A stretch of 64,000 nucleotides of DNA from an uncultured delta proteobacterium (GTDB taxonomy: Bacteria; Myxococcota_A; Polyangia; Fen-1088), in contig CAVTRY010000011.1 in NCBI GenBank assembly GCA_963737265.1, positions 832,001 to 896,000 of the forward strand. The letters run 5' to 3'. Below the pieces are notes generated by a model, which saw only the letters and a list, made by a program, of their open reading frames with translations, made no database searches and was not told where the DNA came from. Below, in pieces: positions 1 to 64,000 of the stretch (position 1 is the stretch's first letter; the number at the start of each line of letters is the position of its first letter). A program made the position numbers and the translations under genes.

Positions 1-428
1 ATGGGCTTGCCGGTGTAGCCGGTCCACGCGCCGCCGCGCACGGACTCGCTGAAGACGCGCATGTGGTCGAGGGCGGCGTGAACGTCGGGCATGACGTCCT
101 TGCCCGCGACGTAAATCGGCCGCGACGAGAAGTTGCGCAGGGCCGTGTGCAAGACCGCCCTGCCCTCGGTCAGGTTGATGGGCTCACCCGCGAACAGCTT
201 GTCGCGCATGCCTTCCACGCCCGCCTCGCGCGCGAGCGAGCGCAAAAGAGCCATGGTCTCGCTGGTGATGCGATTCTTCGAGTAGTCGAGCAGCAGATCG
301 CCGAGGCGCAACGAAAAGGTCGCGAAGCGCGCAGGATCGTTGGCGAAGAGGTCGCGCATGTGGAGAGGCGCGACGATCTTGTAGTGTTGCTCCAGCTTCT
401 TCCAGGTGTCGGTGCCGACGATGCTCAT
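1..428 (-). CDS. pgi: Glucose-6-phosphate isomerase, 5' part (runs off window start; not in the ORF track)
   Basis: Manual translation from ATG at 428: MSIVGTDTWKKLEQHY...LLLDYSKNRIT...INLTEGRAVLHTALRN, the typical Pgi N-terminal motifs. Confidence 0.93.
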   Translation of the reverse strand, partial: MSIVGTDTWKKLEQHYKIVAPLHMRDLFANDPARFATFSLRLGDLLLDYSKNRITSETMALLRSLAREAGVEGMRDKLFAGEPINLTEGRAVLHTALRNFSSRPIYVAGKDVMPDVHAALDHMRVFSESVRGGAWTGYTGKP

Positions 429-583
429 AGTTGGCAATATTTAGCACACACAAGCGTCTTGGTGAGCGACGAGAAGGACCTCCGGGCAAGCGGCGCTCGG
501 ACTGATGCAAGGATCCGATTCCTGCCGTTCAAACGGAAGCGCAGCAAGCGCAGCACTCCCCAGTTGCTCGCCGCCGAAAAGTC

Positions 584-1033
584 TTGCATCCTGAATCGGT
601 GACTCTTGCTGGTCCTGAGCTCGCGAGCAAGCTGGCCGAAGCGTTGGCGGGTCGGGCGGAGATCTTGGAGGCGTACCTTTTCGGCTCGCAGGCGCGCGGG
701 ACTGCGCAGGGGAACAGCGACGTGGACGTGGCGGTGTACGTAGATCCGGCGACCGACCTCAGCCGCGGCTTCGGTCTCGACGCGGAGATCGCGGCGGATC
801 TGATGCACGCGCTCGGGCGCAACGACGTGGATGTCGTGTTGCTCAACCGCGCCGATCCGGTGCTGTACCATCGCGTGCTTCGCGATGGCGTCCGCCTGCT
901 TGCGCGTGATGAAAAGGCCACCGCGGGCCGCGAAGGCTACGCGGTGTCGCGCTACTGCGACTTCGTGCCACATTTGGAAAGGATCCGCGTGGCCATGCAG
1001 GGCCGGGTGGATCGGGGGCAGTTCGGCCGATGA
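584..1033 (+). CDS. Minimal nucleotidyltransferase (MntA-type antitoxin); exact start uncertain (TTG 584 or GTG 599)
   Basis: YLFGSQARG-x6-SDVDVAV (GS-x10-DxD) motif; overlaps the downstream HEPN-like ORF. Confidence 0.85.
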   Translation: MHPESVTLAGPELASKLAEALAGRAEILEAYLFGSQARGTAQGNSDVDVAVYVDPATDLSRGFGLDAEIAADLMHALGRNDVDVVLLNRADPVLYHRVLRDGVRLLARDEKATAGREGYAVSRYCDFVPHLERIRVAMQGRVDRGQFGR

Positions 1034-1427
1034 CGCCCGTGCAACGAGACGAACAGCTCGTGCGCAGGCACTTGGCCGCTCTCGACGGCGCCCTCGCCCA
1101 GGTGCGTCGTCATGCGGGCCGCCCGTTGGCCGCGCTGAAGAACTGTCCAAAAATTGGACAGTTCTTCAGCAGCCGAGCCAAGGGCTCGACCGCAGGTGGG
1201 GTGAAGTCCGCGAATTTACTTCGCGGACGAGGGGAGGGCAGCGGCCCTCCCTTCAAAAATCTTCAAGACGGGTCCATTTATGGACACGTCTTGAGCGCAG
1301 ACCTTGACGAGCGCTGGGCGGTCGAACGGGGATTGCAGGTCTGCGCCCAGAACTGCATCGACATCGCCACCCACCTCGCCACCAGCGCGGGGCACAGCTT
1401 GACCGACTACGCGTCAGCGTCACCCAA

Positions 1428-1431
<4 letters not shown>
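1030..1431 (+). pseudogene. HEPN/DUF86 (HepT-type) toxin, interrupted by a 156-bp in-frame insertion and truncated at the C-terminus
   Basis: WAVERGLQVCAQNCIDIATHL...DYASA is DUF86-like; no R-x4-6-H motif before the stop, which overlaps the clpA stop. Confidence 0.7.
1138..1293. mobile_element. Palindromic MITE-like insertion (156 bp, at least four hairpins, imperfect terminal inverted repeats)
   Basis: Perfect IR gctgaagaactgtccaa-aaa-ttggacagttcttcagc; gtccgcgaa/ttcgcggac; gggagggc/gccctccc; tcaagacg.gtccat/atggac.cgtcttga; removing it restores the contiguous HEPN-like sequence PLAAL|SADLDERW. Confidence 0.65.
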
Positions 1432-3793
<2,362 letters not shown>

Positions 3794-3800
<7 letters not shown>

Positions 3801-4114
3801 GGTTGTCTCCGCACCGAACATTGAAGAGGCATCTCGTGTTTGCGCGCGAACGTGACGACCTGGTTCGCCTTGGTCTCGGCGATATCGCGCGAAAACACGC
3901 CGGCCACGCCCGTCCCCTTGGTGTGGACGTGGAGCATGATCTCGTTGGCCGTGGCAGCGTCGTGGTTGAAAAACTTCATGAGCACATACACGACAAAGAC
4001 CTGCGTGGTGTAGTCATCGTTGTGAAGCACGACCTCGTAAAGGCGTGGCCGTTCCAGCGCAACCTTGTCGAGCGTGGCTATGTCGCGCTCTTCTCGTTGG
4101 TTCTCCTTCGGCAT
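3794..4114 (-). CDS. clpS: Clp protease adaptor ClpS
   Basis: YEVVLHNDDYTT...MLHVHTKG...AETK motifs; adjacent to clpA. Confidence 0.95.
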
Positions 4115-4223
4115 GACGTTCTAGTCCGTCTAGCTTGGCACGAGCGCGGAAACGATCAAGCGCGCTGTCCAACTACCAACCGCCGCCGTGCCTTCGAAGC
4201 CGCTCGGCGTATACTTTGCGGAA

Positions 4224-5603
4224 ATGGATCTCTCATTCTTCGACAAAGCGGCTTGCGCCGAGAGGCGTCGGCGCCTGGCTTCGCGCCTGGGTAGCCGGCC
4301 CGGCCTTGTAGCCGCTGGTGCTCCGCGCCCGCGAGGTACCTACCGTGGACACTATCTGTTTCGCGCCTCGAGCCACTTCCTCTATCTGTTCGGCCTGCAC
4401 CTGCCGCGGGCGATGGCGCTGTGGAATGGAGAAGAGTGGCGGCTTTATCTGCCCGAGCCGGCACCGGAGGCCGCGCTGTGGACGGGGCCAGAGCCGAAAT
4501 TCGATGAGCTGGCTGACATCGTCGGCGTTCCCATCCTGGCGCAGTCGAGGCTTGACGAGCAGCCGAACCGAAACGCAACCGCCACCCTGCCATCGCCGGA
4601 TGTCGAGACGTGTCTGGAGCAGTCTGCCCTGCTCGGTCGAGAGATTCGGCCGGGCAAGCTGGCAACGGTTGACGAGCCCCTGGCCGATGCCCTCATCGAG
4701 CTGCGGCTGGTCCACGACGAAGCCGGCATCGCCCGTCTGCGCGAAGCGACCCAGGCCACGGCGGCAGCGCACGTAGCGGGCCTGCGGGCCACCAGGCCTG
4801 GCGTCGGCGAGAGCGTCGTGCGCGCGGCTATCGAGTCTGAGCTGGTCGCGCGCAACATGAACACCTCCTACAACTCAATCGTCACCGTGCACGGCGAGGT
4901 GCTGCACAACGAGGCCTATCACCACCTGCTCGCCAACGGCGATCTTCTCCTCGTCGACGCAGGGGCCGAAACCGCCGGAGGATGGGCTGGCGACGTCACG
5001 CGCACCTGGCCGGTGGGCGGACGCTACTCGCCCACGCAACGCGACCTCTACGAAATCGTGCTACGCGCGCAAATGGCTGCGGCGGACGCCATCCGCCCGG
5101 GCGTGCGCTACCTGGATTTGCAAGGTATCGCCGCCCGTGCCATCGGCGAAGGATTGGTAGGTCTCGGCATCTTGAAAGGCGATCCGGCCGAGCTGGTCGG
5201 CGACGGTGTGGTGGCGTTGTTTTTCCCCCACGGGGTCGGGCATCTCATCGGCCTCGACGTACACGACCTCGAGGATCTGGGCGACCGCGCGACCTACGCC
5301 CCGGGGCGCACGCGCTCGACCAACCCGGGCCTCAAGGCCCTTCGCCTTGACCGCGACCTGGTGGCGGGCATGGCCGTCACCGTCGAGCCCGGCTTCTACC
5401 AAGTCGCGGCCATCCTCGACGATCCCGAGCGCACCAGCGCCGCCAAGGATTGCCTGCGCCGCGATCGCCTCGCCGCTTTCCGCGACGTTCAGGGCATCCG
5501 CATCGAAGACACGATTCTGGTGACGCGCGAGGGGCACGAAAACCTCACCAGCAGCATTCCCAAGACGGTCTCGGCCGTCGAGGCGGCGATGCGCGCTACT
5601 TGA
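4224..5603 (+). CDS. pepP: Xaa-Pro aminopeptidase (M24B family)
   Basis: LLVDAG...GDVTRTWP, PHGVGHLIGLDVHD, TVEPGFY, GIRIEDT metal-binding motifs. Confidence 0.9.
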   Translation: MDLSFFDKAACAERRRRLASRLGSRPGLVAAGAPRPRGTYRGHYLFRASSHFLYLFGLHLPRAMALWNGEEWRLYLPEPAPEAALWTGPEPKFDELADIVGVPILAQSRLDEQPNRNATATLPSPDVETCLEQSALLGREIRPGKLATVDEPLADALIELRLVHDEAGIARLREATQATAAAHVAGLRATRPGVGESVVRAAIESELVARNMNTSYNSIVTVHGEVLHNEAYHHLLANGDLLLVDAGAETAGGWAGDVTRTWPVGGRYSPTQRDLYEIVLRAQMAAADAIRPGVRYLDLQGIAARAIGEGLVGLGILKGDPAELVGDGVVALFFPHGVGHLIGLDVHDLEDLGDRATYAPGRTRSTNPGLKALRLDRDLVAGMAVTVEPGFYQVAAILDDPERTSAAKDCLRRDRLAAFRDVQGIRIEDTILVTREGHENLTSSIPKTVSAVEAAMRAT

Positions 5604-7200
5604 CGAAGGTGAATGCCACGTAGGTGGCAGCGGCCAAGAGCACGAGCACGAGCGCCGCGCGAACGATCCTTCCCGCGCGGCCGCGCCGGGCCGGAAAGTC
5701 GGAGGTCTCGGTGCCCGTCTTGGTTGGGCCTCCAACGCGCGCGCAAGGCGCGGCCAGCGGCGGCACGTAGTTCCGTTCCTCGATGGGTCGGATCGGACGA
5801 ACGGGTATCTTCGCTGCGGCTGGGAACAAGGGTAGCGAGTGGCTCTCGCCCTTTAGGCCCTGCTGAGGATGGTCCGCGAGTCGGGTTGGGTTTCCGGGGT
5901 CCAAGTTGATGACGAGAGCGCTCATCTGCATCCGCTCTTGGCTCCGTGCCGCGGGCTCGTCGATGCGTAAGCCGAGGCTTGTACGCAGGTCCTCGATCTC
6001 CTTGCGGCGGTCTTCGTCGCTGAAGGCGACCTCGGGAAGTTGCACGATGGGCAAGTCCTCGGTGGTGGTGGCGAGCTCGTCGAGGTAGAGCGGCACGTGG
6101 GCGCCCCGCGCCGGCGTGCGCGCCGACGACGGAACCGTCGCATCAAGCTCGGCGAGCTTTCCCAGCGCCACGCAAAAATCCGCCGCGCTTTGAATGCGCT
6201 GGCCAGGCTGTTTAGCCAGTAGTTGCATGATGAGCCCGTTCATGGCGGGGCTGACCGCGGCAGGCGCAATCTCGATCGGCAGCACGGGAATGACCTCGAC
6301 GTGGGCCTGCCAGATGTCGAGCGAGGTTGGCCCGTCAATCGGAAGCCTTCCGGTCAGGGTTTCATAAAGCAGCACGCCGAGCGCGTAGAGATCCGAGCGC
6401 GCGTCGATCTTCGTGCCACGGCACTGCTCGGGAGACATGTAGTGGGGTGTGCCCACGTTGACGCCCGCGGCGGTGCGCGGGCCACCGGTGCTAAGATGCG
6501 CGGGCACGCCTTCCACCAGCTTCGCCAAGCCGAAATCGACGAGCTTGATCTTGTGGCCGTCGGCCTGCGCCCCGGACAGCAGAAGGATGTTTTCGGGCTT
6601 GAGGTCGCGGTGAACGATGCCTTTGGCGTGGACGGCAACCAGCGCGCGCCCGATTTCCAGAAAAATTGGAATGGCCTCGGCCAAGGGCAGGCGCACGCGC
6701 TCGCGCAGGACGTCGCCCAGGTTGCGCCCTTCGAGAAATTCCATCACGTAGTAGTGGCGCCCGTCGGTGAGGCAGCCGAACGAGAAGATGTCGACCAAAC
6801 CTGGATGTTGGATGTCGTTGACGGCACGCGCTTCGAGCACGAAGCGACGGATGGCGTTCTTGTTCTTGGCCAGCTTGGCGGCGAGGACCTTGATGGCGAC
6901 CTTCTTGCCGATGATGGGATGGACGGCGCTGTACACCGTCCCCATGCCGCCTTCACCGATGCGGTCCTGAATCTGGTATTCGCCTACCAGAGTACCCGGC
7001 GACAGCTTCGTGCCAAGGGAAGTCCCCACCACGCCGAATTCAGGTGCGGCCGGCGACGACGGTGAAACGGCGGGCAAATCCACGGGTGGCGTGAACGCGG
7101 GCGCACCGCTCGCGACGGTCCTGATGTTGGATCGACAGTCGAAGGTGGATCCCGGACTGTGCGCTGGCTTGCCACAGTGCGGGCACAGGTCAGGTTCCAT
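5596..7200 (-). CDS. Hanks-type Ser/Thr protein kinase with N-terminal CxxC and C-terminal TM segment
   Basis: GEGGMG, VAIK, HRDLKPEN, DFG, GTPHYMSPE motifs. Confidence 0.92.
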   Translation of the reverse strand: MEPDLCPHCGKPAHSPGSTFDCRSNIRTVASGAPAFTPPVDLPAVSPSSPAAPEFGVVGTSLGTKLSPGTLVGEYQIQDRIGEGGMGTVYSAVHPIIGKKVAIKVLAAKLAKNKNAIRRFVLEARAVNDIQHPGLVDIFSFGCLTDGRHYYVMEFLEGRNLGDVLRERVRLPLAEAIPIFLEIGRALVAVHAKGIVHRDLKPENILLLSGAQADGHKIKLVDFGLAKLVEGVPAHLSTGGPRTAAGVNVGTPHYMSPEQCRGTKIDARSDLYALGVLLYETLTGRLPIDGPTSLDIWQAHVEVIPVLPIEIAPAAVSPAMNGLIMQLLAKQPGQRIQSAADFCVALGKLAELDATVPSSARTPARGAHVPLYLDELATTTEDLPIVQLPEVAFSDEDRRKEIEDLRTSLGLRIDEPAARSQERMQMSALVINLDPGNPTRLADHPQQGLKGESHSLPLFPAAAKIPVRPIRPIEERNYVPPLAAPCARVGGPTKTGTETSDFPARRGRAGRIVRAALVLVLLAAATYVAFTFVK

Positions 7201-7237
7201 GTTCGGGCGCAGATTCTATCCCGGGCGGACCCATCTG

Positions 7238-7267
7238 CCGACGACTTTCCCGATGACTTTCCCGACG
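7238..7267. repeat. 2.5 copies of a 12-bp tandem repeat (ccgaYgactttc) upstream of the kinase gene
   Basis: ccgacgactttc ccgatgactttc ccgacg. Confidence 0.6.
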
Positions 7268-7280
7268 GATACCACGCGGG

Positions 7281-8531
<1,251 letters not shown>

Positions 8532-8540
8532 GGCCACCCC

Positions 8541-8780
8541 CTACTTGACGCGCGCTTTGACGTAGTTTACGACGTCGCCCACGGTCTTGATCTTCTCGGC
8601 GTCCTCGTCAGGGATTTCCAAGCCAAATGCCTCTTCGATCGCCAGCACAAGCTCGACAACGGAAAGCGAGTCCGCCTTGAGATCGTCCATGAAAAGCGCG
8701 TTCATGGTGACCTTTTCCGCCGGCACCTCGAACTGCTCGGCGACGATTTTTTTGACCTTCTCTTCGATGTTCTCAGCCAT
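8541..8780 (-). CDS. acpP: Acyl carrier protein
   Basis: [12 protein letters not shown] phosphopantetheine site; between fabG and fabF. Confidence 0.95.
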
Positions 8781-8833
8781 TCTCGAATCCTCTTCTTACA
8801 ACAAGTTGGTGTGAGCGTCGTGGAACAGATAGG

Positions 8834-9586
8834 TTACATGAAAAGACCGCCATTGACCCGGAGGACCTGGCCGGTAATGTAGCCGGCTGCGGGTCCGACC
8901 AAGAACGCAACCGCGGGCGCGACCTCGGCGGGCGTGCCGACGCGGCCTAGTGGGATGGCTTTGATGAGCTCCTCCCGGCGTGCGGAGGAAAGATCGGCTG
9001 CGGTCATGTCGGTTTCGATGAATCCGGGCGAAACCGCGTTCACCGTGAGACCGCGCGACGCGTACTCGCGCGCCCAGGTCTTGGTGAGCCCGATGACGCC
9101 GGCCTTGGCCGCGGCGTAGGGCGCTTGGCCAGCCGAGCCGATTTCACCGACGATCGACGTGATATTGACGATTCGCCCGCCGCCGGGCGCGCGCATGAGC
9201 GACCGCAACGCCGCACGCGTGCAGTTGAACGTCCCGCCCAGGTTGACGTCGATGGCGCGGCGAAAATCCGCATCCTTCGCGCCCAAGGTCAGGGTGTTGA
9301 CGGCCACGCCAGCATTGTTCACCAGAATGTGAATGGCGCCGCAGCTGGCGATGATCTCCTTCACCCGCGCGTCGACGGCCGATGGATCGGACACATCGAA
9401 GGCCATGGCGGTGGCCTCGCCTCCCGCCTGCGCGACGGCGGCCACCGTTTCCGCGGCGGCACCGTCGTTGCTGTGGAAATTGACGATGACCCTGGCTCCC
9501 AGCGCACCGAGCGCGACGGCCACGGCGCGACCGATGCCCCGCGATGCCCCGGTCACCACCGCGACGCGGCCGACAAGGTCGCGCAC
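8834..9586 (-). CDS. fabG: 3-oxoacyl-ACP reductase
   Basis: TGASRGIG, NNAG, YAAAK SDR motifs; fab operon context. Confidence 0.92.
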   Translation of the reverse strand: MRDLVGRVAVVTGASRGIGRAVAVALGALGARVIVNFHSNDGAAAETVAAVAQAGGEATAMAFDVSDPSAVDARVKEIIASCGAIHILVNNAGVAVNTLTLGAKDADFRRAIDVNLGGTFNCTRAALRSLMRAPGGGRIVNITSIVGEIGSAGQAPYAAAKAGVIGLTKTWAREYASRGLTVNAVSPGFIETDMTAADLSSARREELIKAIPLGRVGTPAEVAPAVAFLVGPAAGYITGQVLRVNGGLFM

Positions 9587-9589
9587 AGT

Positions 9590-10663
9590 CTACTTCTCCT
9601 CTGGGTTGGCTGACGTGGCGCCGGCCCACAGGAATGCGTGCGCCGACATGGAACGCTCGATTTCGCTGCGCAGATCGATCTTGGCGTACTCGCCAGCGGT
9701 GAGCACGGCGTTCTTGATCGCGCGCGCGTCCGAGCCACCGTGGCAAACGATGACCACGCCGTCGATGCCAATGAGCGGCGCTCCGCCCGTCTCGGCGTAG
9801 TCCGAGCGATGCTTGAATCGACGCAAAGCCGGCCGCATCAGCCACGCGCCGAGCTTCTCCAGGATGCTTCCGTGCATCACCTCTTCTTTGACTGCGTCGC
9901 CGATCCACTCGACGACGCCTTCACACCCCTTGAGCAGGACGTTGCCGGTGAAGCCGTCGGTAACCACGACGTCCGCGGTCCCCTTGAAAATGTCGCGGCC
10001 CTCGACGTAGCCGAGAAACTCGAATTCGGCGCTGGCGTCGCTAGCGTGAGCTCGGCTGAGCAGCTTGAAGGCGTCGCGCGTGAGCGCGGTCCCCTTCTGC
10101 TCCTCGGTACCATTCGACAGAATGCCGACGCGCGGGCGAGCCTTCTTGTGTTGCAGACGCGCGTAGGTCGAGCCGAGCACGGCGAACTGTGCCAGCACGG
10201 ACGGGCGCAAATCGACATTGGCGCCCATGTCGAGCAGGGCACACTGGCCGGTCTTCGTCGGGAAGGTGGTCGCGATGGCGGGGCGTTCGACGGCGCCGAT
10301 GCGACCAAGAACGATGAGCGCGCCCGCCATAAGCGCGCCAGAATTTCCAGCCGAGACCACAGCGTCCACCTCGCCTGCCTTGGCCAGATCGAAGCAAACG
10401 CGCAGCGAGGATGCCTTCTTGTGGCGAAAAGCGATGGCTGGCGCTTCGTCCATCCCCACCGTATCGGGTGCGTGACGGATCTGGATGCGTTCGAGCGGTG
10501 CGCCGGGCCCGGACTCGCCGAGGACTTGGCGAAGGCGCGGCTCTTCCCCGACCAATACGACATCGAGGCCACTCGCCGCGACGGCGGCAAGGACACCATC
10601 AACCTCGACACGAGGTGCTCCATCGGAGCCCATCGCGTCGACTGCGATCCGGATCTTGCTCAG
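9590..10663 (-). CDS. plsX: Phosphate acyltransferase PlsX (probable CTG start overlapping the rpmF stop)
   Basis: RIAVDAMGSD, VSAGNSGA, LDMGAN, VTDGFTGN motifs. Confidence 0.92.
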   Translation of the reverse strand: MSKIRIAVDAMGSDGAPRVEVDGVLAAVAASGLDVVLVGEEPRLRQVLGESGPGAPLERIQIRHAPDTVGMDEAPAIAFRHKKASSLRVCFDLAKAGEVDAVVSAGNSGALMAGALIVLGRIGAVERPAIATTFPTKTGQCALLDMGANVDLRPSVLAQFAVLGSTYARLQHKKARPRVGILSNGTEEQKGTALTRDAFKLLSRAHASDASAEFEFLGYVEGRDIFKGTADVVVTDGFTGNVLLKGCEGVVEWIGDAVKEEVMHGSILEKLGAWLMRPALRRFKHRSDYAETGGAPLIGIDGVVIVCHGGSDARAIKNAVLTAGEYAKIDLRSEIERSMSAHAFLWAGATSANPEEK

Positions 10664-10854
10664 GCGCTCTCCTCTTCGGTCTTCTCTACCACCATCCGAT
10701 CCTTGTAATAGCCGCAGGCCACGCACAGCCGATGCGAGACGCGCGGTTCGCCGCAACGTGGACAGGGCACGAAGTGCGGGATCGGCTGTTTCATGACTTG
10801 AGCCCGGCGAATCGCCGAGCGGGACTTGGATTGCTTTCTCTTGGGAACTGCCAT
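10660..10854 (-). CDS. rpmF: 50S ribosomal protein L32
   Basis: MAVPKRKQSKSR...CPRC...HRLCVACGYY. Confidence 0.95.
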   Translation of the reverse strand: MAVPKRKQSKSRSAIRRAQVMKQPIPHFVPCPRCGEPRVSHRLCVACGYYKDRMVVEKTEEESA

Positions 10855-10927
10855 TTTCGCCTCTTTGGTGTTTCGAGAACGAGCCCTGCCTGCGGCGGAG
10901 CGACGGTCTTGATTACGGTGGTTGTTA

Positions 10928-11449
10928 CTACTGAAGCTTCACTTTTACCAGCGCGCCGAGCTTGGAAGTTTCAAGCGGCCGCTTTTCGCACCCGCAGGGT
11001 GTCAGGTTCCGATTGACGCCGCAAGTGGGACAAATCCCCGCGCAGTCGGGACGACAGACCGGAGTCATCGGGATGGCCAGCAAAATCTCGTCTCGGATGG
11101 GCAGGCCGACATCGATGACGCCATGCTGAAAGTTGACGATGTCATCGGGTGCATCGTCCTCATCGCCAACTTCCGGCTCATCTCCCTCGATGAACGTGGC
11201 CACGATGGGGGAATCAATCGGAACGGCGGCGGTCTCGAGACAGCGCGCACAGGGTACGGTCAGGCCGCCGCGCAGGGTTCCACGCAAGAGATATCCTTCT
11301 CCGACCGGCTCCAGGCGTCCGTCGAGAACTACGCCAGCCTCGGACAGACAGAGGGACGGGTCTGGGCATTCCGCCGCTAGCCACGCCTCACTGACTGCCA
11401 CGCGAACGTCGATCCCATCCTCGCCGATGTCTTTGATTTTGTACCGCAT
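10928..11449 (-). CDS. yceD: DUF177/YceD family protein
   Basis: CARCL and CRPDCAGICPTCG Cys motifs; upstream of rpmF; start MRYKIKD at 11449. Confidence 0.88.
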   Translation of the reverse strand: MRYKIKDIGEDGIDVRVAVSEAWLAAECPDPSLCLSEAGVVLDGRLEPVGEGYLLRGTLRGGLTVPCARCLETAAVPIDSPIVATFIEGDEPEVGDEDDAPDDIVNFQHGVIDVGLPIRDEILLAIPMTPVCRPDCAGICPTCGVNRNLTPCGCEKRPLETSKLGALVKVKLQ

Positions 11450-11567
11450 GGCAACACCCGCCCTCCGACCCGGGAGCAGGGAGCCAGTAACTATAGGAAG
11501 CACCGGCTCCGCGTCAAGCTCCGCTGAAAGGATCTGGCCAATTTTAGGGCCTTGCGAAGGCTCTGGG

Positions 11568-13091
11568 CTACTTACCAGCCGAGGATGCAGCGCTGCCAAA
11601 GCCAAACAGTAGCAGCGATTTCAGATCCTCGTCGTTAAAGACCAACTGGGCGCCCAGGAACCAGTCAAAGGAGCCGCCGGCCAGCCCTTGAGTTTTTTGC
11701 CGGTTGAGGACGTCATCCACGCCCCCGAGGAGATACACAAGGTGCTTGTAGACGGCGAGGTAGGCGCGCCCGGCGAGGCGGGGATACTGGTTGAACCGCA
11801 TGTCGAAGAGATCCGTACTAAGGACCAGGCGATCGTCGAAGAAATAGGCGTCGGCGCCCACTCCGCCTGTCGATTCCTTGATTCCAAATCGACCGGCCAC
11901 GGGACCGATGCGCTTGCCGAATTGAAACGTGAATCGGAGCTGCTCGGTGGTCGTGATGGTCTCCGTCGAGGAGCTGCCAATCAGCGAGCTCTGACTAACG
12001 ACCGACTGCCTGGTGCTATTCCCACGTGGATCATCGACGAGCTCAATCAAGAAGAACTTATCCGGACGCGGCATCAGCGTAACCGCGAAGTAGTTCTTGA
12101 AGGTGCCGGCCAGGTAGTTGTATTCGCTGCGAAGCCCGACGATGGTCTGCAGGCGGGAAACCCCGTGCAACAAGGTATTCGCGTCGTCGGTGATGCTGTC
12201 GAGGTTCTTGGCCACGGTGTCGTCGGCGATGAGATGTCCGACCGTGCCCTCGCCGTCGGCCATCTTGCCGGTAATCTTCTCGACGTGGTTGAGAGATTTA
12301 TCCAGACTGTCCACGCTATGCTGCAGTTTCTGCAAGGACGAGCGCAGGTCCTCGCCGGCGCCCGAAACCTGTCCCTGCGTGGTGCCGACCAAGCCCTTGA
12401 GGCCTTCGGTAATTTCGCGAACATTGTGCAGGGCAATCTTGACGTCATCCGCTTCGGATTTGGTGACACCCTCGACGGTGGCCGCGATCTCGTCCATGCG
12501 CCCGAGCAGACGTTCGACGATGACCGAGTTCCTTTCGATCAGCTCGTTGGTGTTGTTCGCGATGTCCTTGATCGGCCCCGACGTCAACCCCTTGAGGTCT
12601 TCGAGGATCGCCTTGAGCACCGGCAGCGTGCTGCCCACCGCGTCCATGATCTCGCCCATCTCCGCCGGCTCGGTCACTTTCTTGATCTGGTCGCCTTCCT
12701 GGAGGCGCGGCACGTCGACCCTCTTCCCGTCCTTGATGGCGTACGGCGTGCCCGGATCGATGTCGAGGTAGTACTCGCCGAGCAGCGAGGCGGACTTTTT
12801 GCCGAGCGATGCGTTCGCGTACAGGCGAATCTGCGGGTCGATTCGCAAAAACACCTTCGCCTTGCCGGATTCTTGGTCGAGCACGCGCTCCTCGACCTGG
12901 CCCACGCGCAAGCCGGCGGACAGCACGCGGGTCTTTTCGTAAAGACCGATGGCATTGCCGAACAAGCCGTAGACGCGATAGCCCTTGCCGCCCGCCATCC
13001 GCTCCGAGGTGTACTGGAAGAGCAGGTAGGACGTTACCAGCACCACCAGGGCTAGCGATCCGACGGTGAGGGCGGCGAAACTACGCCTCAT
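11568..13091 (-). CDS. mlaD: MCE/MlaD family protein with long helical region and C-terminal beta-rich domain
   Basis: N-terminal TM, MCE motifs (GL...V..AGLRVGQV, SLLGEYYLDIDPG); with mlaE/mlaF. Confidence 0.85.
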   Translation of the reverse strand: MRRSFAALTVGSLALVVLVTSYLLFQYTSERMAGGKGYRVYGLFGNAIGLYEKTRVLSAGLRVGQVEERVLDQESGKAKVFLRIDPQIRLYANASLGKKSASLLGEYYLDIDPGTPYAIKDGKRVDVPRLQEGDQIKKVTEPAEMGEIMDAVGSTLPVLKAILEDLKGLTSGPIKDIANNTNELIERNSVIVERLLGRMDEIAATVEGVTKSEADDVKIALHNVREITEGLKGLVGTTQGQVSGAGEDLRSSLQKLQHSVDSLDKSLNHVEKITGKMADGEGTVGHLIADDTVAKNLDSITDDANTLLHGVSRLQTIVGLRSEYNYLAGTFKNYFAVTLMPRPDKFFLIELVDDPRGNSTRQSVVSQSSLIGSSSTETITTTEQLRFTFQFGKRIGPVAGRFGIKESTGGVGADAYFFDDRLVLSTDLFDMRFNQYPRLAGRAYLAVYKHLVYLLGGVDDVLNRQKTQGLAGGSFDWFLGAQLVFNDEDLKSLLLFGFGSAASSAGK

Positions 13092-13906
13092 GCCGGCGCG
13101 CTCCCCGCTTGGCCAAATTGAATCGTGCCCGAGGCTTCCGCGAATTCCTTCAACACGGGATGGGGTCTGGCCATGATTTCCGCGCGCGTTCCATTGGCGA
13201 CGATGACCCCATCGTAGAGCATGGCGATGCGATCGGCGATGCGAAACGTCGACGCCATGTCGTGGGAAATCACGACCGAGGTGACGCCGAATTCATCCGC
13301 GGTCCGCCTGATCATTTGGTCGACATTCTTGGTGGCAATGGGGTCAAGCCCGGTGGTGGGCTCATCGTAGAGCAGAATCTCCGGCCGGTCGATGAGTGCG
13401 CGCGCAAGTCCCACGCGCTTTCGCATACCACCAGAAAGCTCGGCGGGGAACTTCTGTTCGATGCCCGCCGTCTTGGCCAGGTCCAGCCGCACGAGCAAGG
13501 CACGCACGCGATCCAGGACTTCCTGTTTGGGCAGGCGATAACGCTCGAGCAGTGGAAAGGCGATGTTCTCCACCACGTTTTGCGAATCGAAGAGCGCGGC
13601 GTACTGAAAGACCATGCCGAATTTGCGCTGAATTTTCGCGATGGCCACGTCGCCCAAACCAACGATGTCTTCGCCGTCGACGTAGATATGGCCGCTGTCG
13701 GGCGCCAGCAGTCCCATGAGGTGCTTCATGAGCACCGACTTGCCCTGCCCCGAGCCGCCGATGATGATGTTGATCTTGCCGCGCTCGATATCCAAATTCA
13801 CGCCGCCGAGCACGTGCTGCGTCCCAAAGGACTTGTGTAGATCCCGGATCTGAATCTGCCAGCGTTCGTCCCGCTTTGCCTCGCGCTTTGAAATCTCGTC
13901 AGCCAT
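13088..13906 (-). CDS. mlaF: MlaF-type ABC ATPase
   Basis: GGSGQGKS, FQYAALFDS, LSGGMRKRVGLARA, YDEPTTGLDP. Confidence 0.9.
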   Translation of the reverse strand: MADEISKREAKRDERWQIQIRDLHKSFGTQHVLGGVNLDIERGKINIIIGGSGQGKSVLMKHLMGLLAPDSGHIYVDGEDIVGLGDVAIAKIQRKFGMVFQYAALFDSQNVVENIAFPLLERYRLPKQEVLDRVRALLVRLDLAKTAGIEQKFPAELSGGMRKRVGLARALIDRPEILLYDEPTTGLDPIATKNVDQMIRRTADEFGVTSVVISHDMASTFRIADRIAMLYDGVIVANGTRAEIMARPHPVLKEFAEASGTIQFGQAGSAPA

Positions 13907-14770
13907 CTAGGAACCGTAGGGAAAGAGGACGTTCATGATTTGGATTAGGAAGTAGTCCAGAACCAGCACGGTAACCGAGGTCGAGACCACCGCCCGCGTG
14001 GTCGCCAGCCCGACCTCCTTGGCGCCGCCGCGCACGCCGAGGCCCTGATAGCAAGCGCACGTCGCCATGGTCAGGCCGAAGAAGAATGCCTTGATCAGTC
14101 CCTCGATGTAATCGATTGGATCGACGCCCTGACGAAAAAGAGCCAGCACCTGGCCCAGATCGATCTGGTAGGAAATGATAGCCACCACATAGACCCCTAT
14201 CAGACCAACGACGTTGAACACCATGCACATGACCGGCAACATCAAGGCCGAAGCGACCAAACGCGGCGTGACCAGATATTGCACTGGATTCACGGCGAAC
14301 GTCGTGAGCGCATCCACCTGTTCGGTGATACGCATGGAAGCAAGCTCCGTCGCCATGCCCGAGCCGGCGCGAGCCGTGATCATGAGCGCGGTGAACACCG
14401 GGGCCAACTCGCGCGCCAGCGAAATGCCGACGCCAAAACCCACGTAGCGCTGCTGCTCGAAAAGCGAAAGGGCGAGAATCGCCTGCAGGGACGTGACCGC
14501 CCCAGTGAAGAAACCGACCAGCATGATGATCGGCAGCGAGCCCACGCCCACGAACTCCATCTGCTCGAGAAACAGCCGCAGGCGGAAGGGTCTCCGCAAA
14601 AGCCACGCGAGGGCGCGACCGAGCAGAATGATGTGCGCACCAAACACCGTGACGGCGTTGGGGACGGGCGAAAATATGCGGCCCACCGCCGCGAGGGGAT
14701 GAAACTTGCTGGCGGGCGGGGGTGGCGGAACGACCGCTTCCGTCGAGGGCGTCGCGGATGGCTTCGTCAT
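13907..14770 (-). CDS. mlaE: MlaE-type ABC permease
   Basis: RELAPVFTALMITARAGS..ATELASMRITEQVDAL, GGAKEVGLATT. Confidence 0.92.
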   Translation of the reverse strand: MTKPSATPSTEAVVPPPPPASKFHPLAAVGRIFSPVPNAVTVFGAHIILLGRALAWLLRRPFRLRLFLEQMEFVGVGSLPIIMLVGFFTGAVTSLQAILALSLFEQQRYVGFGVGISLARELAPVFTALMITARAGSGMATELASMRITEQVDALTTFAVNPVQYLVTPRLVASALMLPVMCMVFNVVGLIGVYVVAIISYQIDLGQVLALFRQGVDPIDYIEGLIKAFFFGLTMATCACYQGLGVRGGAKEVGLATTRAVVSTSVTVLVLDYFLIQIMNVLFPYGS

Positions 14771-14949
14771 CGGGCGATCACCACCACGAGAACCATCTCA
14801 CCCACGGCGGCTCGGTCGATATCGGTGACGTCGACCATGACTCGAGTGCGCGGGCGCATAACGGGTTCAAGACCCGCTCGTTCTGCATGGGGAATGGGCT
14901 GTCGCTTCAAAACTCGGCGGATTCTCACGCCGGCTTGGTATAGCGTCAA
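14767..14949 (-). pseudogene. alr: Probable internally deleted relic of alanine racemase
   Basis: LEPVMRPRTRV joined to MVDVTDIDRAAVGEMVLV resembles two normally separated Alr C-domain segments; stop overlaps the mlaE start. Confidence 0.45.
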
Positions 14950-15004
14950 TTTCGGGCGGACGTAACTGCTACTTCACTGGCTTCGCCTCGACTTCAACTC
15001 GACT

Positions 15005-15763
15005 TCAAGAAATTCCGGCTGACCTGGCGATTTCGAAAAATCGTGGAGCGAGCGTCAGCTTGCGGCCATCCAAAGACAGAACCTGTTGGCGCGCCAAATC
15101 CGCGACGATGCGCGAAACCGTCTCGCGGCAGGCACCAATACGGCTAGCCAGATCTTGCTGGGTGGGCGAACGAGGTATCACGGTGCCCTCGGCGACCGCC
15201 TGTCCTTCGTCGTGCGCCAGGTTGAAAAGCAAGCGATAGAGGCGGCTTTCAACATCCGAAGTCGCCAGCCCGGAGGCTAGCAGCTTGACCCGATTCAAGC
15301 GTCTTTCCAGGTCGCGGATCAGGGTGAGCGCGGCGTGTGGAGTCCTGTTCAATAGAGTCAGAAATTCATCACGCGGAATGAACAGCAGGAGACTGGTTTC
15401 CGCGGCCACCAGGCCATCGCCAGGCAGGGTCCCAACGGGGAAGAGAACCGCGTCGGCAATCAGATCCCCGGCGCGAAACGTCTCCAGGGTCAGCTCTCGG
15501 GCGTTGTCGGTCCGCCGCACGGCGCGGATACATCCCTTGACCACCAGCACGGCTGCCCCAAGCCAGCGACCCTCGCTAGGGAGGACCTGTTGCCGCACGC
15601 TAAATGAGCGCAGCGACGCGCTCGGCGACAACGACTCGAGTGCGTTCGGGGGAAATCCGGCAAACCAAGCGGAGCTTTGCAACGCACTTAGCGCTGGGTA
15701 AAAACTGACTTCGTGATGCGTTGCGATCGGAGTGTCTATGCGCAGAGGAGAGGTGGCATTCAT
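15005..15763 (-). CDS. Crp/Fnr family transcriptional regulator
   Basis: cNMP-binding-like N-region, DVESRLYRLL helix, HTH PTQQDLASRIGACRETVSR; SD AGGAGG before ATG 15763. Confidence 0.9.
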   Translation of the reverse strand: MNATSPLRIDTPIATHHEVSFYPALSALQSSAWFAGFPPNALESLSPSASLRSFSVRQQVLPSEGRWLGAAVLVVKGCIRAVRRTDNARELTLETFRAGDLIADAVLFPVGTLPGDGLVAAETSLLLFIPRDEFLTLLNRTPHAALTLIRDLERRLNRVKLLASGLATSDVESRLYRLLFNLAHDEGQAVAEGTVIPRSPTQQDLASRIGACRETVSRIVADLARQQVLSLDGRKLTLAPRFFEIARSAGIS

Positions 15764-15791
15764 GAGATCCTCCTGAATGAACCTCTTCTCA

Positions 15792-15807
15792 AGCAACCTT
15801 GGTGCCA
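15792..15807 (-). promoter_or_regulatory. Sigma54 -24/-12 promoter of the Crp/Fnr gene
   Basis: Minus strand reads TGGCAC-caagg-TTGCT, an exact match to TGGCAC-N5-TTGC, 28 bp before the start codon. Confidence 0.75.
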
Positions 15808-15856
15808 ACGCAAAGGCGCGAAATTACGCCAAAACCATCAGAAGATGCACAGCGAC

Positions 15857-15885
15857 CGCGACATAGTTGGCAGAGTCATGTCGCG
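15857..15885. promoter_or_regulatory. Inverted repeat, candidate activator (enhancer) site
   Basis: CGCGACAT-N13-ATGTCGCG, about 50-80 bp upstream of the sigma54 box. Confidence 0.45.
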
Positions 15886-16015
15886 TTTGAGACCGGGGCC
15901 ACGCTCCACCTCACGGCATTCGGGCAGAAGTCGAAACGCCATGCGCCACTCGGGCGAACGTCAGCCCGGCGCACCTGCTGCCAAATCAGGACATCGTCAG
16001 CTACGCAGGTGTCAG

Positions 16016-16089
16016 TGCGCCCGACATGACTCGAACATGTAACCCCCGGCTTCGTAGGCCGGTGCTCTATCCAGTTGAGCTACGGGCGC
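16016..16089 (-). tRNA. tRNA-Arg(ACG), CCA not encoded
   Basis: GCGCCCG acceptor stem, D-loop CTCAACTGGATAGAG, anticodon arm CCGGC-CTACGAA-GCCGG, T-loop TTCGAGT. Confidence 0.95.
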
Positions 16090-16224
16090 AAACCCTCGGA
16101 CTTAGGGCGCATGTATGCCGTGCCGCTGGGGCACAAGTCAAGATCTGCGCGCGGAAAAACGCAAAAGCAGCCCGGCAGCGCCAGCGCCCTTTTGGTCCGG
16201 CTCGCGCTGCCCCATTCGCGGGGG

Positions 16225-17985
16225 CTATCGCCTGCGGCGGCGCCCGACGAACCACGCCATGCCGACGAAGGCAAGAACATAGGACATCGGCGCTGAGGTT
16301 GATCGCGTTCCGAGGTTACACTTGCAGCCTAGGGAAGCGTCGCCTGCTTGAGACGGGCCGGCGTCGCCGACGGTGCCGCTCACCCCACCCGTGGACCCTC
16401 CTGAGGCTCCGATTGTCCCAGCCGTACCTTTCATCCCTCCCGCACTGGTCGCGCCACCTTCAACCGCGGCACCGCCGACCTCTCCGCCACCAATGCTCGC
16501 TACGCTTCCACCGCTACCCGCCATCGCGCCGCCAACGCTCGTCGATCCACCCCTGCCACCGCCGCCGCCGCTGCTCTGGACACCGCCCAAAGGCTTGGCA
16601 TCAGCGCCGTTACCGGCGTCCTTGTTGCTTGTACTTGTCGCTCCACCTGAAGCCTGGGCTCCGCCCGTCCCCGAGGTTCCGCCGGATCCCGTGGCACCGC
16701 CGGAACCGCCTGGTGGTGTCGAGGTGTCACCATAGAAACTAACCGGCCCGGTGTCGCCAGCGTTGACGGCCCATGAGCGTCGATCCCATGCAACCAGGGC
16801 GAGCAAGTGCGACGCGTACAGGCCCTGACCATCGTCGCTGGTGTCGGGCTCGGTCCATTTGGCCCCTGGAATTAGCACCGAGCTCACCGTGGCGTCGTCA
16901 TGGTCAGCGATTCCGAGCGCGGCGGCGCACGCCATCTTTGCGAAGAAGTTGCCGCCCGTCAGACCGGCCTGGAGAGCGGCCTTGTATTGTGTCTTGTCGG
17001 CTGCTGCTCCGATGACGTAGAGAGCGGCCTTGGCGATGGTGCCGAGGTCGCCGCCCGCGGTGACCTTGCTTTCGATGAAGGTGCGTGCGGTTGCATCCTC
17101 ACCCATGTAGCCGAGCATGAACAGGGCAAAACCGGCAAAACCGAGGTCGGCGTCGTTCACACCGCATTGCAGACGGGCGCGAAAGACGGCGGCGCGCGCA
17201 CCAAGCCCGGACTTGCGAGCGGCCAGCTCGCCGGCCGTCCACAAGTGCATATAGTCGTACTTTGTTCCCGAGCCTGATGTCGGCGTCTTGGTTGGGCAGG
17301 TGGTCGCGGTGGTGCTTGAACAATTGGTCGGGACGACCGCGTCACTACCCGTGTTCCAGGACGCGCGGCCCGCGCAATAGAGCTGCAGCAATTTGTCGAG
17401 CCCTGAAGCCTCGTTCTCGAAGTCCGCGATTGCGGAGTATTGAAGGGATCGTCCTTGCGCCAGGTCGCCGCCACAGCCTGGGTTGGCAGGGTTGTCCAAG
17501 CCGGGCGGCGGCGTCGTCGCCGGGATGAGTGTTCCCGCAGCCGTTTTCACCATGACTGCATTCGCGCCTTTGGTGGGATAGCAGTTGCTTTCGCCGCTAT
17601 TTCCAAACGAAACCAGAAAGCTGATGTCTTGAATGCTGACAGAGCCGCCACCAGCTTTCGCCACTGCCAAGTTGTACGTGGCCTTCTCACCGGGCAGGAG
17701 GGTACCGGGTGTCTTTTGGGTCTGGCGGGTGGCGGTCACCACGGTGCTACCGATCTTGGCCGTCAGAACGAAGTTGGGCAGCAGATAGCCCATGTTGTTC
17801 TGAACATAGACGGTCATGGTGGCCGTCCCGGAGGCCGGAACCGTCACGGTGTCGCTCGCCGGTCGGACTACGATGTTGTAGCTTGAGGCCCAAAGGTCAT
17901 CACACCAGTGAGCCTCAGCCTGAGCCGAGATGAGGAGGAGCGAAAGCGCTGCCCCGTAAAAAACGCTGCCCTTGCATAGAAGCAT
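16225..17985 (-). CDS. Secreted Cys-rich surface protein with Ig-like domain, Gly/Ser/Thr linker and MYXO-CTERM-like sorting signal
   Basis: Signal peptide ending AQAEA; C-terminal GCKCNLG...hydrophobic helix...RRRRR; SD AAGGGAG before ATG 17985. Confidence 0.8.
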   Translation of the reverse strand: MLLCKGSVFYGAALSLLLISAQAEAHWCDDLWASSYNIVVRPASDTVTVPASGTATMTVYVQNNMGYLLPNFVLTAKIGSTVVTATRQTQKTPGTLLPGEKATYNLAVAKAGGGSVSIQDISFLVSFGNSGESNCYPTKGANAVMVKTAAGTLIPATTPPPGLDNPANPGCGGDLAQGRSLQYSAIADFENEASGLDKLLQLYCAGRASWNTGSDAVVPTNCSSTTATTCPTKTPTSGSGTKYDYMHLWTAGELAARKSGLGARAAVFRARLQCGVNDADLGFAGFALFMLGYMGEDATARTFIESKVTAGGDLGTIAKAALYVIGAAADKTQYKAALQAGLTGGNFFAKMACAAALGIADHDDATVSSVLIPGAKWTEPDTSDDGQGLYASHLLALVAWDRRSWAVNAGDTGPVSFYGDTSTPPGGSGGATGSGGTSGTGGAQASGGATSTSNKDAGNGADAKPLGGVQSSGGGGGRGGSTSVGGAMAGSGGSVASIGGGEVGGAAVEGGATSAGGMKGTAGTIGASGGSTGGVSGTVGDAGPSQAGDASLGCKCNLGTRSTSAPMSYVLAFVGMAWFVGRRRRR

Positions 17986-18146
17986 GTGATCGTCTCCCTT
18001 GTTCGGCCGCGAACCGGCGCCATGATAGAAATCAAGACAAAGGTCAAGAGACTCGGAACCAGAACTACAGAGCGTTCCGAAGCCGTGCGGTATCTTCCAA
18101 GTTAGTGGTAGCTCGACCGAGTCTACCTTAAAAAGGTTTCCCATCA

Positions 18147-19235
18147 ATGTATAAACGGTCCATAATTCTTCAATTCGCCTTCGTGCTTGCGAGCGTCTGC
18201 CCACACTGGCGCACCTTTGCCTCGGGCGCGGACGCCGGGCTGGTCGAGGCTCGACCTGCGAGCACCGCGCTTCATCAGGCGGCTCGGCAAGGAAACACCT
18301 CGGAGGTTAGACGGCGCCTGGACGCTGGCGAGGAAGTCGATGTTCGCGACACTTGGGCGATGACTCCGCTGCACTACGCTGCCAGCCAAGGACGCCTGGA
18401 GGCCGCCAGCCTGCTGCTCGACCGCGGTGCCGATCCAAACGCGCGCGCCGGGGTGGGCATGACACCGCTTCACTTTGCCGCCATGTTGGGCCACGCGGAA
18501 ATGGCTGGGCTGCTGCTGCGGCGGGGCTCCCGAGTCGACGCTCGCACGAGATCAGGCATGACGGCCTTGCACCTGGCGGCAGACGACAAAGTGGTGGATG
18601 TGCTTGCGGCGGCCGGCGGCGACGTAAACGCTCTGTCCGACGGGGGACTGACGCCTCTTCACACAACCCGTCAGGGGATTGTGGCGCGCGCTCTCATCAG
18701 CCACAAAGCCGACCTGAGAATTCGAGATCCTCGGGGGCGTACCGCGATGGACCTGGCGGGCATCGAAACCCTGGAGCGTGTCGGTTTGTCCATCCACAGC
18801 GTCATGCTGGGAAGACTGCGCGGAATCGTAGGACAGATGCCCGTAACCCTGACCAACGTCTCCAGCCAGCCAATTCGAGCAGTGGCCCTGACGGCGCGCA
18901 GCCCGGCTTGCAACATCGAAGCCGAGCCACCTGTGATTGCCGAGCTGTTGCCGGGCCAAGACGAGAGAATTCTCCTGACCCTGACCCGCACGCCTTCTGT
19001 GCCCGAGGGGGAGTATCCAGTGTTCATCGCCATCAGTGCGGCGGGCAAGAAACTGGGCGATGTGGATCTCAAGGTCGACACTACGATGTCCGTGACGCTG
19101 GAGGATCGAGGGATGATCCGCCTGGCCAAGGGACAAATGCGCCCCGCACCGTCGCGCTGGTCCTACGTCGTCTACGCGATTGTTCCGCTGCTCGTGGTAG
19201 GCGCGTGGTTCTTCCTGCGCCGGCGTGCTGCCTAA
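18147..19235 (+). CDS. Exported ankyrin-repeat protein with Ig-like domain and C-terminal TM anchor
   Basis: Repeated TPLHxAA/TALH motifs; N-terminal hydrophobic signal; C-terminal TM plus RRR. Confidence 0.85.
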   Translation: MYKRSIILQFAFVLASVCPHWRTFASGADAGLVEARPASTALHQAARQGNTSEVRRRLDAGEEVDVRDTWAMTPLHYAASQGRLEAASLLLDRGADPNARAGVGMTPLHFAAMLGHAEMAGLLLRRGSRVDARTRSGMTALHLAADDKVVDVLAAAGGDVNALSDGGLTPLHTTRQGIVARALISHKADLRIRDPRGRTAMDLAGIETLERVGLSIHSVMLGRLRGIVGQMPVTLTNVSSQPIRAVALTARSPACNIEAEPPVIAELLPGQDERILLTLTRTPSVPEGEYPVFIAISAAGKKLGDVDLKVDTTMSVTLEDRGMIRLAKGQMRPAPSRWSYVVYAIVPLLVVGAWFFLRRRAA

Positions 19236-19236
19236 T

Positions 19237-20679
19237 TCAAGCCCGTACGCGAAGGCGCCTTCGTTCTCGCTGGGTGAGAAAAACGGCCAGGCCAGCGAAG
19301 GGGACGAGAACCATCGGGAATGACAGCCAGAACCACAAATTCGAGCGTAGCTCCGGCGCCGCGCGCTCGTCGGCGTCGAGGGGAAGTGCGCGCAAGGTTC
19401 CGTCGTAGCTACCGACGAAGGCCATCCATCGTCCGCGGATCCGGCCCGCCACCGGCGACGACCAATTGCTGTCGTCCATCCCGCCCACATTCCAAATCGG
19501 CCGGCCGGTGAAGGCGGTGAAGATGGGCGCGCCGCTGGCGAGGGCATTCACGTGCAGCATGTGGTCCCACGCCATGCTCAGCACCATGGGCTCGCGGCCC
19601 TGGGCGATCACGGCCACGGACGAAAAGACTCCGCCGCGAGCGGTATCGCGCCAGGCCAGCGCACCGTCGGTGGCGCCGAGGGCGTAGAGCTTTCTGTCAT
19701 AGGAGCCGACAAAGGCCCGTGGCTTGTCTCCGTCCAAAATCGCCGGCGATCCCGTGATCCGATCCCCGGTCCGAAATTGCCAGCGCTCGGTCCCAGTTAG
19801 GGCATCGAGCCCGCGAAGGGTTCCAAATTTCGAGCCGGTTACGAGCATTGGCCCCTGGCTGGTGGCCAGAAACGCTGGCGGGCTTCGCACGCAATCGAGC
19901 TCTGCCTTCTTCCACAGGACTTTGCCGTCGCTGGCGGAAAGAGCGTAGATGTTGCCGCTCGACGAACCGAGGAAGAGCATGCCCTTCCCCGCCACACGCG
20001 CGAAGATGGCGGCTGTCAGCTCGCCTTCGCCCAAATCGGAGCGCCAAACGGGATGGCCATCGTCGACTGCGAGCGCCACCACGCCGCTGCGTTGCATGCT
20101 GTTAGCCAGCGAGCGATCCCAGATCCAATAGGGCACGAAGACAGCGTCGTCCCGTTCGCCGGTTCCGCCTACGCAGGGAGCGGCCAGGCGCGCGCCGCCG
20201 AGCGTCGGCCGAAAATCCTCGACCGCGTGGACCCAAACCTGGCGCCCCAACACGGGATCGATGGCGTAGACAATTCGATCATTCGACGCCGCGAAAAGGA
20301 TCTGGCGTGCGCCGTCCTGGAAAAACACGGGCGCCGCGAACACCGGCCCGCCCGTGGTGAGCTTCCACAGCTCTTCGCCGGTGGCGGCGTTCAGGCAGTA
20401 GATCGTGTGATCGTAGTTGCCGGCTACGACGATGGGCTTGTCGCCCGCAACCCCGAGCGCCGGCGACGACCAGATAGTCAGCCCGGGCTCATAGCCCCAG
20501 ACGCGGCCGCTGCCGTCGAAGCTCCAGGCGCGAGGAGGCGTGTCCTGCCCTGCCACGAGCTCGATAGCCGCGCGGTTCTGGGCATCACAACGGCTCTGCG
20601 ACCAGACGTTACACTCTGTGGCATACGACGTCCCCGAAACCAGGAAGGCCGCGCTAAACGCCAGCGCGCGCAAACTCAT
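19237..20679 (-). CDS. PQQ-like/BamB-like beta-propeller protein with signal peptide and C-terminal TM anchor
   Basis: Repeated YALxAxxGxxxW blades, SSP motifs. Confidence 0.82.
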   Translation of the reverse strand: MSLRALAFSAAFLVSGTSYATECNVWSQSRCDAQNRAAIELVAGQDTPPRAWSFDGSGRVWGYEPGLTIWSSPALGVAGDKPIVVAGNYDHTIYCLNAATGEELWKLTTGGPVFAAPVFFQDGARQILFAASNDRIVYAIDPVLGRQVWVHAVEDFRPTLGGARLAAPCVGGTGERDDAVFVPYWIWDRSLANSMQRSGVVALAVDDGHPVWRSDLGEGELTAAIFARVAGKGMLFLGSSSGNIYALSASDGKVLWKKAELDCVRSPPAFLATSQGPMLVTGSKFGTLRGLDALTGTERWQFRTGDRITGSPAILDGDKPRAFVGSYDRKLYALGATDGALAWRDTARGGVFSSVAVIAQGREPMVLSMAWDHMLHVNALASGAPIFTAFTGRPIWNVGGMDDSNWSSPVAGRIRGRWMAFVGSYDGTLRALPLDADERAAPELRSNLWFWLSFPMVLVPFAGLAVFLTQRERRRLRVRA

Positions 20680-21728
20680 GCCGCCGGTCTCGCGGCCACT
20701 TTCGCGCTACCCGACTCCGCCTCGCGCTTCCCGCCCAACTGCCAGACATCCACGATTTTCAAAGCTGAGTTGGCGCAATGGTCGACGCACGCGTGGCAGA
20801 ATTGGCAATGGGCGACGCGAATCACGCCCTTGTCGATGGCGGCCACGTCGCACTTCGTGTCACATACCCCGCACTGATTGCAGCGGCCAGGCTCGAGGAG
20901 AATGCGCAAGCGGGAAAAGCGGTGGATGAATCCCATGAGGTAGCCCCACGGGCAAAGATAGCGGCACCACGAGCGCAGCACAAAAAGGCCTCCCACCAGA
21001 ACGACCAAGGTCGTAAGCGCGGACGCCGGATCGTCGCGCGCCGTGAATGCGAAGTGTACCGGCGAGGTCACGACCATGTGCGAGACCGCGGTGAGAAAAA
21101 TCGCCCCCAAACTGAACAGCCGAAGCTTCCGGCTGGGAACGTCGTCGACAATGCCCGACAGGACGAAGTAACAGATGAGAATCAGCATCGCGGCCCAGTG
21201 CAGGCTGGAATCCTCGACGAAAAGCTTCTTCTTCACGCCAAGCCAAACCAACAAGCTTACGAAGCCCAGGCAGACCGTGGCCAGCCCGATGAGCTCGCCG
21301 CGCGACAAGCCGCCCACACGACGAGGCAGACGCTTGCGTATCCACCCCGACACATCCTGCAGGCTACCGGTGGGACAGATCCAGCCGCAGAAGACCGGCC
21401 CGTGCAGCAAGGTCACGGCAATGATGACGATGGGTAGCGCCAGCCAATAGAATGACTCGCCATAGGCCGAGCCCACCAGGGTCAAACCGTACAGCCCGTT
21501 GCGAATCATGCCGAAGACGCCGAGGCACGAATACACGACACAGTAGAACACCAGAAAAGAAGCCAATTGCACCATTCGGCGTATCCACTGGCGGTGGCGA
21601 GTTACGTTGCTTATCACAACGACGACGAGAAATAGAAAAAGCAACGAAGCCATCTCCACGCTTGTGCCGTCGAGGGACAGAAACGGAACGTTGAAGATCT
21701 TGCCGAGCGGGCTGCGTTCTGGCTGCAT
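20676..21728 (-). CDS. NapH/MauN-like membrane 4Fe-4S protein
   Basis: FCGWICPTG and WCRYLCPWG motifs, two CxxCxxCxxxC clusters, multiple TM helices. Confidence 0.85.
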   Translation of the reverse strand: MQPERSPLGKIFNVPFLSLDGTSVEMASLLFLFLVVVVISNVTRHRQWIRRMVQLASFLVFYCVVYSCLGVFGMIRNGLYGLTLVGSAYGESFYWLALPIVIIAVTLLHGPVFCGWICPTGSLQDVSGWIRKRLPRRVGGLSRGELIGLATVCLGFVSLLVWLGVKKKLFVEDSSLHWAAMLILICYFVLSGIVDDVPSRKLRLFSLGAIFLTAVSHMVVTSPVHFAFTARDDPASALTTLVVLVGGLFVLRSWCRYLCPWGYLMGFIHRFSRLRILLEPGRCNQCGVCDTKCDVAAIDKGVIRVAHCQFCHACVDHCANSALKIVDVWQLGGKREAESGSAKVAARPAA

Positions 21729-21735
21729 GGGCTCC

Positions 21736-22521
21736 CTAGTTTGACTCGGCGCTGGTGCACTCGCCCGGTTTTTCGGCGCATGCCTGAGCACACGATGGAA
21801 GATTGGCGACGACTTCCAGGGGCAAACCAAGAAAACGCGCGACGAATGGGCAGCGGGGCTTGCCCTGCACCTCGACCGCTGGCCCACGCTGCACGATGCG
21901 CCCTCCCAGCATGACGGCAATGTGATCGCCGAGCGCGGCAGCTTCTTCCCGACTGTGCGTCACGTGCAACGTGGTCAGGCCCAATTCCTTGTGAACGCGC
22001 GCCAGCTCAACCTGCAATTCCAGCCGCGTATTGTGGTCGAGGGCGCTCATGGGCTCGTCGAGCAGCAACAAGTCCGGTCGGATTGCTAGGGCTCGCGCAA
22101 TAGCGACCCGCTGCGCTTCGCCGCCGCTGAGGGTAGCAACGGGTCGATCCACGACCGACTGTAATCCCAGGCGTTCGACCAAATCGTCCACCGTGCGCTG
22201 TACCTCGTCGCGCGGGATCTTGCGGGCGTCCAGGCCGTAGGCAATGTTGCCCCGAACGGATTTATGTGGAAAAAGCGCCGATTGCTGAAATACCAGTCCC
22301 ATATTGCGACGCTCCGGCGGCGTGGCGCGCAAATCGCGATTGGCGACCAGTATCTGTCCTTCCTCGGGCGTGAAGAAACCGGCGATGGTCTGTAGCAGCA
22401 CGGATTTGCCGCAGCCGCTGGGCCCGAGAATGACCCAGTACTCGCCCTTTTCAATCCGCAACGATAAGTCGCGAAGCGCAAACGAACCGAAGCGGCAATA
22501 CAGGTGTGAAAGTTCGATCAT
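21736..22521 (-). CDS. wtpC: Tungstate/molybdate-type ABC ATPase (WtpC/ModC-like); no TOBE domain, Cys-rich tail
   Basis: GPSGCGKS, LSGGEAQRVAIARA, LLDEP; operon with wtpA/wtpB-like genes. Confidence 0.8.
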   Translation of the reverse strand: MIELSHLYCRFGSFALRDLSLRIEKGEYWVILGPSGCGKSVLLQTIAGFFTPEEGQILVANRDLRATPPERRNMGLVFQQSALFPHKSVRGNIAYGLDARKIPRDEVQRTVDDLVERLGLQSVVDRPVATLSGGEAQRVAIARALAIRPDLLLLDEPMSALDHNTRLELQVELARVHKELGLTTLHVTHSREEAAALGDHIAVMLGGRIVQRGPAVEVQGKPRCPFVARFLGLPLEVVANLPSCAQACAEKPGECTSAESN

Positions 22522-23750
22522 GGTCGCCGCTCCGGTCGCGAGTGGCGTAAGGCGAACGGTAAGAGCGTTTGCCCGAACTGCAGCATCACGAACACCCACA
22601 AACAGATGATGAGCAGGAGAATGGCGATGGGCCGGCTTTCCGAGGCGCCCGCGCGCAAGAACTCGGTGTGCACGAGCACGGGCGCGGTCACGGGCGAGCT
22701 GGCGAAGAGGACGATGCAGCCAAACTCGCTGACCGCGCGCGCCCATGCCAGCGTCGCACCGACGAGAATGCCCCGCGAGGCCAATGGCAACGAAATGCGA
22801 GCGAAAGTCGCCGCGGGCGAAGCGCCCAAGCTGCGCGAGGCCAGCTCGTACTGAAGCGGCACCGACTCGAATGCGGTCATGGCTGTCTTGACTAGAAACG
22901 GTGCCGCGACGAAAACCTGCGCAATCACGATGCCGACGAGCGAACCCGAGATGGGCAGCCCGAGGCTTTCAAGCACACCTCCGAGCACGCTTCCCGGACC
23001 CAAAAGAACAATCAGCGCGATACCGGCGACAGACTGCGGCACGAGGATGGGCACGTCCACCATGGATTCGACCCAGCGCTTGCCTGGGAAATCGACGCGA
23101 GCCAGTGCATAGGCAAGAGGCACCGCCCACAGCGCCAACACCACCGTCGCCACCGTCGAGGTGAGGAGGCTGAGCCAGATGGCGCTCGCCACATCCCCGC
23201 GCATGAAGGTGTGCCACAGCGTTTGCAGCGAGTCCTGCATGCCCAGGTGGATGAGGGGAAAAAGAACCACCGCGAGGGCCACCAGACCGCCGCACAGGCA
23301 GAGGCGCGCGAACAACGACGCCTTGCCGCGCGTCCGCCAATAGACCGCATAAATCAGGGACAGAGGAATGAAAGTCTCGAAGGCGAATGGCTGCAAGACG
23401 ACGAAGCAGACGACGAAGATAGCGAAGAATCCCAACAGGACAGGCGTGCCGAAGCAGCCCGCGAGGGCGACGACGAGCAGAATAAAAAGTGGCGCCTTGC
23501 CCAGCAAAACCAACACGAGGAGAAAGAGCGCCGTGTATCCAGCTACGAAGAGAGCGACGGTGCGCGCCGACCGCCGGCGCAGCACCGTCGCCGCTGCCGA
23601 AAAGACGAAGAGGTTGGTGAAGAAAAGCGCGAGGTTCATTCCCGGCGAAAACGGCGGGTTCGGGACCATGCCCATTCCGAGGTGGATCGCCGCCAGCACA
23701 AGCAACGCGCCCAAACTTTGTTTCCAGGTCTGCTTCACGGCGCGCCCCAC
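22518..23750 (-). CDS. wtpB: Tungstate/molybdate ABC permease (WtpB/ModB-like) with extra N-terminal TM domain
   Basis: PLAYALAR.DFPGK, DVPILVPQSVAGIAL, EAA-like YELASRSLGA, WARAVSEFG. Confidence 0.8.
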   Translation of the reverse strand: MGRAVKQTWKQSLGALLVLAAIHLGMGMVPNPPFSPGMNLALFFTNLFVFSAAATVLRRRSARTVALFVAGYTALFLLVLVLLGKAPLFILLVVALAGCFGTPVLLGFFAIFVVCFVVLQPFAFETFIPLSLIYAVYWRTRGKASLFARLCLCGGLVALAVVLFPLIHLGMQDSLQTLWHTFMRGDVASAIWLSLLTSTVATVVLALWAVPLAYALARVDFPGKRWVESMVDVPILVPQSVAGIALIVLLGPGSVLGGVLESLGLPISGSLVGIVIAQVFVAAPFLVKTAMTAFESVPLQYELASRSLGASPAATFARISLPLASRGILVGATLAWARAVSEFGCIVLFASSPVTAPVLVHTEFLRAGASESRPIAILLLIICLWVFVMLQFGQTLLPFALRHSRPERRP

Positions 23751-24709
23751 GATACGAGACCGGCAAGGTCCTTTGGAAGTCCTAGGCAGGGATTGCAGCG
23801 AACGGGGCTAGCCGGATGAAATCCCCGCCGTAGAAGCAAGCGACGGCCGAATTCGCCGAAAAAAAACGCCAGGAACTTCTCAGCCGCGACCGCGTGAGGG
23901 GCACTGATAGGAATCGTCATTCCGTAGCTGACCGGCGCGCCTTGTACGCGCGCGGACCCCTGTCCCCGCTTCATACGAACCTCGACGCTGGCGGCGGCGT
24001 AGCGCCCGGCGAGATCCGACCGTGACAAGTTGATTTCGGGCGAAAGACTCAGAATTTTCAGATGGTGGTCCTCGGCGGTGGAGCGAAAGAGAAAGGCGTA
24101 GTCGATGGCGCGCGATTCGAGCAAGCCCAGCAATTCGGCTTCGTCGTGCACGACGTGATCGGCCGAGCAATGGGCTTGGAGCTTGGCCGTCAAGCCCGTT
24201 CCCGCGCCGCCGTACGCGCCGGACAATTCGGCCAATTGCCACACCATGAGTGTCTGGTAGCCGATCGGGGCGGTGTCGGGATCCGCGCGGCCAAGACGTA
24301 CACCCTCGCGAGTCAGAACCTCAGGCCAGTTCTGAATTCCGACTTGGTCGGTCCACTTACTGTGATCCTTGTGCGCAATGACGACCTCGTTGGTGGCAAA
24401 GACTGCGTCCCAGGTCGCATGCGTCGGGATCATCATCCTGTCGATCAACGGCGCGTCAGCGACCGCCACGACATCGGCACGCATCCCCAATTCCGAAACC
24501 TTGCGCACCGCTACCTGCGAGCCCGAAGGCTCGAGCCGGAGGCGCAACCCCGGATTGTCCTTCTGAAAAGCCGCCGCCGCATCGCCCAGCACCGCCGACA
24601 AGCTGCTGGCGTGGAAGACGACGATTTCCGTCGTGTGAGACCTACAGCCACACAACCCGACCACGGCCACAGCGAGCAAAACGCACATCCTGGCCGAAAG
24701 GGACGCCAC
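23735..24709 (-). CDS. wtpA: WtpA-like oxyanion-binding lipoprotein
   Basis: Lipobox LCGC; FHASSL, EPSGSQVAVRK, DP..xPxGY, LESRAIDYAF, YGMTIP motifs; SD AGGAG before GTG 24709. Confidence 0.78.
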   Translation of the reverse strand: MASLSARMCVLLAVAVVGLCGCRSHTTEIVVFHASSLSAVLGDAAAAFQKDNPGLRLRLEPSGSQVAVRKVSELGMRADVVAVADAPLIDRMMIPTHATWDAVFATNEVVIAHKDHSKWTDQVGIQNWPEVLTREGVRLGRADPDTAPIGYQTLMVWQLAELSGAYGGAGTGLTAKLQAHCSADHVVHDEAELLGLLESRAIDYAFLFRSTAEDHHLKILSLSPEINLSRSDLAGRYAAASVEVRMKRGQGSARVQGAPVSYGMTIPISAPHAVAAEKFLAFFFGEFGRRLLLRRGFHPASPVRCNPCLGLPKDLAGLVSWGAP

Positions 24710-24728
24710 GCAGTCTCCTATCACGGAC

Positions 24729-27700
24729 CTACAGGTTCATGGTGAAATATAGGCGGGGAACAACGGCCGACACGGTCGAGCATGAACTGCTGGAAAGGCA
24801 GTAGAGGTAGTCGTAGGTCACCTCGGCATCGAGATACATCTTGTCGTGCATGCGCCAAATCACGCCGGCCGCCGGCAAGAACTCCCATGCTCGGTAGGCG
24901 CCGTTGCCGCTGCCGAACCACCGAAGGACGCCTGCTGTTTGGTAGATGTAGAGTGCCGAGACATCAGCCAGTGGGTAGAGACGAAGCTGAGCCTCGAAGC
25001 CAGCCGAGTATTTCGAAATGGTCGAACAAGGTCACGTCACTGGTGTTGCCCGAGCTCGCCGCGGTGGTGGTCGTGGTTGTCGTTGTCGTCGCGAGAGTCG
25101 AAGTGCTACTTCCGCCCTGCTGGTAATAGTCCGACGTGTGCTCGAGCGAGCCGCTGGCAGTCAGACGAGTCGTGACAATCGGAGTCCAACGCATGTACCA
25201 TTGCAGGCTGTCCTGATAGGTATCCTTGGTCCACCACGGGCCCGCGCTCGGAATCTGCGTCTGGTCGTTGGGGTTACGATCGCGTTCATAGTTGGCCAGC
25301 AAGATGATGGGCGAGGTGAAGATGGGTCGATACACGACACGATTCTGAATGATCGTGGTGAACCCGTTGTAGTGTGCATCCTCGTCGGTAGTCAAAAAGC
25401 GATAGCGCTGATAGAGCTGCAGTTCGAGTTTTTGTCCGGCCCAAACCTCGAGAAGAACGAAGTCGTAGGTGCGGTTGTAAGTCTTGGAAAGCGACGCGGG
25501 AACCTCCGAGGATGAATCGCTGGCCCCCACTGCGACGCTTGGGGAAATAGCCATCGGGCCAAGCTTGGGCGACCACTGGCCTGGATAGATGCCGAGCCCA
25601 GCGCCAAACGACCCGCTCAAGGTTCGCGTCGGCTCCTGAATTCCGGGGGCGGGCCCGGGCGGTACGACAGCCGAACCTGCGGGGCCCATGTTGGGCCACG
25701 GTGTCGTGCCGGAGGCCCCAGTCGCGCTCGCGCTGCCGGTCGACGACGAACCGGTGGTCGTCCCACCCGACGCCGCCGCCGGCGTGGCCGACACCAATCG
25801 AGTATCGTCGTAGATCACGTTGTAGCTCAGCGTGGGCACGAGCCCCGGAATGATCATGCTCCGCGCACCCGAGGTCAGTTCCCAGTGGTAGACACCACGA
25901 GCGAAGGGACCGCCCTGCTCGGACTGCCGTTCGAGATTGCGCGAGCGAAAGAGCGCATAGATGGTTTCGGTGGCGGTCGGCGAAAGCTTGCCCTCGAAGC
26001 GCATGAGCTGCACGCGGTCGTCGTAGGCATAGGCGCCATTTTTGTCGGTCTCTCCGTCGGAAATGCTGTAGAGCGCTCGAATGTTAAATTTCTTGATGTG
26101 GGTGAAAGACAGAGCGGGCGCCAGGTCGTAATCGCTCTGAATCGAACCTTGCAAGCGATGGGTCTGGAAAGCGTTCGGATTGTCGAGCTCGGTGCTGCTC
26201 AGCTGCAATGTGGTTCCTGGCAACCCCGCTTTTTGGAGTTGAATGCGTGCGATGGCGTGTTGAAGCACGCCCGTTTCCCCGCTTCCGTCGGTTAGCCAGG
26301 CACGCTGCCGGTCGAAGAGCGTCGTCAACGCCAACCAAGGCAACGGATAGCCGGTGACGTTGAATCGAGTTTCATCGCGAAACGTCCCCAGCCGGGCATC
26401 ATTCCACGTCCCGAGCGGCTTTCCAGTCGTAGGATCCGCGGTCGGGGTGGTGTGGCCAATCGGCGTCCAGCCCTCGGAGTTGAGCCGGGCGGACACCGAA
26501 CCTTCCAACATGGGGCTCGAGAGGCGCATCATTCCCATACCAGCCAAGCCATCCGGCCTCGCCCCGTTCGTATCGTGGGAGCCGCCCATCTCGGCGTAGC
26601 TGGTTAGAAGTCCGCCATTGCCAACCGCGGTCTGATAGCGTGCGTCGGCGACCCCGGAGGTGAGGTGCATTGCCGGCGTAATGACATTGCCCTGGGCATC
26701 CCGCAAATCGGAAACCTGCTGCAATTCCACCGCACGAGCGCCGACTTCCATGCCCTTCACCGGCGAAGCCGTGGCCCGTCCCGCGACCATCCATTCCTTG
26801 AACTGGTCACCCAGGCTCGGGGGAGCCGCGCTGCCTTGGTTGAGAATATTCGAGGTGAACGTTTCGACGTAAATCAATGCCGCATCGGATCGGTCAGTGA
26901 TGGAAACCTCGATGACATAGTCATTGGTGTACGCGAAGGTCGCATAGGCTGCGGGCAAACCCATGTCAACAACGGCGTCGGGATTGTTGTTAATGGTAAT
27001 ATACGAGACGGGCTTTTCGTAGGTCCAAAGGTTATTCGCGTTAGCGGGCGTGCCCATGTTGTGGATGGCAACCTGAACGCTCGTACCGCCCTGTTGGTAC
27101 GTCGCATACACGCTGCTGACCCAACCCCGGTCGATATATTTGGGGGCGCCTCCGTCGATTTGATTGTAGAGGGCAGTGTCATTACTCACCACCGTCGGCG
27201 ATCCCGCAAGCGAAAACGTCCCAATCTCGTTGCTAACTGGCAGCATGGTTAGGGGCGAAAGCGTTCCCAGGCTCTTCTTGGGCACGAGGTCGCGTTCGTA
27301 CTCAACCGTAATGACGCTCAAATCGTCGATACGTTCGGGGTTCAAGAACAGCAGCTGCCCGGCGGTGTAGACGATGGTGTAGTCGACGCCGTTGTTCAGC
27401 AATTCACCGTCGACATAGATGCGTTCGGTGCCCGGCAGAATATACTGCGAGGACAACTGGTAGCTGCTCTGCCGTGGCCCGGTGATGAAATCGCGAACGA
27501 TCTGCCCACGGCGGAACCCGGCGTCGACCGTCATGGCCGCCTTGGGCTCGGCCCCCGGCGTCGCCACCCCCACGTGCGCGCCCTGGAGCAGGAGCTGTCG
27601 GTCCAGGCCTTCTTCGACATAGCGATACTTCAGCGTGTCCTCGATGCGCACATCGCGCACGACATCGTTCTGGTTCCCGAGATAGGCAATCTTGTATTGC

Positions 27701-28986
27701 AAGTCGCGAATCCCGCTGGCGTCGAGTTGGCCGTAGTTCAAGTAGATCGAGCCATTGAGCGTCCGGCCCTCCGACATCTGCTGTCCAAAGCCAAAGCCAC
27801 CCGTGGCATTGGCGTAGCTGTCCGCGGAGTCCCGCGTCCCCGTCGGACGCAAACCCGGGCCCAACTTGACATTGTTGTAAGGCTGTTCGCTGTCCAGTTG
27901 ACCGTAGATGCGGAAGGTCGTCTTCGACGCGTTCGATACGGTCACAGCCAAATTGCGGTCAGCCCACATGTCGACCGAGATGTTGTACATAACGGCCGCG
28001 TCCGGAAACATGACGGTGACGAACCCGCCGTAGTTCAGAGTTCCAGTCGATCCCTCCTGTCGGTTGAGCCCCTGCGCGGGCGTAAAGCGACTGATGGCCG
28101 TGGTCAAGCGGTTGAATTCGAGGATCTCCTTGTCAGTGGTAATGAAGACGTAGGCGCTCGTTGGCTCGACGCCGACGATCATCTTGCTACCCAGCGCCGA
28201 CTGCTGCGGAAAACGCCTTATTGTGTCGCTGGCGTCTTCGAATAGGAAGAGGCCGTTGTCTGTGCCCAGCCACAGATCCGAACCATCTACCGTCACCACC
28301 CGAATCTGCTGGGCCCCCATACTGGCCAGGGAGAAGTTGTTGAACACGTGCTGTACGACCCGGAAGTGCGAAAGCCCTACGTCGGTTCGGCAAAACAAGT
28401 CAGTGCCCACCTGGATGAGCTCGGCCACGTCGCCCGACGCCAAGCCATCGGCTTCACCATATGTGCGGAATCCGTCGACGTCGGGGTTGTACACGGCAAT
28501 GCCGGCGCGGGTGGCGAACCAGACCTGGCGGCCGATGGTGATCGCATACGTGATAGTCTTATTGGGCAAGCCGTTGGACTCGTCGTACACCTTGATGGTT
28601 CGGTCCGTCTTACGATAGCGCACCAACCCTTTGTTGGTCCCGAACCAAACATACTGGTCGTCGAATGCTACCGTGTTGACCCTTTGGCTGGGCAGACCGT
28701 CGTCCATCGTCAGCCGAATTGAACGCTGGCTGCCGGTTTCGAAACGGACCACCCCGTCGTCGGTCGCGAGCCACAGGATGGTCTGATCGACGACCATCTT
28801 GTTGATGGTCGCGCCGAACGCCGTCACAGTCCAGCGGTCGAGAGTTTGGTAGATGAGCTTATCGTCCTGCGCGATCCAAACGCCGTTGACAGGATCGACC
28901 GCTATCTCGGGTGTACGGGCACGCGCCGACGTTGCACACAGCAACCCCGCCGCGGCCACGACAAAGGCCGCTCGTTTCATGCGCAC
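24729..28986 (-). CDS. Very large outer-membrane protein: N-terminal beta-propeller, SprA-like segment, internal DUF6599-like domain, beta-barrel; 1-nt frameshift near 25,000
   Basis: Signal peptide; propeller repeats (LWLAT..G, DGLPS); ERIYVDGELLNNGVDYTIVYTAGQLLF; the main ORF stops at 24964 but the +1 frame continues with amphipathic strands to ...RLYFTMNL* at 24729. Confidence 0.72.
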
Positions 28987-28990
28987 GGGC

Positions 28991-29899
28991 CTACGCGTTG
29001 ACCTTCTTGATCTTCATCCTGCCGACATCGGTCTCGCCGAGCCCGGCCTTGCCCGCGAACTCGATGTGCCGCGCGTCCGCTGGGGTCATGTTCTTGTTGT
29101 TGAACTTGGCCACGGTCAAGCCGTAGGCATCTACGCACACGATGTTGCGGCCAGCCACCAGGCGGCCGGGCGTCGCGGTGTCGCCGGGGCCCGCGGGACC
29201 GTTCGTGAGCAGCGCGCGGGTCGCGTCGAGAATGGTCAATTGGGGCTTGATGACCCGGCCCAGGTCGGCCACCGCCTGATGTAGTTCCATCGCGGTGTGA
29301 AAGGCCTGCCGGTCGTAGATGAGGCCCATGTGGTTCTTGAGCCCGAAGGAAACCCCGGCCTGGTAGTGCGCCTTGGCGGCCGGAACATTGATGAAGACGT
29401 CGGCGGAAAGAATCGCCTTGGCGACATCGACCGACTTCAAGACCACGCCGCCTTTCACGTCGACCTTCTGAAAGTCGCTCGCGTCCTTCAAGAGTTTCAC
29501 CTTGGCGGCGGGCAGCGCCGCCAGCGCGGCGGTGAGACCGCAGCGTTCCAGACATTTGTCGCCCTTGGCCTGCGGGAACTCGAGAATCAAGACCTCCTTG
29601 GCCTTCGCATCGAGACAAGCCTTGACGATTGCGGCCACCGTCTCGGGATGCGTCGTGGTGCCCCAGGCGGGCGGATTGGCAAACGCCGCATTCGGCTTAA
29701 TGACGACAAAATCACCCTTCTTTACGAATTTGGCGATGCCGCCCAAGGCCGCCAGCGCGGCAGCCACCATCTTGGCGGGGTCGCTCCCAGAAACGTCGAC
29801 TATGTCGTGATCCGCGCCAGCGAAGACTCGGCCGTATTTCAGGGCTGCTGCCGCTGCGATCGATCCACTTACGAAACTGCGTCGAGAGATGACTTTCAT
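28991..29899 (-). CDS. DUF362-family protein with Tat signal
   Basis: SRRSFV twin-arginine signal; VIKPN, TTHPE, INVPAAKAH...FGLKNHMG. Confidence 0.85.
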   Translation of the reverse strand: MKVISRRSFVSGSIAAAAALKYGRVFAGADHDIVDVSGSDPAKMVAAALAALGGIAKFVKKGDFVVIKPNAAFANPPAWGTTTHPETVAAIVKACLDAKAKEVLILEFPQAKGDKCLERCGLTAALAALPAAKVKLLKDASDFQKVDVKGGVVLKSVDVAKAILSADVFINVPAAKAHYQAGVSFGLKNHMGLIYDRQAFHTAMELHQAVADLGRVIKPQLTILDATRALLTNGPAGPGDTATPGRLVAGRNIVCVDAYGLTVAKFNNKNMTPADARHIEFAGKAGLGETDVGRMKIKKVNA

Positions 29900-30061
29900 G
29901 CTGGGGTTCCTTTTACATCCGTTTGTGACTGCACCGACTCCTGTCGTCGATAACCCACAGATTCCGCACCAACCGCCAGAGATTCTACCAGAAGACGGCG
30001 ATCTATTATGCTATTGTTCACCGTGAATTCTGAATTTCGACTTACGCCGGAGGCGAGGGTC

Positions 30062-31192
30062 ATGGCGACCAAACAAGGTAACACGCGACGAGAAATACTG
30101 ATAGGCGCAGCCAGCGCAGCCGCAGCGGCTTCGCTGAGTCACCTGGCTGGCTGCTTTCCCAGCGTCGGCGGCTCGTGGCCGGCCTGCGCTTCGCTCGAAG
30201 GAGCCTCCGGCGTTGATGGGGCACAGCCAAGCCCTGTTGCAGGAGCATCGACCGTAGTCACTGTCCAAAACCCGGACAGCCTGGACGCCACCTATAAAAG
30301 CTCCGGGCAGGCTCAGATCGATGCCATCCAGGGGATGGTCGACACCGCCCTTTCGACCTTGGCCGGGGGCGCTGACAATCCTTGGCCGATCCTTTTGCCC
30401 ACCTACGTCTCAGGCACGCGCATCGGGCTCAAGGTAAACTGTCTAAATTCATACCTTCCCACGTCCCCGGCAATCGTGCGCGCTATCATCCAAAGTCTGA
30501 TTACCCGTCTCGGTGTCTCACCCTCGAACATCACGGTCTGGGACCGCCGCCTCGACGAATTGACGAACGCTGGAAAGTATTCCGCTGACGATTTGCAGGG
30601 CGCGACTCTCGTCGGAACCGTTGCCTCTACTACCGATGCGAGTGGGCCTGGATATACCCTCCCAGCCTGCTCCCTGGTCGGGGGCGGCGCGCCACGCCTA
30701 TCGAGAATTGTCACTGACCAGACTGATTTGACCATCAATTGTCCGGTTCTTAAGTCCCACGGAGTCGCAGGCGTAACCGCCGGGCTCAAGAACATATTCG
30801 GAATCATCGACATCCCCGGCAGCTACCACGATAACCTAGCCACCGCGTTGCCAGTCCTTTACGCGCTGCCACAGATCCGCAACAGCATCAAGTTGACGAT
30901 CGTGGACGCGCTGCGAGCTGTGACGACCGGAGACACGTCGGACATGTGGGACTGTGCACCCGGACGCATATTCGCCTCCCTCGATACCCTTGCCCTCGAC
31001 CACTATGCCGTGGACTTGGTCAACCAACTGCGCGCCAATCGTAAAAAAGGCCCCATCACCGGCCCCGTCTTGGGCTGGCTTGACAATGCCTACCAACTTG
31101 GACTCGGGACGAAGGACTACAGTTTGATTGAATGCCCATCGACGTCAGGTGGGAACAGCGGATCCCAACTTGACGGCTCCCAGTCCGGTTGA
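30062..31192 (+). CDS. DUF362-family Tat lipoprotein
   Basis: TRREIL twin-arginine plus LAGC lipobox; LKVNC, INCPVLKSH.VAGVTAGLKNIFG. Confidence 0.8.
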   Translation: MATKQGNTRREILIGAASAAAAASLSHLAGCFPSVGGSWPACASLEGASGVDGAQPSPVAGASTVVTVQNPDSLDATYKSSGQAQIDAIQGMVDTALSTLAGGADNPWPILLPTYVSGTRIGLKVNCLNSYLPTSPAIVRAIIQSLITRLGVSPSNITVWDRRLDELTNAGKYSADDLQGATLVGTVASTTDASGPGYTLPACSLVGGGAPRLSRIVTDQTDLTINCPVLKSHGVAGVTAGLKNIFGIIDIPGSYHDNLATALPVLYALPQIRNSIKLTIVDALRAVTTGDTSDMWDCAPGRIFASLDTLALDHYAVDLVNQLRANRKKGPITGPVLGWLDNAYQLGLGTKDYSLIECPSTSGGNSGSQLDGSQSG

Positions 31193-31249
31193 CTCGCCGC
31201 GATCCGCGACGTCGCCAAGATGCGAGGCGGCGTCGCCCGAATCCTTGCG

Positions 31250-31915
31250 CTACATCTTCGCCGCGACCGCTTCGGCAAATCTCATGGCTTCGGCCTGACT
31301 GACCGGATCAGACGGAGTGAACGAGGCATCGTACGACGGGCTCAAGCGGACCTCGACGTAGTACGCGCCCTTGTCGAAATTGATCCACCAATCGGTGCCG
31401 CTGTCCGTGATGCGAGACTCGTTGCCCACGACTGGCGACGTGGCCGCCCAGGTGTTTGACGTGTAGAGAGTATCCGTGCTCGTCGCTGCAGTGAGTGATG
31501 CGTAGAGCGCCGAGGCCTGTGCCGCGGAGGACATCTGGATGATGTACAACTTCAGCATGTATTTGGTGGGTGGAACGAGCGTGGTGTTGACGTAGTTCTG
31601 CCAGGCAAGGACGACCGGCGAGAACTGCGCGTTAAAGAAGGCCTCGGAGCCGCCGTCGATAAGGCCACTCGCCGTCGTGGCCGACGTGGCCGTCGCAGCC
31701 ACCACCCCCACGGTCTTCGAATTGTCCGGATCCACGGTCCAGCCCGACACCGCGCTGGCTTGAGGCACCAGGTCCAACACGGACCCCGAACCGCCGCCCG
31801 CCCCGCCGCCGCCCGCCCCACCAGCGCCTCCGCTAGGCGTGCTGCTGCCACAGCCGACGAGAGCGCCACCTAAACCAAGCGCGGTCCATAGAACCAAAGA
31901 GCTGAGACGAATCAT
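31250..31915 (-). CDS. Lipoprotein with DUF6599-like domain
   Basis: Lipobox LVGC, Gly-rich linker, LIDGGSEAF...LYIIQMSSAAQA..LY...FDKGAYYVEV. Confidence 0.7.
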   Translation of the reverse strand: MIRLSSLVLWTALGLGGALVGCGSSTPSGGAGGAGGGGAGGGSGSVLDLVPQASAVSGWTVDPDNSKTVGVVAATATSATTASGLIDGGSEAFFNAQFSPVVLAWQNYVNTTLVPPTKYMLKLYIIQMSSAAQASALYASLTAATSTDTLYTSNTWAATSPVVGNESRITDSGTDWWINFDKGAYYVEVRLSPSYDASFTPSDPVSQAEAMRFAEAVAAKM

Positions 31916-32092
31916 CGCTTTCTCCTTCGCAAATGCCAACGAGCCAAAGGCCGAGAACATCCTTGGCCTCGTGGTCCGAATATCCACAGCGTCCGATTAT
32001 CCACACCTACTGGTGTCACCGCAATTCCGAAATTGCGCTGCGATCGCCCTTGATTCGCGGGCGGTCATTGACATACGCTTTGGCGCAAGCTC

Positions 32093-32635
32093 GTGCGTAT
32101 CCCTCTTCTCGTTGTTCTGTCACTGATTCCTCCGACCCTGATCGGCTCCCTGGTGTGGAATGGCAGACGGGTTCTGCCCGCCGAACACGCGACAGGCCAA
32201 GCACGGTCGACCGGTCAGGAGGCGGACGCGGCGTTGAAGTCTCTGTTCGAAACGCCGCTTACCGGCGCCAAGGTCAAGGAGAAGGTCGCGCTTTACGACG
32301 AAAAGGGCCTGTTCGATTACATCGACGGCGCCGCGCCGATTTTCATCGAACGCCACTTCCGCAAGCTGGCCGCGACGGAAATGGCGACGCCCGAAGGTAG
32401 CGACCTGGTGTGCGACGTCTACGATATGGGCAGCGGCGAGAACGCCCTATCCATCTTCACCGCTGAAAAATCGGCCAACGCCAAGGTTGTCGAAGGATGG
32501 CCCGAGGCCATCGCCGGCTCGATGTCTTTCGTGTTCCATAACGGCCGGTATTACACGAAAATGACGGCATTTGATGCCAAGGCCGAAGCTGCCCTGCCCT
32601 TGGTGGCGCGAGCGCTCAAGGAGAAGATGAAATGA
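32093..32635 (+). CDS. DUF6599-family protein with N-terminal TM/signal
   Basis: LFDYIDGAAPIF...DVYDMGSGENALSIF...FHNGRYYTKM. Confidence 0.78.
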   Translation: MRIPLLVVLSLIPPTLIGSLVWNGRRVLPAEHATGQARSTGQEADAALKSLFETPLTGAKVKEKVALYDEKGLFDYIDGAAPIFIERHFRKLAATEMATPEGSDLVCDVYDMGSGENALSIFTAEKSANAKVVEGWPEAIAGSMSFVFHNGRYYTKMTAFDAKAEAALPLVARALKEKMK

Positions 32636-33678
32636 GTGACCGCGATCTGCCGCCAAGCAAGGATGTCGTTCCCGAGGCGCGGCTGCGCGCGGGCGCGACG
32701 AAAAACGAAAAGGCTCCCGAGGAAATGGATCGGCGTGCGCTCTTGCGCGTGGGCATGACCACGGCCATCGCGGGGGGTGCCGTGGCGCTCGGCCTGACCC
32801 TGCGGGCGCGCGACGGTCACGAGAAAAACAGGGTTCTTCCCAAGCTCAGAGATCACCGCATCGCCAAGATTCAAGGTGCCGTGGAAATGGCCATCGCACG
32901 CGGTTCGGATCCCACGCAAAACGTCCGGCGCGCCGTCGAGGCCATGGGCGGCATGGGCCGCTTCGTGCAGCGCGGCGAACGGGTGGTCGTCAAACCCAAC
33001 ATCGGATGGAATCGCCTGCCCGAGCAGGCCGCCAACACCAATCCCGATGTTGTGGCCGAGGTGGTCCGGTTGGTGGCGGCCGCTGGCGCGTCGAAGATTT
33101 GGGTTACCGATGCCTCGGTGAACACGGCCGAGCAGTGCTTCGCTCGGTCTGGCATCGAGAAGGCCGCCAAGGCCGCGGGCGCCACGGTCGTGCGGCCCGA
33201 CACCACCGCGTTTCGCGAGGTCGACGTCTCGGGCAAATTGCTTCGCGTCGCCGATATCCTGTTTCCCTTCGTCGAGGCCGACCGCGTGATCAACGTGCCG
33301 GTCGTCAAGCAGCACGGGCTTTCGGGCGCCACCATGGCGATGAAGAACTGGTACGGCATGCTGGGCGGACAGCGCGTGAAGCTGCACCAAAACATCCATC
33401 TCTCCATCGTCGACCTGGCGAGCATGATCAAACCCACGCTCACCATCATGGATGCCACGCGCATTTTGCTCGCCAACGGTCCGACCGGCGGCAGCCTCTC
33501 CGATGTGAAAATGATGAACACCATCGCCGTCAGCAGCGACGAAGTCGCGCTCGACGCCTTCGGCGCCAGCCTACTGGGACTTTCGCCCAGCGACCTCGGC
33601 TTTATCGTCGAGGGCGCGAAGGCGGGCCTTGGCACGCCCGTTTGGAAGAACCTCAAGACCGAAGAATTGGGAGGATAG
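32632..33678 (+). CDS. DUF362-family protein with Tat signal
   Basis: MDRRALL twin-arginine; VVVKPNIGW, NTNPDVV, INVPVVKQH...MAMKNWYG. Confidence 0.87.
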   Translation: MSDRDLPPSKDVVPEARLRAGATKNEKAPEEMDRRALLRVGMTTAIAGGAVALGLTLRARDGHEKNRVLPKLRDHRIAKIQGAVEMAIARGSDPTQNVRRAVEAMGGMGRFVQRGERVVVKPNIGWNRLPEQAANTNPDVVAEVVRLVAAAGASKIWVTDASVNTAEQCFARSGIEKAAKAAGATVVRPDTTAFREVDVSGKLLRVADILFPFVEADRVINVPVVKQHGLSGATMAMKNWYGMLGGQRVKLHQNIHLSIVDLASMIKPTLTIMDATRILLANGPTGGSLSDVKMMNTIAVSSDEVALDAFGASLLGLSPSDLGFIVEGAKAGLGTPVWKNLKTEELGG

Positions 33679-33680
33679 GC

Positions 33681-35189
33681 ATGTTTCTGTGGTTGCGCCG
33701 CTCCTACCAAGTCGTTTTTCTCGGTTTTTTTCTGTTCCTGATTTTCGCCGCCACCTCGCTCTACATCCGCGGCTACGACGTTCAGTGGTTCCTCGAGCTC
33801 GATCCACTGGTCGCGCTCACCACCGCGCTTTCATCCCACGTTCTTCACCACGCGTTGTGCTGGTCGCTGCCGCTCATCGTTCTCACGCTGGTTTTTGGGC
33901 GCTTCTTTTGTAGCTGGATGTGTCCCATGGGCGTGCTCCATCACGTCCTTGGCTACCTCGGTCGCAAGCGCAAGGTCCTTGATCGCGTAAAGCAGAACAA
34001 CCCGAGACCTTCGCGCAAGGTCAAATACGCCATACTTGCCGTCATGCTCGGGCTGGCGGCCGCTGGCAGCACGCAGATCGGGCTGCTCGACCCCATCGCG
34101 TCTACCTGGCGCGGTCTTTCCGTTTCGGTGCTGCCCGCGGCCAGCAATACCGCCTTCGGGCTTTACCAGGGCGAGCGCCACTTCCAGTGGGGCACGTTCG
34201 TCGCCATCGTATTCTTCGGCGCGCTGGCGCTGAATTTCGTCTATCCGCGCTTCTACTGCCGCGTTCTGTGCCCACTCGGCGCCTTCCTCGGCGTTCTGTC
34301 GAAATTCTCGCTCTTCCGCATCAGCAAGGATCCCAAGATCTGCAACGAATGCGAGGTGTGCGGGGCCGACTGCCAAGGGGCCGCCGATCCGCAGGGCACC
34401 GTGATGGCGACCGAGTGCATGGTCTGCCTCAACTGCACCAAGGGCTGCAAACGCGGTGGCCTCGCCTATCGCTTCTTGCCTCCGGTCACGCTGTCCACGA
34501 CCGAAACCGATCTCTCGCGGCGCAAGTGGCTTGGCGCCGGCGTGGCTGGCATGGCAGCGGTTCCGCTCATGCGCGCATCGGACGGTGTGGATCCGCGCCC
34601 CAACCCGGCCCGCATTCGCCCGCCCGGCGCGCTCGACGAGCCCGATTTCCTCGCCAAATGTCTCAAGTGCGACGCCTGCATGAAGGTCTGCCCTACCAGC
34701 GCTTTGCAGCCGGCGCTTCACGAGGCCGGCCTCGAAGGCTTCTGGTCCCCAATTCTTGTCGCGCGCCTGGGCTACTGCGAACACAGCTGCACCCTGTGCG
34801 GCCAAGTTTGCCCCACCGGCGCTATCAAACATCTGACGGTCGCGGAAAAGGTGGGCGACATGCCGGCCAAGCCGCCGGTGCGCATCGGCTCCGCTTGCTT
34901 CGACAAGGGACGCTGCCTGCCTTGGGGATACGAGACCGAATGCATCGTGTGCGAAGAGGTCTGCCCCACCTCGCCCAAGGCCATCTACTTCAAAGTCGAA
35001 ACCATCACGGCGCGCGACGGCAGCCAGAAGACCCTGAAATTTCCTCACGTCGACCTCGACCATTGCACCGGATGCGGCACGTGTGAAAATCGCTGTCCAG
35101 TCGTGGATCGCGCCGGCGTACGCGTCAGCGCGGCCAACGAAAGCCGCACATCCAAGAGCAGCATGTCCCTGACCGGCGGCAAGATTTAG
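33681..35189 (+). CDS. Membrane polyferredoxin (NapH/MauN-NapG/MauM fusion) with internal twin-arginine motif
   Basis: FCSWMCP, YCRVLCP, about six 4Fe-4S Cys motifs, LSRRKWL before the last TM, IRPPGA; start ATG 33681. Confidence 0.88.
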   Translation: MFLWLRRSYQVVFLGFFLFLIFAATSLYIRGYDVQWFLELDPLVALTTALSSHVLHHALCWSLPLIVLTLVFGRFFCSWMCPMGVLHHVLGYLGRKRKVLDRVKQNNPRPSRKVKYAILAVMLGLAAAGSTQIGLLDPIASTWRGLSVSVLPAASNTAFGLYQGERHFQWGTFVAIVFFGALALNFVYPRFYCRVLCPLGAFLGVLSKFSLFRISKDPKICNECEVCGADCQGAADPQGTVMATECMVCLNCTKGCKRGGLAYRFLPPVTLSTTETDLSRRKWLGAGVAGMAAVPLMRASDGVDPRPNPARIRPPGALDEPDFLAKCLKCDACMKVCPTSALQPALHEAGLEGFWSPILVARLGYCEHSCTLCGQVCPTGAIKHLTVAEKVGDMPAKPPVRIGSACFDKGRCLPWGYETECIVCEEVCPTSPKAIYFKVETITARDGSQKTLKFPHVDLDHCTGCGTCENRCPVVDRAGVRVSAANESRTSKSSMSLTGGKI

Positions 35190-35216
35190 ATTGCCAGAAG
35201 GCCCGACGCCTTCGTG

Positions 35217-35453
35217 CTACCGTTTCGTGTGGCTACCGTCGCAAAACGGCTTGTTGCGCGACTGCTTGCAGCCGCACAGAACCGCTTGACCAATGTCGGT
35301 CTGGGCGATCTTGACGGGAGAAAAAAGCGTCCCCCGATGGGAGCCATCGCAGAAGGGCTGGCGCGCCGATCGGCCGCAAGCACACCAATAGTAGTCCCCG
35401 CGTTCCAGCTTGACGACGTAGGGTTGCTTTCGCGCACCGACCGGGTCACTCAT
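35217..35453 (-). CDS. Two-CDGSH iron-sulfur protein (MiNT-like)
   Basis: WCACGRSARQPFCDGSH and LCGCKQSRNKPFCDGSH. Confidence 0.9.
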   Translation of the reverse strand: MSDPVGARKQPYVVKLERGDYYWCACGRSARQPFCDGSHRGTLFSPVKIAQTDIGQAVLCGCKQSRNKPFCDGSHTKR

Positions 35454-35553
35454 CGCAACAGCTCCCGTCGAGTATGGCAGGTCGCCTACCGAGAACAACT
35501 CGAATTGGTCGACGACATCGCATTCACGATGTAGATTCCAGGGCAAGCGGGAC

Positions 35554-36720
35554 ATGGGCTGCTACGTAACAGTTCGAACCGACATCGGCGTCCTCGCGCT
35601 GGGTTTCAGCGAGCGCGGTCTCTCTCGGGTGCTGCTGCCCAGTGCACACTGGACCGATCTCAAGCCAGCCGACCTTGCCGCCGCCGGATTCAAGACCGAG
35701 ACGCAAGCACCGCCCGAAATTGCCGCCTTGGCTCGGGGACTCCAGGCGCACCTTGCGGGCGATGTTCGGGACTTCTCGAAGGCGCCGCTCGACACCGGCG
35801 GTATTTCCCCATTCCTGTTGCAAGTGCAGCGCGCTGCCCAGGCGATTCCGCCGGGACAGACGCAAACCTACGGTGAGCTCGCGTCCTCGGCTGGTGTGCC
35901 AAGCGCCGTCCGCGCCGCGGGCCGTGCCATGTCCGCCAATCGATTTCCCATCATCGTTCCCTGCCACCGCGTGGTCGCCCGCTCAGGTTTTGGCGAATAT
36001 TCGGCGGCCAGCGGCGTGCACACCAAGCTGCGTCTCCTCTGGCGCGAGGGCTACCGCGGCCGAACGTCGAACGTTTCCTTCGACGAACGCAAAGCCATCG
36101 CGCACTTGCGGGCCGCCGACCCGCGCCTCGCCGATTTGATCGACCGCGCCGGCCCGTTCACCATGCAGGCCACGTCGCCGCGTCCGCGCGGTGGCGCGCA
36201 GCCTTTCTCGGTCCTGGCCAGCGCCATCATCGCACAGCAGCTTTCAGGCAAGGCGGCTGCGACGATTCACAGCCGCGTGGCCGCGTTGCTAGGCAGCGAT
36301 CGCGTCGACGATGCCCAGGCCGTGCTCGCTTTCCCAAAGGCAAAGCTGCGCCAAGCTGGTCTTTCGGAGAACAAGGCGCTGTCGCTGCTGGAGCTCGCCC
36401 GCCACGCGACCTCGGGAGCCCTGCCAACCCGCGCCGCCATGGAAAAGCTGTCCGACGATGACATCATCGAACGCCTCACCCAAGTCCGCGGTATCGGTCG
36501 CTGGAGCGCACAGATGTTGCTGATGTTCTACCTTGGCCGCCCCGACGTTCTGCCGGTGTCGGATCTCGGCGTTCAGAAAGGCCTTGCTGCCGCCTATCGC
36601 AGCCGCTCGCTGCCAAGCGAAAAGACATTACTGCGAGCAGCGCGCGCCTGGTCACCGTACGCGACGGTCGCCAGTTGGTATCTGTGGCGAGCGGTCGAGC
36701 TCGCGGCCTACTCCGCCTAG
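35554..36720 (+). CDS. Fusion of O6-alkylguanine DNA alkyltransferase (Ogt) and AlkA-type 3-methyladenine glycosylase
   Basis: IVPCHRVV active site; IIAQQLSGKAA, HhH LTQVRGIGRWSA...DVLPVSDLGV, WSPY..ASWYLW. Confidence 0.88.
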   Translation: MGCYVTVRTDIGVLALGFSERGLSRVLLPSAHWTDLKPADLAAAGFKTETQAPPEIAALARGLQAHLAGDVRDFSKAPLDTGGISPFLLQVQRAAQAIPPGQTQTYGELASSAGVPSAVRAAGRAMSANRFPIIVPCHRVVARSGFGEYSAASGVHTKLRLLWREGYRGRTSNVSFDERKAIAHLRAADPRLADLIDRAGPFTMQATSPRPRGGAQPFSVLASAIIAQQLSGKAAATIHSRVAALLGSDRVDDAQAVLAFPKAKLRQAGLSENKALSLLELARHATSGALPTRAAMEKLSDDDIIERLTQVRGIGRWSAQMLLMFYLGRPDVLPVSDLGVQKGLAAAYRSRSLPSEKTLLRAARAWSPYATVASWYLWRAVELAAYSA

Positions 36721-36974
36721 CGGGGAGATAGGGTGCATGGGCGGAAAGTCGGGGTTGTCGTGACGAAGCTCGATTTGTGGAACGCCCAAGACGATGTCCG
36801 GTCGGCGAAACTTCGTCGAGCGCTCGCTGCCGCTTTCGTTGTAGACAATCCCGATGTCTGGTCGCAACGATCCGTGCCCCCACGAGAACCAGGAAGAGCC
36901 CGGCCGGCGATTCGACTTCAGCGGCATCCGGCGCGATCTCGGTCTCGGGTAGGCGGCCCTAAGGCGGCTCTGGT

Positions 36975-38552
36975 CTAGAGGTTCTCGATCTTCTTGAAGC
37001 GCGGGACCAACATCTTCATCACCGACCAGGCGACGACGTACGCGAGCGCGCAAACCCCGAACATAATGGCATACGACGTTGTCATCTCGGACAGAACCAA
37101 TCGCGTTTCTAGCAACTTGAGTTGGACGAATGCGTCGGCGTTGATCGACTGCAGCTGAAAGACGACTTCCTTGGGGAGGCTGCCGAGCTCGGCCTTGTTC
37201 AGATCGATCACGCTGCCGTGCTTGTTGATCAGGTGCAAAGAGAGAATCTGGTCGAGGTACGCGCCGAGCGTGCCGGTTTTCGCCTCGGCCCAGGTCTTGG
37301 CAATGCCGGCCTGCCGATAGGCATCGAAGAGCCAGCCACCCGACTTGTTGATAAGAATGCCGCCCAGGCCGCCAAACATCCCGCCGATACCGGTGACCGA
37401 AGCCACGGATCTCTTCGGGAACATGTCCGAAACCGTGGTGAACAGGTTGGCCGACCAGGCTTGGTGCGCGGATGCGCCGATGCCGATGAGCAGCACCGGC
37501 ACCCAATAGCTGTGGCCGCCGAGGGGCTGGGCCAGCAACACCACGAGAGGAAACAGGGCGATCACGAACATCGCCCGCACGCGTCCCGCGTACGGCTCAT
37601 AGCCACGGTTGATGAAGAACATGGGAAACCAGCCGCCGCCGATGCTTCCGACGCAGGTCATGGTGTAAAGCACGGCGATGGGCAAGGCGATCTGCGTCCC
37701 CGTCATCGCATACTGCGCCTTGAGATAAGCCGGCAGCCAGAAGAGGAAGAACCACCACACGCCGTCGGTCATGAACTTGCCGAAGGCAAAAGACCACGTC
37801 TGGCGAAACGTCAATAGCTTGCCCCATTCGACATACCAGGGGATCTCAGGCTGATTGGAGGAGGCGGCTGCTGCCTTTGCGTCGGCGGCTTTCGCGTCGG
37901 CGGCCTGCTCGTCCGCGTCGCTGTGAATGTAGTCAAACTCCGCTTTGCCCAGTCGTTTCTGCTTCGCCGGGGCGGCGTAGAGCCAGAACCAGAAGATCAG
38001 CCACAGAAAACCAACGCCGCCCACGACGACGAACGCACCCTGCCAGCCAAAGTGTTTCGCAATCCCGGGCACCGTGAGCGGTGCCAAGATCGCCCCCACG
38101 TTGGTGCCGGAGTTGAAGATCCCCGTCGCGAGCGAGCGTTCGCGCTTGGGAAACCATTCGGCGGTTGTCTTGATCGCCGAGGGAAAGTTCCCCGACTCGC
38201 CGAACCCAAGCACCGCCCGGGCGAACATGAACCCGCCGGTCCCCTTGGAGAATGCGTGCAAGACCGCGCCGACCGACCAGATGACCAGCGCCCAAGCATA
38301 CCCCGCCTTGGTGCCGAGCCAATCGATGATGCGACCTGCGAACAGCATGGAAATCGCATACACGAACTGAAACACCATGACGATGTTGGCGTAGTCGGTG
38401 TCGCTCCAGTTGAATTCGATCTCAAGGTCGGCCTTGAGCAGGCTGAGAACCTGCCGGTCGAGGTAGTTGACGGTCGTGGCAAAGAAGAGCAACGCACAGA
38501 TCGTCCACCTGTACTTCCCGAGCTTCTCATTGATTCTTCTCAAATTTTCCAT
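36975..38552 (-). CDS. exuT: MFS hexuronate transporter (ExuT-like)
   Basis: NYLDRQVLS, ESGNFP..IK..AEWFPKRER..ATGIFNSG, AHQAWSANLFT. Confidence 0.85.
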   Translation of the reverse strand: MENLRRINEKLGKYRWTICALLFFATTVNYLDRQVLSLLKADLEIEFNWSDTDYANIVMVFQFVYAISMLFAGRIIDWLGTKAGYAWALVIWSVGAVLHAFSKGTGGFMFARAVLGFGESGNFPSAIKTTAEWFPKRERSLATGIFNSGTNVGAILAPLTVPGIAKHFGWQGAFVVVGGVGFLWLIFWFWLYAAPAKQKRLGKAEFDYIHSDADEQAADAKAADAKAAAASSNQPEIPWYVEWGKLLTFRQTWSFAFGKFMTDGVWWFFLFWLPAYLKAQYAMTGTQIALPIAVLYTMTCVGSIGGGWFPMFFINRGYEPYAGRVRAMFVIALFPLVVLLAQPLGGHSYWVPVLLIGIGASAHQAWSANLFTTVSDMFPKRSVASVTGIGGMFGGLGGILINKSGGWLFDAYRQAGIAKTWAEAKTGTLGAYLDQILSLHLINKHGSVIDLNKAELGSLPKEVVFQLQSINADAFVQLKLLETRLVLSEMTTSYAIMFGVCALAYVVAWSVMKMLVPRFKKIENL

Positions 38553-38687
38553 GGGCATTGACCGGGGTGTGAAGGAGAAGACCAAAGGCGACCAGGTGGC
38601 GACGACTGTGCTTGTTCACTACCAGGGGATTGTGCTGGGCAAAGGGGCCAGCATCGGCCGATTCGAGGTCATGGCCCGTCGGCGACG

Positions 38688-39770
38688 TCAGCGCTGAATT
38701 CTCGCCGAGCCGCCCTTGGCGAATGCTTTCACCTGCTCCAGAGTGACCATGGTCGTGTCGCCCGGGGTTGTGGTCAGCAGCGCGCCGTGCGCCCACCCCA
38801 GCTTGAGCGCCTCTTCCGGCGCTTCGCCCGTTAGCAGCCCGTAGAAAAGGCCGCTGGCGAAGCCGTCGCCACCGCCCACCCGATCATGGACATCGAGGTC
38901 GCAGGTCGGCGAGGTGTATGTCTTTCCATTCATCCACGCCACCGCGCCCCAGCTGTGGCGATTGGTCGAGTGAACTTCACGCAGGGTCGTCACCACGACC
39001 TTCACCTGAGGATACTTCGTCGTCACTTTGTCGATCATCGAGAAAAACGCGCTCGAATCGAGCTTGGACTTCTTCTCGACGTCCTGACCGGAAATTCCCA
39101 GGCCTTTTTGCAAATCCTCCTCGTTGCCCACGAGCACGTCGGCGTTGGCCACGATGCGCGAAACAACCTCGACGGCCTTTTGCTGGCCACCCCAGATGTT
39201 CCACAGCTTCTCGCGAAAGTTGAGGTCGAAGCTGCAGATGGCGCCCGCTTGTTTGGCGGCCTTCATGCCTTCGATGATGGTCTCGCCAGTCGTCTCGGAC
39301 AGCGAGGCGAAGATGCCGCCGCTGTGAAACCACCGGATGCCGTTCTTGAAAATCGCCGCCCAGTCGAAGTCGCCCGGCTTGAGCTGCGCGGCCGCCTCGT
39401 TGCTGCGGTTGTAGAACACCACCGGCGCCCGCACGCCCAAACCGCGATCGCTGTAGACCGTCGCCATGTTGGGACCGTTGACGCCGTTGTGCTTGAAGCG
39501 CTTGTAGAATGGGGTGACGCCCATGGCACGAACCCGCTCGTGGATGAGGTCGCCGATGGGATAGTCGACCATCGCCGTCGCGATGCCCGTGCTCAGGCGA
39601 AAACAGTCGGCCAGGTTCGCAGCGGCGTTGAACTCACCGCCGCTGACGTGGATCTGGCAGCTATTCGCCTTGCGCCAGGGAACGATGCCGGGATCCAGCC
39701 GGTTCACGAGGGCGCCAATGGAAAGAAAATCGAGGCCACCTGCTGGACGAATGGTCAATCCGCTGCTCAT
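38688..39770 (-). CDS. PfkB-family sugar-acid kinase (KdgK-like; possibly gluconate kinase)
   Basis: GGEFN, FDLNFREKLW, DRVGGGDGFASG. Confidence 0.85.
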   Translation of the reverse strand: MSSGLTIRPAGGLDFLSIGALVNRLDPGIVPWRKANSCQIHVSGGEFNAAANLADCFRLSTGIATAMVDYPIGDLIHERVRAMGVTPFYKRFKHNGVNGPNMATVYSDRGLGVRAPVVFYNRSNEAAAQLKPGDFDWAAIFKNGIRWFHSGGIFASLSETTGETIIEGMKAAKQAGAICSFDLNFREKLWNIWGGQQKAVEVVSRIVANADVLVGNEEDLQKGLGISGQDVEKKSKLDSSAFFSMIDKVTTKYPQVKVVVTTLREVHSTNRHSWGAVAWMNGKTYTSPTCDLDVHDRVGGGDGFASGLFYGLLTGEAPEEALKLGWAHGALLTTTPGDTTMVTLEQVKAFAKGGSARIQR

Positions 39771-39804
39771 GTCGTTCGCTCCTTACAAATCGCTGTTGGT
39801 CGAT

Positions 39805-41079
39805 CTAAACGGGGCCCGCGCTGGCCCCATCCTTCAGTCGATACAAAACCTGTCCGGCTTCCTCGACGACGAGGGTCTCGTCATCCTCTTTCCAGCGTTC
39901 GATGTCGATCGCCTTCACCTCGCGGTAGGCGAGATTGATGCTTTCGCAAGTTTCCTTGGGGATGCTGGTGGCCAGGGTCACCGTGATGCGCGGGCGTTCG
40001 ATGCCGCCGTCGAACCCGCCGATGCCTTTGACGTTGGTGGAATGGGCCAAAATCAGCTTGGATTCGTGGGCAAAGCGATCCCACTGCTTCACGAAGTAGT
40101 CGCGCACGTGGTAGCCGACGCGCGCAATGTCCTTGCCGTGCATGAACGAGATGGCTTTGACATGCGGCCCGTGGATGATGAGCTCGCCGCCATCGGCCAC
40201 GACCGGTTCGAGCTTGTACATCGCCTTGCCCGCGACCCATACCTCCTCGTAAATCGGCGGCGTCAGCCCGAGCACGCGCTTGACCGGCTTGTCGAGATAC
40301 TTGATATGCAGCCGCGAAGAATAGTCGGCCGCCCGCGACCACGCTTCTTCGGGCGTGCCGGCGAACAGACAAGCCAATTGATGGTGGTCGTCCACGACGA
40401 AGGCGAAACAGGTTCGCGGCGTCTTGAGAAACTGGACGACACGATCGATCACCCGGCGGGTCGGCGTGTCCTTCACGCCGTTGACCACCGGGTTGGTGAT
40501 CACCGCCGCTAGCCAGTGAAACTTCTCGACCACATCGAGACCCGCGATGCCGGGGAAGAAATATTTGTTGCCGCCGGCGAAGCCCATCGCTTCGTGAGGT
40601 ACCACGGGTGAGACGATGAGGATGTGATCGTGCTCGGTCGCCTTGCGGTTGATGGTAACGGGGATGTCCTGCGAAAACAGGCCTTGGGTAAGCTGCGCCA
40701 CTTCCTCGCCCGGCAGCGTTCCCAGCGAAACAAGCTCGTCGAGCTTCTGGTGTTCGTGGTTGAAGAAGCGCACCTTGGGATACTTCTGCGCGTGCTCGGA
40801 CGCCGTGAGGCCGGTGTGGCGATAGAGCCGCTCCGGCTCCATCGCCGCATGCGTTCCCGTCGCCACCATGTAATCGAGCGCGGCCACGCGCGGCGCAAGG
40901 AGATCGCTGAGGACGTGAAAGAAGAGGTCGATGGGCGCATGCCGCGTGTGATCGGGAATGAGCACGAGAACCCGTTTCCCGTCGAGCGGCAGATCGGTAA
41001 CTGCTGCCTCGCAGATGTCTTTCACATCCTTCGGCGCAAGCCGCTTCTCCATCGATCCGTGACCGTACAACTTCGTCAT
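39805..41079 (-). CDS. LarA-family (nickel-pincer) 2-hydroxy-acid racemase/epimerase, candidate mannonate/gluconate 2-epimerase
   Basis: PDHTR, ATGTH, PHEAMGFAGGNKYFFPG (LarA PHxxxGFxGGxK motif), GKAMYK. Confidence 0.82.
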   Translation of the reverse strand: MTKLYGHGSMEKRLAPKDVKDICEAAVTDLPLDGKRVLVLIPDHTRHAPIDLFFHVLSDLLAPRVAALDYMVATGTHAAMEPERLYRHTGLTASEHAQKYPKVRFFNHEHQKLDELVSLGTLPGEEVAQLTQGLFSQDIPVTINRKATEHDHILIVSPVVPHEAMGFAGGNKYFFPGIAGLDVVEKFHWLAAVITNPVVNGVKDTPTRRVIDRVVQFLKTPRTCFAFVVDDHHQLACLFAGTPEEAWSRAADYSSRLHIKYLDKPVKRVLGLTPPIYEEVWVAGKAMYKLEPVVADGGELIIHGPHVKAISFMHGKDIARVGYHVRDYFVKQWDRFAHESKLILAHSTNVKGIGGFDGGIERPRITVTLATSIPKETCESINLAYREVKAIDIERWKEDDETLVVEEAGQVLYRLKDGASAGPV

Positions 41080-41115
41080 ACCTCAGCCCCTCCCGTCAGA
41101 CGCCAACAGCAAAAA

Positions 41116-42531
41116 CTAGGCGGTCCATTGCGTGTGGAACTTGCCTTCCCTATCGACCCGTTGATAGGTGTGCGCGCCAAAGTAGTCCCGCTGGGCTTGC
41201 AAAAGATTCGCTGGAAGCACCGCCGAGCGGTAGCCGTCGTAGTACGACAGGGCGCTCATGAACGCGGGAACCGCGATTCCGTTTTCGGCCGCCAGGGCGA
41301 CCACCTTGCGCCAGTCCTGGTGGTAGGCCGTCATGACCCCGGTAAAATAGGGATCGAGGAGTAGATTCGCAAGCCCCGGATCGCGGCCGTAGGCTTCCTT
41401 GATTCGCCCTAGAAATTGCGCCCGGATAATGCATCCAGCGCGCCACAGCGACGAGATGGTGCCGAACTGAAGATTCCAGTGGTGCTCTTGATCCGCGGTG
41501 CGCAGCAGCTGAAACCCCTGCGCATAGGAGCAGATCTTCGAGCTAAACAGTGCCTTTCGGATCATCTCGACGAATTCCGATTTGTTTCCGGTGAAGGTCG
41601 GCTTCGGCCCGCCAAGCACGGTGGACGCGGCCACGCGCTCCTTCTTGACCGCGCTGAGGGTGCGCGCAAATACCGCGTCGGCGATGGTGGGTGCCGGCAC
41701 GCCCAAATCCAAGGAGACCTGGCTGGTCCACTTGCCGGTGCCCTTTTGCTCGGCCGTGTCTAAGATGACGTCGACCATCGGTTCGTTGGTTTCGGGATCC
41801 TTCTTGGCCAAAATCTCGGCGGTGATCGACACCAGGTAGCTGCTTAGCTCGCCCTTGTTCCAATCGGCGAACACCTGGCTCATTTCCTCCGCCGACAGTC
41901 CCAGAAGCCGCTGCATGAGGAAGAATGCCTCGCAGATCACCTGCATGTCGGCGTACTCGATGCCATTGTGAACCATCTTGACGAAATGGCCGGCACCGCC
42001 GCTGCCGATCCACTCACAACAAGGCGCACCGTCGTCCGCCTTGGCCGCGATGGCCTGCAAGATCGGCTTGACCAGGGGCCACGCCTCGGGATTGCCGCCG
42101 GGCATGATGGAAGGGCCGTGCAAGGCGCCCTCTTCGCCACCGCTGACACCAGTGCCGATGAAATAGATTCCCGAGCCCTGCAGCTCTTTGATTCGGCGAT
42201 CGGTGTCGGAGAAGAGCGTGTTGCCACCGTCGATGAGAATGTCGCCCGCTTTCAGGCGCGGGCGCAGATCGGCGATGACCGCGTCGACGGCTTTCCCCGC
42301 CGGAACCATCATGAGCAAGCGGCGCGGAACTTCCAGGTTGTCGACGAACTCGGCCACCGTGCGCGCCGCCACGACCCTTTTCCCCTGGGTTCGCGCCACA
42401 AAATTGTCGACCTTCTTCGGGTCGACATCGAAACCGACGACGGAAAAGCCGCGGCTCTCGATATTGAGCGCGAGGTTCTCGCCCATCACGCCGAGACCCA
42501 CCATTCCGAAACTCTGTTTTGCCATGGTCAT
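41116..42531 (-). CDS. gndA: NADP-dependent 6-phosphogluconate dehydrogenase (decarboxylating)
   Basis: [35 protein letters not shown]. Confidence 0.95.
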
Positions 42532-42539
42532 TCTTCCTT

Positions 42540-43373
42540 CTATACGCCACTGAAGGCGGAGAAGCCTCCGTCGATCGGAACGACGACTCCGGTCACGAAC
42601 TGCGATGCGGGCGACAGCAGCCACAGCGTCGCGCCTACCAAATCCTCGGGACCGCCGAATCTAGCCATCGGCGTGTGATCGATGATCTTGTTGCCCCGCG
42701 GAGTCAGACCGCCGGTTGCCTTGTCTGTCAGGAGAAAGCGATTCTGGTCGGTGAGAAAGAATCCAGGCGCAATGGCGTTGACGCGGATGCTGGGCGAATA
42801 TTCCTGCGCCAGATGCACGGCCAGCCATTGGGTGAAATTGCTCACGGCCGCCTTGGCCGCCGAATAGGCCGGAATTCTCGTCAGCGGCCGAAAGGCGTTC
42901 ATCGACGAGATGTTCAGGATGACACCTTCCTTCTGCTTGGTCATGATCCGGCCGAAAACCTGACTGGGCAGAATCGTCCCTTGCAGGTTCAAGTTCGACA
43001 CGAATTGCAGCGCATCGGCCGGAATATCGAAAAAGCTCTGCTCGGGATTGGTCGTGGCCTTGGGGTTGTTTCCGCCCGCGCCGTTGACGAGCCCGTCGAT
43101 CTTGCCGTAGCCCGCGACGATCTCGTCCGCGGCCTTCTGAATCGCTGCCTTGTCCAGCACGTCGATGAAGATCGCCCTGTGTTTTCCCTTCGTGCCAGCG
43201 AGCGTGGCCAGCGTCTTTTCGGCCAGCCCCACGTCTCTGTCCAAGATGACCAGGTTCGCATGGCAACCCGCCAAAGCCCGGGCCATTTCACCGCACAGCA
43301 CGCCACCGCCGCCGGTGACGGCAATCGTCTTTCCGCTAAAATCGTAGGCGCTGAGAAAATTCCTAGAATCCAT
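42540..43373 (-). CDS. SDR oxidoreductase, D-mannonate oxidoreductase (UxuB-like)
   Basis: [42 protein letters not shown]. Confidence 0.8.
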
Positions 43374-43410
43374 CGTTACTCCTGCTTGTCTTGCCGTCTG
43401 CCGGTCCGCA

Positions 43411-44670
43411 TTACACCGAGGTCCCAAGAAACAGCGGTTCGATGTGGCGCTTGAGAATATTGCTTGTCACGTGCGTCTCGATACTGTCGCGATTTGCCTT
43501 GAGGAGCCCGAGGTAGCGCGCTTGCTTCTCGGCCGCCAGGCGAAAACTGATGTGTACCATTTGGCGGAAGTGAATGTTGAAGCGCTTGCAAGCCTGGTTG
43601 TGTTCAAGCGTCTCGACGTACTCCTGGGCAGAAAATGCCTCGACCTTGTCTGGCACCGGAAGCGCCTGGCGGTCGATGGCGATGACCGCCAGATACGGTT
43701 TGGCCATTTCGTCGTAGCGGCCTAGAGCCTCGCGATAGAGCGCTTTGGCGAAAGCCAGCCCATCGCCGCCCGACGCCGCAAGGCCGATCACTTCTTCCAG
43801 CCAGGTCGTTCCCGCCGTCTTGAGGTGAAGCCCGGCATCCGCCTTCTTGATCGCCCGGTGCATGATTGGATAGAGAGAGAACTTGTCGCTGCCCGAATGG
43901 ATACTCAGCTTCAGCGATCCCGGCAGCCCGAAGGTCTTCTTGGCGAACGCCAGCACGGCCAGGTCTTCCTCGAACTCCCGCGCAAAATGCCCGCAGTCGC
44001 CCACGTAGTCGATCCCTTTCAGGAACTCGCCCGTGAACTTGGGCGCGACCGTAGCCACCGGAATGCCCTCGCGGGCGGTGGCGGCCAAGATGAAGAACAA
44101 CTCGGCCGGCGTCTGCGGCGTATTCGCTTCGTCGAACGACACCTCGGTCACGAAATTTCCCTCGCCCTTTTGCTTGGCGATATGGCGGTAAACGCGACCT
44201 GCCTCTTCGACGGCGAAGAGATACTTGGCCGCGATCTCCTTCAGCGACGCCGACGTGACGACCACCGGCTCGGCCACGCCCGAAATTCGCATCGCCCCCA
44301 CGAAACGCGCCATCTCGGCCACGTACTTGGCCATGGATTCGTCGCTGGCCGGCTTGCCGATGGCATCCGCGATGTCGATGGTGAAAAAATCGCTCACCCC
44401 GACGAACTTGTCCACGGTAGCAAGACCAATGTGGTCGGCGTCGACGAAGTAGGGATCCTGCCACTGGCAAGACTTCACGGCGCTGTCGGCCTCGGCACGC
44501 ACGTCTTCCGGTCGCGTCCCGATGAGGGAATGTTCGCGGTTGGATTTGTTCCACACCGGCGCGATCGTGATGCCCCTATCCTTGGCAACTTGAAACGCCC
44601 GCAGCTGCGCCGGCCCTTCGAGGCCGAACCTGTCGCCAATCCCCATCGAGTACTTTGAGATAGTCGTCAT
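43411..44670 (-). CDS. uxaE: Tagaturonate/fructuronate epimerase
   Basis: GIGDRFG, FVDADH, EVSFDE, KGIDY.GD, HSGSDKFS.Y, HLKTAGTTWLE. Confidence 0.88.
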   Translation of the reverse strand: MTTISKYSMGIGDRFGLEGPAQLRAFQVAKDRGITIAPVWNKSNREHSLIGTRPEDVRAEADSAVKSCQWQDPYFVDADHIGLATVDKFVGVSDFFTIDIADAIGKPASDESMAKYVAEMARFVGAMRISGVAEPVVVTSASLKEIAAKYLFAVEEAGRVYRHIAKQKGEGNFVTEVSFDEANTPQTPAELFFILAATAREGIPVATVAPKFTGEFLKGIDYVGDCGHFAREFEEDLAVLAFAKKTFGLPGSLKLSIHSGSDKFSLYPIMHRAIKKADAGLHLKTAGTTWLEEVIGLAASGGDGLAFAKALYREALGRYDEMAKPYLAVIAIDRQALPVPDKVEAFSAQEYVETLEHNQACKRFNIHFRQMVHISFRLAAEKQARYLGLLKANRDSIETHVTSNILKRHIEPLFLGTSV

Positions 44671-44917
44671 CTTTTGCGCCCGCAGTGAAAAACTGGAACA
44701 AATATGGCTCAGCTGTGTCGTGCGAGCCAGCCCATGCGAGGTTAGGTCTTTGGCACTCGCCCCGATTTGCGGAAGGCAGATTCCTCGCGCGGAACCTGTC
44801 GTGTCAAGTGCGAACGCATGAAGGTTTGCGATTGCGTTGCAGATGGTCGCACACCAGGTCGCCACGACGCGACATCCCCTTTCTTCCCAGAAAGCTATCA
44901 AGTAGCCTCACCACGCC

Positions 44918-46339
44918 ATGAAGCCCTTCCTCGACGACAACTTCTTGCTCGACAACAAGACGGCCGAGCGCCTGTTCCACGACTACGCCAAGGATCAGCC
45001 TATCATCGACTACCACTGCCACCTGCCACCCGACCAGATCGCGGCCAATCACCGATTTTCCACGCTTACGCAAATCTGGCTCAACGGCGACCACTACAAA
45101 TGGCGAGCCATGCGGTCGAACGGCGTATCCGAGCGCTATTGCACCGGCGATGCAAGCGACTGGGAAAAATTCGAGATGTGGGCCAGCACGGTGCCCTACA
45201 CCCTCCGCAATCCGCTCTACCATTGGACCCACCTCGAGCTGAGGAATCCTTTCGGTGTCACCGGCAAACTCCTCAACCCGGCCACCGCGCGTGAAATCTA
45301 CGACCACTGCAACCGCAAGCTTGCGCAAGATGATTTCACGACCCAGGGCTTGCTCAAGCATTTCGGCGTCCTGGTCGTCTGCTCAACCGACGATCCCGTG
45401 GACGCGCTGGACGCACACCAGAGACACGCGAAAAATGCCGACGCCACGACCCGGCTCCTGCCAACCTGGCGCCCCGACAAGGCCATGGCCTTGTCCGACC
45501 TTGCCGGATGGAATCTCTGGGTGGACGGGCTGCAGGCGGTCTCCGGCGTGGACATCGCATCGTTCGAAGACCTGCTGGTCGCGCTCGCCAAGCGGCAGGC
45601 TTTCTTTCACCAATTAGGCTGCCGCGTGAGCGACCACGGCCTTGACCAGATCTGGGCCGATCCATACACGCCCAAGCAGATCGACGCTATCTTCGCCAAG
45701 GCGCGGGCCAAGCAGCCGCTCTCGCCGGTCGAAGAAGCCCAGTTTCGTTCGGCCATGCTGTACGAGCTTGCCGTGATGGATCACGCGCGCGGCTGGACCC
45801 AGCAGTTCCACCTAGGGGCCATGCGCAACAACAGCACGCGAATGATGCGCAGCCTGGGGCCCGACACTGGCTTCGATTCCATCGGCGACTACCCGCAGGC
45901 GTTTGCCCTCGGGCGCCTGCTCGACCGCTTGGATTCCACCAACCAGCTATGCAAGACCATCCTTTACAATCTCAATCCCGCCGACAACGAAGTCATCGCC
46001 ACGATGCTGGGCAACTTCCAAGACGGATCGTTCCCAGGCAAAATCCAGCTCGGCTCGGCATGGTGGTTCATGGATCAGAAGGACGGAATGGAACGCCAAT
46101 TGAATGCCCTCTCCGCTCTTGGCCTACTTTCTCGCTTTGTCGGCATGCTGACCGACTCGCGAAGCTTTCTCTCGTACTCGCGCCACGAGTACTTCCGCCG
46201 CTTGCTATGCAACCTTCTCGGCCAGGACGTGGAGAACGGACTCATTCCCCACGACTTGGAATTGGTGGGCAACATGGTGCGCGACATCTGCTTCCGCAAT
46301 GCCCGTGCCTATTTCGGCTTTTTCGCCGAAACCACGTAG
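44918..46339 (+). CDS. uxaC: Uronate isomerase
   Basis: IIDYHCHL, GDHYKWRAMR, NPLYHWTHLEL, WWF.DQ, GMLTDSRSFLSY.RHEYFRR. Confidence 0.95.
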   Translation: MKPFLDDNFLLDNKTAERLFHDYAKDQPIIDYHCHLPPDQIAANHRFSTLTQIWLNGDHYKWRAMRSNGVSERYCTGDASDWEKFEMWASTVPYTLRNPLYHWTHLELRNPFGVTGKLLNPATAREIYDHCNRKLAQDDFTTQGLLKHFGVLVVCSTDDPVDALDAHQRHAKNADATTRLLPTWRPDKAMALSDLAGWNLWVDGLQAVSGVDIASFEDLLVALAKRQAFFHQLGCRVSDHGLDQIWADPYTPKQIDAIFAKARAKQPLSPVEEAQFRSAMLYELAVMDHARGWTQQFHLGAMRNNSTRMMRSLGPDTGFDSIGDYPQAFALGRLLDRLDSTNQLCKTILYNLNPADNEVIATMLGNFQDGSFPGKIQLGSAWWFMDQKDGMERQLNALSALGLLSRFVGMLTDSRSFLSYSRHEYFRRLLCNLLGQDVENGLIPHDLELVGNMVRDICFRNARAYFGFFAETT

Positions 46340-46416
46340 GCTAGCTCGACTCGCCCTTTGTGGATTTTCTGTAAGGTTGAAGGACGTCACGCTACCGGTC
46401 GACGTTGTCCCCGATC

Positions 46417-46806
46417 ATGCGCAAATTGCCGCCCCCCGTCTCTGTGCCCGAGAAAGACTCGCGCGGAGCCAGGTCCGACAAGGCCCCCGAGCTGGGTGCG
46501 GAGGAGTCGCTTGCCCTTGCCGATTTGTACGGTCTCTGCTTGGGTTCCGTGCGCCTGCAGCCCATCCCAGGGCCCCCTGGACGGCTTCAATTGCAGCTGC
46601 GAGGCTGGGACCTGGATCTGCCATATTCGGTCCCAGGGTTGGGGATATGCATGCCGTGTCCGAGCGCCGACGCCGCGCCAGATCAATCGACGGCCGAGCT
46701 TCCGCTCGGCACTGGCCTCGTCGACGGCGGCACGGACGACGGGCGATCCCCTGAGTCGGCTCCCGCACCGATTCGATTCTTTCAGGGCGCTCATCACAAA
46801 TGGTAG
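46417..46806 (+). CDS. Hypothetical protein
   Basis: ORF fills the gap between uxaC and alaS on the same strand; no recognised motif. Confidence 0.3.
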   Translation: MRKLPPPVSVPEKDSRGARSDKAPELGAEESLALADLYGLCLGSVRLQPIPGPPGRLQLQLRGWDLDLPYSVPGLGICMPCPSADAAPDQSTAELPLGTGLVDGGTDDGRSPESAPAPIRFFQGAHHKW

Positions 46807-46818
46807 TCTCCGCGCCCA

Positions 46819-49500
46819 ATGTCTGACCGAGCATCGAAGAAAATTCGCCGCGCATTTCTCGATTACTTCGTAGGCAAGGGCCACGAAGAAATCGCCAGCT
46901 CGTCGCTGGTTCCCGCCAACGATCCGACGCTGATGTTCGCCAATGCGGGCATGAACCAGTTCAAAGACGTCTTCACCGGCAAGACGAGGCGCACGATCCC
47001 GCGCGCCACCAGCGCGCAAAAATGCGTCCGGGCCGGCGGCAAGCACAACGACCTGGAAAACGTGGGCCGCACGGCGCGCCACCACACGTTTTTCGAGATG
47101 CTCGGCAACTTTTCCTTCGGCGACTACTTCAAGGCCGACGCCATCGCCTTCGCACACGAGCTCTTGGCCAAGAACCTCGGCATCGATCAGCGCCGCCTGG
47201 TCTACACCGTCCACCACACCGACGACGAGGCGCGCGCGCTGTGGAAGAAGGTCACAGGCGTCGAGGATTCGCGCGTCGTGGGCCTGGGCGACAAGGACAA
47301 CTTCTGGGCCATGGGCGAAACCGGTCCGTGCGGCCCGTGCAGCGAAATCCATTTCCACCAAGGCGACGACATTCCCTGCCCCGAAGTGACGGCGGGCAAT
47401 GCCTGTCAGGGGCCGGCGTGCGACTGCGACCGCTGGATCGAAATCTGGAACCTGGTCTTCATGCAGTTCGAGCAGCTGCCCGATCGCACGCGGCGGCCAC
47501 TGCCCAAGCCCTCGGTCGACACCGGCATGGGTCTCGAACGCCTGTGTGCCGTCATCGGCGGCTTCCGCTCGAACTACGAAACCGATCTCTTGCGCCCGCT
47601 CATCGCCGAGGTCGAAACCTTGACCGGTAAGTCCTTCGCTCCCGCCGACTACACGCCGGGATCGACAGCCGTCTCCATGCGCGCCATCGCGGATCACGCG
47701 CGCTCGGCGGCCTTCCTCATCGCCGACGGCGTCTTTCCCGAAAAAACCGGGCGCGAATACGTCCTGCGCCGGATCATGAGGCGCGCCATCTACCACGGCT
47801 GGCTGCTCGGCATCGACAAACCCTTCTTGGCCGGACTCACCGGTCGCGTGATCGAGGAGCTCGGCGATGCCTATGCCGAGCTCGTCGAACGCCGCAACCT
47901 CATCCTCGAAGTCACCGACCTCGAAGAGAGGCGCTTTCGTGAAACCCTCGAACGCGGCATGCGCATTCTCGACGAGGAAGCCGGAAAGCTCACTGGCAAA
48001 GTCATTCCCGGCGCGATCGCCTTCAAGCTCTACGACACCTTCGGCTTTCCCATGGATCTCACGCGCGTGATCGCCACCGGCCGCGGGCTGGACGTGGACG
48101 AGGCCGGTTTCGAAGAGGCCATGGCGGAACAGCGTAAGCGCGCTGACTTCACGGGCTCGGGCGAAGTAGCCGTCGACGCCATCTTCCAGACCATCTTGAG
48201 CCGCGTGGGCGCCACCCAATTCCTGGGTTACGCAGCAACGCGAACAAGCAGTGAAATCGTAGCGCTGGTGGCGGACGGCAAGGAAGTCGAGAGCGTCGCC
48301 GCCGGGCACCACGGCAGCGTGGCCGTGATCTGTCGTGCAACGCCCTTCTACGGCGAGCAAGGCGGCCAGGTCGGCGACCAAGGCACGGGCAAAGGGCCGC
48401 GAGGCGCCTTCAAGGTCAACGACACCAAACGACCGCTCTCCACGCTCTACGTGCACATCGGAGAAGTCACTCAGGGTAGCCTCGCGCTGGGCGACGCCCT
48501 CGATTTGGAAATCGACGTCGAGCGCCGCGACGCCATTCGCCGCAATCACTCGGCCACGCACCTTTTACATTGGGCACTGCGCACCGTGCTCGGCGCCCAC
48601 GTCGCCCAAAAAGGATCCTTGGTCACTCCCGATCGCCTGCGTTTCGACTTCTCTCACCTGGCGCCCATGTCGCTGGAAGAGCGGCGACGGGTGGAAGATC
48701 TCGCCAACCAGCGCGTCCTGCGCAACTTGCCGGTGGAAACCGCGGTGTTACCCATCGCCGAAGCCAAGCAGGCCGGTGCAGTCGCCTTTTTCGGCGAGAA
48801 GTACGGTGACACGGTTCGCGTGCTGACCATGGGCGAATCCAAGGAGTTCTGCGGCGGCACGCATGCCAGCCGCACCGGCGACATTGGACTCATCAAGATC
48901 GTCGAGGAATCGGGCGTCGCTCAAGGAGTGCGCCGCATGGAGGCCGTGACGGGTACGGGCGCCGTGGAATACGTGCGCCGGCTTGAAGACGAGCTGGGCC
49001 AGGCCGCGGAGGCGTTCCGGTCGAGTCCGCTCGACGTCGCGAACCGCGTCGCCAGGCAGGCCGCCGAGCTGCGTGAGCGCGAGAAGGAAATCGCCAAGCT
49101 CAAGGGCCAAATCGCCTCGGGTGGCTCACGCGACCCGCTGGCGAGCCGAGAACAAGTCGGTCCCTTCTTTCTACTCGTGCACGACGTGGGCGTTGCGGAT
49201 CCCAAGATCATTCGCGAAAGCGCGGACAAGCTGCGTCCGCGCATGGATCCCGGCGTGCTGGTCCTGACCGGTGCTGCCGACGGCAAGGTGGCAATCGTCT
49301 GCGCGGTCACGCCCGGCGCGCAAGCCAAGCTACAAGCCGGCGCCATCGTCGCGATGTTGGCCAAGGATTTGGGCGGCAAGGGTGGCGGGCGCGCCGACAT
49401 GGCCCAAGGTGGCGGCGCCCTGCCCGCCGGCAGCTCCCTGGCCGACGTCATCGAACGATGGACCGGCAAGCTGCGCGAGCATCTGGCCGCCGCCAAGTGA
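46819..49500 (+). CDS. alaS: Alanine--tRNA ligase
   Basis: FANAGMNQFK, RHHTFFEMLGNFSFGDYFK, HSATHLLH, EFCGGTH, GGKGGG. Confidence 0.97.
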   Translation: MSDRASKKIRRAFLDYFVGKGHEEIASSSLVPANDPTLMFANAGMNQFKDVFTGKTRRTIPRATSAQKCVRAGGKHNDLENVGRTARHHTFFEMLGNFSFGDYFKADAIAFAHELLAKNLGIDQRRLVYTVHHTDDEARALWKKVTGVEDSRVVGLGDKDNFWAMGETGPCGPCSEIHFHQGDDIPCPEVTAGNACQGPACDCDRWIEIWNLVFMQFEQLPDRTRRPLPKPSVDTGMGLERLCAVIGGFRSNYETDLLRPLIAEVETLTGKSFAPADYTPGSTAVSMRAIADHARSAAFLIADGVFPEKTGREYVLRRIMRRAIYHGWLLGIDKPFLAGLTGRVIEELGDAYAELVERRNLILEVTDLEERRFRETLERGMRILDEEAGKLTGKVIPGAIAFKLYDTFGFPMDLTRVIATGRGLDVDEAGFEEAMAEQRKRADFTGSGEVAVDAIFQTILSRVGATQFLGYAATRTSSEIVALVADGKEVESVAAGHHGSVAVICRATPFYGEQGGQVGDQGTGKGPRGAFKVNDTKRPLSTLYVHIGEVTQGSLALGDALDLEIDVERRDAIRRNHSATHLLHWALRTVLGAHVAQKGSLVTPDRLRFDFSHLAPMSLEERRRVEDLANQRVLRNLPVETAVLPIAEAKQAGAVAFFGEKYGDTVRVLTMGESKEFCGGTHASRTGDIGLIKIVEESGVAQGVRRMEAVTGTGAVEYVRRLEDELGQAAEAFRSSPLDVANRVARQAAELREREKEIAKLKGQIASGGSRDPLASREQVGPFFLLVHDVGVADPKIIRESADKLRPRMDPGVLVLTGAADGKVAIVCAVTPGAQAKLQAGAIVAMLAKDLGGKGGGRADMAQGGGALPAGSSLADVIERWTGKLREHLAAAK

Positions 49501-49557
49501 TGCCGACCCATCCCGTGCTTCGCCATCCCGCGCGCATCCTCCGATAACCGGCTTACG

Positions 49558-50394
49558 ATGTTCGATCCGGCCGTCAAAGCATCGCTCGCCGCCGTAGCCC
49601 AAGCCATGCGGCAGAAGATCCCCGATCCGGCTGCCCTGCCCGACTTCGGTTTCGACCCCGAGTTCCTAAAGAAGACCGCCCCGCTCCTCGAATTTCTTTG
49701 GTCTAGGTATTTCCGTGTCAGCCTGACCGGCATGGAACATGTTCCGCCGACCGGCTCGGCGCTGCTGGTGGCCAATCATTCGGGCGGCCTGCCCTACGAC
49801 GGTGCGATGCTGATGCACGCCACGCACCGCTACCATCCGGCGGCGCGGCCTTTGCGGCCACTGGTCGCCAACTTCGCCTTTAAGTCGTCGTGGATACGGC
49901 CGGTGGTGGCCCGCGCAGGTGGCGTGCGGGCATCGATGCAGAATGCCTTGACCCTCTGCAACCAGGGCCAGCTTGTCGGAGCGTTCCCCGAAGGCTTGCG
50001 CGGGGTGGGCAAGCTTTACCGCGAGCGCTATCGCCTGACGCATTTTGGCCGCGGTGGCTTTGTGCGCCTCGCGCGCGCGGCCAACGTCCCAATCATTCCC
50101 GTCGCCATCGTGGGCGCGGAAGAAACCCACCCCGTGCTGGCGAAACTGACACGCCTGGCGCAGCCGCTCGGCCTGCCCTACATCCCAATTACACCGACCT
50201 TCCCTTTGCTTGGACCGCTCGGTCTGCTGCCCGTCCCGACCAAGTGGAGCATCAGGATAGGCGAGCCGATGCAGATTCCGCCGTCTGGGGATCCCAAGCA
50301 AGACATGCTGGAGGTAGCCGAAGCTGTTCGCAGCAGGCTGGACCACATGATAGCCGAGCTCCTCGTTGCGCGACGCTCGATTATTTTCGGCTGA
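49558..50394 (+). CDS. Lysophospholipid/glycerol acyltransferase
   Basis: NHSGGLPYD (HX4-5D) and FPEG motifs. Confidence 0.85.
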   Translation: MFDPAVKASLAAVAQAMRQKIPDPAALPDFGFDPEFLKKTAPLLEFLWSRYFRVSLTGMEHVPPTGSALLVANHSGGLPYDGAMLMHATHRYHPAARPLRPLVANFAFKSSWIRPVVARAGGVRASMQNALTLCNQGQLVGAFPEGLRGVGKLYRERYRLTHFGRGGFVRLARAANVPIIPVAIVGAEETHPVLAKLTRLAQPLGLPYIPITPTFPLLGPLGLLPVPTKWSIRIGEPMQIPPSGDPKQDMLEVAEAVRSRLDHMIAELLVARRSIIFG

Positions 50395-50545
50395 GCCAGT
50401 CTTTTCGCAACGTTTTCTCGGATGGTTTTGCCTCGCCGCCGTTGTCTAATTCATGACGAACCTGGGAAAAAGTGAAAGAAGCCTGCGGCTTGACGGGCTG
50501 TCCGAATTGTCAGAAGCTATCGCCATACTTCCCTAAGCGAACAGC

Positions 50546-52207
50546 GTGGTTGTTTCAGCTACAGGTCCAATGATTGCGGTCGGCCAAACGATCGGTAACT
50601 ACAACATTACCGCCAAGCTTGGTGAAGGAGGCATGGGTGTCGTCTATCTGGCGGAGCATCCGGTCATCGGCCGCAAGGTTGCCCTCAAGGCGATCCATCC
50701 CGAGCTTTCGCGCAATCCCGAGGTCGTCTCGCGCTTCGTAACCGAGGCCAAGTCGGTCAACCAGATCGGCAACGAGCACATCGTGGATATCCACGATTTC
50801 GGCAATACCTCCGACGGCGAATTCTACTTCATCATGGAGTTTCTCCAGGGCGAGGCACTCTCGGATCGCTTGAAACGCAGCGCGCCGCTCGACGTCAGAC
50901 GCGCCCTTGCAATCGCGGTGCAGGTGACGGATGCCCTCGGCGCCTCGCACCAGCACGGCATTATCCACCGCGATCTCAAGCCCGAGAATATCTATCTCAT
51001 CACCAAGGGTCACGTCCCCGACTTCGTGAAGGTGCTCGACTTCGGTCTGGCCAAGCTGACCATGGGCGACGACAAGGTCAGCCACAAGACACGCACGGGT
51101 TCGGTGATGGGAACGCCGTACTACATGGCGCCCGAACAGTGCGAAGGCAAGGCCAACATCGATCACCGCGCCGACATCTACTCGCTCGGTGTCATTCTGT
51201 TTGAAATGCTGACCGGGAAAGTCCCCTTCGGCGGCGAGGGCTATGGCGAAATCATCGTCAAGCACATCACCAGCGCCGTCCCCTCTCCGCGCGCCATCAA
51301 CCCCCTCCTTCCGCATTCCCTCGAAGCTATTACCCTACGCGCGCTGGCCAAGTCGCGCGAACAGCGCTTCCAGACCATGGAAGAATTCGCCACGGCGCTG
51401 CTGGACCCCGAAAGGTACGCGGCGTCCGCTCCCCATCTCAACGCCACCGTCCTGTCCGTTCCGGCTAGCCAACTCATGGATGTGGCGGAAGCAGACCTGC
51501 CCGACGGTGCGGCCAGTGGGGCGAGCGGTCAGGTCGGGCGCCGCAATCCGGGAGGCACGCTGGCGGGGAACCACAGCCAGGACGTGGGCGCCCACCCTTC
51601 CCCGATGCCATCCACGTTTCGCCGTGCAACCGGCGAGATAGTAGGCGCCGACGATCTTGACGTTGCGGCCAAGCCGCGCCGAACGGGGCTCGTCGCCGCG
51701 ATCGTGGGTGCCGCGGTGATAGCCGGGCTGGCGGCGTACTATTTCACCCAGAAGCCACCGACCTCGACGAGCCCGCCGTCCCAGCCAATCGCCGCCACCG
51801 TTCCTTCGGTCGCGCCGGCGCCAAAAATGGTGAAGCTGAATTTCAAATCCGACCCCTCCGGAGCGGCCGTTCGGCGTCAAGACACAAACGAGCAAATCGG
51901 AATTACGCCGTTCGATGAAGAGCTTCCAACCGGCCAAACCGCCATCGTTTTCCTGTTCAGGAAAGAAAACTTTCGCGACAGGGCTGAATCCTACGTCCCC
52001 ACCCAATCGGGACAACTGGAGGTTGCTCTTCTACCCAATCCGCCGTCGCCTGCGGCGGAGCCGGCTGCGCCGCGAGTTGAAACGAAGCCGTCCTCAAGAT
52101 CCCCGGCCGCCCGGACTAGCGGAGACGGGCGCCACAAGGCGGGCGCTGGCCGTGGCCACCACACTCGAGCGATGGACGAAGACGGCGTCCTACCGCCATC
52201 GTTCTAG
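50546..52207 (+). CDS. Membrane Ser/Thr protein kinase with extracytoplasmic PEGA-like domain (start may be ATG 50570)
   Basis: GEGGMG, HRDLKPEN, DFG, GTPYYMAPE; TM helix; SDPSGAAV...GITP. Confidence 0.9.
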   Translation: MVVSATGPMIAVGQTIGNYNITAKLGEGGMGVVYLAEHPVIGRKVALKAIHPELSRNPEVVSRFVTEAKSVNQIGNEHIVDIHDFGNTSDGEFYFIMEFLQGEALSDRLKRSAPLDVRRALAIAVQVTDALGASHQHGIIHRDLKPENIYLITKGHVPDFVKVLDFGLAKLTMGDDKVSHKTRTGSVMGTPYYMAPEQCEGKANIDHRADIYSLGVILFEMLTGKVPFGGEGYGEIIVKHITSAVPSPRAINPLLPHSLEAITLRALAKSREQRFQTMEEFATALLDPERYAASAPHLNATVLSVPASQLMDVAEADLPDGAASGASGQVGRRNPGGTLAGNHSQDVGAHPSPMPSTFRRATGEIVGADDLDVAAKPRRTGLVAAIVGAAVIAGLAAYYFTQKPPTSTSPPSQPIAATVPSVAPAPKMVKLNFKSDPSGAAVRRQDTNEQIGITPFDEELPTGQTAIVFLFRKENFRDRAESYVPTQSGQLEVALLPNPPSPAAEPAAPRVETKPSSRSPAARTSGDGRHKAGAGRGHHTRAMDEDGVLPPSF

Positions 52208-52242
52208 CCATCCGACGCGCCCGCTATCTTGCATTTGTGCCA

Positions 52243-52271
52243 TTGACAGCAGCCGGGTTTGCGATTATCTG
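52243..52271 (+). promoter_or_regulatory. Probable sigma70 promoter of tRNA-Val
   Basis: TTGACA-N17-TATCTG ending 12 bp before the tRNA. Confidence 0.5.
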
Positions 52272-52283
52272 CAAGGGACCCTT

Positions 52284-52355
52284 GGGCGTTTAACTCAGCG
52301 GAAGAGTGCCACCTTCACACGGTGGAAGCCGCAGGTTCAATCCCTGCAACGCCCA
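52284..52355 (+). tRNA. tRNA-Val(CAC); probable integration site
   Basis: GGGCGTT acceptor stem, anticodon arm CCACC-TTCACAC-GGTGG, T-loop TTCAATC; integrase stop 18 bp downstream. Confidence 0.93.
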
Positions 52356-52373
52356 CAAGCTAAGTTACTGGAA

Positions 52374-53675
52374 TCACGCGGTTTTCGTGACTAACTTGGC
52401 GCTGTTCTTCTCAGATAAGCCGCCCCCATCACCACCTCGATCACCACTTTGGGGATCACCACCCTCATTTTTTCGAGCCTGGGTGAACCCCGCGAGGGAG
52501 ATCACCTTGGCCAGCCCAGCCCTCACTTCTTCGCCCGCCACAGTGCTGTAGTGCTGCTGCATTTCGGCCGAGGCGTGACCGCTGATCGCGCGCACCACAA
52601 GGTCGTGAACCTGCGCCGCTCGCCCCAGGTCTTGGAACGTGCGCCGCATGAACTTGGCCGTGAGATGTTTGTCGATCTTAGCTGCCTTGGCGATGGCATC
52701 TATGGGTTTCTTCAAACAGGATGCGGCCCGGTAGCCGCCGATCTCGGACGGGAACAGTAGGTCGGATTCCTGCATTGGCCCTTCGGGTAGTCGGTCGACG
52801 TGCCATCGAAGAATGTCGACAAGCTCGCTCGGCAACGGCACCCGCAGCCACCGGATCTTTCCACGCTTCCCTTGCTTGAGCCGTTCCACCACCTCCCCTT
52901 TTGTCTCTGACCTACGCACCAACAGCACCCCCTCTTCCCACAGTACGTCCGGTGTCGACCCCTTCCTTCGCAGTGGCCGCAGTTCCGACGGCCTTCGCCC
53001 GGTAGCCACACCCACCGCCATCATGGCGAAGTGCTGCGGATACAACTCTTTCGCCTTGGCCATGAAGACCGGAACTTCCGCCACCGTCAATGCCCCCGGT
53101 TCCTCCTCGGTAAACGTGTTCCAGTCCGACGTGTCGAGCAGATCCACGTTGCGGGTGGGATCGCGTTCTAGTTCCAGATCCTCCACCGCTGCCCGAAGTG
53201 TGGTGAGCAAGATGGCCAGCCACCCGTTCACCGTGTTCGGGCTGTAGTCGCCCCGCTCGACCTTCCGTCCCTGGACCGCCTTCCACTCCTCGATGTCCTT
53301 CCTCTGGATCGCATCCACGTACCAATCGCCGAACGCCGGAATCAGATGGAGATCCTGCGTGTCCGCCCACCGCTCACGGCTCTTCGCCGACTTGAGGTTT
53401 CCTAGCGCGACCTTTCGCTCGAACAAGGATGTCGCGTAGTCGCCGTACCGTTCTCTTTTGCGAACTTCCCCCAACCTGCCTTGCCGAATCTCGTTCTTCA
53501 GCTCCGCCTGCTTCACTACAGCCTGTTTCTGCGTGATGTTCTCGAACTCCTGATTCCTCTCCTTCAGCATGCCAGTCCTCGGATCTACCGCGCGCACGCG
53601 AACGCGATACCCCGTTGCCGTTTTGTATATGCCCGGATACCTGGTCGGGTTGCACCCGTCTGTCCAAGTCGTCAT
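52374..53675 (-). CDS. Tyrosine recombinase/integrase
   Basis: TGRRPSEL (R), KFMRRT (HxxR position with K), ISGH...QHY (H, Y); SD GAGGAA before ATG 53675. Confidence 0.9.
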   Translation of the reverse strand: MTTWTDGCNPTRYPGIYKTATGYRVRVRAVDPRTGMLKERNQEFENITQKQAVVKQAELKNEIRQGRLGEVRKRERYGDYATSLFERKVALGNLKSAKSRERWADTQDLHLIPAFGDWYVDAIQRKDIEEWKAVQGRKVERGDYSPNTVNGWLAILLTTLRAAVEDLELERDPTRNVDLLDTSDWNTFTEEEPGALTVAEVPVFMAKAKELYPQHFAMMAVGVATGRRPSELRPLRRKGSTPDVLWEEGVLLVRRSETKGEVVERLKQGKRGKIRWLRVPLPSELVDILRWHVDRLPEGPMQESDLLFPSEIGGYRAASCLKKPIDAIAKAAKIDKHLTAKFMRRTFQDLGRAAQVHDLVVRAISGHASAEMQQHYSTVAGEEVRAGLAKVISLAGFTQARKNEGGDPQSGDRGGDGGGLSEKNSAKLVTKTA

Positions 53676-53907
53676 TTCTATGTTCCTCGCCAGGAGCATC
53701 GGGCCGTCCACCGACCATTGTACCTGCTCCATCTGACAGAAAGCGATCTAGCGTCGTGATGAGGTAAACATCGGTGCCGCCGCGCCCGCGCCTGCCGTCC
53801 GGACGCAAGAGGCCACGCATCTTGAGGGTCCGAACGGCTGACGGATGCTTGTATTTCAGGTACTCCGCCGCCTCGGCAGTGGTGAGGTATCGCAATGGCA
53901 CAGGCAT
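53374..53907 (-). CDS. Excisionase-like HTH protein (3' part overlaps the integrase)
   Basis: YLTTAEAAEYL...VRTL...GLL AlpA/Xis-like HTH in the first 60 aa or so. Confidence 0.65.
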   Translation of the reverse strand: MPVPLRYLTTAEAAEYLKYKHPSAVRTLKMRGLLRPDGRRGRGGTDVYLITTLDRFLSDGAGTMVGGRPDAPGEEHRNDDLDRRVQPDQVSGHIQNGNGVSRSRARGRSEDWHAEGEESGVREHHAETGCSEAGGAEERDSARQVGGSSQKRTVRRLRDILVRAKGRARKPQVGEEP

Positions 53908-53924
53908 GGTTGACCTCGGTGACT

Positions 53925-54386
53925 TCATCCTTGTTCGTGGTCATCTGGAGTGATGACAACATCGTCGGGCTCGGCCATGGTCGTGGCGTTCGGCGAAGTG
54001 GGAGTCGTCGTTGCAGGCGTCGCCACCACCATCACCACCACCACCGGCTTTCGCCCGACGTGCCTGACGACCGATACCAGCCCGGCACCTTCAAGGGCCG
54101 AGAGGCCACGCGAGGCCGCATATCGGGAGATCCTCATCCTCGCCATGCCGGTCATGGAGATCGACACCTTGCTGGACCTGGTGAGCCCCACCTCGAACCA
54201 GAGCCGAAGGGCCACGTGCAGGGACTTACCTGGTAGCGCTCCAGCGCGCTCCAGCCATGGCCAAGGGATTGGTCCCTTCAAGAACCTTTCATGTTGCCGT
54301 GGCTTGGGTGGCAGAGGGCGTGCGGGTACCCGCGCGCCGGTGCCACCGACAACTCGCAAGGCGTCGATGTCCACTAGGCGGTCCAC
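53925..54386 (-). CDS. Winged-helix DNA-binding protein
   Basis: FLKGPIPWPWL...ISRYAASRGLSALEGAGLVSV wHTH pattern; closely spaced with polA. Confidence 0.7.
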   Translation of the reverse strand: MDRLVDIDALRVVGGTGARVPARPLPPKPRQHERFLKGPIPWPWLERAGALPGKSLHVALRLWFEVGLTRSSKVSISMTGMARMRISRYAASRGLSALEGAGLVSVVRHVGRKPVVVVMVVATPATTTPTSPNATTMAEPDDVVITPDDHEQG

Positions 54387-54390
54387 AGTC

Positions 54391-56187
54391 CTACCCCTTC
54401 TTGCAGGAAGCGGCTTGGACAGGGGCTACGCCACCGGCCTGCTCCAGTTCTTCGATGATTTCCCAGACCTTGGCCCACATGCTCTCGCCGCGCGGGTCGG
54501 TGAATCGATCCGGGTGGGCAAAGACCTTGGCCTCCGAGCGCAACTCGAACCCACCCAAGACGAGCTTGCTGGCGTCAGCCATCGCCTTCTGGGTTGCAGC
54601 CACGACCTCATCAATCCGCTCGATAGGCGCCATCACAAGTAAGGCGTCGTGGACGGGGGCGCAGACTTCGATGCCCTGCTCGGTTGTGAAGATACTCGCG
54701 AGGCGCAACATCTCGGCTCCGTTGCCTTGCACGGGATGGTTTCGGATCGAACGTGGGTTAGCTTCACCGGCGACATGGATTTCCCACCCGTAGACCGTGG
54801 GCAATGCCCCGGTGAGCATCGCATAGTCGAGAGCGGCGTCTGACCAAGCCCAGAACTTCGGGTAGGTCTGCCGATGGAGGTCGAGCAGACGGCGCGCATG
54901 GGCCACCGACTGTCCAATGCGCACAGCCAGGTTCTCGAAGCCCATCCCGTATTGGACGGCAAGAGCGCAAGCCTTGAATTGTTCGCGTATTTCGCCGTGC
55001 GTACTCTTTGTCGCACTTTCAGGGGCGGCCCCTGCTTGAACCGCGAAGGCGAGGTACGGGTCCCCCGAGTTGTAGGCCAACATCATGGCCGGATCACCGG
55101 ACAGTGCGGCGGCGACCCCGAATTCTTGCTGCTCCCAGTCAACGTAGGCCAGTGCGTACCCTGGCTGTGCCTTCATCAACATGCGCAGCCAAACTGCTGG
55201 CCCGAAAATGAACTCGCTCGTACTGGGTTGGTTCCGGCCCGTCTTGGCCCTGTAGGCGGACAACATGCAGCGGTTTCGGCCATCGGCACCGACCGCAAGA
55301 TCGGCAAGGCGCAACTGCGACAGCGAAGCGCGGAGTTCTTTCATTTCACAAACCTCGGGGTGCATCCGTGCCATGTCCCGAAAAGTATCCGCGTCGAGTG
55401 CCTGAAGGCCGCTGGGCAGTTCAGGCCAGGCTATGTTGTGAGCCTCGGTCCACTTTCGCCACCGTTCGCGCTTGAATGTACCGCCCTCGTAGACGCCGTA
55501 GGACTGATCGACCTTCCGGATGAGCCGCTCTGGTATCGCATCCCACGAGTGACGAAGTCGGCTCAATTCATCCACGCTCACCGGCACGCCAGTTCGCTCC
55601 ATCCTCGCGACGGCTGACATGTAGCGGCCCCGGTGAAGTGCGCGAGGCAAGTCGATGCCAGGTATCATGGTCGGCAACAACTCCGCCAGCGCGGTCACGT
55701 CGGTTTCGCAGTAGGAAATGAGAGCAGATCGCTCCTCAGAAGTATAGGGGCCTCCCCGCAACGCCAGCGTCCTCATCGCCTCTTTTTGCTCCCAACCGAT
55801 AGCTGGCAAGCCGAAATAGGAGAGAGCCCCAAGCAGGCTCGCACCATCTGGCGGCCGAAGCCCATTCGTTCGCACTCGGAACTCGGTGAACAAGTCCAGG
55901 ATGTTGGTGGGGACTGGCCAGTCCAGTGCGAGGTGACAGCCAACCTCGGCGGAGCCGTAGTAGGCCACCATCACCGAGTCGGCGTCCGTGCCATAGGGCG
56001 GGCCATCTGCCCGCCGGAGGTCGTCTTCCCACCAACGGACAGTGTCTCCAGAGATCAGATCGCGCGCCACCAGACAGATCGGCTCGGGCAGTTCGCCAGG
56101 CGCCGAACGAAACTCGAAATCGGCCATCCAAATTTTGAAGATCCCCACCGCCGCAAAAGCGGCACGGACGAAAGCCATGAGGTTCAT
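54391..56187 (-). CDS. Family A DNA polymerase (3'-5' exonuclease plus polymerase; no 5' nuclease)
   Basis: ExoI ADFEF, ExoIII YCETD, TGR, motif A DWEQQE, motif B R...KACALAVQYG, QGNGAE, motif C VHDA. Confidence 0.9.
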   Translation of the reverse strand: MNLMAFVRAAFAAVGIFKIWMADFEFRSAPGELPEPICLVARDLISGDTVRWWEDDLRRADGPPYGTDADSVMVAYYGSAEVGCHLALDWPVPTNILDLFTEFRVRTNGLRPPDGASLLGALSYFGLPAIGWEQKEAMRTLALRGGPYTSEERSALISYCETDVTALAELLPTMIPGIDLPRALHRGRYMSAVARMERTGVPVSVDELSRLRHSWDAIPERLIRKVDQSYGVYEGGTFKRERWRKWTEAHNIAWPELPSGLQALDADTFRDMARMHPEVCEMKELRASLSQLRLADLAVGADGRNRCMLSAYRAKTGRNQPSTSEFIFGPAVWLRMLMKAQPGYALAYVDWEQQEFGVAAALSGDPAMMLAYNSGDPYLAFAVQAGAAPESATKSTHGEIREQFKACALAVQYGMGFENLAVRIGQSVAHARRLLDLHRQTYPKFWAWSDAALDYAMLTGALPTVYGWEIHVAGEANPRSIRNHPVQGNGAEMLRLASIFTTEQGIEVCAPVHDALLVMAPIERIDEVVAATQKAMADASKLVLGGFELRSEAKVFAHPDRFTDPRGESMWAKVWEIIEELEQAGGVAPVQAASCKKG

Positions 56188-56942
56188 ACCTCACCCCTCA
56201 GCTTTCGCAGCACGGGATGATCGAGCGAATCAATCACTCGTCCCCTGACGGCGATACGCACGATCTCGTCCATCGCCAATTCTGGCCACTCTGGATCTGG
56301 AATCTCCCCAACCGCTTCGTACACTTCGTAGGCGCCCAGTGCCATGTTCGCCTGCACGCGCACCCATGCGTGGACTGCACGGGCCGCCGCATCTCTAGCC
56401 GAAGCGTGCCAGTTGTTGATCCGTCCGTCTTCGCCTGGAACTCGCAGCGCCCACAGGAAGAGTGTCCTCTGTCGAGTGATGGTTGGGACGAGTAGCTTGG
56501 GGACCATGTCACCGGGGAAACTGCCGGCAATGTCGGCCGTTCCCACGAATGTCTCCTGTTCATCCACTAGCGTGTACACCAGCATTGGTTCCATCGTGGG
56601 ATGGACCCGAACGAACTCGTTTCTCTTGGGATTTCGGATGGGGATGGTTGTTACGAGCCTCTTGGCCCCCAACTTACTCGCGAAGTCCTGTGATATGCGG
56701 AGCTGCGCGAGCACATCGGGTTCGGCAGGTCTCCTGTTCACGTCGTGCGTGTTGGATGCGCTGCGAGGATCCTGCTCCGCCGTTGGTGGTGCGGCTGTCT
56801 TCTCCGTAGGTGATGGTACGATTGCCGGCTCTGTCGTCACCTTGCCCTCGATCTTGGCGGCTGATGTTCCCTGATCAGGGCCGCTCTCCGGTTCCAATGT
56901 TGTGGTCGTTGTTGATAGTGTCGCCTTGGTCTTGGTGCTCAT
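56184..56942 (-). CDS. Hypothetical protein coupled to polA (candidate ssDNA-binding/replication accessory)
   Basis: Stop overlaps the polA start; SD AAGGAG; disordered N-terminus then an aromatic-rich beta domain. Confidence 0.7.
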   Translation of the reverse strand: MSTKTKATLSTTTTTLEPESGPDQGTSAAKIEGKVTTEPAIVPSPTEKTAAPPTAEQDPRSASNTHDVNRRPAEPDVLAQLRISQDFASKLGAKRLVTTIPIRNPKRNEFVRVHPTMEPMLVYTLVDEQETFVGTADIAGSFPGDMVPKLLVPTITRQRTLFLWALRVPGEDGRINNWHASARDAAARAVHAWVRVQANMALGAYEVYEAVGEIPDPEWPELAMDEIVRIAVRGRVIDSLDHPVLRKLRGEV

Positions 56943-57259
56943 TTCTTGTTCTCCTTGTTGCAGCCGAGACTGTTGATTTCGTCTCGGTGCGAGCACCCAA
57001 ACTACTGTGACTTTTCGACTCCCTTGGTGGGGGGGGAACACCGCTTAGAGGTGGGGGAGATCGACAAAGCACGCACGTATCCCCAAGAAATCGTTGAGGA
57101 TCATTCGTGGGGGGGAACTTTCGCGATTTCTGGGGAAGATCGATCTTGACGGAAAAAGCAGACAATTCCGCGCGTTGGACTGCCGAGATGTTCCGAATCG
57201 CCACCGGCTGCAACACTCTCCCCGACGACGAAAGCCCAAGTCAGACGGTAGAGGTTGGT

Positions 57260-58024
57260 CTACTTTTCGATCTTGCTGCTACCCTTCGGGAAGCCAGTTC
57301 CCTTGACCCGGCCCGAGCCCCAGTTGTCTGGACGAATGATGTTGTCGATGTGATCGGCCACGTCGGGCTTCACTTTCTCCTTGCACACCTTCGTGAGGTA
57401 TTCGCGAACGTCTTCTGTGCGGTGCTTATCCGGACGGGAAGCGGCCTCATCGTAGCCCTTCCAGAACTCACTCACCGCATCCGCCAAGGCATTGAGCTTC
57501 TTGGTCGTGTAAGGCCCCCACGGCCACGTCGGTTGTGGTTCAATCGCTAACTTCTCGAAGTCGTCGGGCAGCCCCCCCCAGACCTCCGCTGACTGTCGCT
57601 TCATATCCTTCGCCCATTTCGCGAATTCACTCAGGCGCACCGTGATGGTCTCGCGGCCATTCCGTTCGGGGACTCGAACCACATCAAATGCCTCACCGGA
57701 CACTCTGGTTGCGATTTCCAGGCGAAGATCGGCTTCCTCAAAACCGTAGCGATCCTCGGGATTGCTCGCATTGTCGAAGTAGTCCTCGTAGCTCTCCGGG
57801 TCCATGTCACACGACAGGAAAACCGCCTCCTCCAATGGAACATGATAGTGCTGGAGACATTTCCACTTGGGCCAGAAGGGCGAAAGAATGTTGGGTTTTG
57901 CAACATCGCTGTTGGGCGTGTTCTCAATTCCCTTGTCGCCCCCTTCGTCCTCCGGTTTTCCCGCTTGAGGCTGGGGCTCCCCTGCGTTCTCCGCTACCTC
58001 GTCTGTCTTGTTTTCCTCGGCCAC
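57260..58024 (-). CDS. Hypothetical protein
   Basis: SD GGAGGT before GTG 58024; 254-aa ORF downstream of the DUF499 gene. Confidence 0.6.
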   Translation of the reverse strand: MAEENKTDEVAENAGEPQPQAGKPEDEGGDKGIENTPNSDVAKPNILSPFWPKWKCLQHYHVPLEEAVFLSCDMDPESYEDYFDNASNPEDRYGFEEADLRLEIATRVSGEAFDVVRVPERNGRETITVRLSEFAKWAKDMKRQSAEVWGGLPDDFEKLAIEPQPTWPWGPYTTKKLNALADAVSEFWKGYDEAASRPDKHRTEDVREYLTKVCKEKVKPDVADHIDNIIRPDNWGSGRVKGTGFPKGSSKIEK

Positions 58025-58075
58025 GGATTCACCTCCCGCACGGGGTTGCGCCGTCTGGACGACTTCCACGACTCG

Positions 58076-61411
<3,336 letters not shown>

Positions 61412-61414
61412 TGG

Positions 61415-64000
61415 CTACTTCTCCTCGAACATCGTGGTCTGCCCCTTGGTGGGCTTGGTGCCTTCGCGGGCCAGGCGAGTGATCTCGGGCCAGCTCTGAA
61501 CCAGGGCGTTGTACGCGAGGGCTTCCTGGGCACGCTTCTTATTGTTGGACATGGTGTAGAGCCGGTACGCCAGCTCGCGGACGACCTCGGCCTTGCTGCC
61601 CATCTTGGCGGCAAGATCTGCCGCCGCGCCTTCACCGCCGGCTTCGAGAACACGAATCAGATGGTGAGCCATCTCCCACACGGTCAGGCGCTCATCGGTG
61701 GTCGGGTCCCAGTCCTCGGGCAACTCTGAAGGCTTGAGCAGCCGTACCTTGCCAGCCTTCGAGGCGAGCACGCCAGCCTCCACCAGACCCGAGACGCTGG
61801 TGTTCTTGGACTTCGACAGTTGTTCCGCCTCGCCGTATCCCGCGCTTGTAAAACCGTACTGCTCAAACCACGTCAGAGCCCAGCGGGTATCGGCGTCGAA
61901 GTCGCCCTCCTGCTCAGCAAGCACTTCGTCGAGGGTCTGGTTGATGAGCGCGAGAGCATCGCGTACCGAAAGCGCCTTCCCCTCGGCGTCCAGCACCTTG
62001 TCATATCGAGTGTAGGCTGCCATGCCTGGTCCAATGACAGCCTGTTGAAGATCCACGGGAGCGATATTGCCGTGCTGAAGGTGAGAGAGCGCAACGGGAA
62101 GTTCGGTCTTGAGCGCTGCCAGAAAATCGCGCCGGGTGGCCGTGGGCGCGTCAGCGGAGCGTTGACGGCAGACGATCACGATGCTGGATGCCAGTACGTT
62201 CTTGCCAGTCTTGACCCCCTGGTCACGCTCCGTCCGCATCGGCCAGGTGCCACTAATGGTGAAACCAGCTCGGAGCACGGCCTCCAGGAAGGTGTCCCAT
62301 CCCGTGCTCACAGTTGCGCTGTCACCGTCCCCTTTACCGTCCTGTTCAGTCTCTGCTTGCTTGTAAGCGTAATAGATAGTGACCGGGAAGGCCGGGTGCG
62401 TCTGCTCCGCAATCCGATGCATAGCGAGTGTCATGCTGTCGAGGAAGAATGCCTCGGCTTTCTGTTTGCCCCCGTGCCTATATGGCGATGCCACCAGTTC
62501 CTCGGTCTTGGGTACGGCAAGAGTCGCGAAAAGGCCGGGGAAGACATGTCTGAGGGAACGGCGTAGCCAAACATAGAAGAAGTCCGACAAGTCGGCGTAA
62601 GCGACGTTGTCATAGTACGGCGGATCTGTCGAAACGACCTTGGAGGCTGAAATGTCTTGTGTCTGAGCATCTGCCTGTGAAACGCATGCGGGATGTGTCA
62701 ATGCGTTGGAAATCGTCGTGCCAATTGAGGACGTGGTGGCTGCAAAATCTCCGGCAGCCCCGGCGAAAGGATTGACCTCGGGAAAGTCCCACGCCATCGG
62801 TATGGCCTGCCGGCTGAACAGATTAACACTCTGCCCTCTGCTTTGTGACCATACCGCTAGGGCATTGACGGTGTTGGTAGTTCGACTGACTGCTAGTCCA
62901 AGGTACACCGCCACGGCCTCGGCGTAGGCAAGGGCTCCACTCCCATTGGCGTCGAGGGGTTTGCCGTCGTCAGATTGGCCGGCGGCAAGAGCGTCGAACT
63001 TCACCTGTTCGCATACTTCCGGTATTAAATCGGAAAACGTCGTCAATGCTACGAGTTGTCGCGGGGTGAAAAGGTCACCGAACTTGTCGAGGCCGTAACT
63101 TAGCGTCCAAAAGTTGCGTGGATCGTTGGGTAATGGTGTCTCAGGCCGCCACGTTGGCTTGGCACTTCGTGCAATCGACTCCATCTCATCAGTCGGCGAC
63201 AAATAGACACGCCCGCGCACGCCTTCAGCAACAATGGCCATCAATCGCTGTCCTATTCTTCCGGCTTTGCCTTCGGCTTTAATGTAGTCAGGTGCAATTG
63301 GCCCCCCCGACATCAAGCACCTAAAATTCGCTCCTCGGGATAGCTTGGTGCCGTTCATTGCGCCCTCCGCATCCCTCGACTTGCCCAGCTTTACGGTGAA
63401 TCGGTAGCTGTCGTTTTCAATTACCGGTTGAATGTAGGCTTCCTTGCCTTCCTTTGTGGATAGAATGAACGTAGATGCCAACGGAACATCCACGCCTGCA
63501 AAAGCCGGGTTTGGGCTCTTCACTGTGCGCACCCATAGCGATGCAATCACAGTAAGCGCCTGGCCGACGAGCGGCTTCAGATCCGGGCGTTCCATTGTCA
63601 TCTCAGTTGTGATCTCAGCCTTCGGGTAGAGATGCCCGACACGCTTTTCAGCCTCGTCACGTATCCACTGGCCGTAGTAGCGCACGTCCTCTGCCAGACC
63701 CTGTGAGCCTCGCCACGTATTCGCAGCTTTTTCTTCTTTGGGCTTCTCCTGCCACTTCGGGTTTACCGGCGGTCGCCCCGCAAACTTGGGCGGGATTTCG
63801 ACCATTGCCTTGCATATGACAATAGCCACTGGGTTCAGATCGCTGGCGAAAGAGTCAAGGCCAAGCCGCTGGGCTTCAAGGGGCAAGGACCCGCCACCCG
63901 CGAATGGATCGTGAAACGCCGGAAGCTTCTTGCGGTTGAACAGCTCCCTGGCACGAGGGTGGTCCACATTCTCGGCGCATGCAGCCCGCCAGCTCTGCCA
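61415..64000 (-). CDS. DUF1156-type adenine DNA methyltransferase (5' end beyond window)
   Basis: DPFAGGGSLPLEA (motif I), SDLNPVA, TDPPYYDN (motif IV); frame open to the window end. Confidence 0.9.
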   Translation of the reverse strand, partial: WQSWRAACAENVDHPRARELFNRKKLPAFHDPFAGGGSLPLEAQRLGLDSFASDLNPVAIVICKAMVEIPPKFAGRPPVNPKWQEKPKEEKAANTWRGSQGLAEDVRYYGQWIRDEAEKRVGHLYPKAEITTEMTMERPDLKPLVGQALTVIASLWVRTVKSPNPAFAGVDVPLASTFILSTKEGKEAYIQPVIENDSYRFTVKLGKSRDAEGAMNGTKLSRGANFRCLMSGGPIAPDYIKAEGKAGRIGQRLMAIVAEGVRGRVYLSPTDEMESIARSAKPTWRPETPLPNDPRNFWTLSYGLDKFGDLFTPRQLVALTTFSDLIPEVCEQVKFDALAAGQSDDGKPLDANGSGALAYAEAVAVYLGLAVSRTTNTVNALAVWSQSRGQSVNLFSRQAIPMAWDFPEVNPFAGAAGDFAATTSSIGTTISNALTHPACVSQADAQTQDISASKVVSTDPPYYDNVAYADLSDFFYVWLRRSLRHVFPGLFATLAVPKTEELVASPYRHGGKQKAEAFFLDSMTLAMHRIAEQTHPAFPVTIYYAYKQAETEQDGKGDGDSATVSTGWDTFLEAVLRAGFTISGTWPMRTERDQGVKTGKNVLASSIVIVCRQRSADAPTATRRDFLAALKTELPVALSHLQHGNIAPVDLQQAVIGPGMAAYTRYDKVLDAEGKALSVRDALALINQTLDEVLAEQEGDFDADTRWALTWFEQYGFTSAGYGEAEQLSKSKNTSVSGLVEAGVLASKAGKVRLLKPSELPEDWDPTTDERLTVWEMAHHLIRVLEAGGEGAAADLAAKMGSKAEVVRELAYRLYTMSNNKKRAQEALAYNALVQSWPEITRLAREGTKPTKGQTTMFEEK

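Follow-up and report, generated by a model that had tools for sequence, protein, structure and literature searches.

The locus described here lies within a window of 64,000 nt (the whole stretch of DNA analyzed; contig CAVTRY010000011.1 of assembly GCA_963737265.1, positions 832,001 to 896,000) from an uncultured delta proteobacterium of Fen-1088, a peat-soil myxobacterium. The region under study, window positions 16225..35453, carries genes A to N (Table 1). A first-pass annotation had listed among its parts three DUF362 proteins, three DUF6599 units, two polyferredoxins, a WtpABC-like transporter, a propeller and a barrel, and Pfam, NCBIfam and sequence inspection find every one of them in place.

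Table 1. Genes of the locus in window coordinates, with the features or matches that identify them
Gene	Position	Strand	Product	Features or matches
A	16225..18204	-	Secreted protein	No Pfam or NCBIfam match; C-terminal Cys, hydrophobic stretch and RRRRR
B	18147..19235	+	Ankyrin-repeat protein	Pfam Ank; signal peptide, C-terminal membrane helix
C	19237..20679	-	PQQ_2/BamB-like beta-propeller	Pfam PQQ_2, E 3e-31
D	20676..21728	-	NapH-type membrane polyferredoxin, lacking a NapG part	Pfam Fer4_5
E	21736..22521	-	WtpC-like ABC ATPase	NCBIfam WtpC, 282 bits (cut-off 440)
F	22518..23750	-	WtpB-like ABC permease	NCBIfam WtpB, 213 bits (cut-off 340)
G	23735..24724	-	Lipoprotein solute-binding protein, archaeal ModA/WtpA type	NCBIfam WtpA; PDB relatives
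H	24729..28986	-	Giant outer-membrane protein	Confident barrel model; SprA best structural match
I	28991..29899	-	Tat-signal DUF362 protein	Pfam DUF362, E 1.5e-44; 4 nt upstream of H
J	30008..31192	+	DUF362 protein with Tat leader and lipobox	Pfam DUF362, E 8.8e-16
K	31250..31987	-	Lipoprotein, divergent DUF6599 homolog	LVGC lipobox; divergently placed beside J
L	32093..32635	+	DUF6599 protein	Pfam DUF6599 above cut-off; N-terminal membrane anchor
M	32632..33678	+	Tat-signal DUF362 protein	Pfam DUF362, E 6.5e-51
N	33675..35189	+	Polytopic NapH-NapG fusion polyferredoxin	NCBIfam NapG/NapH; Pfam Fer4_5 and other Fer4 families
	35217-35555	-	CDGSH iron-sulfur protein	ORF beyond N

Several gene boundaries differ from those of the longest reading frames. 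The listed frame of D (20676-21920, minus strand) aligns with orthologs from residue 65 onward, and the NCBIfam WtpC match within the long frame of E (21736-22746, minus strand) begins at residue 76; the true start of E is the Met of MIELSH, where ATGA overlaps the stop of F. K likely starts at the inner Met of MIRLSS. The reading frame of H stops early, at 24964, because of one extra base at 25016, a base absent from the contigs of all four sequencing runs aligned there; without it, the frame continues to the stop at 24729-24731 and regains the conserved C-terminus of its homologs. A plus-strand ORF at 35214-35534, opposite the CDGSH gene, was rejected as probably not a gene. The tail of A, which no tool named, we take to be MYXO-CTERM-like. 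C begins with a signal peptide, ends in a membrane anchor, and scores far under the PQQ-dehydrogenase family cut-offs of NCBIfam. D falls below the cut-off of NCBIfam NapH/MauN (E 4e-17).

Two conserved gene modules

Neighborhoods were counted around 47 related giant loci, each denominator being the loci with enough flank. The order N-M-L-K-J-I-H-G-F-E-D-C is retained in seven genomes of the same genus and in one of another family. Of all the companions of the barrel gene, I is the most constant: it adjoins the giant in 39 of 40 loci, even where the giants are only 27-29% identical, which bears out the earlier suggestion that the barrel is dedicated to this system. J is present at 34/37 giant loci, L together with M at 25/31, and N at 20/25. 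Synteny and counts alike mark the set as a conserved unit and not a chance neighborhood. In the literature searched we found no description of this composition, which had been proposed to be new.

The transporter behaves differently. G-F-E is adjacent in 18 of 35 giant loci and missing from the flanks of the other 17; beside the most distant giants its place is taken by an ABC-2-type transporter. In genomes with a non-adjacent transporter, a G ortholog (50-65% identical) was found elsewhere in all five tested, and the G-F-E-D-C block was whole in all four regions inspected. Moreover, among 41 relatives the same 14 have both a C ortholog and the full giant, and the remaining 27 have neither. 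Transporter and barrel thus co-occur in other genomes, and the lack of co-occurrence with DUF362/DUF6599 that would have told against the first-pass annotation is not seen. The block from G to C often terminates in B; the placement of B beside C is conserved among relatives, whose loci also have A adjoining B/C. The same annotation had described one tightly coupled operon. The coupling is real, with ATGA start/stop overlaps at F/E, L/M and M/N and remaining minus-strand gaps of 0-8 nt, but the arrangement is better read as two conserved modules, fused in this lineage.

DUF362 proteins, their predicted partners and a possible cofactor

I, J and M all score above the Pfam DUF362 cut-off, and each bears a twin-arginine leader readable in its sequence: SRRSFV in I, TRREIL followed by the lipobox LAGC in J, and DRRALL in M. 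An alignment of 30 exported DUF362 proteins has K238 and H252 invariant and H228 nearly so, and contains no conserved Cys. DUF6599 is detected above the Pfam cut-off in L and within residues 592-714 of H, where the loop motif L-Y/F-x-x-I-D-G-x-A-P is nearly invariant among the giants. K has no match in Pfam or NCBIfam. Its family nevertheless aligns with that of L by hhalign (probability 96.6%, E 6e-10, 153 columns) and shares with DUF6599 the motif L-IDG-x-A/E-x-F, which brings the DUF6599 units to three, as the first-pass annotation had counted.

That DUF6599 is a partner of DUF362, as had been surmised, agrees with both neighborhood and structure prediction. Of 20 DUF6599 loci in Myxococcota, 13 have an adjoining DUF362 gene (in one case by a weak match only), and an N-type polyferredoxin follows as the usual third gene in 7 of the 20, in keeping with the proposed NapH/NapG-type link. 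The DUF362-DUF6599 complex prediction that the annotation had suggested, run on M and L, scored 0.82, against 0.00 for the best of three controls. Of 157 solved complexes, 116 attain a mark of 0.82, as do 2 of 215 mismatched pairs; these counts apply only roughly here because our own alignments were used for M-L. At least 98% of contacts agree between runs, and the partner pLDDT is at least 91. The interface places the DUF6599 signature loop (L residues 71-83) against a surface of M that includes the invariant or nearly invariant H228 and H252 and the N282-G287 loop. L is thus predicted to cap the conserved DUF362 pocket of M, and by homology I would dock in like manner on the DUF6599 domain of H.

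N combines matches to NapG (E 4e-26) and NapH (E 3e-20), both under their NCBIfam cut-offs. It contains two CxxCP motifs, a cytoplasmic 2x[4Fe-4S] motif, and an internal twin-arginine sequence, SRRKWLG, directly before the last membrane helix, beyond which four Cys clusters lie on the outer side. This layout of a NapH part and a NapG-like four-cluster outer domain fits "PFD" (Q1NSB0), a polytopic polyferredoxin with dual Sec/Tat targeting from delta proteobacterium MLMS-1, for which the portion of the source consulted gives neither partner nor function (Tooke et al., 2017, PMC5449189).

What cofactor might the DUF362 proteins carry? DUF362 and the lactate racemase LarA belong to a common Pfam clan, CL0471 (PMC11770544). 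The spacings H228-K238 and K238-H252 are 10 and 14, and the corresponding residues in the family of the LarA homolog of the window, taken as His174, Lys184 and His200 of the nickel-pincer site of LarA1 (residue roles from the same source), are spaced 10 and 16. Both best local alignments between DUF362 and LarA profiles fall on this His/Lys/His segment; neither reaches significance (E 0.65 and 0.34, probability <1%), so the match rests on clan membership and spacing. LarB and LarC are neighbors in this genome, whose own two LarA homologs suffice to explain them. Among 151 genomes of the phylum, LarC occurs in 65 of 69 with strong DUF362 (not detected in G051, G061, G123 and G169), in 15 of 18 with DUF362 but without LarA, and in 19 of 63 with neither. 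The last 19 indicate that LarC has other clients; the control Bacteroides thetaiotaomicron yielded no LarC despite its DUF362, and the Fisher p of 8e-5 for the association is overstated because related genomes are not independent.

A proposed envelope system and its alternatives

H is a protein of roughly 1,420 residues with a signal peptide, an N-terminal propeller (weak Reg_prop match) and a barrel of about 36-40 strands, counted on the structural model, into which a small beta domain and the DUF6599 domain are inserted. The model is confident, placing the earlier guess of an outer-membrane barrel on structural footing, and its top match is SprA by both Foldseek and VIA. A local SprA-family match in sequence (E 5e-6) accompanies it.

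We favor, tentatively, the reading that two conserved modules of uncultured Polyangia-type Myxococcota, fused here, build an undescribed envelope system of cofactor-loaded exported oxidoreductases. In the first module, each of the three Tat-exported DUF362 proteins would have its own DUF6599 unit capping the conserved pocket and holding it at one of three envelope stations: M with membrane-anchored L and polyferredoxin N at the inner membrane, lipoprotein J with lipoprotein K, and I with the domain inside the SprA-like barrel. The cofactor would be loaded in the cytoplasm, which would account for the Tat pathway; its likeliest identity is the nickel-pincer nucleotide, the product of LarB/LarC/LarE. 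The stations may then perform a hydride-type oxidation or reduction of a substrate admitted or presented by the barrel, with N passing electrons to or from the quinone pool at the inner-membrane station. The second module, comprising the WtpABC-like importer with its altered anion site, the NapH-type polyferredoxin, the membrane-anchored propeller, the ankyrin protein and the surface-anchored protein, would import a small anion tied to the DUF362 chemistry.

An unlikely alternative makes H a pore for secretion or surface display, of the same kind as SprA (type 9), with I and perhaps J as cargo and the DUF6599 domain as cargo receptor; the enzymes would then work at the cell surface instead of the periplasm. 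The match to SprA spans almost the whole modeled barrel, whereas the neighbors of H are Tat-exported DUF362 proteins and not CTD-tagged cargo with PorV. A search for the GldM motor gave no match, but its control was also silent.

Distinctly improbable is a role in polysaccharide or sugar-acid use, in which the barrel, with its glycan-sensor-like propeller, would import bulky glycans, the DUF362 proteins would epimerize or oxidize sugar acids, and the ABC importer would take up the anionic product. LarA-superfamily substrates are 2-hydroxy acids (PMC11770544), DUF362-CBM9-dockerin fusions are on record (PMC5742341), and in other Myxococcota the triad of DUF6599, DUF362 and polyferredoxin is flanked by Tat-signal aldo/keto reductases and by genes resembling glycoside hydrolases. 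In this window a hexuronate cluster that includes a LarA homolog lies 1.8 kb past N, yet it is not retained at the locus even within the genus, and its MFS gene is found at 0 of 53 loci. The propeller resembles Bacteroides hybrid two-component sensor domains (Foldseek E 5e-5, probability 0.85), but this match and that to Reg_prop are weak; the ABC system is of oxyanion and not sugar type, and the pairing with polyferredoxins favors net redox chemistry over epimerization.

More doubtful still is the dependence or action on tungstate, molybdate or another metal oxyanion, supplied or recovered by the transporter, that the first-pass annotation had entertained. Among all NCBIfam families WtpA, WtpB and WtpC are the closest to G, F and E; G has clear homology to archaeal ModA/WtpA proteins of known structure (3k6u, 3cfz, 2onk, 3cg1; E 1e-43 to 1e-51), the transporter block and barrel co-occur in every genome checked, and enzymes with a metal cofactor would suit Tat export. 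However, all three proteins score under the equivalog cut-offs (G reaches 239.5 bits against 355 and 222.9 against 242.75). In addition, G reads DPDTAP where the archaeal proteins have NPNDDP, and the 13 orthologs in which the motif pattern was found read DP(D/E/N)TAP. In Pyrococcus furiosus WtpA, loss of Asp160 abolishes tungstate selectivity (PMC10221389). We place this ligand, as probable, in NPNDDP; with the acidic motif missing from the binding protein, the tungsten/molybdenum link is weak. Elsewhere in the genome are two ModA-type binding proteins stronger than G and the only two Molybdopterin-family matches. The DUF362 proteins have neither pterin-enzyme features nor a conserved Cys, and their triad with DUF6599 and polyferredoxin is widespread without such a transporter. 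The interpretation first given to the locus is, as a whole, partly supported.

Least probable is that DUF6599 acts not as a working subunit but as an inhibitor or holding chaperone, keeping the DUF362 active site blocked until delivery, which would turn three stations into three enzyme-inhibitor pairs.

Relation to known systems

Several known systems are comparable in part to the proposed one. SprA/Sov, through which type 9 secretion crosses the outer membrane, is a translocon of 36 strands (PDB 6H3I, 6H3J, 8GL6, 8GL8); H too is a single-chain giant barrel, and one of its small domains matches the SprA family by sequence. However, H has about 1,420 residues compared to about 2,000-2,300 for the SprA chains in the PDB, scores far under the family cut-off, and carries the additional propeller and inserted DUF6599 domain. 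Porin-cytochrome systems of the MtrCAB type likewise encode a large outer-membrane barrel next to redox-type proteins that are exported and electron carriers of the inner membrane, and MtrB is among the Foldseek matches of H (6r2q_B, E 5e-6). Unlike them, the locus has no cytochromes, its exported proteins lack any heme motif or conserved Cys, and no route for electrons through the periplasm is apparent.

The LarA superfamily (DUF2088, Lar_N) comprises enzymes that use the nickel-pincer nucleotide. DUF362 keeps the His-x9-Lys...His pattern, and its presence tracks LarC over the surveyed genomes, but I, J and M have no Pfam Lar_N match and are Tat-exported and paired with iron-sulfur proteins and DUF6599, as no LarA enzyme is described in the portion of the literature consulted. 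NapGH-type quinol dehydrogenase modules (Nap, clade II Nos, MauMN) feed Tat-exported periplasmic enzymes, and N is translationally coupled to a Tat-exported protein, M, although the client is a DUF362/DUF6599 pair and neither a nitrate or nitrous-oxide reductase nor another enzyme whose function is known. Finally, WtpABC, the archaeal tungstate/molybdate importer (P. furiosus WtpA; A. fulgidus ModA/WtpA, PDB 2ONK), is the best family for G, F and E. The present genes differ from it in having (D/E/N)TA where the acidic NDD would stand, in a permease extended at its N-terminus by a membrane domain of ~150 residues that is kept in orthologs, and in sharing an operon with genes for a NapH-like protein and a propeller.

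Gene content and the giant protein

All reading frames and families named in the first-pass annotation were recovered in place by ORF reading and by Pfam and NCBIfam searches (table; G+C of the window, 60-66%). Its count of three DUF362 proteins and three DUF6599 units likewise stands. The DUF362 proteins I, J and M score 152.9, 59.0 and 173.7 bits, respectively, against PF04015 (Pfam gathering cut-off 24), and two DUF6599 units, the anchored protein L and residues 592-714 of the giant protein H, score 63.7 and 30.4 bits against PF20244 (gathering cut-off 27) and find each other by BLASTP (E 2e-8). The third unit, the lipoprotein K, has no match in a Pfam search and nothing by BLASTP against L or the DUF6599 domain of H (E 1.5-2). 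When 17 aligned orthologs of K were compared with the L family by hhalign, the two matched over 153 columns with a probability of 96.6% (E 6e-10). The relation of K to DUF6599 is thus visible by profile comparison only, and on this footing the locus is counted as three DUF362 and three DUF6599 units. Neither I nor L matched PDB chains by sequence, nor did a model of L match the PDB by Foldseek at E <= 0.001.

Genes of the locus and features of its surroundings (window positions)
Feature	Position	Strand	Description
A	far end of locus		secreted protein without known family; C-terminus of Cys, hydrophobic stretch and five arginines
B	far end of locus		ankyrin-repeat membrane protein
C	19237-20679	-	PQQ_2/BamB-like propeller; signal peptide and C-terminal anchor
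D	actual start near 21728	-	NapH-like protein
E	actual start 22521	-	WtpC-like ATPase; ATGA overlap with stop of F
F	22518-23750	-	WtpB-like permease; ~150 additional N-terminal membrane residues
G	23735-24724	-	WtpA-like lipoprotein
H	24729-28986	-	giant protein; second in minus-strand run
I	28991-29899	-	Tat-signal DUF362; first gene of minus-strand run in transcription order
J	30008-31192	+	DUF362; TRREIL leader and LAGC lipobox
K	31250-31987	-	lipoprotein
L	32093-32635	+	DUF6599 with membrane anchor; ATGA-coupled run L-M-N
M	32632-33678	+	Tat-signal DUF362; ATGA-coupled run L-M-N
N	33675-35189	+	NapH-NapG fusion; ATGA-coupled run L-M-N
Lipid-transport operon	11568-14770	-	MlaD-ABC ATPase-MlaE; upstream of Crp-family regulator
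Regulator	15005-15808		Crp family
ORF	35214-35534	+	probably spurious as a gene; overlaps CDGSH gene
CDGSH protein	35217-35555	-	small CDGSH-type iron-sulfur protein, directly after N on opposite strand
Ogt-AlkA type protein	35554-36720	+	O6-methylguanine-DNA methyltransferase DNA-binding domain fused to HhH-GPD glycosylase domain
Sugar-acid cluster	36975-46339		MFS transporter, PfkB kinase, LarA homolog, 6-phosphogluconate-dehydrogenase-like gene, SDR, UxaE-like epimerase, UxaC glucuronate isomerase
LarA homolog	39805-41079	-	Lar_N protein; may be a sugar-acid epimerase
Island	52374-61411		phage-type integrase, family A DNA-polymerase-like gene, 1,111-residue HEPN(Swt1-like)-DUF499 protein; resembles a mobile or defence island

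The two membrane polyferredoxins of the first-pass annotation are of different build: D is a NapH-type protein without the NapG part, and N is a NapH-NapG fusion (NCBIfam; NapH E 3e-20 over residues 4-265, NapG E 4e-26 over residues 279-487). N carries two CxxCP motifs and a cytoplasmic two-cluster motif, and SRRKWLG stands directly ahead of its last hydrophobic helix, after which come positive charges and four cluster motifs; the sequence reads SRRKWLGAGVAGMAAVPLMRA, then R/P-rich residues, then four Cys clusters. This is the architecture of the dual Sec/Tat polytopic polyferredoxin PFD, with a NapH-like membrane part, a pre-helix twin-arginine with positive charges, and an outer NapG-like multi-cluster domain. 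In the study of Tooke et al. (2017, PMC5449189), PFD architecture is described as a NapH-NapG fusion inserted jointly by Sec and Tat, and NapGH as a quinol dehydrogenase.

The giant gene H appears broken in the window, its frame ending at 24964. Its homologs extend ~100 residues beyond this point, ending in ...LYFTMNL, and the missing C-terminus was found in another frame, running to a stop at 24729-24731, 4 nt ahead of the start of G. The interruption is due to an extra base in a T run at 25016, which is absent from the contigs of four out of four public sequencing runs; two of these are otherwise identical to the window, and two come from relatives that differ from it at many further positions. 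The gene is therefore intact and the break an artefact of assembly, for which a homopolymer error in long reads is a possible source. A search of 5.8 billion proteins for homologs of H returned 105 matches, 96 of which are family members of ~780-1,455 residues. Those named all come from Polyangia, "Deltaproteobacteria" or "Pseudomonadota" metagenome-assembled genomes (MAGs), invariably labelled hypothetical or DUF6599.

A giant outer-membrane barrel had been proposed for H, and structure prediction bears this out. The model, built from the 96 family sequences for a 1,163-residue homolog that covers all of H except most of the propeller (weak Reg_prop matches at the N-terminus of H), reached pLDDT 86.7 and pTM 0.86. 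It is a single-chain barrel of about 36-40 long strands (an approximate count), between which are inserted a small beta domain and the alpha/beta DUF6599 domain. SprA of the type 9 translocon is its top Foldseek match (E 6e-10), followed by the Deinococcus SlpA complex, MtrB, LptD, ushers and TonB receptors. H is also the sole SprA-family match in its genome, by way of the small inserted domain: this domain scores 24.1 bits against TIGR04189 on the protein and 26.4 bits when the genome is searched (E ~1e-6), below the cut-off of 200 bits and confined to SprA positions 594-654. Among outer-membrane barrels, the modelled H is thus comparable to SprA in size, whereas its score places it outside the SprA family. 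A secretion or display role is a rival reading of the barrel; the type 9 component GldM (TIGR03517) has no match in the genome (99.5% complete), but it has none in 14 of 14 control genomes either.

Two modules and their transporter

Among 41 relatives, a full-length giant (as we call the homologs of H) occurs in 12 of the 12 genomes of the same genus and in one genome of another family, and in none from other genera of the same family. A giant-alignment scan of 185,579 species genomes yielded 53 loci, all from MAGs labelled mostly Myxococcota or delta proteobacteria; 47 have a giant, and six only a free DUF6599 paralog. The gene order N-M-L-K-J-I-H-G-F-E-D-C is kept in eight fetched loci as far as their contigs extend. 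Counting loci with enough flank only, and bearing in mind that the genomes are kin such that the counts overstate independence, I is present at 39 of 40 giant loci, J at 34 of 37, L with M at 25 of 31, and N at 20 of 25; the corresponding figures are 21 of 38 for G, 18 of 35 for G-F-E together, and 12 of 26 for D with C. The sole exception for I (L070) has a J-like DUF362 in that position, and I still adjoins giants only 27-29% identical to H. At these last loci (L073, L074, L080), an ABC-2-type ATPase and permease replace the WtpABC-like block G-F-E. Alanine-dehydrogenase-like and saccharopine-dehydrogenase-like genes also flank their I-H pairs.

In one subclade, whose giants are ~50% identical to H, rubrerythrin and unrelated genes lie downstream of the giant. 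A G ortholog (50-65% identity) is nonetheless encoded elsewhere in the genome in five of the five members tested. G-F-E-D-C is intact in all four regions fetched, three of which also contain B and two A, and in one genome the block lies just ~12 kb from H. Orthologs of the propeller C (E <= 1e-30) are found in exactly the same 14 of the 41 relatives as the giant. We read these patterns as a pair of modules, one made up of N-M-L, K, J and I-H and the other of G-F-E-D-C-B-A, that are invariably found together in a genome and in many lineages form a single locus. The co-occurrence of transporter and barrel in other genomes, on which the first-pass annotation had staked its proposal, is thus borne out by adjacency at 18 of 35 loci, by presence elsewhere in all five genomes tested and by the matching distributions of C and the giant. 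Next to the second module, the Crp-family regulator is conserved beside the A-B-C end in several relatives; it lacks an FNR-type Cys cluster, which rules out inferring oxygen sensing from it.

The substrate of the transporter is a separate matter. WtpA, WtpB and WtpC are the nearest families of G, F and E, respectively, and G is homologous to archaeal ModA/WtpA structures (E 1e-43 to 1e-51). All three fall short of the NCBIfam equivalog cut-offs: G scores 239.5 bits against 355 and 222.9 against 242.75 for the two WtpA models, F 213.1 against 340, and E 282 against 440. In Pyrococcus furiosus WtpA, Asp160 and Glu218 are tungstate ligands and a change of Asp160 abolishes selectivity (PMC10221389). 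Asp160 probably sits in the NPNDDP motif, judging from chain numbering; the NPNDDPxGY of three archaeal structures corresponds to DPDTAPIGY in G and to DP(D/E/N)TAPxGY in the 13 G orthologs that match the pattern; one further ortholog reads DPSLAP, and seven rows lack a pattern match. The Glu of DE(A/T)EL is kept. Elsewhere in the genome are two ModA-type proteins scoring better than G, and the only two matches to the Molybdopterin family both lie away from the locus. The earlier suggestion that the system may depend or act on tungsten or molybdenum is weakened by the scores, by the stronger ModA-type proteins and, with Asp160 placed as above, by the altered motif. A W/Mo-linked system, for which the family kinship of G-F-E speaks, is possible but not indicated by these sequences.

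The DUF362-DUF6599 pair and its candidate cofactor

The physical basis of the pairing was explored by folding M (residues 60-348) with L (residues 40-180) from separate alignments. The predicted complex scored 0.82 (runs 0.81, 0.83 and 0.82), compared with 0.00 for the best of three controls. Among solved complexes, 116 of 157 score this high, against 2 of 215 mismatched pairs, a calibration that is approximate here because the alignments were self-made. Contacts agreed by at least 98% between runs, and partner pLDDT was at least 91. In the predicted interface, L 71-83, bearing the signature GLFDYIDGAAPIF, lies on M 163-164, 228-231, 248-255 and 281-291, which include the invariant H228, H252 and N282-G287 loop. 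The signature is nearly invariant in giants (LYxxIDGxAPKYI) and recognisable in K. The models support binding of L by M, and by homology J-K and I-H would be two further cognate pairs. DUF6599 could conceivably be an inhibitor instead of a holder of the enzyme.

The pair extends well beyond the giant loci. Of 301 Myxococcota genomes searched, 49 encode DUF6599, whereas 14 control genomes gave no match, and its protein-atlas clusters come also from Acidobacteriota and Thermodesulfobacteriota; a word-based homolog search with L retrieved close orthologs only, its view being confined to the clade. DUF362 adjoins DUF6599 in 13 of 20 fetched loci from many families (one, L015, by weak tblastn match only), with an N-type polyferredoxin next in seven; tblastn positions were used for some very GC-rich loci (e.g., L009, L010, L025), where GC3-based gene calling was wrong. 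In five of these seven an aldo/keto reductase then follows, every one with a twin-arginine leader. The triad of DUF6599, DUF362 and polyferredoxin stands with such a reductase in L009, L011, L012, L024 and L025 (and L022). Judging by its leader, the reductase would be exported, an unexpected location for an NAD(P)H enzyme. A second context is seen in one Myxococcota family (L013, L014, L018, L019, L020): here a DUF6599 protein of ~400 residues accompanies pilin-like (N_methyl) and PilY1-like genes. Four of these five loci also have an acyl-CoA dehydrogenase gene next to it, and none has an adjacent DUF362.

What, then, do the exported DUF362 proteins carry? The searched literature assigns DUF362 no function and does not mention DUF6599. 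DUF362 has been used as an outgroup of the LarA superfamily, both belonging to Pfam clan CL0471 (PMC11770544); in the lactate racemase LarA1, K184, R75 and His200 bind the nickel-pincer cofactor, and His108 and His174 are the catalytic bases. I, J and M have no Lar_N (PF09861) match at E <= 0.01, leaving the clan alone in common. Thirty exported DUF362 proteins share no conserved Cys; K121, N123, G174, K226, K238, N239, G242, H252, D274, D308 and G334 are invariant in them, and H228 nearly so. Profile comparisons by hhalign of DUF362 alignments with the window LarA homolog and with a 21-sequence LarA alignment were not significant (E 0.65 and 0.34), such that only the local residue pattern was used. 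In both, the best local alignment is the H228-K238-H252 segment, which in M falls on H162/K172/H188 of the window LarA homolog and would correspond to the catalytic His174, the cofactor-tethering Lys184 and the nickel ligand His200 of LarA1; the spacings are 10 and 14 in DUF362 and 10 and 16 in the matching His-Lys-His of the LarA homolog family.

The biosynthesis proteins LarC (203.6 and 133.2 bits) and LarB (276.2 bits) are encoded adjacently in the genome and score above their cut-offs. The genome also has two LarA homologs of its own, so larB and larC here cannot discriminate DUF362 as a client. A survey of 151 genomes of the phylum (completeness at least 90%; strong DUF362 defined as E <= 1e-30) found LarC in 65 of 69 with strong DUF362, in 15 of 18 with DUF362 and no LarA, and in 19 of 63 with neither, giving a Fisher p of 8e-5 that is overstated because the genomes are kin. 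Four genomes of one family have LarC and the triad without LarA. Conversely, DUF362 occurs without LarC in four genomes and in Bacteroides thetaiotaomicron, and LarC without LarA is weakened as a unique pointer to DUF362, 19 of 34 such genomes lacking strong DUF362. A pincer-type cofactor is our preferred, if unproven, explanation of the Tat signals of the DUF362 proteins.

A trans-envelope reading and its known relatives

The most economical model would be a set of exported, cofactor-bearing oxidoreductases (DUF362), each held by a DUF6599 unit. One would sit at the inner membrane, wired by N to quinones, one on lipoproteins, and one at or in the giant barrel, which would admit or present the substrate; the second module would import a related small anion. 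A glycan or sugar-acid system is a further, improbable rival. The neighbouring hexuronate/LarA cluster was dropped as a part of the system, since relatives do not keep it beside the DUF362 locus, its MFS gene occurring at 0 of the 53 related loci. A bolder form of the oxidoreductase model, which we think unlikely to hold in full, would make the DUF362 proteins the first extracytoplasmic nickel-pincer(-like) enzymes, loaded in the cytoplasm, exported folded by Tat and completed by DUF6599, with polyferredoxin/quinone wiring turning racemases into net oxidoreductases and one copy docked in a half-size SprA-type barrel to reach a substrate outside.

Should this bolder form be true, the locus would represent a trans-envelope redox system of a new kind. 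No description of a system of such composition was found in the searched literature, in line with the first-pass annotation. Were the cofactor hypothesis to prove right, nickel-pincer chemistry would no longer be confined to cytoplasmic racemases but would include respiratory-type extracytoplasmic enzymes. For DUF362, a large family of bacteria and archaea to which the searched literature gives no function, the locus offers several points of attack. The obligate partner domain, DUF6599, is predicted to contact the invariant pocket; the electron-transfer partner belongs to a type already studied for its assembly into the membrane; the biosynthesis genes of the candidate cofactor are known; and a giant outer-membrane barrel is dedicated to the system. 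H itself would be a well-conserved, non-Bacteroidota addition to the few very large single-chain outer-membrane barrels, with a receptor domain built in, and is relevant to the question of how bulky substrates or folded proteins pass the outer membrane without a type 9 motor. Because the host organisms are frequent members of peat, fen and groundwater metagenomes, judged by record titles and run labels, the substrate may matter for carbon or metal turnover there. The sequencing runs X4 and X6-X20, whose word shares were small, do not count towards this habitat assignment.

Several components of the locus can be set against known systems. The DUF362 proteins share a clan with the LarA superfamily, whose larB and larC are present in the genome, and differ in having no Lar_N match. 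WtpABC is the closest family of G, F and E, and G resembles the archaeal structures, except that their acidic NDD reads (D/E/N)TA in the G orthologs matching the pattern. With the SprA/Sov translocon of the type 9 secretion system H shares the predicted fold of a giant single-chain barrel; its family score of 24-26 bits against a cut-off of 200 stems from one small domain only. With PFD (Tooke et al. 2017, PMC5449189), N shares the NapH-like membrane part, the twin-arginine ahead of the last helix and the outer NapG-like domain.

Follow-up and report, generated by a model that had tools for sequence, protein, structure and literature searches.

Introduction

CHEAP polymerases form cluster #15 of the family A DNA polymerases in the classification of Czernecki et al. 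(2023, Nucleic Acids Res, PMC10201439), in which they are the subfamily nearest to CcPol. According to that paper, the enzyme of I. dechloratans outperforms Klenow in primer extension and has strong exonuclease activity. Its members have leucine at position B3 of motif B and a thumb that folds back onto a C-terminal helix supporting it. The subfamily is labelled there as cellular, with "no known partners", and the gene context of the cluster is not given in the paper's description of it. CcPol itself belongs to the SCCmec replication operon CcPol-MP-Cch2, and PolA-SSB pairs have been described on mobile islands of Bacillota, often together with restriction-modification genes (Bebel et al., 2020, PMC7581432; Rice, 2023, PMC10061031). 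CcPol-MP starts DNA chains without a primase. Pipolins, another group of polymerase-encoding elements, are defined by piPolB (Redrejo-Rodriguez et al., 2017, PMC5695915; Mateo-Caceres and Redrejo-Rodriguez, 2024, PMC11551731).

Here we compare with these systems a locus in a window of 64,000 nucleotides from an uncultured delta proteobacterium (GCA_963737265.1, CAVTRY010000011.1:832001-896000). Our favored reading, to which we assign a probability of about 0.6, is that the locus is part of an intact 31.2-kb integrative mobile island in a tRNA-Val gene, that it consists of two modules, a five-gene core and an anti-phage cargo, that its replicon is of phage type, and that the island is phage-derived and possibly a satellite.

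Results

The integration target is a tRNA-Val gene with anticodon CAC, which ARAGORN places at 52284..52356 on the plus strand. A 44-bp core (attL, 52314..52357), comprising the 3' part of the tRNA gene and one further nucleotide, recurs exactly at positions 915549-915592 of contig C11 (attR, window-equivalent 83549-83592, outside the window). This second copy, anticipated by the first-pass annotation, was found by an exact-match search of the 200 kb downstream. As exact repeats lie at both ends, the element measures about 31.2 kb. No degenerate internal att copy was found with up to 9 mismatches allowed and flanking contexts compared. The same annotation had proposed a tRNA-integrated, defence-carrying element, in which a co-oriented block of hypothetical protein, PolA, winged-helix (wHTH), excisionase and integrase genes adjoins defence cargo. 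This description is upheld: direct repeats bound the element in tRNA-Val, defence genes are aboard, and all genes of the block are present on the minus strand, right after the tRNA gene.

In two genomes of the same genus, the tRNA-Val site is free of an integrase. Within the genus this tRNA gene serves as a hotspot for islands; other integrases, 52% and 32% identical, occupy it unaccompanied by PolA, and in one genome the att core is present three times. No precise empty site can be demonstrated, because the immediate right flank of the element is not syntenic in the genus. In the available contig data, no excised circle, attP junction or raised copy number was seen, and terminal overlaps were found in 0 of 105 related loci. 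The hotspot, the multiple att cores and the non-conserved flank would also fit a decaying prophage remnant, immobile and non-replicating, in which replication genes and an integrase were left behind after the structural genes were lost, and to which defence genes were later added. Exact 44-bp repeats with no internal att remnant argue against such decay.

In the direction of transcription, the core operon consists of the genes for a 252-aa partner protein (56184-56942), a 598-aa family A DNA polymerase (54391-56187), a 153-aa winged-helix protein (53925-54386), an excisionase-like helix-turn-helix protein (53374..53928) and a 452-aa tyrosine integrase (52374-53732), all on the minus strand. 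The stop codon of the partner gene and the start of the polymerase gene overlap by 4 nt, as do the wHTH stop and the excisionase start, and a gap of 4 nt separates the polymerase and wHTH genes. The integrase stop codon is 17 nt from the 3' end of the tRNA. We interpret the five genes, which encode an OB-like partner, a CHEAP-type PolA, and the winged-helix, excisionase-like and integrase proteins, as translationally coupled. All of them are intact, overlap or nearly abut, and retain their invariant residues, contrary to what would be expected of a prophage remnant.

The integrase was recognized by PF00589 (E 6.8e-10) and phrog_1 (E 5e-33). The excisionase-like ORF was taken from the ORF list and its sequence, and has no match in Pfam. 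Its first ~65 residues (53733-53928) resemble an AlpA/HTH_17-type excisionase, with the HTH_17 likeness judged by eye, and this part is 45% identical to ORFs at the same position in the related loci L003 and L053 (tblastn E 2e-9 and 1e-9). The frame stays open as far as 53374, running across part of the integrase gene in a different frame. The AlphaFold2 (AF2) model of the wHTH protein (pLDDT 85) has an H-H-H plus beta-hairpin layout, and its best Foldseek matches are CodY, ArsR/SmtB and plasmid RepA N-terminal domains, every one at E >= 0.02. The fold is thus a generic winged helix, which cannot separate the initiator that the first-pass annotation had proposed from a repressor.

Upstream of the operon, an intergenic region of 317 bp (56943..57259) contains three C-rich 12-nt repeats (GTTCCCCCCCAC type) and is a candidate promoter, operator or origin. 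A similar triple repeat is present in the close relative L053. Over the family as a whole, such repeats upstream of the operon showed no enrichment (14 of 72 loci, vs 21 of 72 coding-region controls), and the comparison identified no replication origin. Between this region and the Hma genes lies a gene for a 269-aa protein (57260..58069, minus strand), which belongs to no family in four libraries and has no relatives in loci L003-L012.

The polymerase combines a 3'-5' exonuclease domain with a family A polymerase domain (PF00476, E 3e-21), and its HMMER alignment to Taq spans motifs A, B and C. Across 42 sequences, D23, E25, D163, D350, K405, L409, H513 and D514 are invariant. Exo I (D23, E25), Exo III (D163 with Y159), motif A (D350), motif B (K405, Y413) and motif C (H513, D514) are all invariant or nearly so; Exo II has E81, where most PolAs carry D. 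L409 aligns with Taq F667 in motif B, and from the sequence probably corresponds to position B3 of PMC10201439. Motif C reads HDA, not the usual HDE, in every family member.

The I. dechloratans CHEAP enzyme, as read by eye, has HDA in motif C as well, and the last ~190 residues of its reference gene and two internal stretches closely track the family consensus, motif C region included. This link to CHEAP was drawn by translating the printed rows of Supplementary Table S1 by eye. Further likenesses are the length of about 600 aa, the combination of 3'-5' exonuclease and polymerase with no 5' nuclease domain, the retained catalytic motifs, and the leucine in motif B. As with CHEAP, the host also keeps its canonical Pol I (C11:463343-466057 in the same genome, G000; TIGR00593, 928 bits). 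Judged by its sequence, the polymerase matches the published CHEAP subfamily (cluster #15, PMC10201439), and the suggestion that it might be of an undescribed kind was not borne out. Its invariant catalytic residues and CHEAP membership make it likely that the enzyme is active.

The partner protein, also present as a 252-aa entry in a public collection (P0126), has no family in Pfam, PHROGs, NCBIfam or PADLOC. Alignment and AF2 modelling divide it into a disordered N-terminus, a conserved LRxSQDF peptide (residues ~77-95) and a beta-rich, weakly OB-like domain (~100-252). Foldseek returned no match for the model at E <= 0.001. The top VIA-align rows were the BRCA2 OB fold (Z 4.2), RB69 gp32 (Z 4.0 over 130 residues) and T4 gp32 (Z 3.9), and a Z under 8, such as the best value of 4.2 here, may mean just a common arrangement. 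The models thus weakly suggest an OB/SSB-like fold.

Prediction of a complex between the partner and the polymerase gave an ipSAE of 0.79 (runs 0.79, 0.81 and 0.79), compared with 0.00 for the best of three controls. Of 157 solved complexes, 116 attain this value, as do 2 of 215 mismatched pairs, counts that apply only roughly here because our own alignments were used for the complex models. The runs share at least 80% of contacts, with a partner pLDDT of at least 70, and the predicted interface consists of the most conserved residues of both proteins (L81, R82, Q85 and F87 of the partner; W446, W448, G467 and W468 of the polymerase). The partner is therefore predicted to bind the polymerase. 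The proposal that the 252-aa protein is an SSB or priming factor gains from this predicted binding and from single-stranded DNA-binding OB proteins being the top fold matches, but the matches themselves are weak (Z <= 4.2).

In searches of all ORFs with Pfam, PADLOC and PHROGs, the whole 31.2-kb element showed no gene for a primase, replicative helicase, relaxase, terminase or capsid, so that an absence first noted for 11.6 kb extends to its full length. Portal and tail genes (Pfam, PHROGs) and conjugation genes are likewise absent from the complete element. The family A enzyme is its only polymerase, with no PolB, and its sole helicase is HmaA, a defence SNF2 helicase 8 kb from the trio of partner, polymerase and wHTH genes. 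DnaB, Toprim/DnaG, AEP primase, P4/D5-type and rolling-circle Rep families were found neither in the element nor among 105 + 112 + 114 ORFs of related loci.

The trio is widely conserved. Among the 105 related loci, 82 could be tested for the partner gene, which lies directly upstream of the polymerase gene in 79 of them, and 93 for the wHTH gene, which lies directly downstream of the polymerase gene in 89. Of the 19 loci with 3 kb or more on each side, 16 have an integrase. Of the five-gene block whose conservation at homologous polA loci had been put forward for checking, the trio is thus conserved across phyla. The polymerase has at least 7977 matching relatives, and the partner protein 5290 representative clusters at E <= 0.001. 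The polymerase turned up in 1 of 13 genomes within the genus, in 2 of 61 relatives and in 16 of 401 genomes within the phylum. Polymerases 54-59% identical to the one studied here occur in Nitrospinota, Acidobacteriota and Planctomycetota (L004, L005, L007, L009, L010). Element sizes range from about 6 to 31 kb, with delimited relatives of 9.8 kb (L082) and about 9.1 kb (L009). Hundreds of small trio copies without structural genes are spread across phyla, and another metagenome-assembled genome (L003) has a near-identical core with the same Hma neighbours and an 89% identical polymerase; neither finding is readily explained by a prophage in decay. A literature search found no description of this element class.

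The cargo starts with a complete Hma system, in which the PADLOC-identified ATPase, methylase and helicase genes are adjacent and on the same strand. HmaC, a HEPN_Swt1 and DUF499 ATPase (58076-61411, minus strand; PADLOC E 0, 1142.7 bits; PF18731, PF04465), is followed by the DNA adenine methylase HmaB (DUF1156; 61415..64000, minus strand; PADLOC E 0, 1314.1 bits), which is cut by the window end and extends to window-equivalent 64315. HmaA (L001:12506-16084, E 0, 1651 bits) and the remaining cargo, a SIR2-domain protein, a GmrSD-like type IV enzyme and an orphan DUF3560-methylase, lie beyond the window. In related loci, defence genes upstream of the partner gene include Hma (L003, L065), type I restriction-modification (RM) systems (L010, L074, L099), DarTG (L010), BREX (L083) and a type IIG-like methylase (L062). 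BREX genes lie downstream of the polymerase in L004, and a gene for a TIR protein downstream of the core in L106.

This proximity to defence systems, here and in about ten relatives, raises the question of whether the trio itself is cargo, a DNA-repair, defence or counter-defence device that fills gaps after recombination or copies invading DNA. The PADLOC model RTasPolA (DRT) matches the polymerase (E 1.1e-21), and the published name of the subfamily refers to cellular auxiliary polymerases (PMC10201439). However, the RTasPolA match spans just the palm and fingers, which are generic (model positions 275-462 of 475), and a reverse transcriptase is lacking. The trio also occurs without any Pfam-recognized defence family in the ~9-kb element L009 and in L121, where the downstream side of the core gives way within about 2 kb to host genes (an MFS transporter and a molybdopterin enzyme). 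In phages it precedes the terminase, the usual place of a replication module, and its proofreading exonuclease is conserved. We consider a repair or defence device very improbable.

In 9 of 15 related IMG/VR contigs, the trio is followed at a distance of 1-2.5 kb by a large terminase gene; one of these nine (L038) also has a capsid gene, and a tenth contig has baseplate and lysis (amidase) genes beside the trio. In the metagenome set, a terminase match, and a weak one, was found in only 1 of 80 loci. Since the trio adjoins terminase or structural genes in 10 of the 15 viral contigs, the module is of phage type. The first-pass annotation had held that structural modules at homologous loci would speak against its reading, and they do occur in these ten contigs, whereas the element itself has none. 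As the trio is common to real (pro)phages, the idea of a purely non-viral, pipolin-like class had to be given up. The phage relatives are also what a prophage remnant would leave one to expect; in view of the repeats, the intact core and the small copies elsewhere, we nevertheless regard a remnant as distinctly unlikely.

The island may be a phage derivative or a satellite. P4-like elements and PICIs are satellites with defence hotspots that have their own integrase and replication genes and lack structural genes; the known ones replicate by primase-helicase and carry recognizable packaging or capsid-redirecting genes. A satellite in the strict sense would have only integration and replication genes of phage lineage, would be packaged in the capsids of a helper phage, perhaps a trio-carrying one, and would use its defence genes to shield host and island from other phages. 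The element resembles such satellites in its integrase, its own replication genes, its defence cargo, the lack of conjugation and structural genes in its complete sequence, and the pair of Arc-like repressor (E 3.8e-4) and ORF6N anti-repressor (E 5e-24) genes near attR. The trio's presence in the viral contigs, the spread of the polymerase family across phyla, and the size of L082 and L009, too small for phages, point the same way. Against this, the element differs from P4-like elements and PICIs in that no primase-helicase, small terminase, capsid-redirecting or packaging-signal gene was recognized with Pfam and PHROGs, which leave about ten ORFs without a family. The size range of 6 to 31 kb is hard to match to one capsid size, the window's polymerase clade is separate from the clade with most phage forms (FastTree, midpoint root), and there is no known helper. 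Helper-dependent packaging therefore appears unlikely to us.

Discussion

If the locus is an intact phage-derived island, its gene content suggests how it may work. A signal would lift repression of the operon at the 317-bp upstream region, and excisionase and integrase would recombine the 44-bp cores to release the element as a circle, with excision and a route of transfer both deduced from the genes present. The winged-helix protein would mark a site on the element, and the circle would be copied by the polymerase, tethered to its ssDNA-binding partner through the LRxSQDF peptide of the latter. A helicase, if needed, would come from the host; otherwise, copying would proceed by strand-displacement synthesis. 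The structural genes of the phage ancestor would have been swapped for defence cargo. Replication as a circle and the role of each partner are likewise what we infer from the gene content.

With CcPol-MP, as described in PMC7581432 and PMC10061031, the core has in common a family A polymerase on an integrative island and an adjacent gene for a small protein that binds it, with binding predicted in our case. In those descriptions a helicase gene lies beside the pair, whereas there is none beside the trio here or in the scanned ORFs of related loci. The partner gene is upstream of the polymerase gene rather than between polymerase and helicase, and its product, with about 200 aa (252 aa here), contrasts with a small OB barrel. 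Docking is predicted to occur through an N-terminal peptide on the fingers/palm side, and not on a truncated exonuclease domain. Here the exonuclease is whole, integration into a tRNA gene relies on a tyrosine integrase where those islands use a serine recombinase at rlmH or ssrA, and the hosts lie outside the Bacillota. The island resembles pipolins in being integrative, with direct repeats at its ends and defence-rich cargo; it differs in its family A polymerase, in place of a primer-independent family B enzyme, in its two dedicated partner genes, and in a core that is common to terminase-bearing phages.

A compact copying kit with neither helicase nor primase suggests an unusually minimal mode of replication for mobile DNA. 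Taken further, the CHEAP polymerase and its peptide-tethered OB-like partner might form a self-sufficient mini-replisome that starts chains without a primase and displaces strands without a helicase, with the wHTH protein picking the start. Such a system would be the family A equivalent of the piPolB replicon, and phages, small integrative elements and defence islands from many phyla, together a very large family without a name, would share it. We offer this extension tentatively and consider it doubtful. The trio, with its three small genes, is in any case a concrete candidate, open to testing, for replication that encodes neither a primase nor a helicase.

The published account of CHEAP describes cellular enzymes without partners (PMC10201439), whereas the gene studied here belongs to an operon, mobile or phage-borne, that also encodes an integrase and two conserved partners. 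If our reading is true, CHEAP polymerases would be recast as the replicases of mobile elements and phages that together form a huge family, with two obligate partner genes that have no family name. Since speed and proofreading are established for the CHEAP enzyme, a partner able to hold it on ssDNA could have practical value, and the enzyme itself may prove useful. Beside pipolins, there would be a second polymerase-based platform for defence genes, among them Hma, BREX, type I RM and DarTG, and this one would be tied to phages and bear on how defence systems travel between distant phyla.

Results

Gene organization at the tRNA-Val gene

Five co-oriented genes on the minus strand lie immediately next to a tRNA-Val(CAC) gene (52284-52356, plus strand, predicted by ARAGORN); the window corresponds to positions 832001-896000 of contig C11 of the genome, G000. 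The gene nearest to the tRNA encodes a 452-aa tyrosine integrase (52374-53732; PF00589; phrog_1, E 5e-33). It is followed by an excisionase-like ORF (53374-53928, start at 53928) with a homologous ORF in relatives, a 153-aa winged-helix (wHTH) protein (53925-54386; model pLDDT 85), a 598-aa family A polymerase, PolA (54391-56187; PF00476, E 3e-21), and a 252-aa partner protein (56184-56942), to which an identical protein was found in a public collection. Genes for HmaC and HmaB of the Hma defence system come after the core genes (PADLOC, E 0). The gene calls and the Hma matches agree with the first-pass annotation, which had described a co-oriented block of hypothetical protein, PolA, wHTH, xis and int beside defence cargo.

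Start and stop codons of neighbouring core genes overlap by 4 nt or are 4 nt apart, so that the five genes look like a single operon, which would be supplied from the 317-bp intergenic region upstream of them (56943-57259). A scan for sigma-70-like promoters gave 0 sites within 52300-58200. Iterons were not enriched upstream of the partner gene: a 10-mer was present there at least three times in 14 of 72 loci, versus 21 of 72 coding controls. One base is missing at 57029 in a contig from one sequencing run (X1), in a G/C homopolymer inside one of the C-rich repeats of this region (57023-57037), and the length of this repeat in the assembly may be uncertain.

The first ~65 residues encoded by the excisionase-like ORF resemble AlpA/HTH_17 excisionases by eye and share 45% identity with the ORF found in this position in the two closest relatives, with no Pfam match above threshold. 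The ORF runs without a stop for 184 codons, to 53374, and ~360 nt of it lie within the integrase gene, which is read in a different frame. In the closest relative (L003) it likewise lacks a nearby stop. The overlap may be real, or may stem from a site of frameshifting or from an indel in the assembly. A 94-aa ORF from a mechanical list (53678-53962, between the wHTH and integrase genes) was dropped, as it looks non-coding; the excisionase-like ORF uses a different frame.

Boundaries and cargo

The first-pass annotation had proposed looking downstream for a second att, recognizable as a repeat of the tRNA-Val 3' end. A search of 200 kb downstream with this 3' end found a single exact copy of the 44-bp core. 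It lies at C11 915549-915592, at a distance of 31.2 kb from the first core and 19.5 kb past the end of the window. The flanks of the two cores differ on both sides. A composite of tandem islands was rejected for now, because no degenerate att was present between the cores with up to 9 mismatches allowed.

The complete element was annotated from an ORF map with Pfam, PADLOC and PHROGs. After the integrase, excisionase-like, wHTH, PolA and partner genes come a 269-aa protein without assigned function, HmaC, HmaB and HmaA (all E 0), three further proteins without assigned function, a SIR2-domain protein, a DUF6338 protein and a GmrSD_N protein. Two more proteins without assigned function, a DUF3560-methyltransferase, an Arc-like repressor (weak match), an ORF6N anti-repressor, small ORFs and a 291-aa protein without assigned function complete the order up to attR. 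Primase, replicative helicase, relaxase, terminase, portal and capsid families were all absent from the element in Pfam, PADLOC and PHROGs. The earlier statement that 11.6 kb contained no primase, helicase, relaxase or capsid gene therefore holds, and extends to all 31.2 kb.

The DUF3560-methyltransferase is a 638-aa protein (L002:10864-12780 in a stretch of the same contig, window-equivalent 78864-80780), in which DUF3560 is joined to an adenine-methyltransferase-like domain and which also matches PADLOC mad2. It could be an orphan methylase belonging to the island, possibly with an anti-restriction role. About 2.7 kb to the right of attR, a ~530-bp stretch (L002:16263-16794; C11 916263-916794) occurs in 24 copies of 98-100% identity across the genome. 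Diverged or partial versions are present in further genomes from the genus, and the stretch probably represents a small non-autonomous transposable element.

Integration site and mobility

Within the genus, no integrase accompanies the tRNA-Val in two genomes. Different integrases (52% and 32% identical) sit there in two more, without PolA, and one genome has three copies of the 44-bp core. The varied integrases and multiple core copies identify the site as a hotspot for islands in the genus. The contig with three cores (C72 of genome G012) carries the tRNA-Val core and two more, ~10 and 15 kb apart (L016:1975-2018, L016:12306-12349 and L017:10018-10061); the 32%-identical integrase is present there and PolA is absent, and the core copies belong to islands arranged in tandem at this hotspot. 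On the chromosomal side of attL, left of the tRNA, a gene for a 553-aa Ser/Thr protein kinase (50546-52207) keeps its position in the genus.

A precise empty site was not found in the genus, since only the left flank (kinase and tRNA) is conserved and the right flank is non-syntenic, lying on other contigs. No attP or empty-site joint was present in the contigs of four of the 21 sequencing runs listed, all of which are available as contigs, whose depth carries no information on copy number. Loose ends at 52314 and 52357 in X1 were rejected as a junction signal, as they are simply flanks belonging to the attR contig. Terminal overlaps of 15-200 nt, as expected for circular contigs, were seen in 0 of 105 related loci.

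PolA itself is sporadically distributed: of the 13 genomes from the genus, G000 alone has it, and it was found in 2 of 61 relatives and, across the phylum, in 16 of 401 genomes. Among the matches listed, at least thousands of proteins from highly diverse sources are ~60% identical to it, and named MAGs with a related PolA belong to Myxococcales, Nitrospinota, Acidobacteriota, Phycisphaerae, Gemmataceae and Planctomycetaceae.

Related loci

We collected 105 related loci, of which 10 come from species genomes, 15 from IMG/VR viral contigs and 80 from metagenomes. The partner HMM was built from the partner-protein alignment and the wHTH HMM from 57 first-round phmmer matches in the same loci, so that those 57 match by construction. 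The partner gene lay directly upstream of PolA in 79 of the 82 loci with enough upstream sequence, and the wHTH gene directly downstream in 89 of 93, a count that includes the loci matching by construction. A tyrosine integrase was found in 16 of the 19 loci whose sequence extends for 3 kb or more to either side. Of the five-gene block as first delineated, the trio of partner, PolA and wHTH genes is conserved, an integrase is present in these 16 loci, and the excisionase-like ORF has a counterpart in the two closest relatives.

Two layouts recur: cargo, partner, PolA, wHTH, integrase and tRNA, as in the window, or tRNA, integrase, small genes, partner, PolA and wHTH. Two relatives could be delimited, L082 by a 38-bp exact repeat (9.8 kb) and L009 by a 59-bp repeat of 85% identity (~9.1 kb). 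Defence cargo upstream of the partner gene comprised Hma (L003, L065), type I RM (L010, L074, L099), DarTG (L010), BREX (L083) and a large Eco57I-type methylase (L062). Elsewhere, L004 has BREX genes (BrxC/D, PglZ) downstream of PolA, L106 encodes a TIR protein downstream of its core, and L006 and L095 encode Mrr.

Phage genes were found in the viral contigs. A large terminase gene lay 1-2.5 kb downstream of the wHTH gene in 9 of 15 IMG/VR loci (L038-L042, L048-L050, L052); a protease-capsid gene is present in L038 as well, and L051 encodes baseplate, amidase and dUTPase proteins. Among the metagenome loci, many of them on short contigs, a weak terminase match was found in L091 only (1 of 80). 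Pfam scans covered 105 ORFs from 8 loci, followed by 226 non-core ORFs with a length of 200 aa or more, with L047 excluded as a near-copy of L045. DnaB, DnaG/Toprim, AEP, D5/P4-type and rolling-circle Rep families were not found among the scanned ORFs, and the helicase matches were BREX-linked (L004), HsdR (L010, L074, L099) or a UvrD fragment at a contig end (L077). The first-pass annotation had envisaged homologues free of both phage structural modules and primase or helicase genes; the first part gives way in part, to the terminases of the viral contigs, and the second stands for primase and replicative helicase families in the scanned ORFs.

In a FastTree phylogeny of 97 PolAs, the majority of the phage forms fell into a single clade (support 99) and onto long branches that split off deep in the tree, and the window PolA grouped with L003 and L053, away from the phage clade. 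The root is arbitrary, so that the tree does not establish a derivation of the islands from phages.

Polymerase

PolA residues 333-537 align with the Taq polymerase domain in HMMER, with motifs A, B and C visible. D23, E25, D163, D350, K405, L409, H513 and D514 are invariant across 42 aligned members. Motif C (residues 513-515; 54647-54655) reads HDA instead of the usual HDE in 42 of 42 members. The host genome also encodes its own polA.

In the passages of Czernecki et al. 2023 that concern it (PMC10201439), cluster #15, or CHEAP, is defined as bacterial, with Pol I not replaced, all motifs retained and Leu at B3; it is placed nearest to SCCmec CcPol, with "no known partners". The Ideonella dechloratans CHEAP enzyme is described there as extending primers faster than Klenow and having strong exonuclease activity. 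In a by-eye translation of the rows of its gene printed in the supplement (the last ~190 codons and two internal rows), the sequence is close to the consensus of our family, and motif C of this biochemically active enzyme also reads HDA. Because of this close match, we filed the window PolA as a CHEAP member, a placement made by eye rather than by an aligner.

Nothing close to PolA was found among isolated phages (50,697 records; best identity 24.5%) or plasmids (72,556; best 25.7% among the matches listed, 29.4% over short partial matches), and no match in either set spanned 80% of the query. A PADLOC match to RTasPolA covered only the generic polymerase core, and its reading as a DRT was rejected. 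The PolA frame is 740-918 aa long in L009:9977-12268, L010:9983-12205, L046:9968-12277, L062:9749-12505 and L082:8623-10950. L010 matches the window PolA in two separate pieces, suggesting an insertion; a possible fusion is suggested for L009, L062 and L082, where the frame may continue into the wHTH gene.

Partner and winged-helix proteins

The 252-aa partner matched no family in four libraries, although a profile search retrieved 5290 representative clusters. In its alignment, a variable and disordered N-terminus is followed by an LRxSQDF peptide that hardly varies and by a conserved domain of ~150 residues (AF2 pLDDT >87). Foldseek found no PDB match at E <=0.001, and the ESM Atlas gave no usable match. 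The best rows in VIA-align, all weak, were OB/ssDNA binders: BRCA2 OB (Z 4.2), RB69 gp32 (Z 4.0, 130 residues), T4 gp32 (Z 3.9), PRD1 P12 and RPA.

The predicted PolA-partner complex passed with a score of 0.79 (0.79, 0.81 and 0.79 in three runs), and the best of three controls scored 0.00; of solved complexes 116 of 157 attain this mark, and of mismatches 2 of 215, counts that apply only roughly here, where our own alignments were used. The runs share at least 80% of contacts, with partner pLDDT of at least 70. In the model, the LRxSQDF peptide (77-95) would contact PolA residues 447-467, 485-496 and 542-545, and this predicted interface includes the most conserved residues of both proteins.

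The 153-aa protein was modelled as a winged helix with a pLDDT of 85. Its fold matches were generic (CodY, ArsR/SmtB, N-terminal domains of plasmid RepA; all E >=0.02), with no PDB match at E <=0.001 in Foldseek.

Discussion

The trio is a putative phage-type replication module that, unaccompanied by structural genes, is also part of small integrative elements and of larger defence islands like the one studied here. A replicase of the element, rather than an enzyme of repair or defence, is the better fit to three features: the coupling to xis and int in one operon, the position before phage packaging genes and the kept proofreading. Such a replicase could start by priming through the polymerase-partner complex, by analogy with CcPol-MP as presented in Bebel 2020 (PMC7581432) and Rice 2023 (PMC10061031). 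Alternatively, opening might occur by strand displacement, or a host helicase and primase might be recruited to a wHTH-bound site.

The CHEAP enzyme subfamily is already known, and so are PolA-SSB modules on Bacillota islands. The latter come with a helicase, another partner, another interface and a serine recombinase, and the window element differs in all four respects. Pipolins are a functional analogue built on PolB. Our literature searches, with incomplete coverage of preprint supplements and subscription journals and hence no proof of absence, found no paper on this element class. What the window adds is a 31-kb defence-island form delimited at both ends, the arrangement of the trio in one operon with xis and int, a predicted interface through which a peptide of the partner would contact PolA, and the link of the trio to phages.
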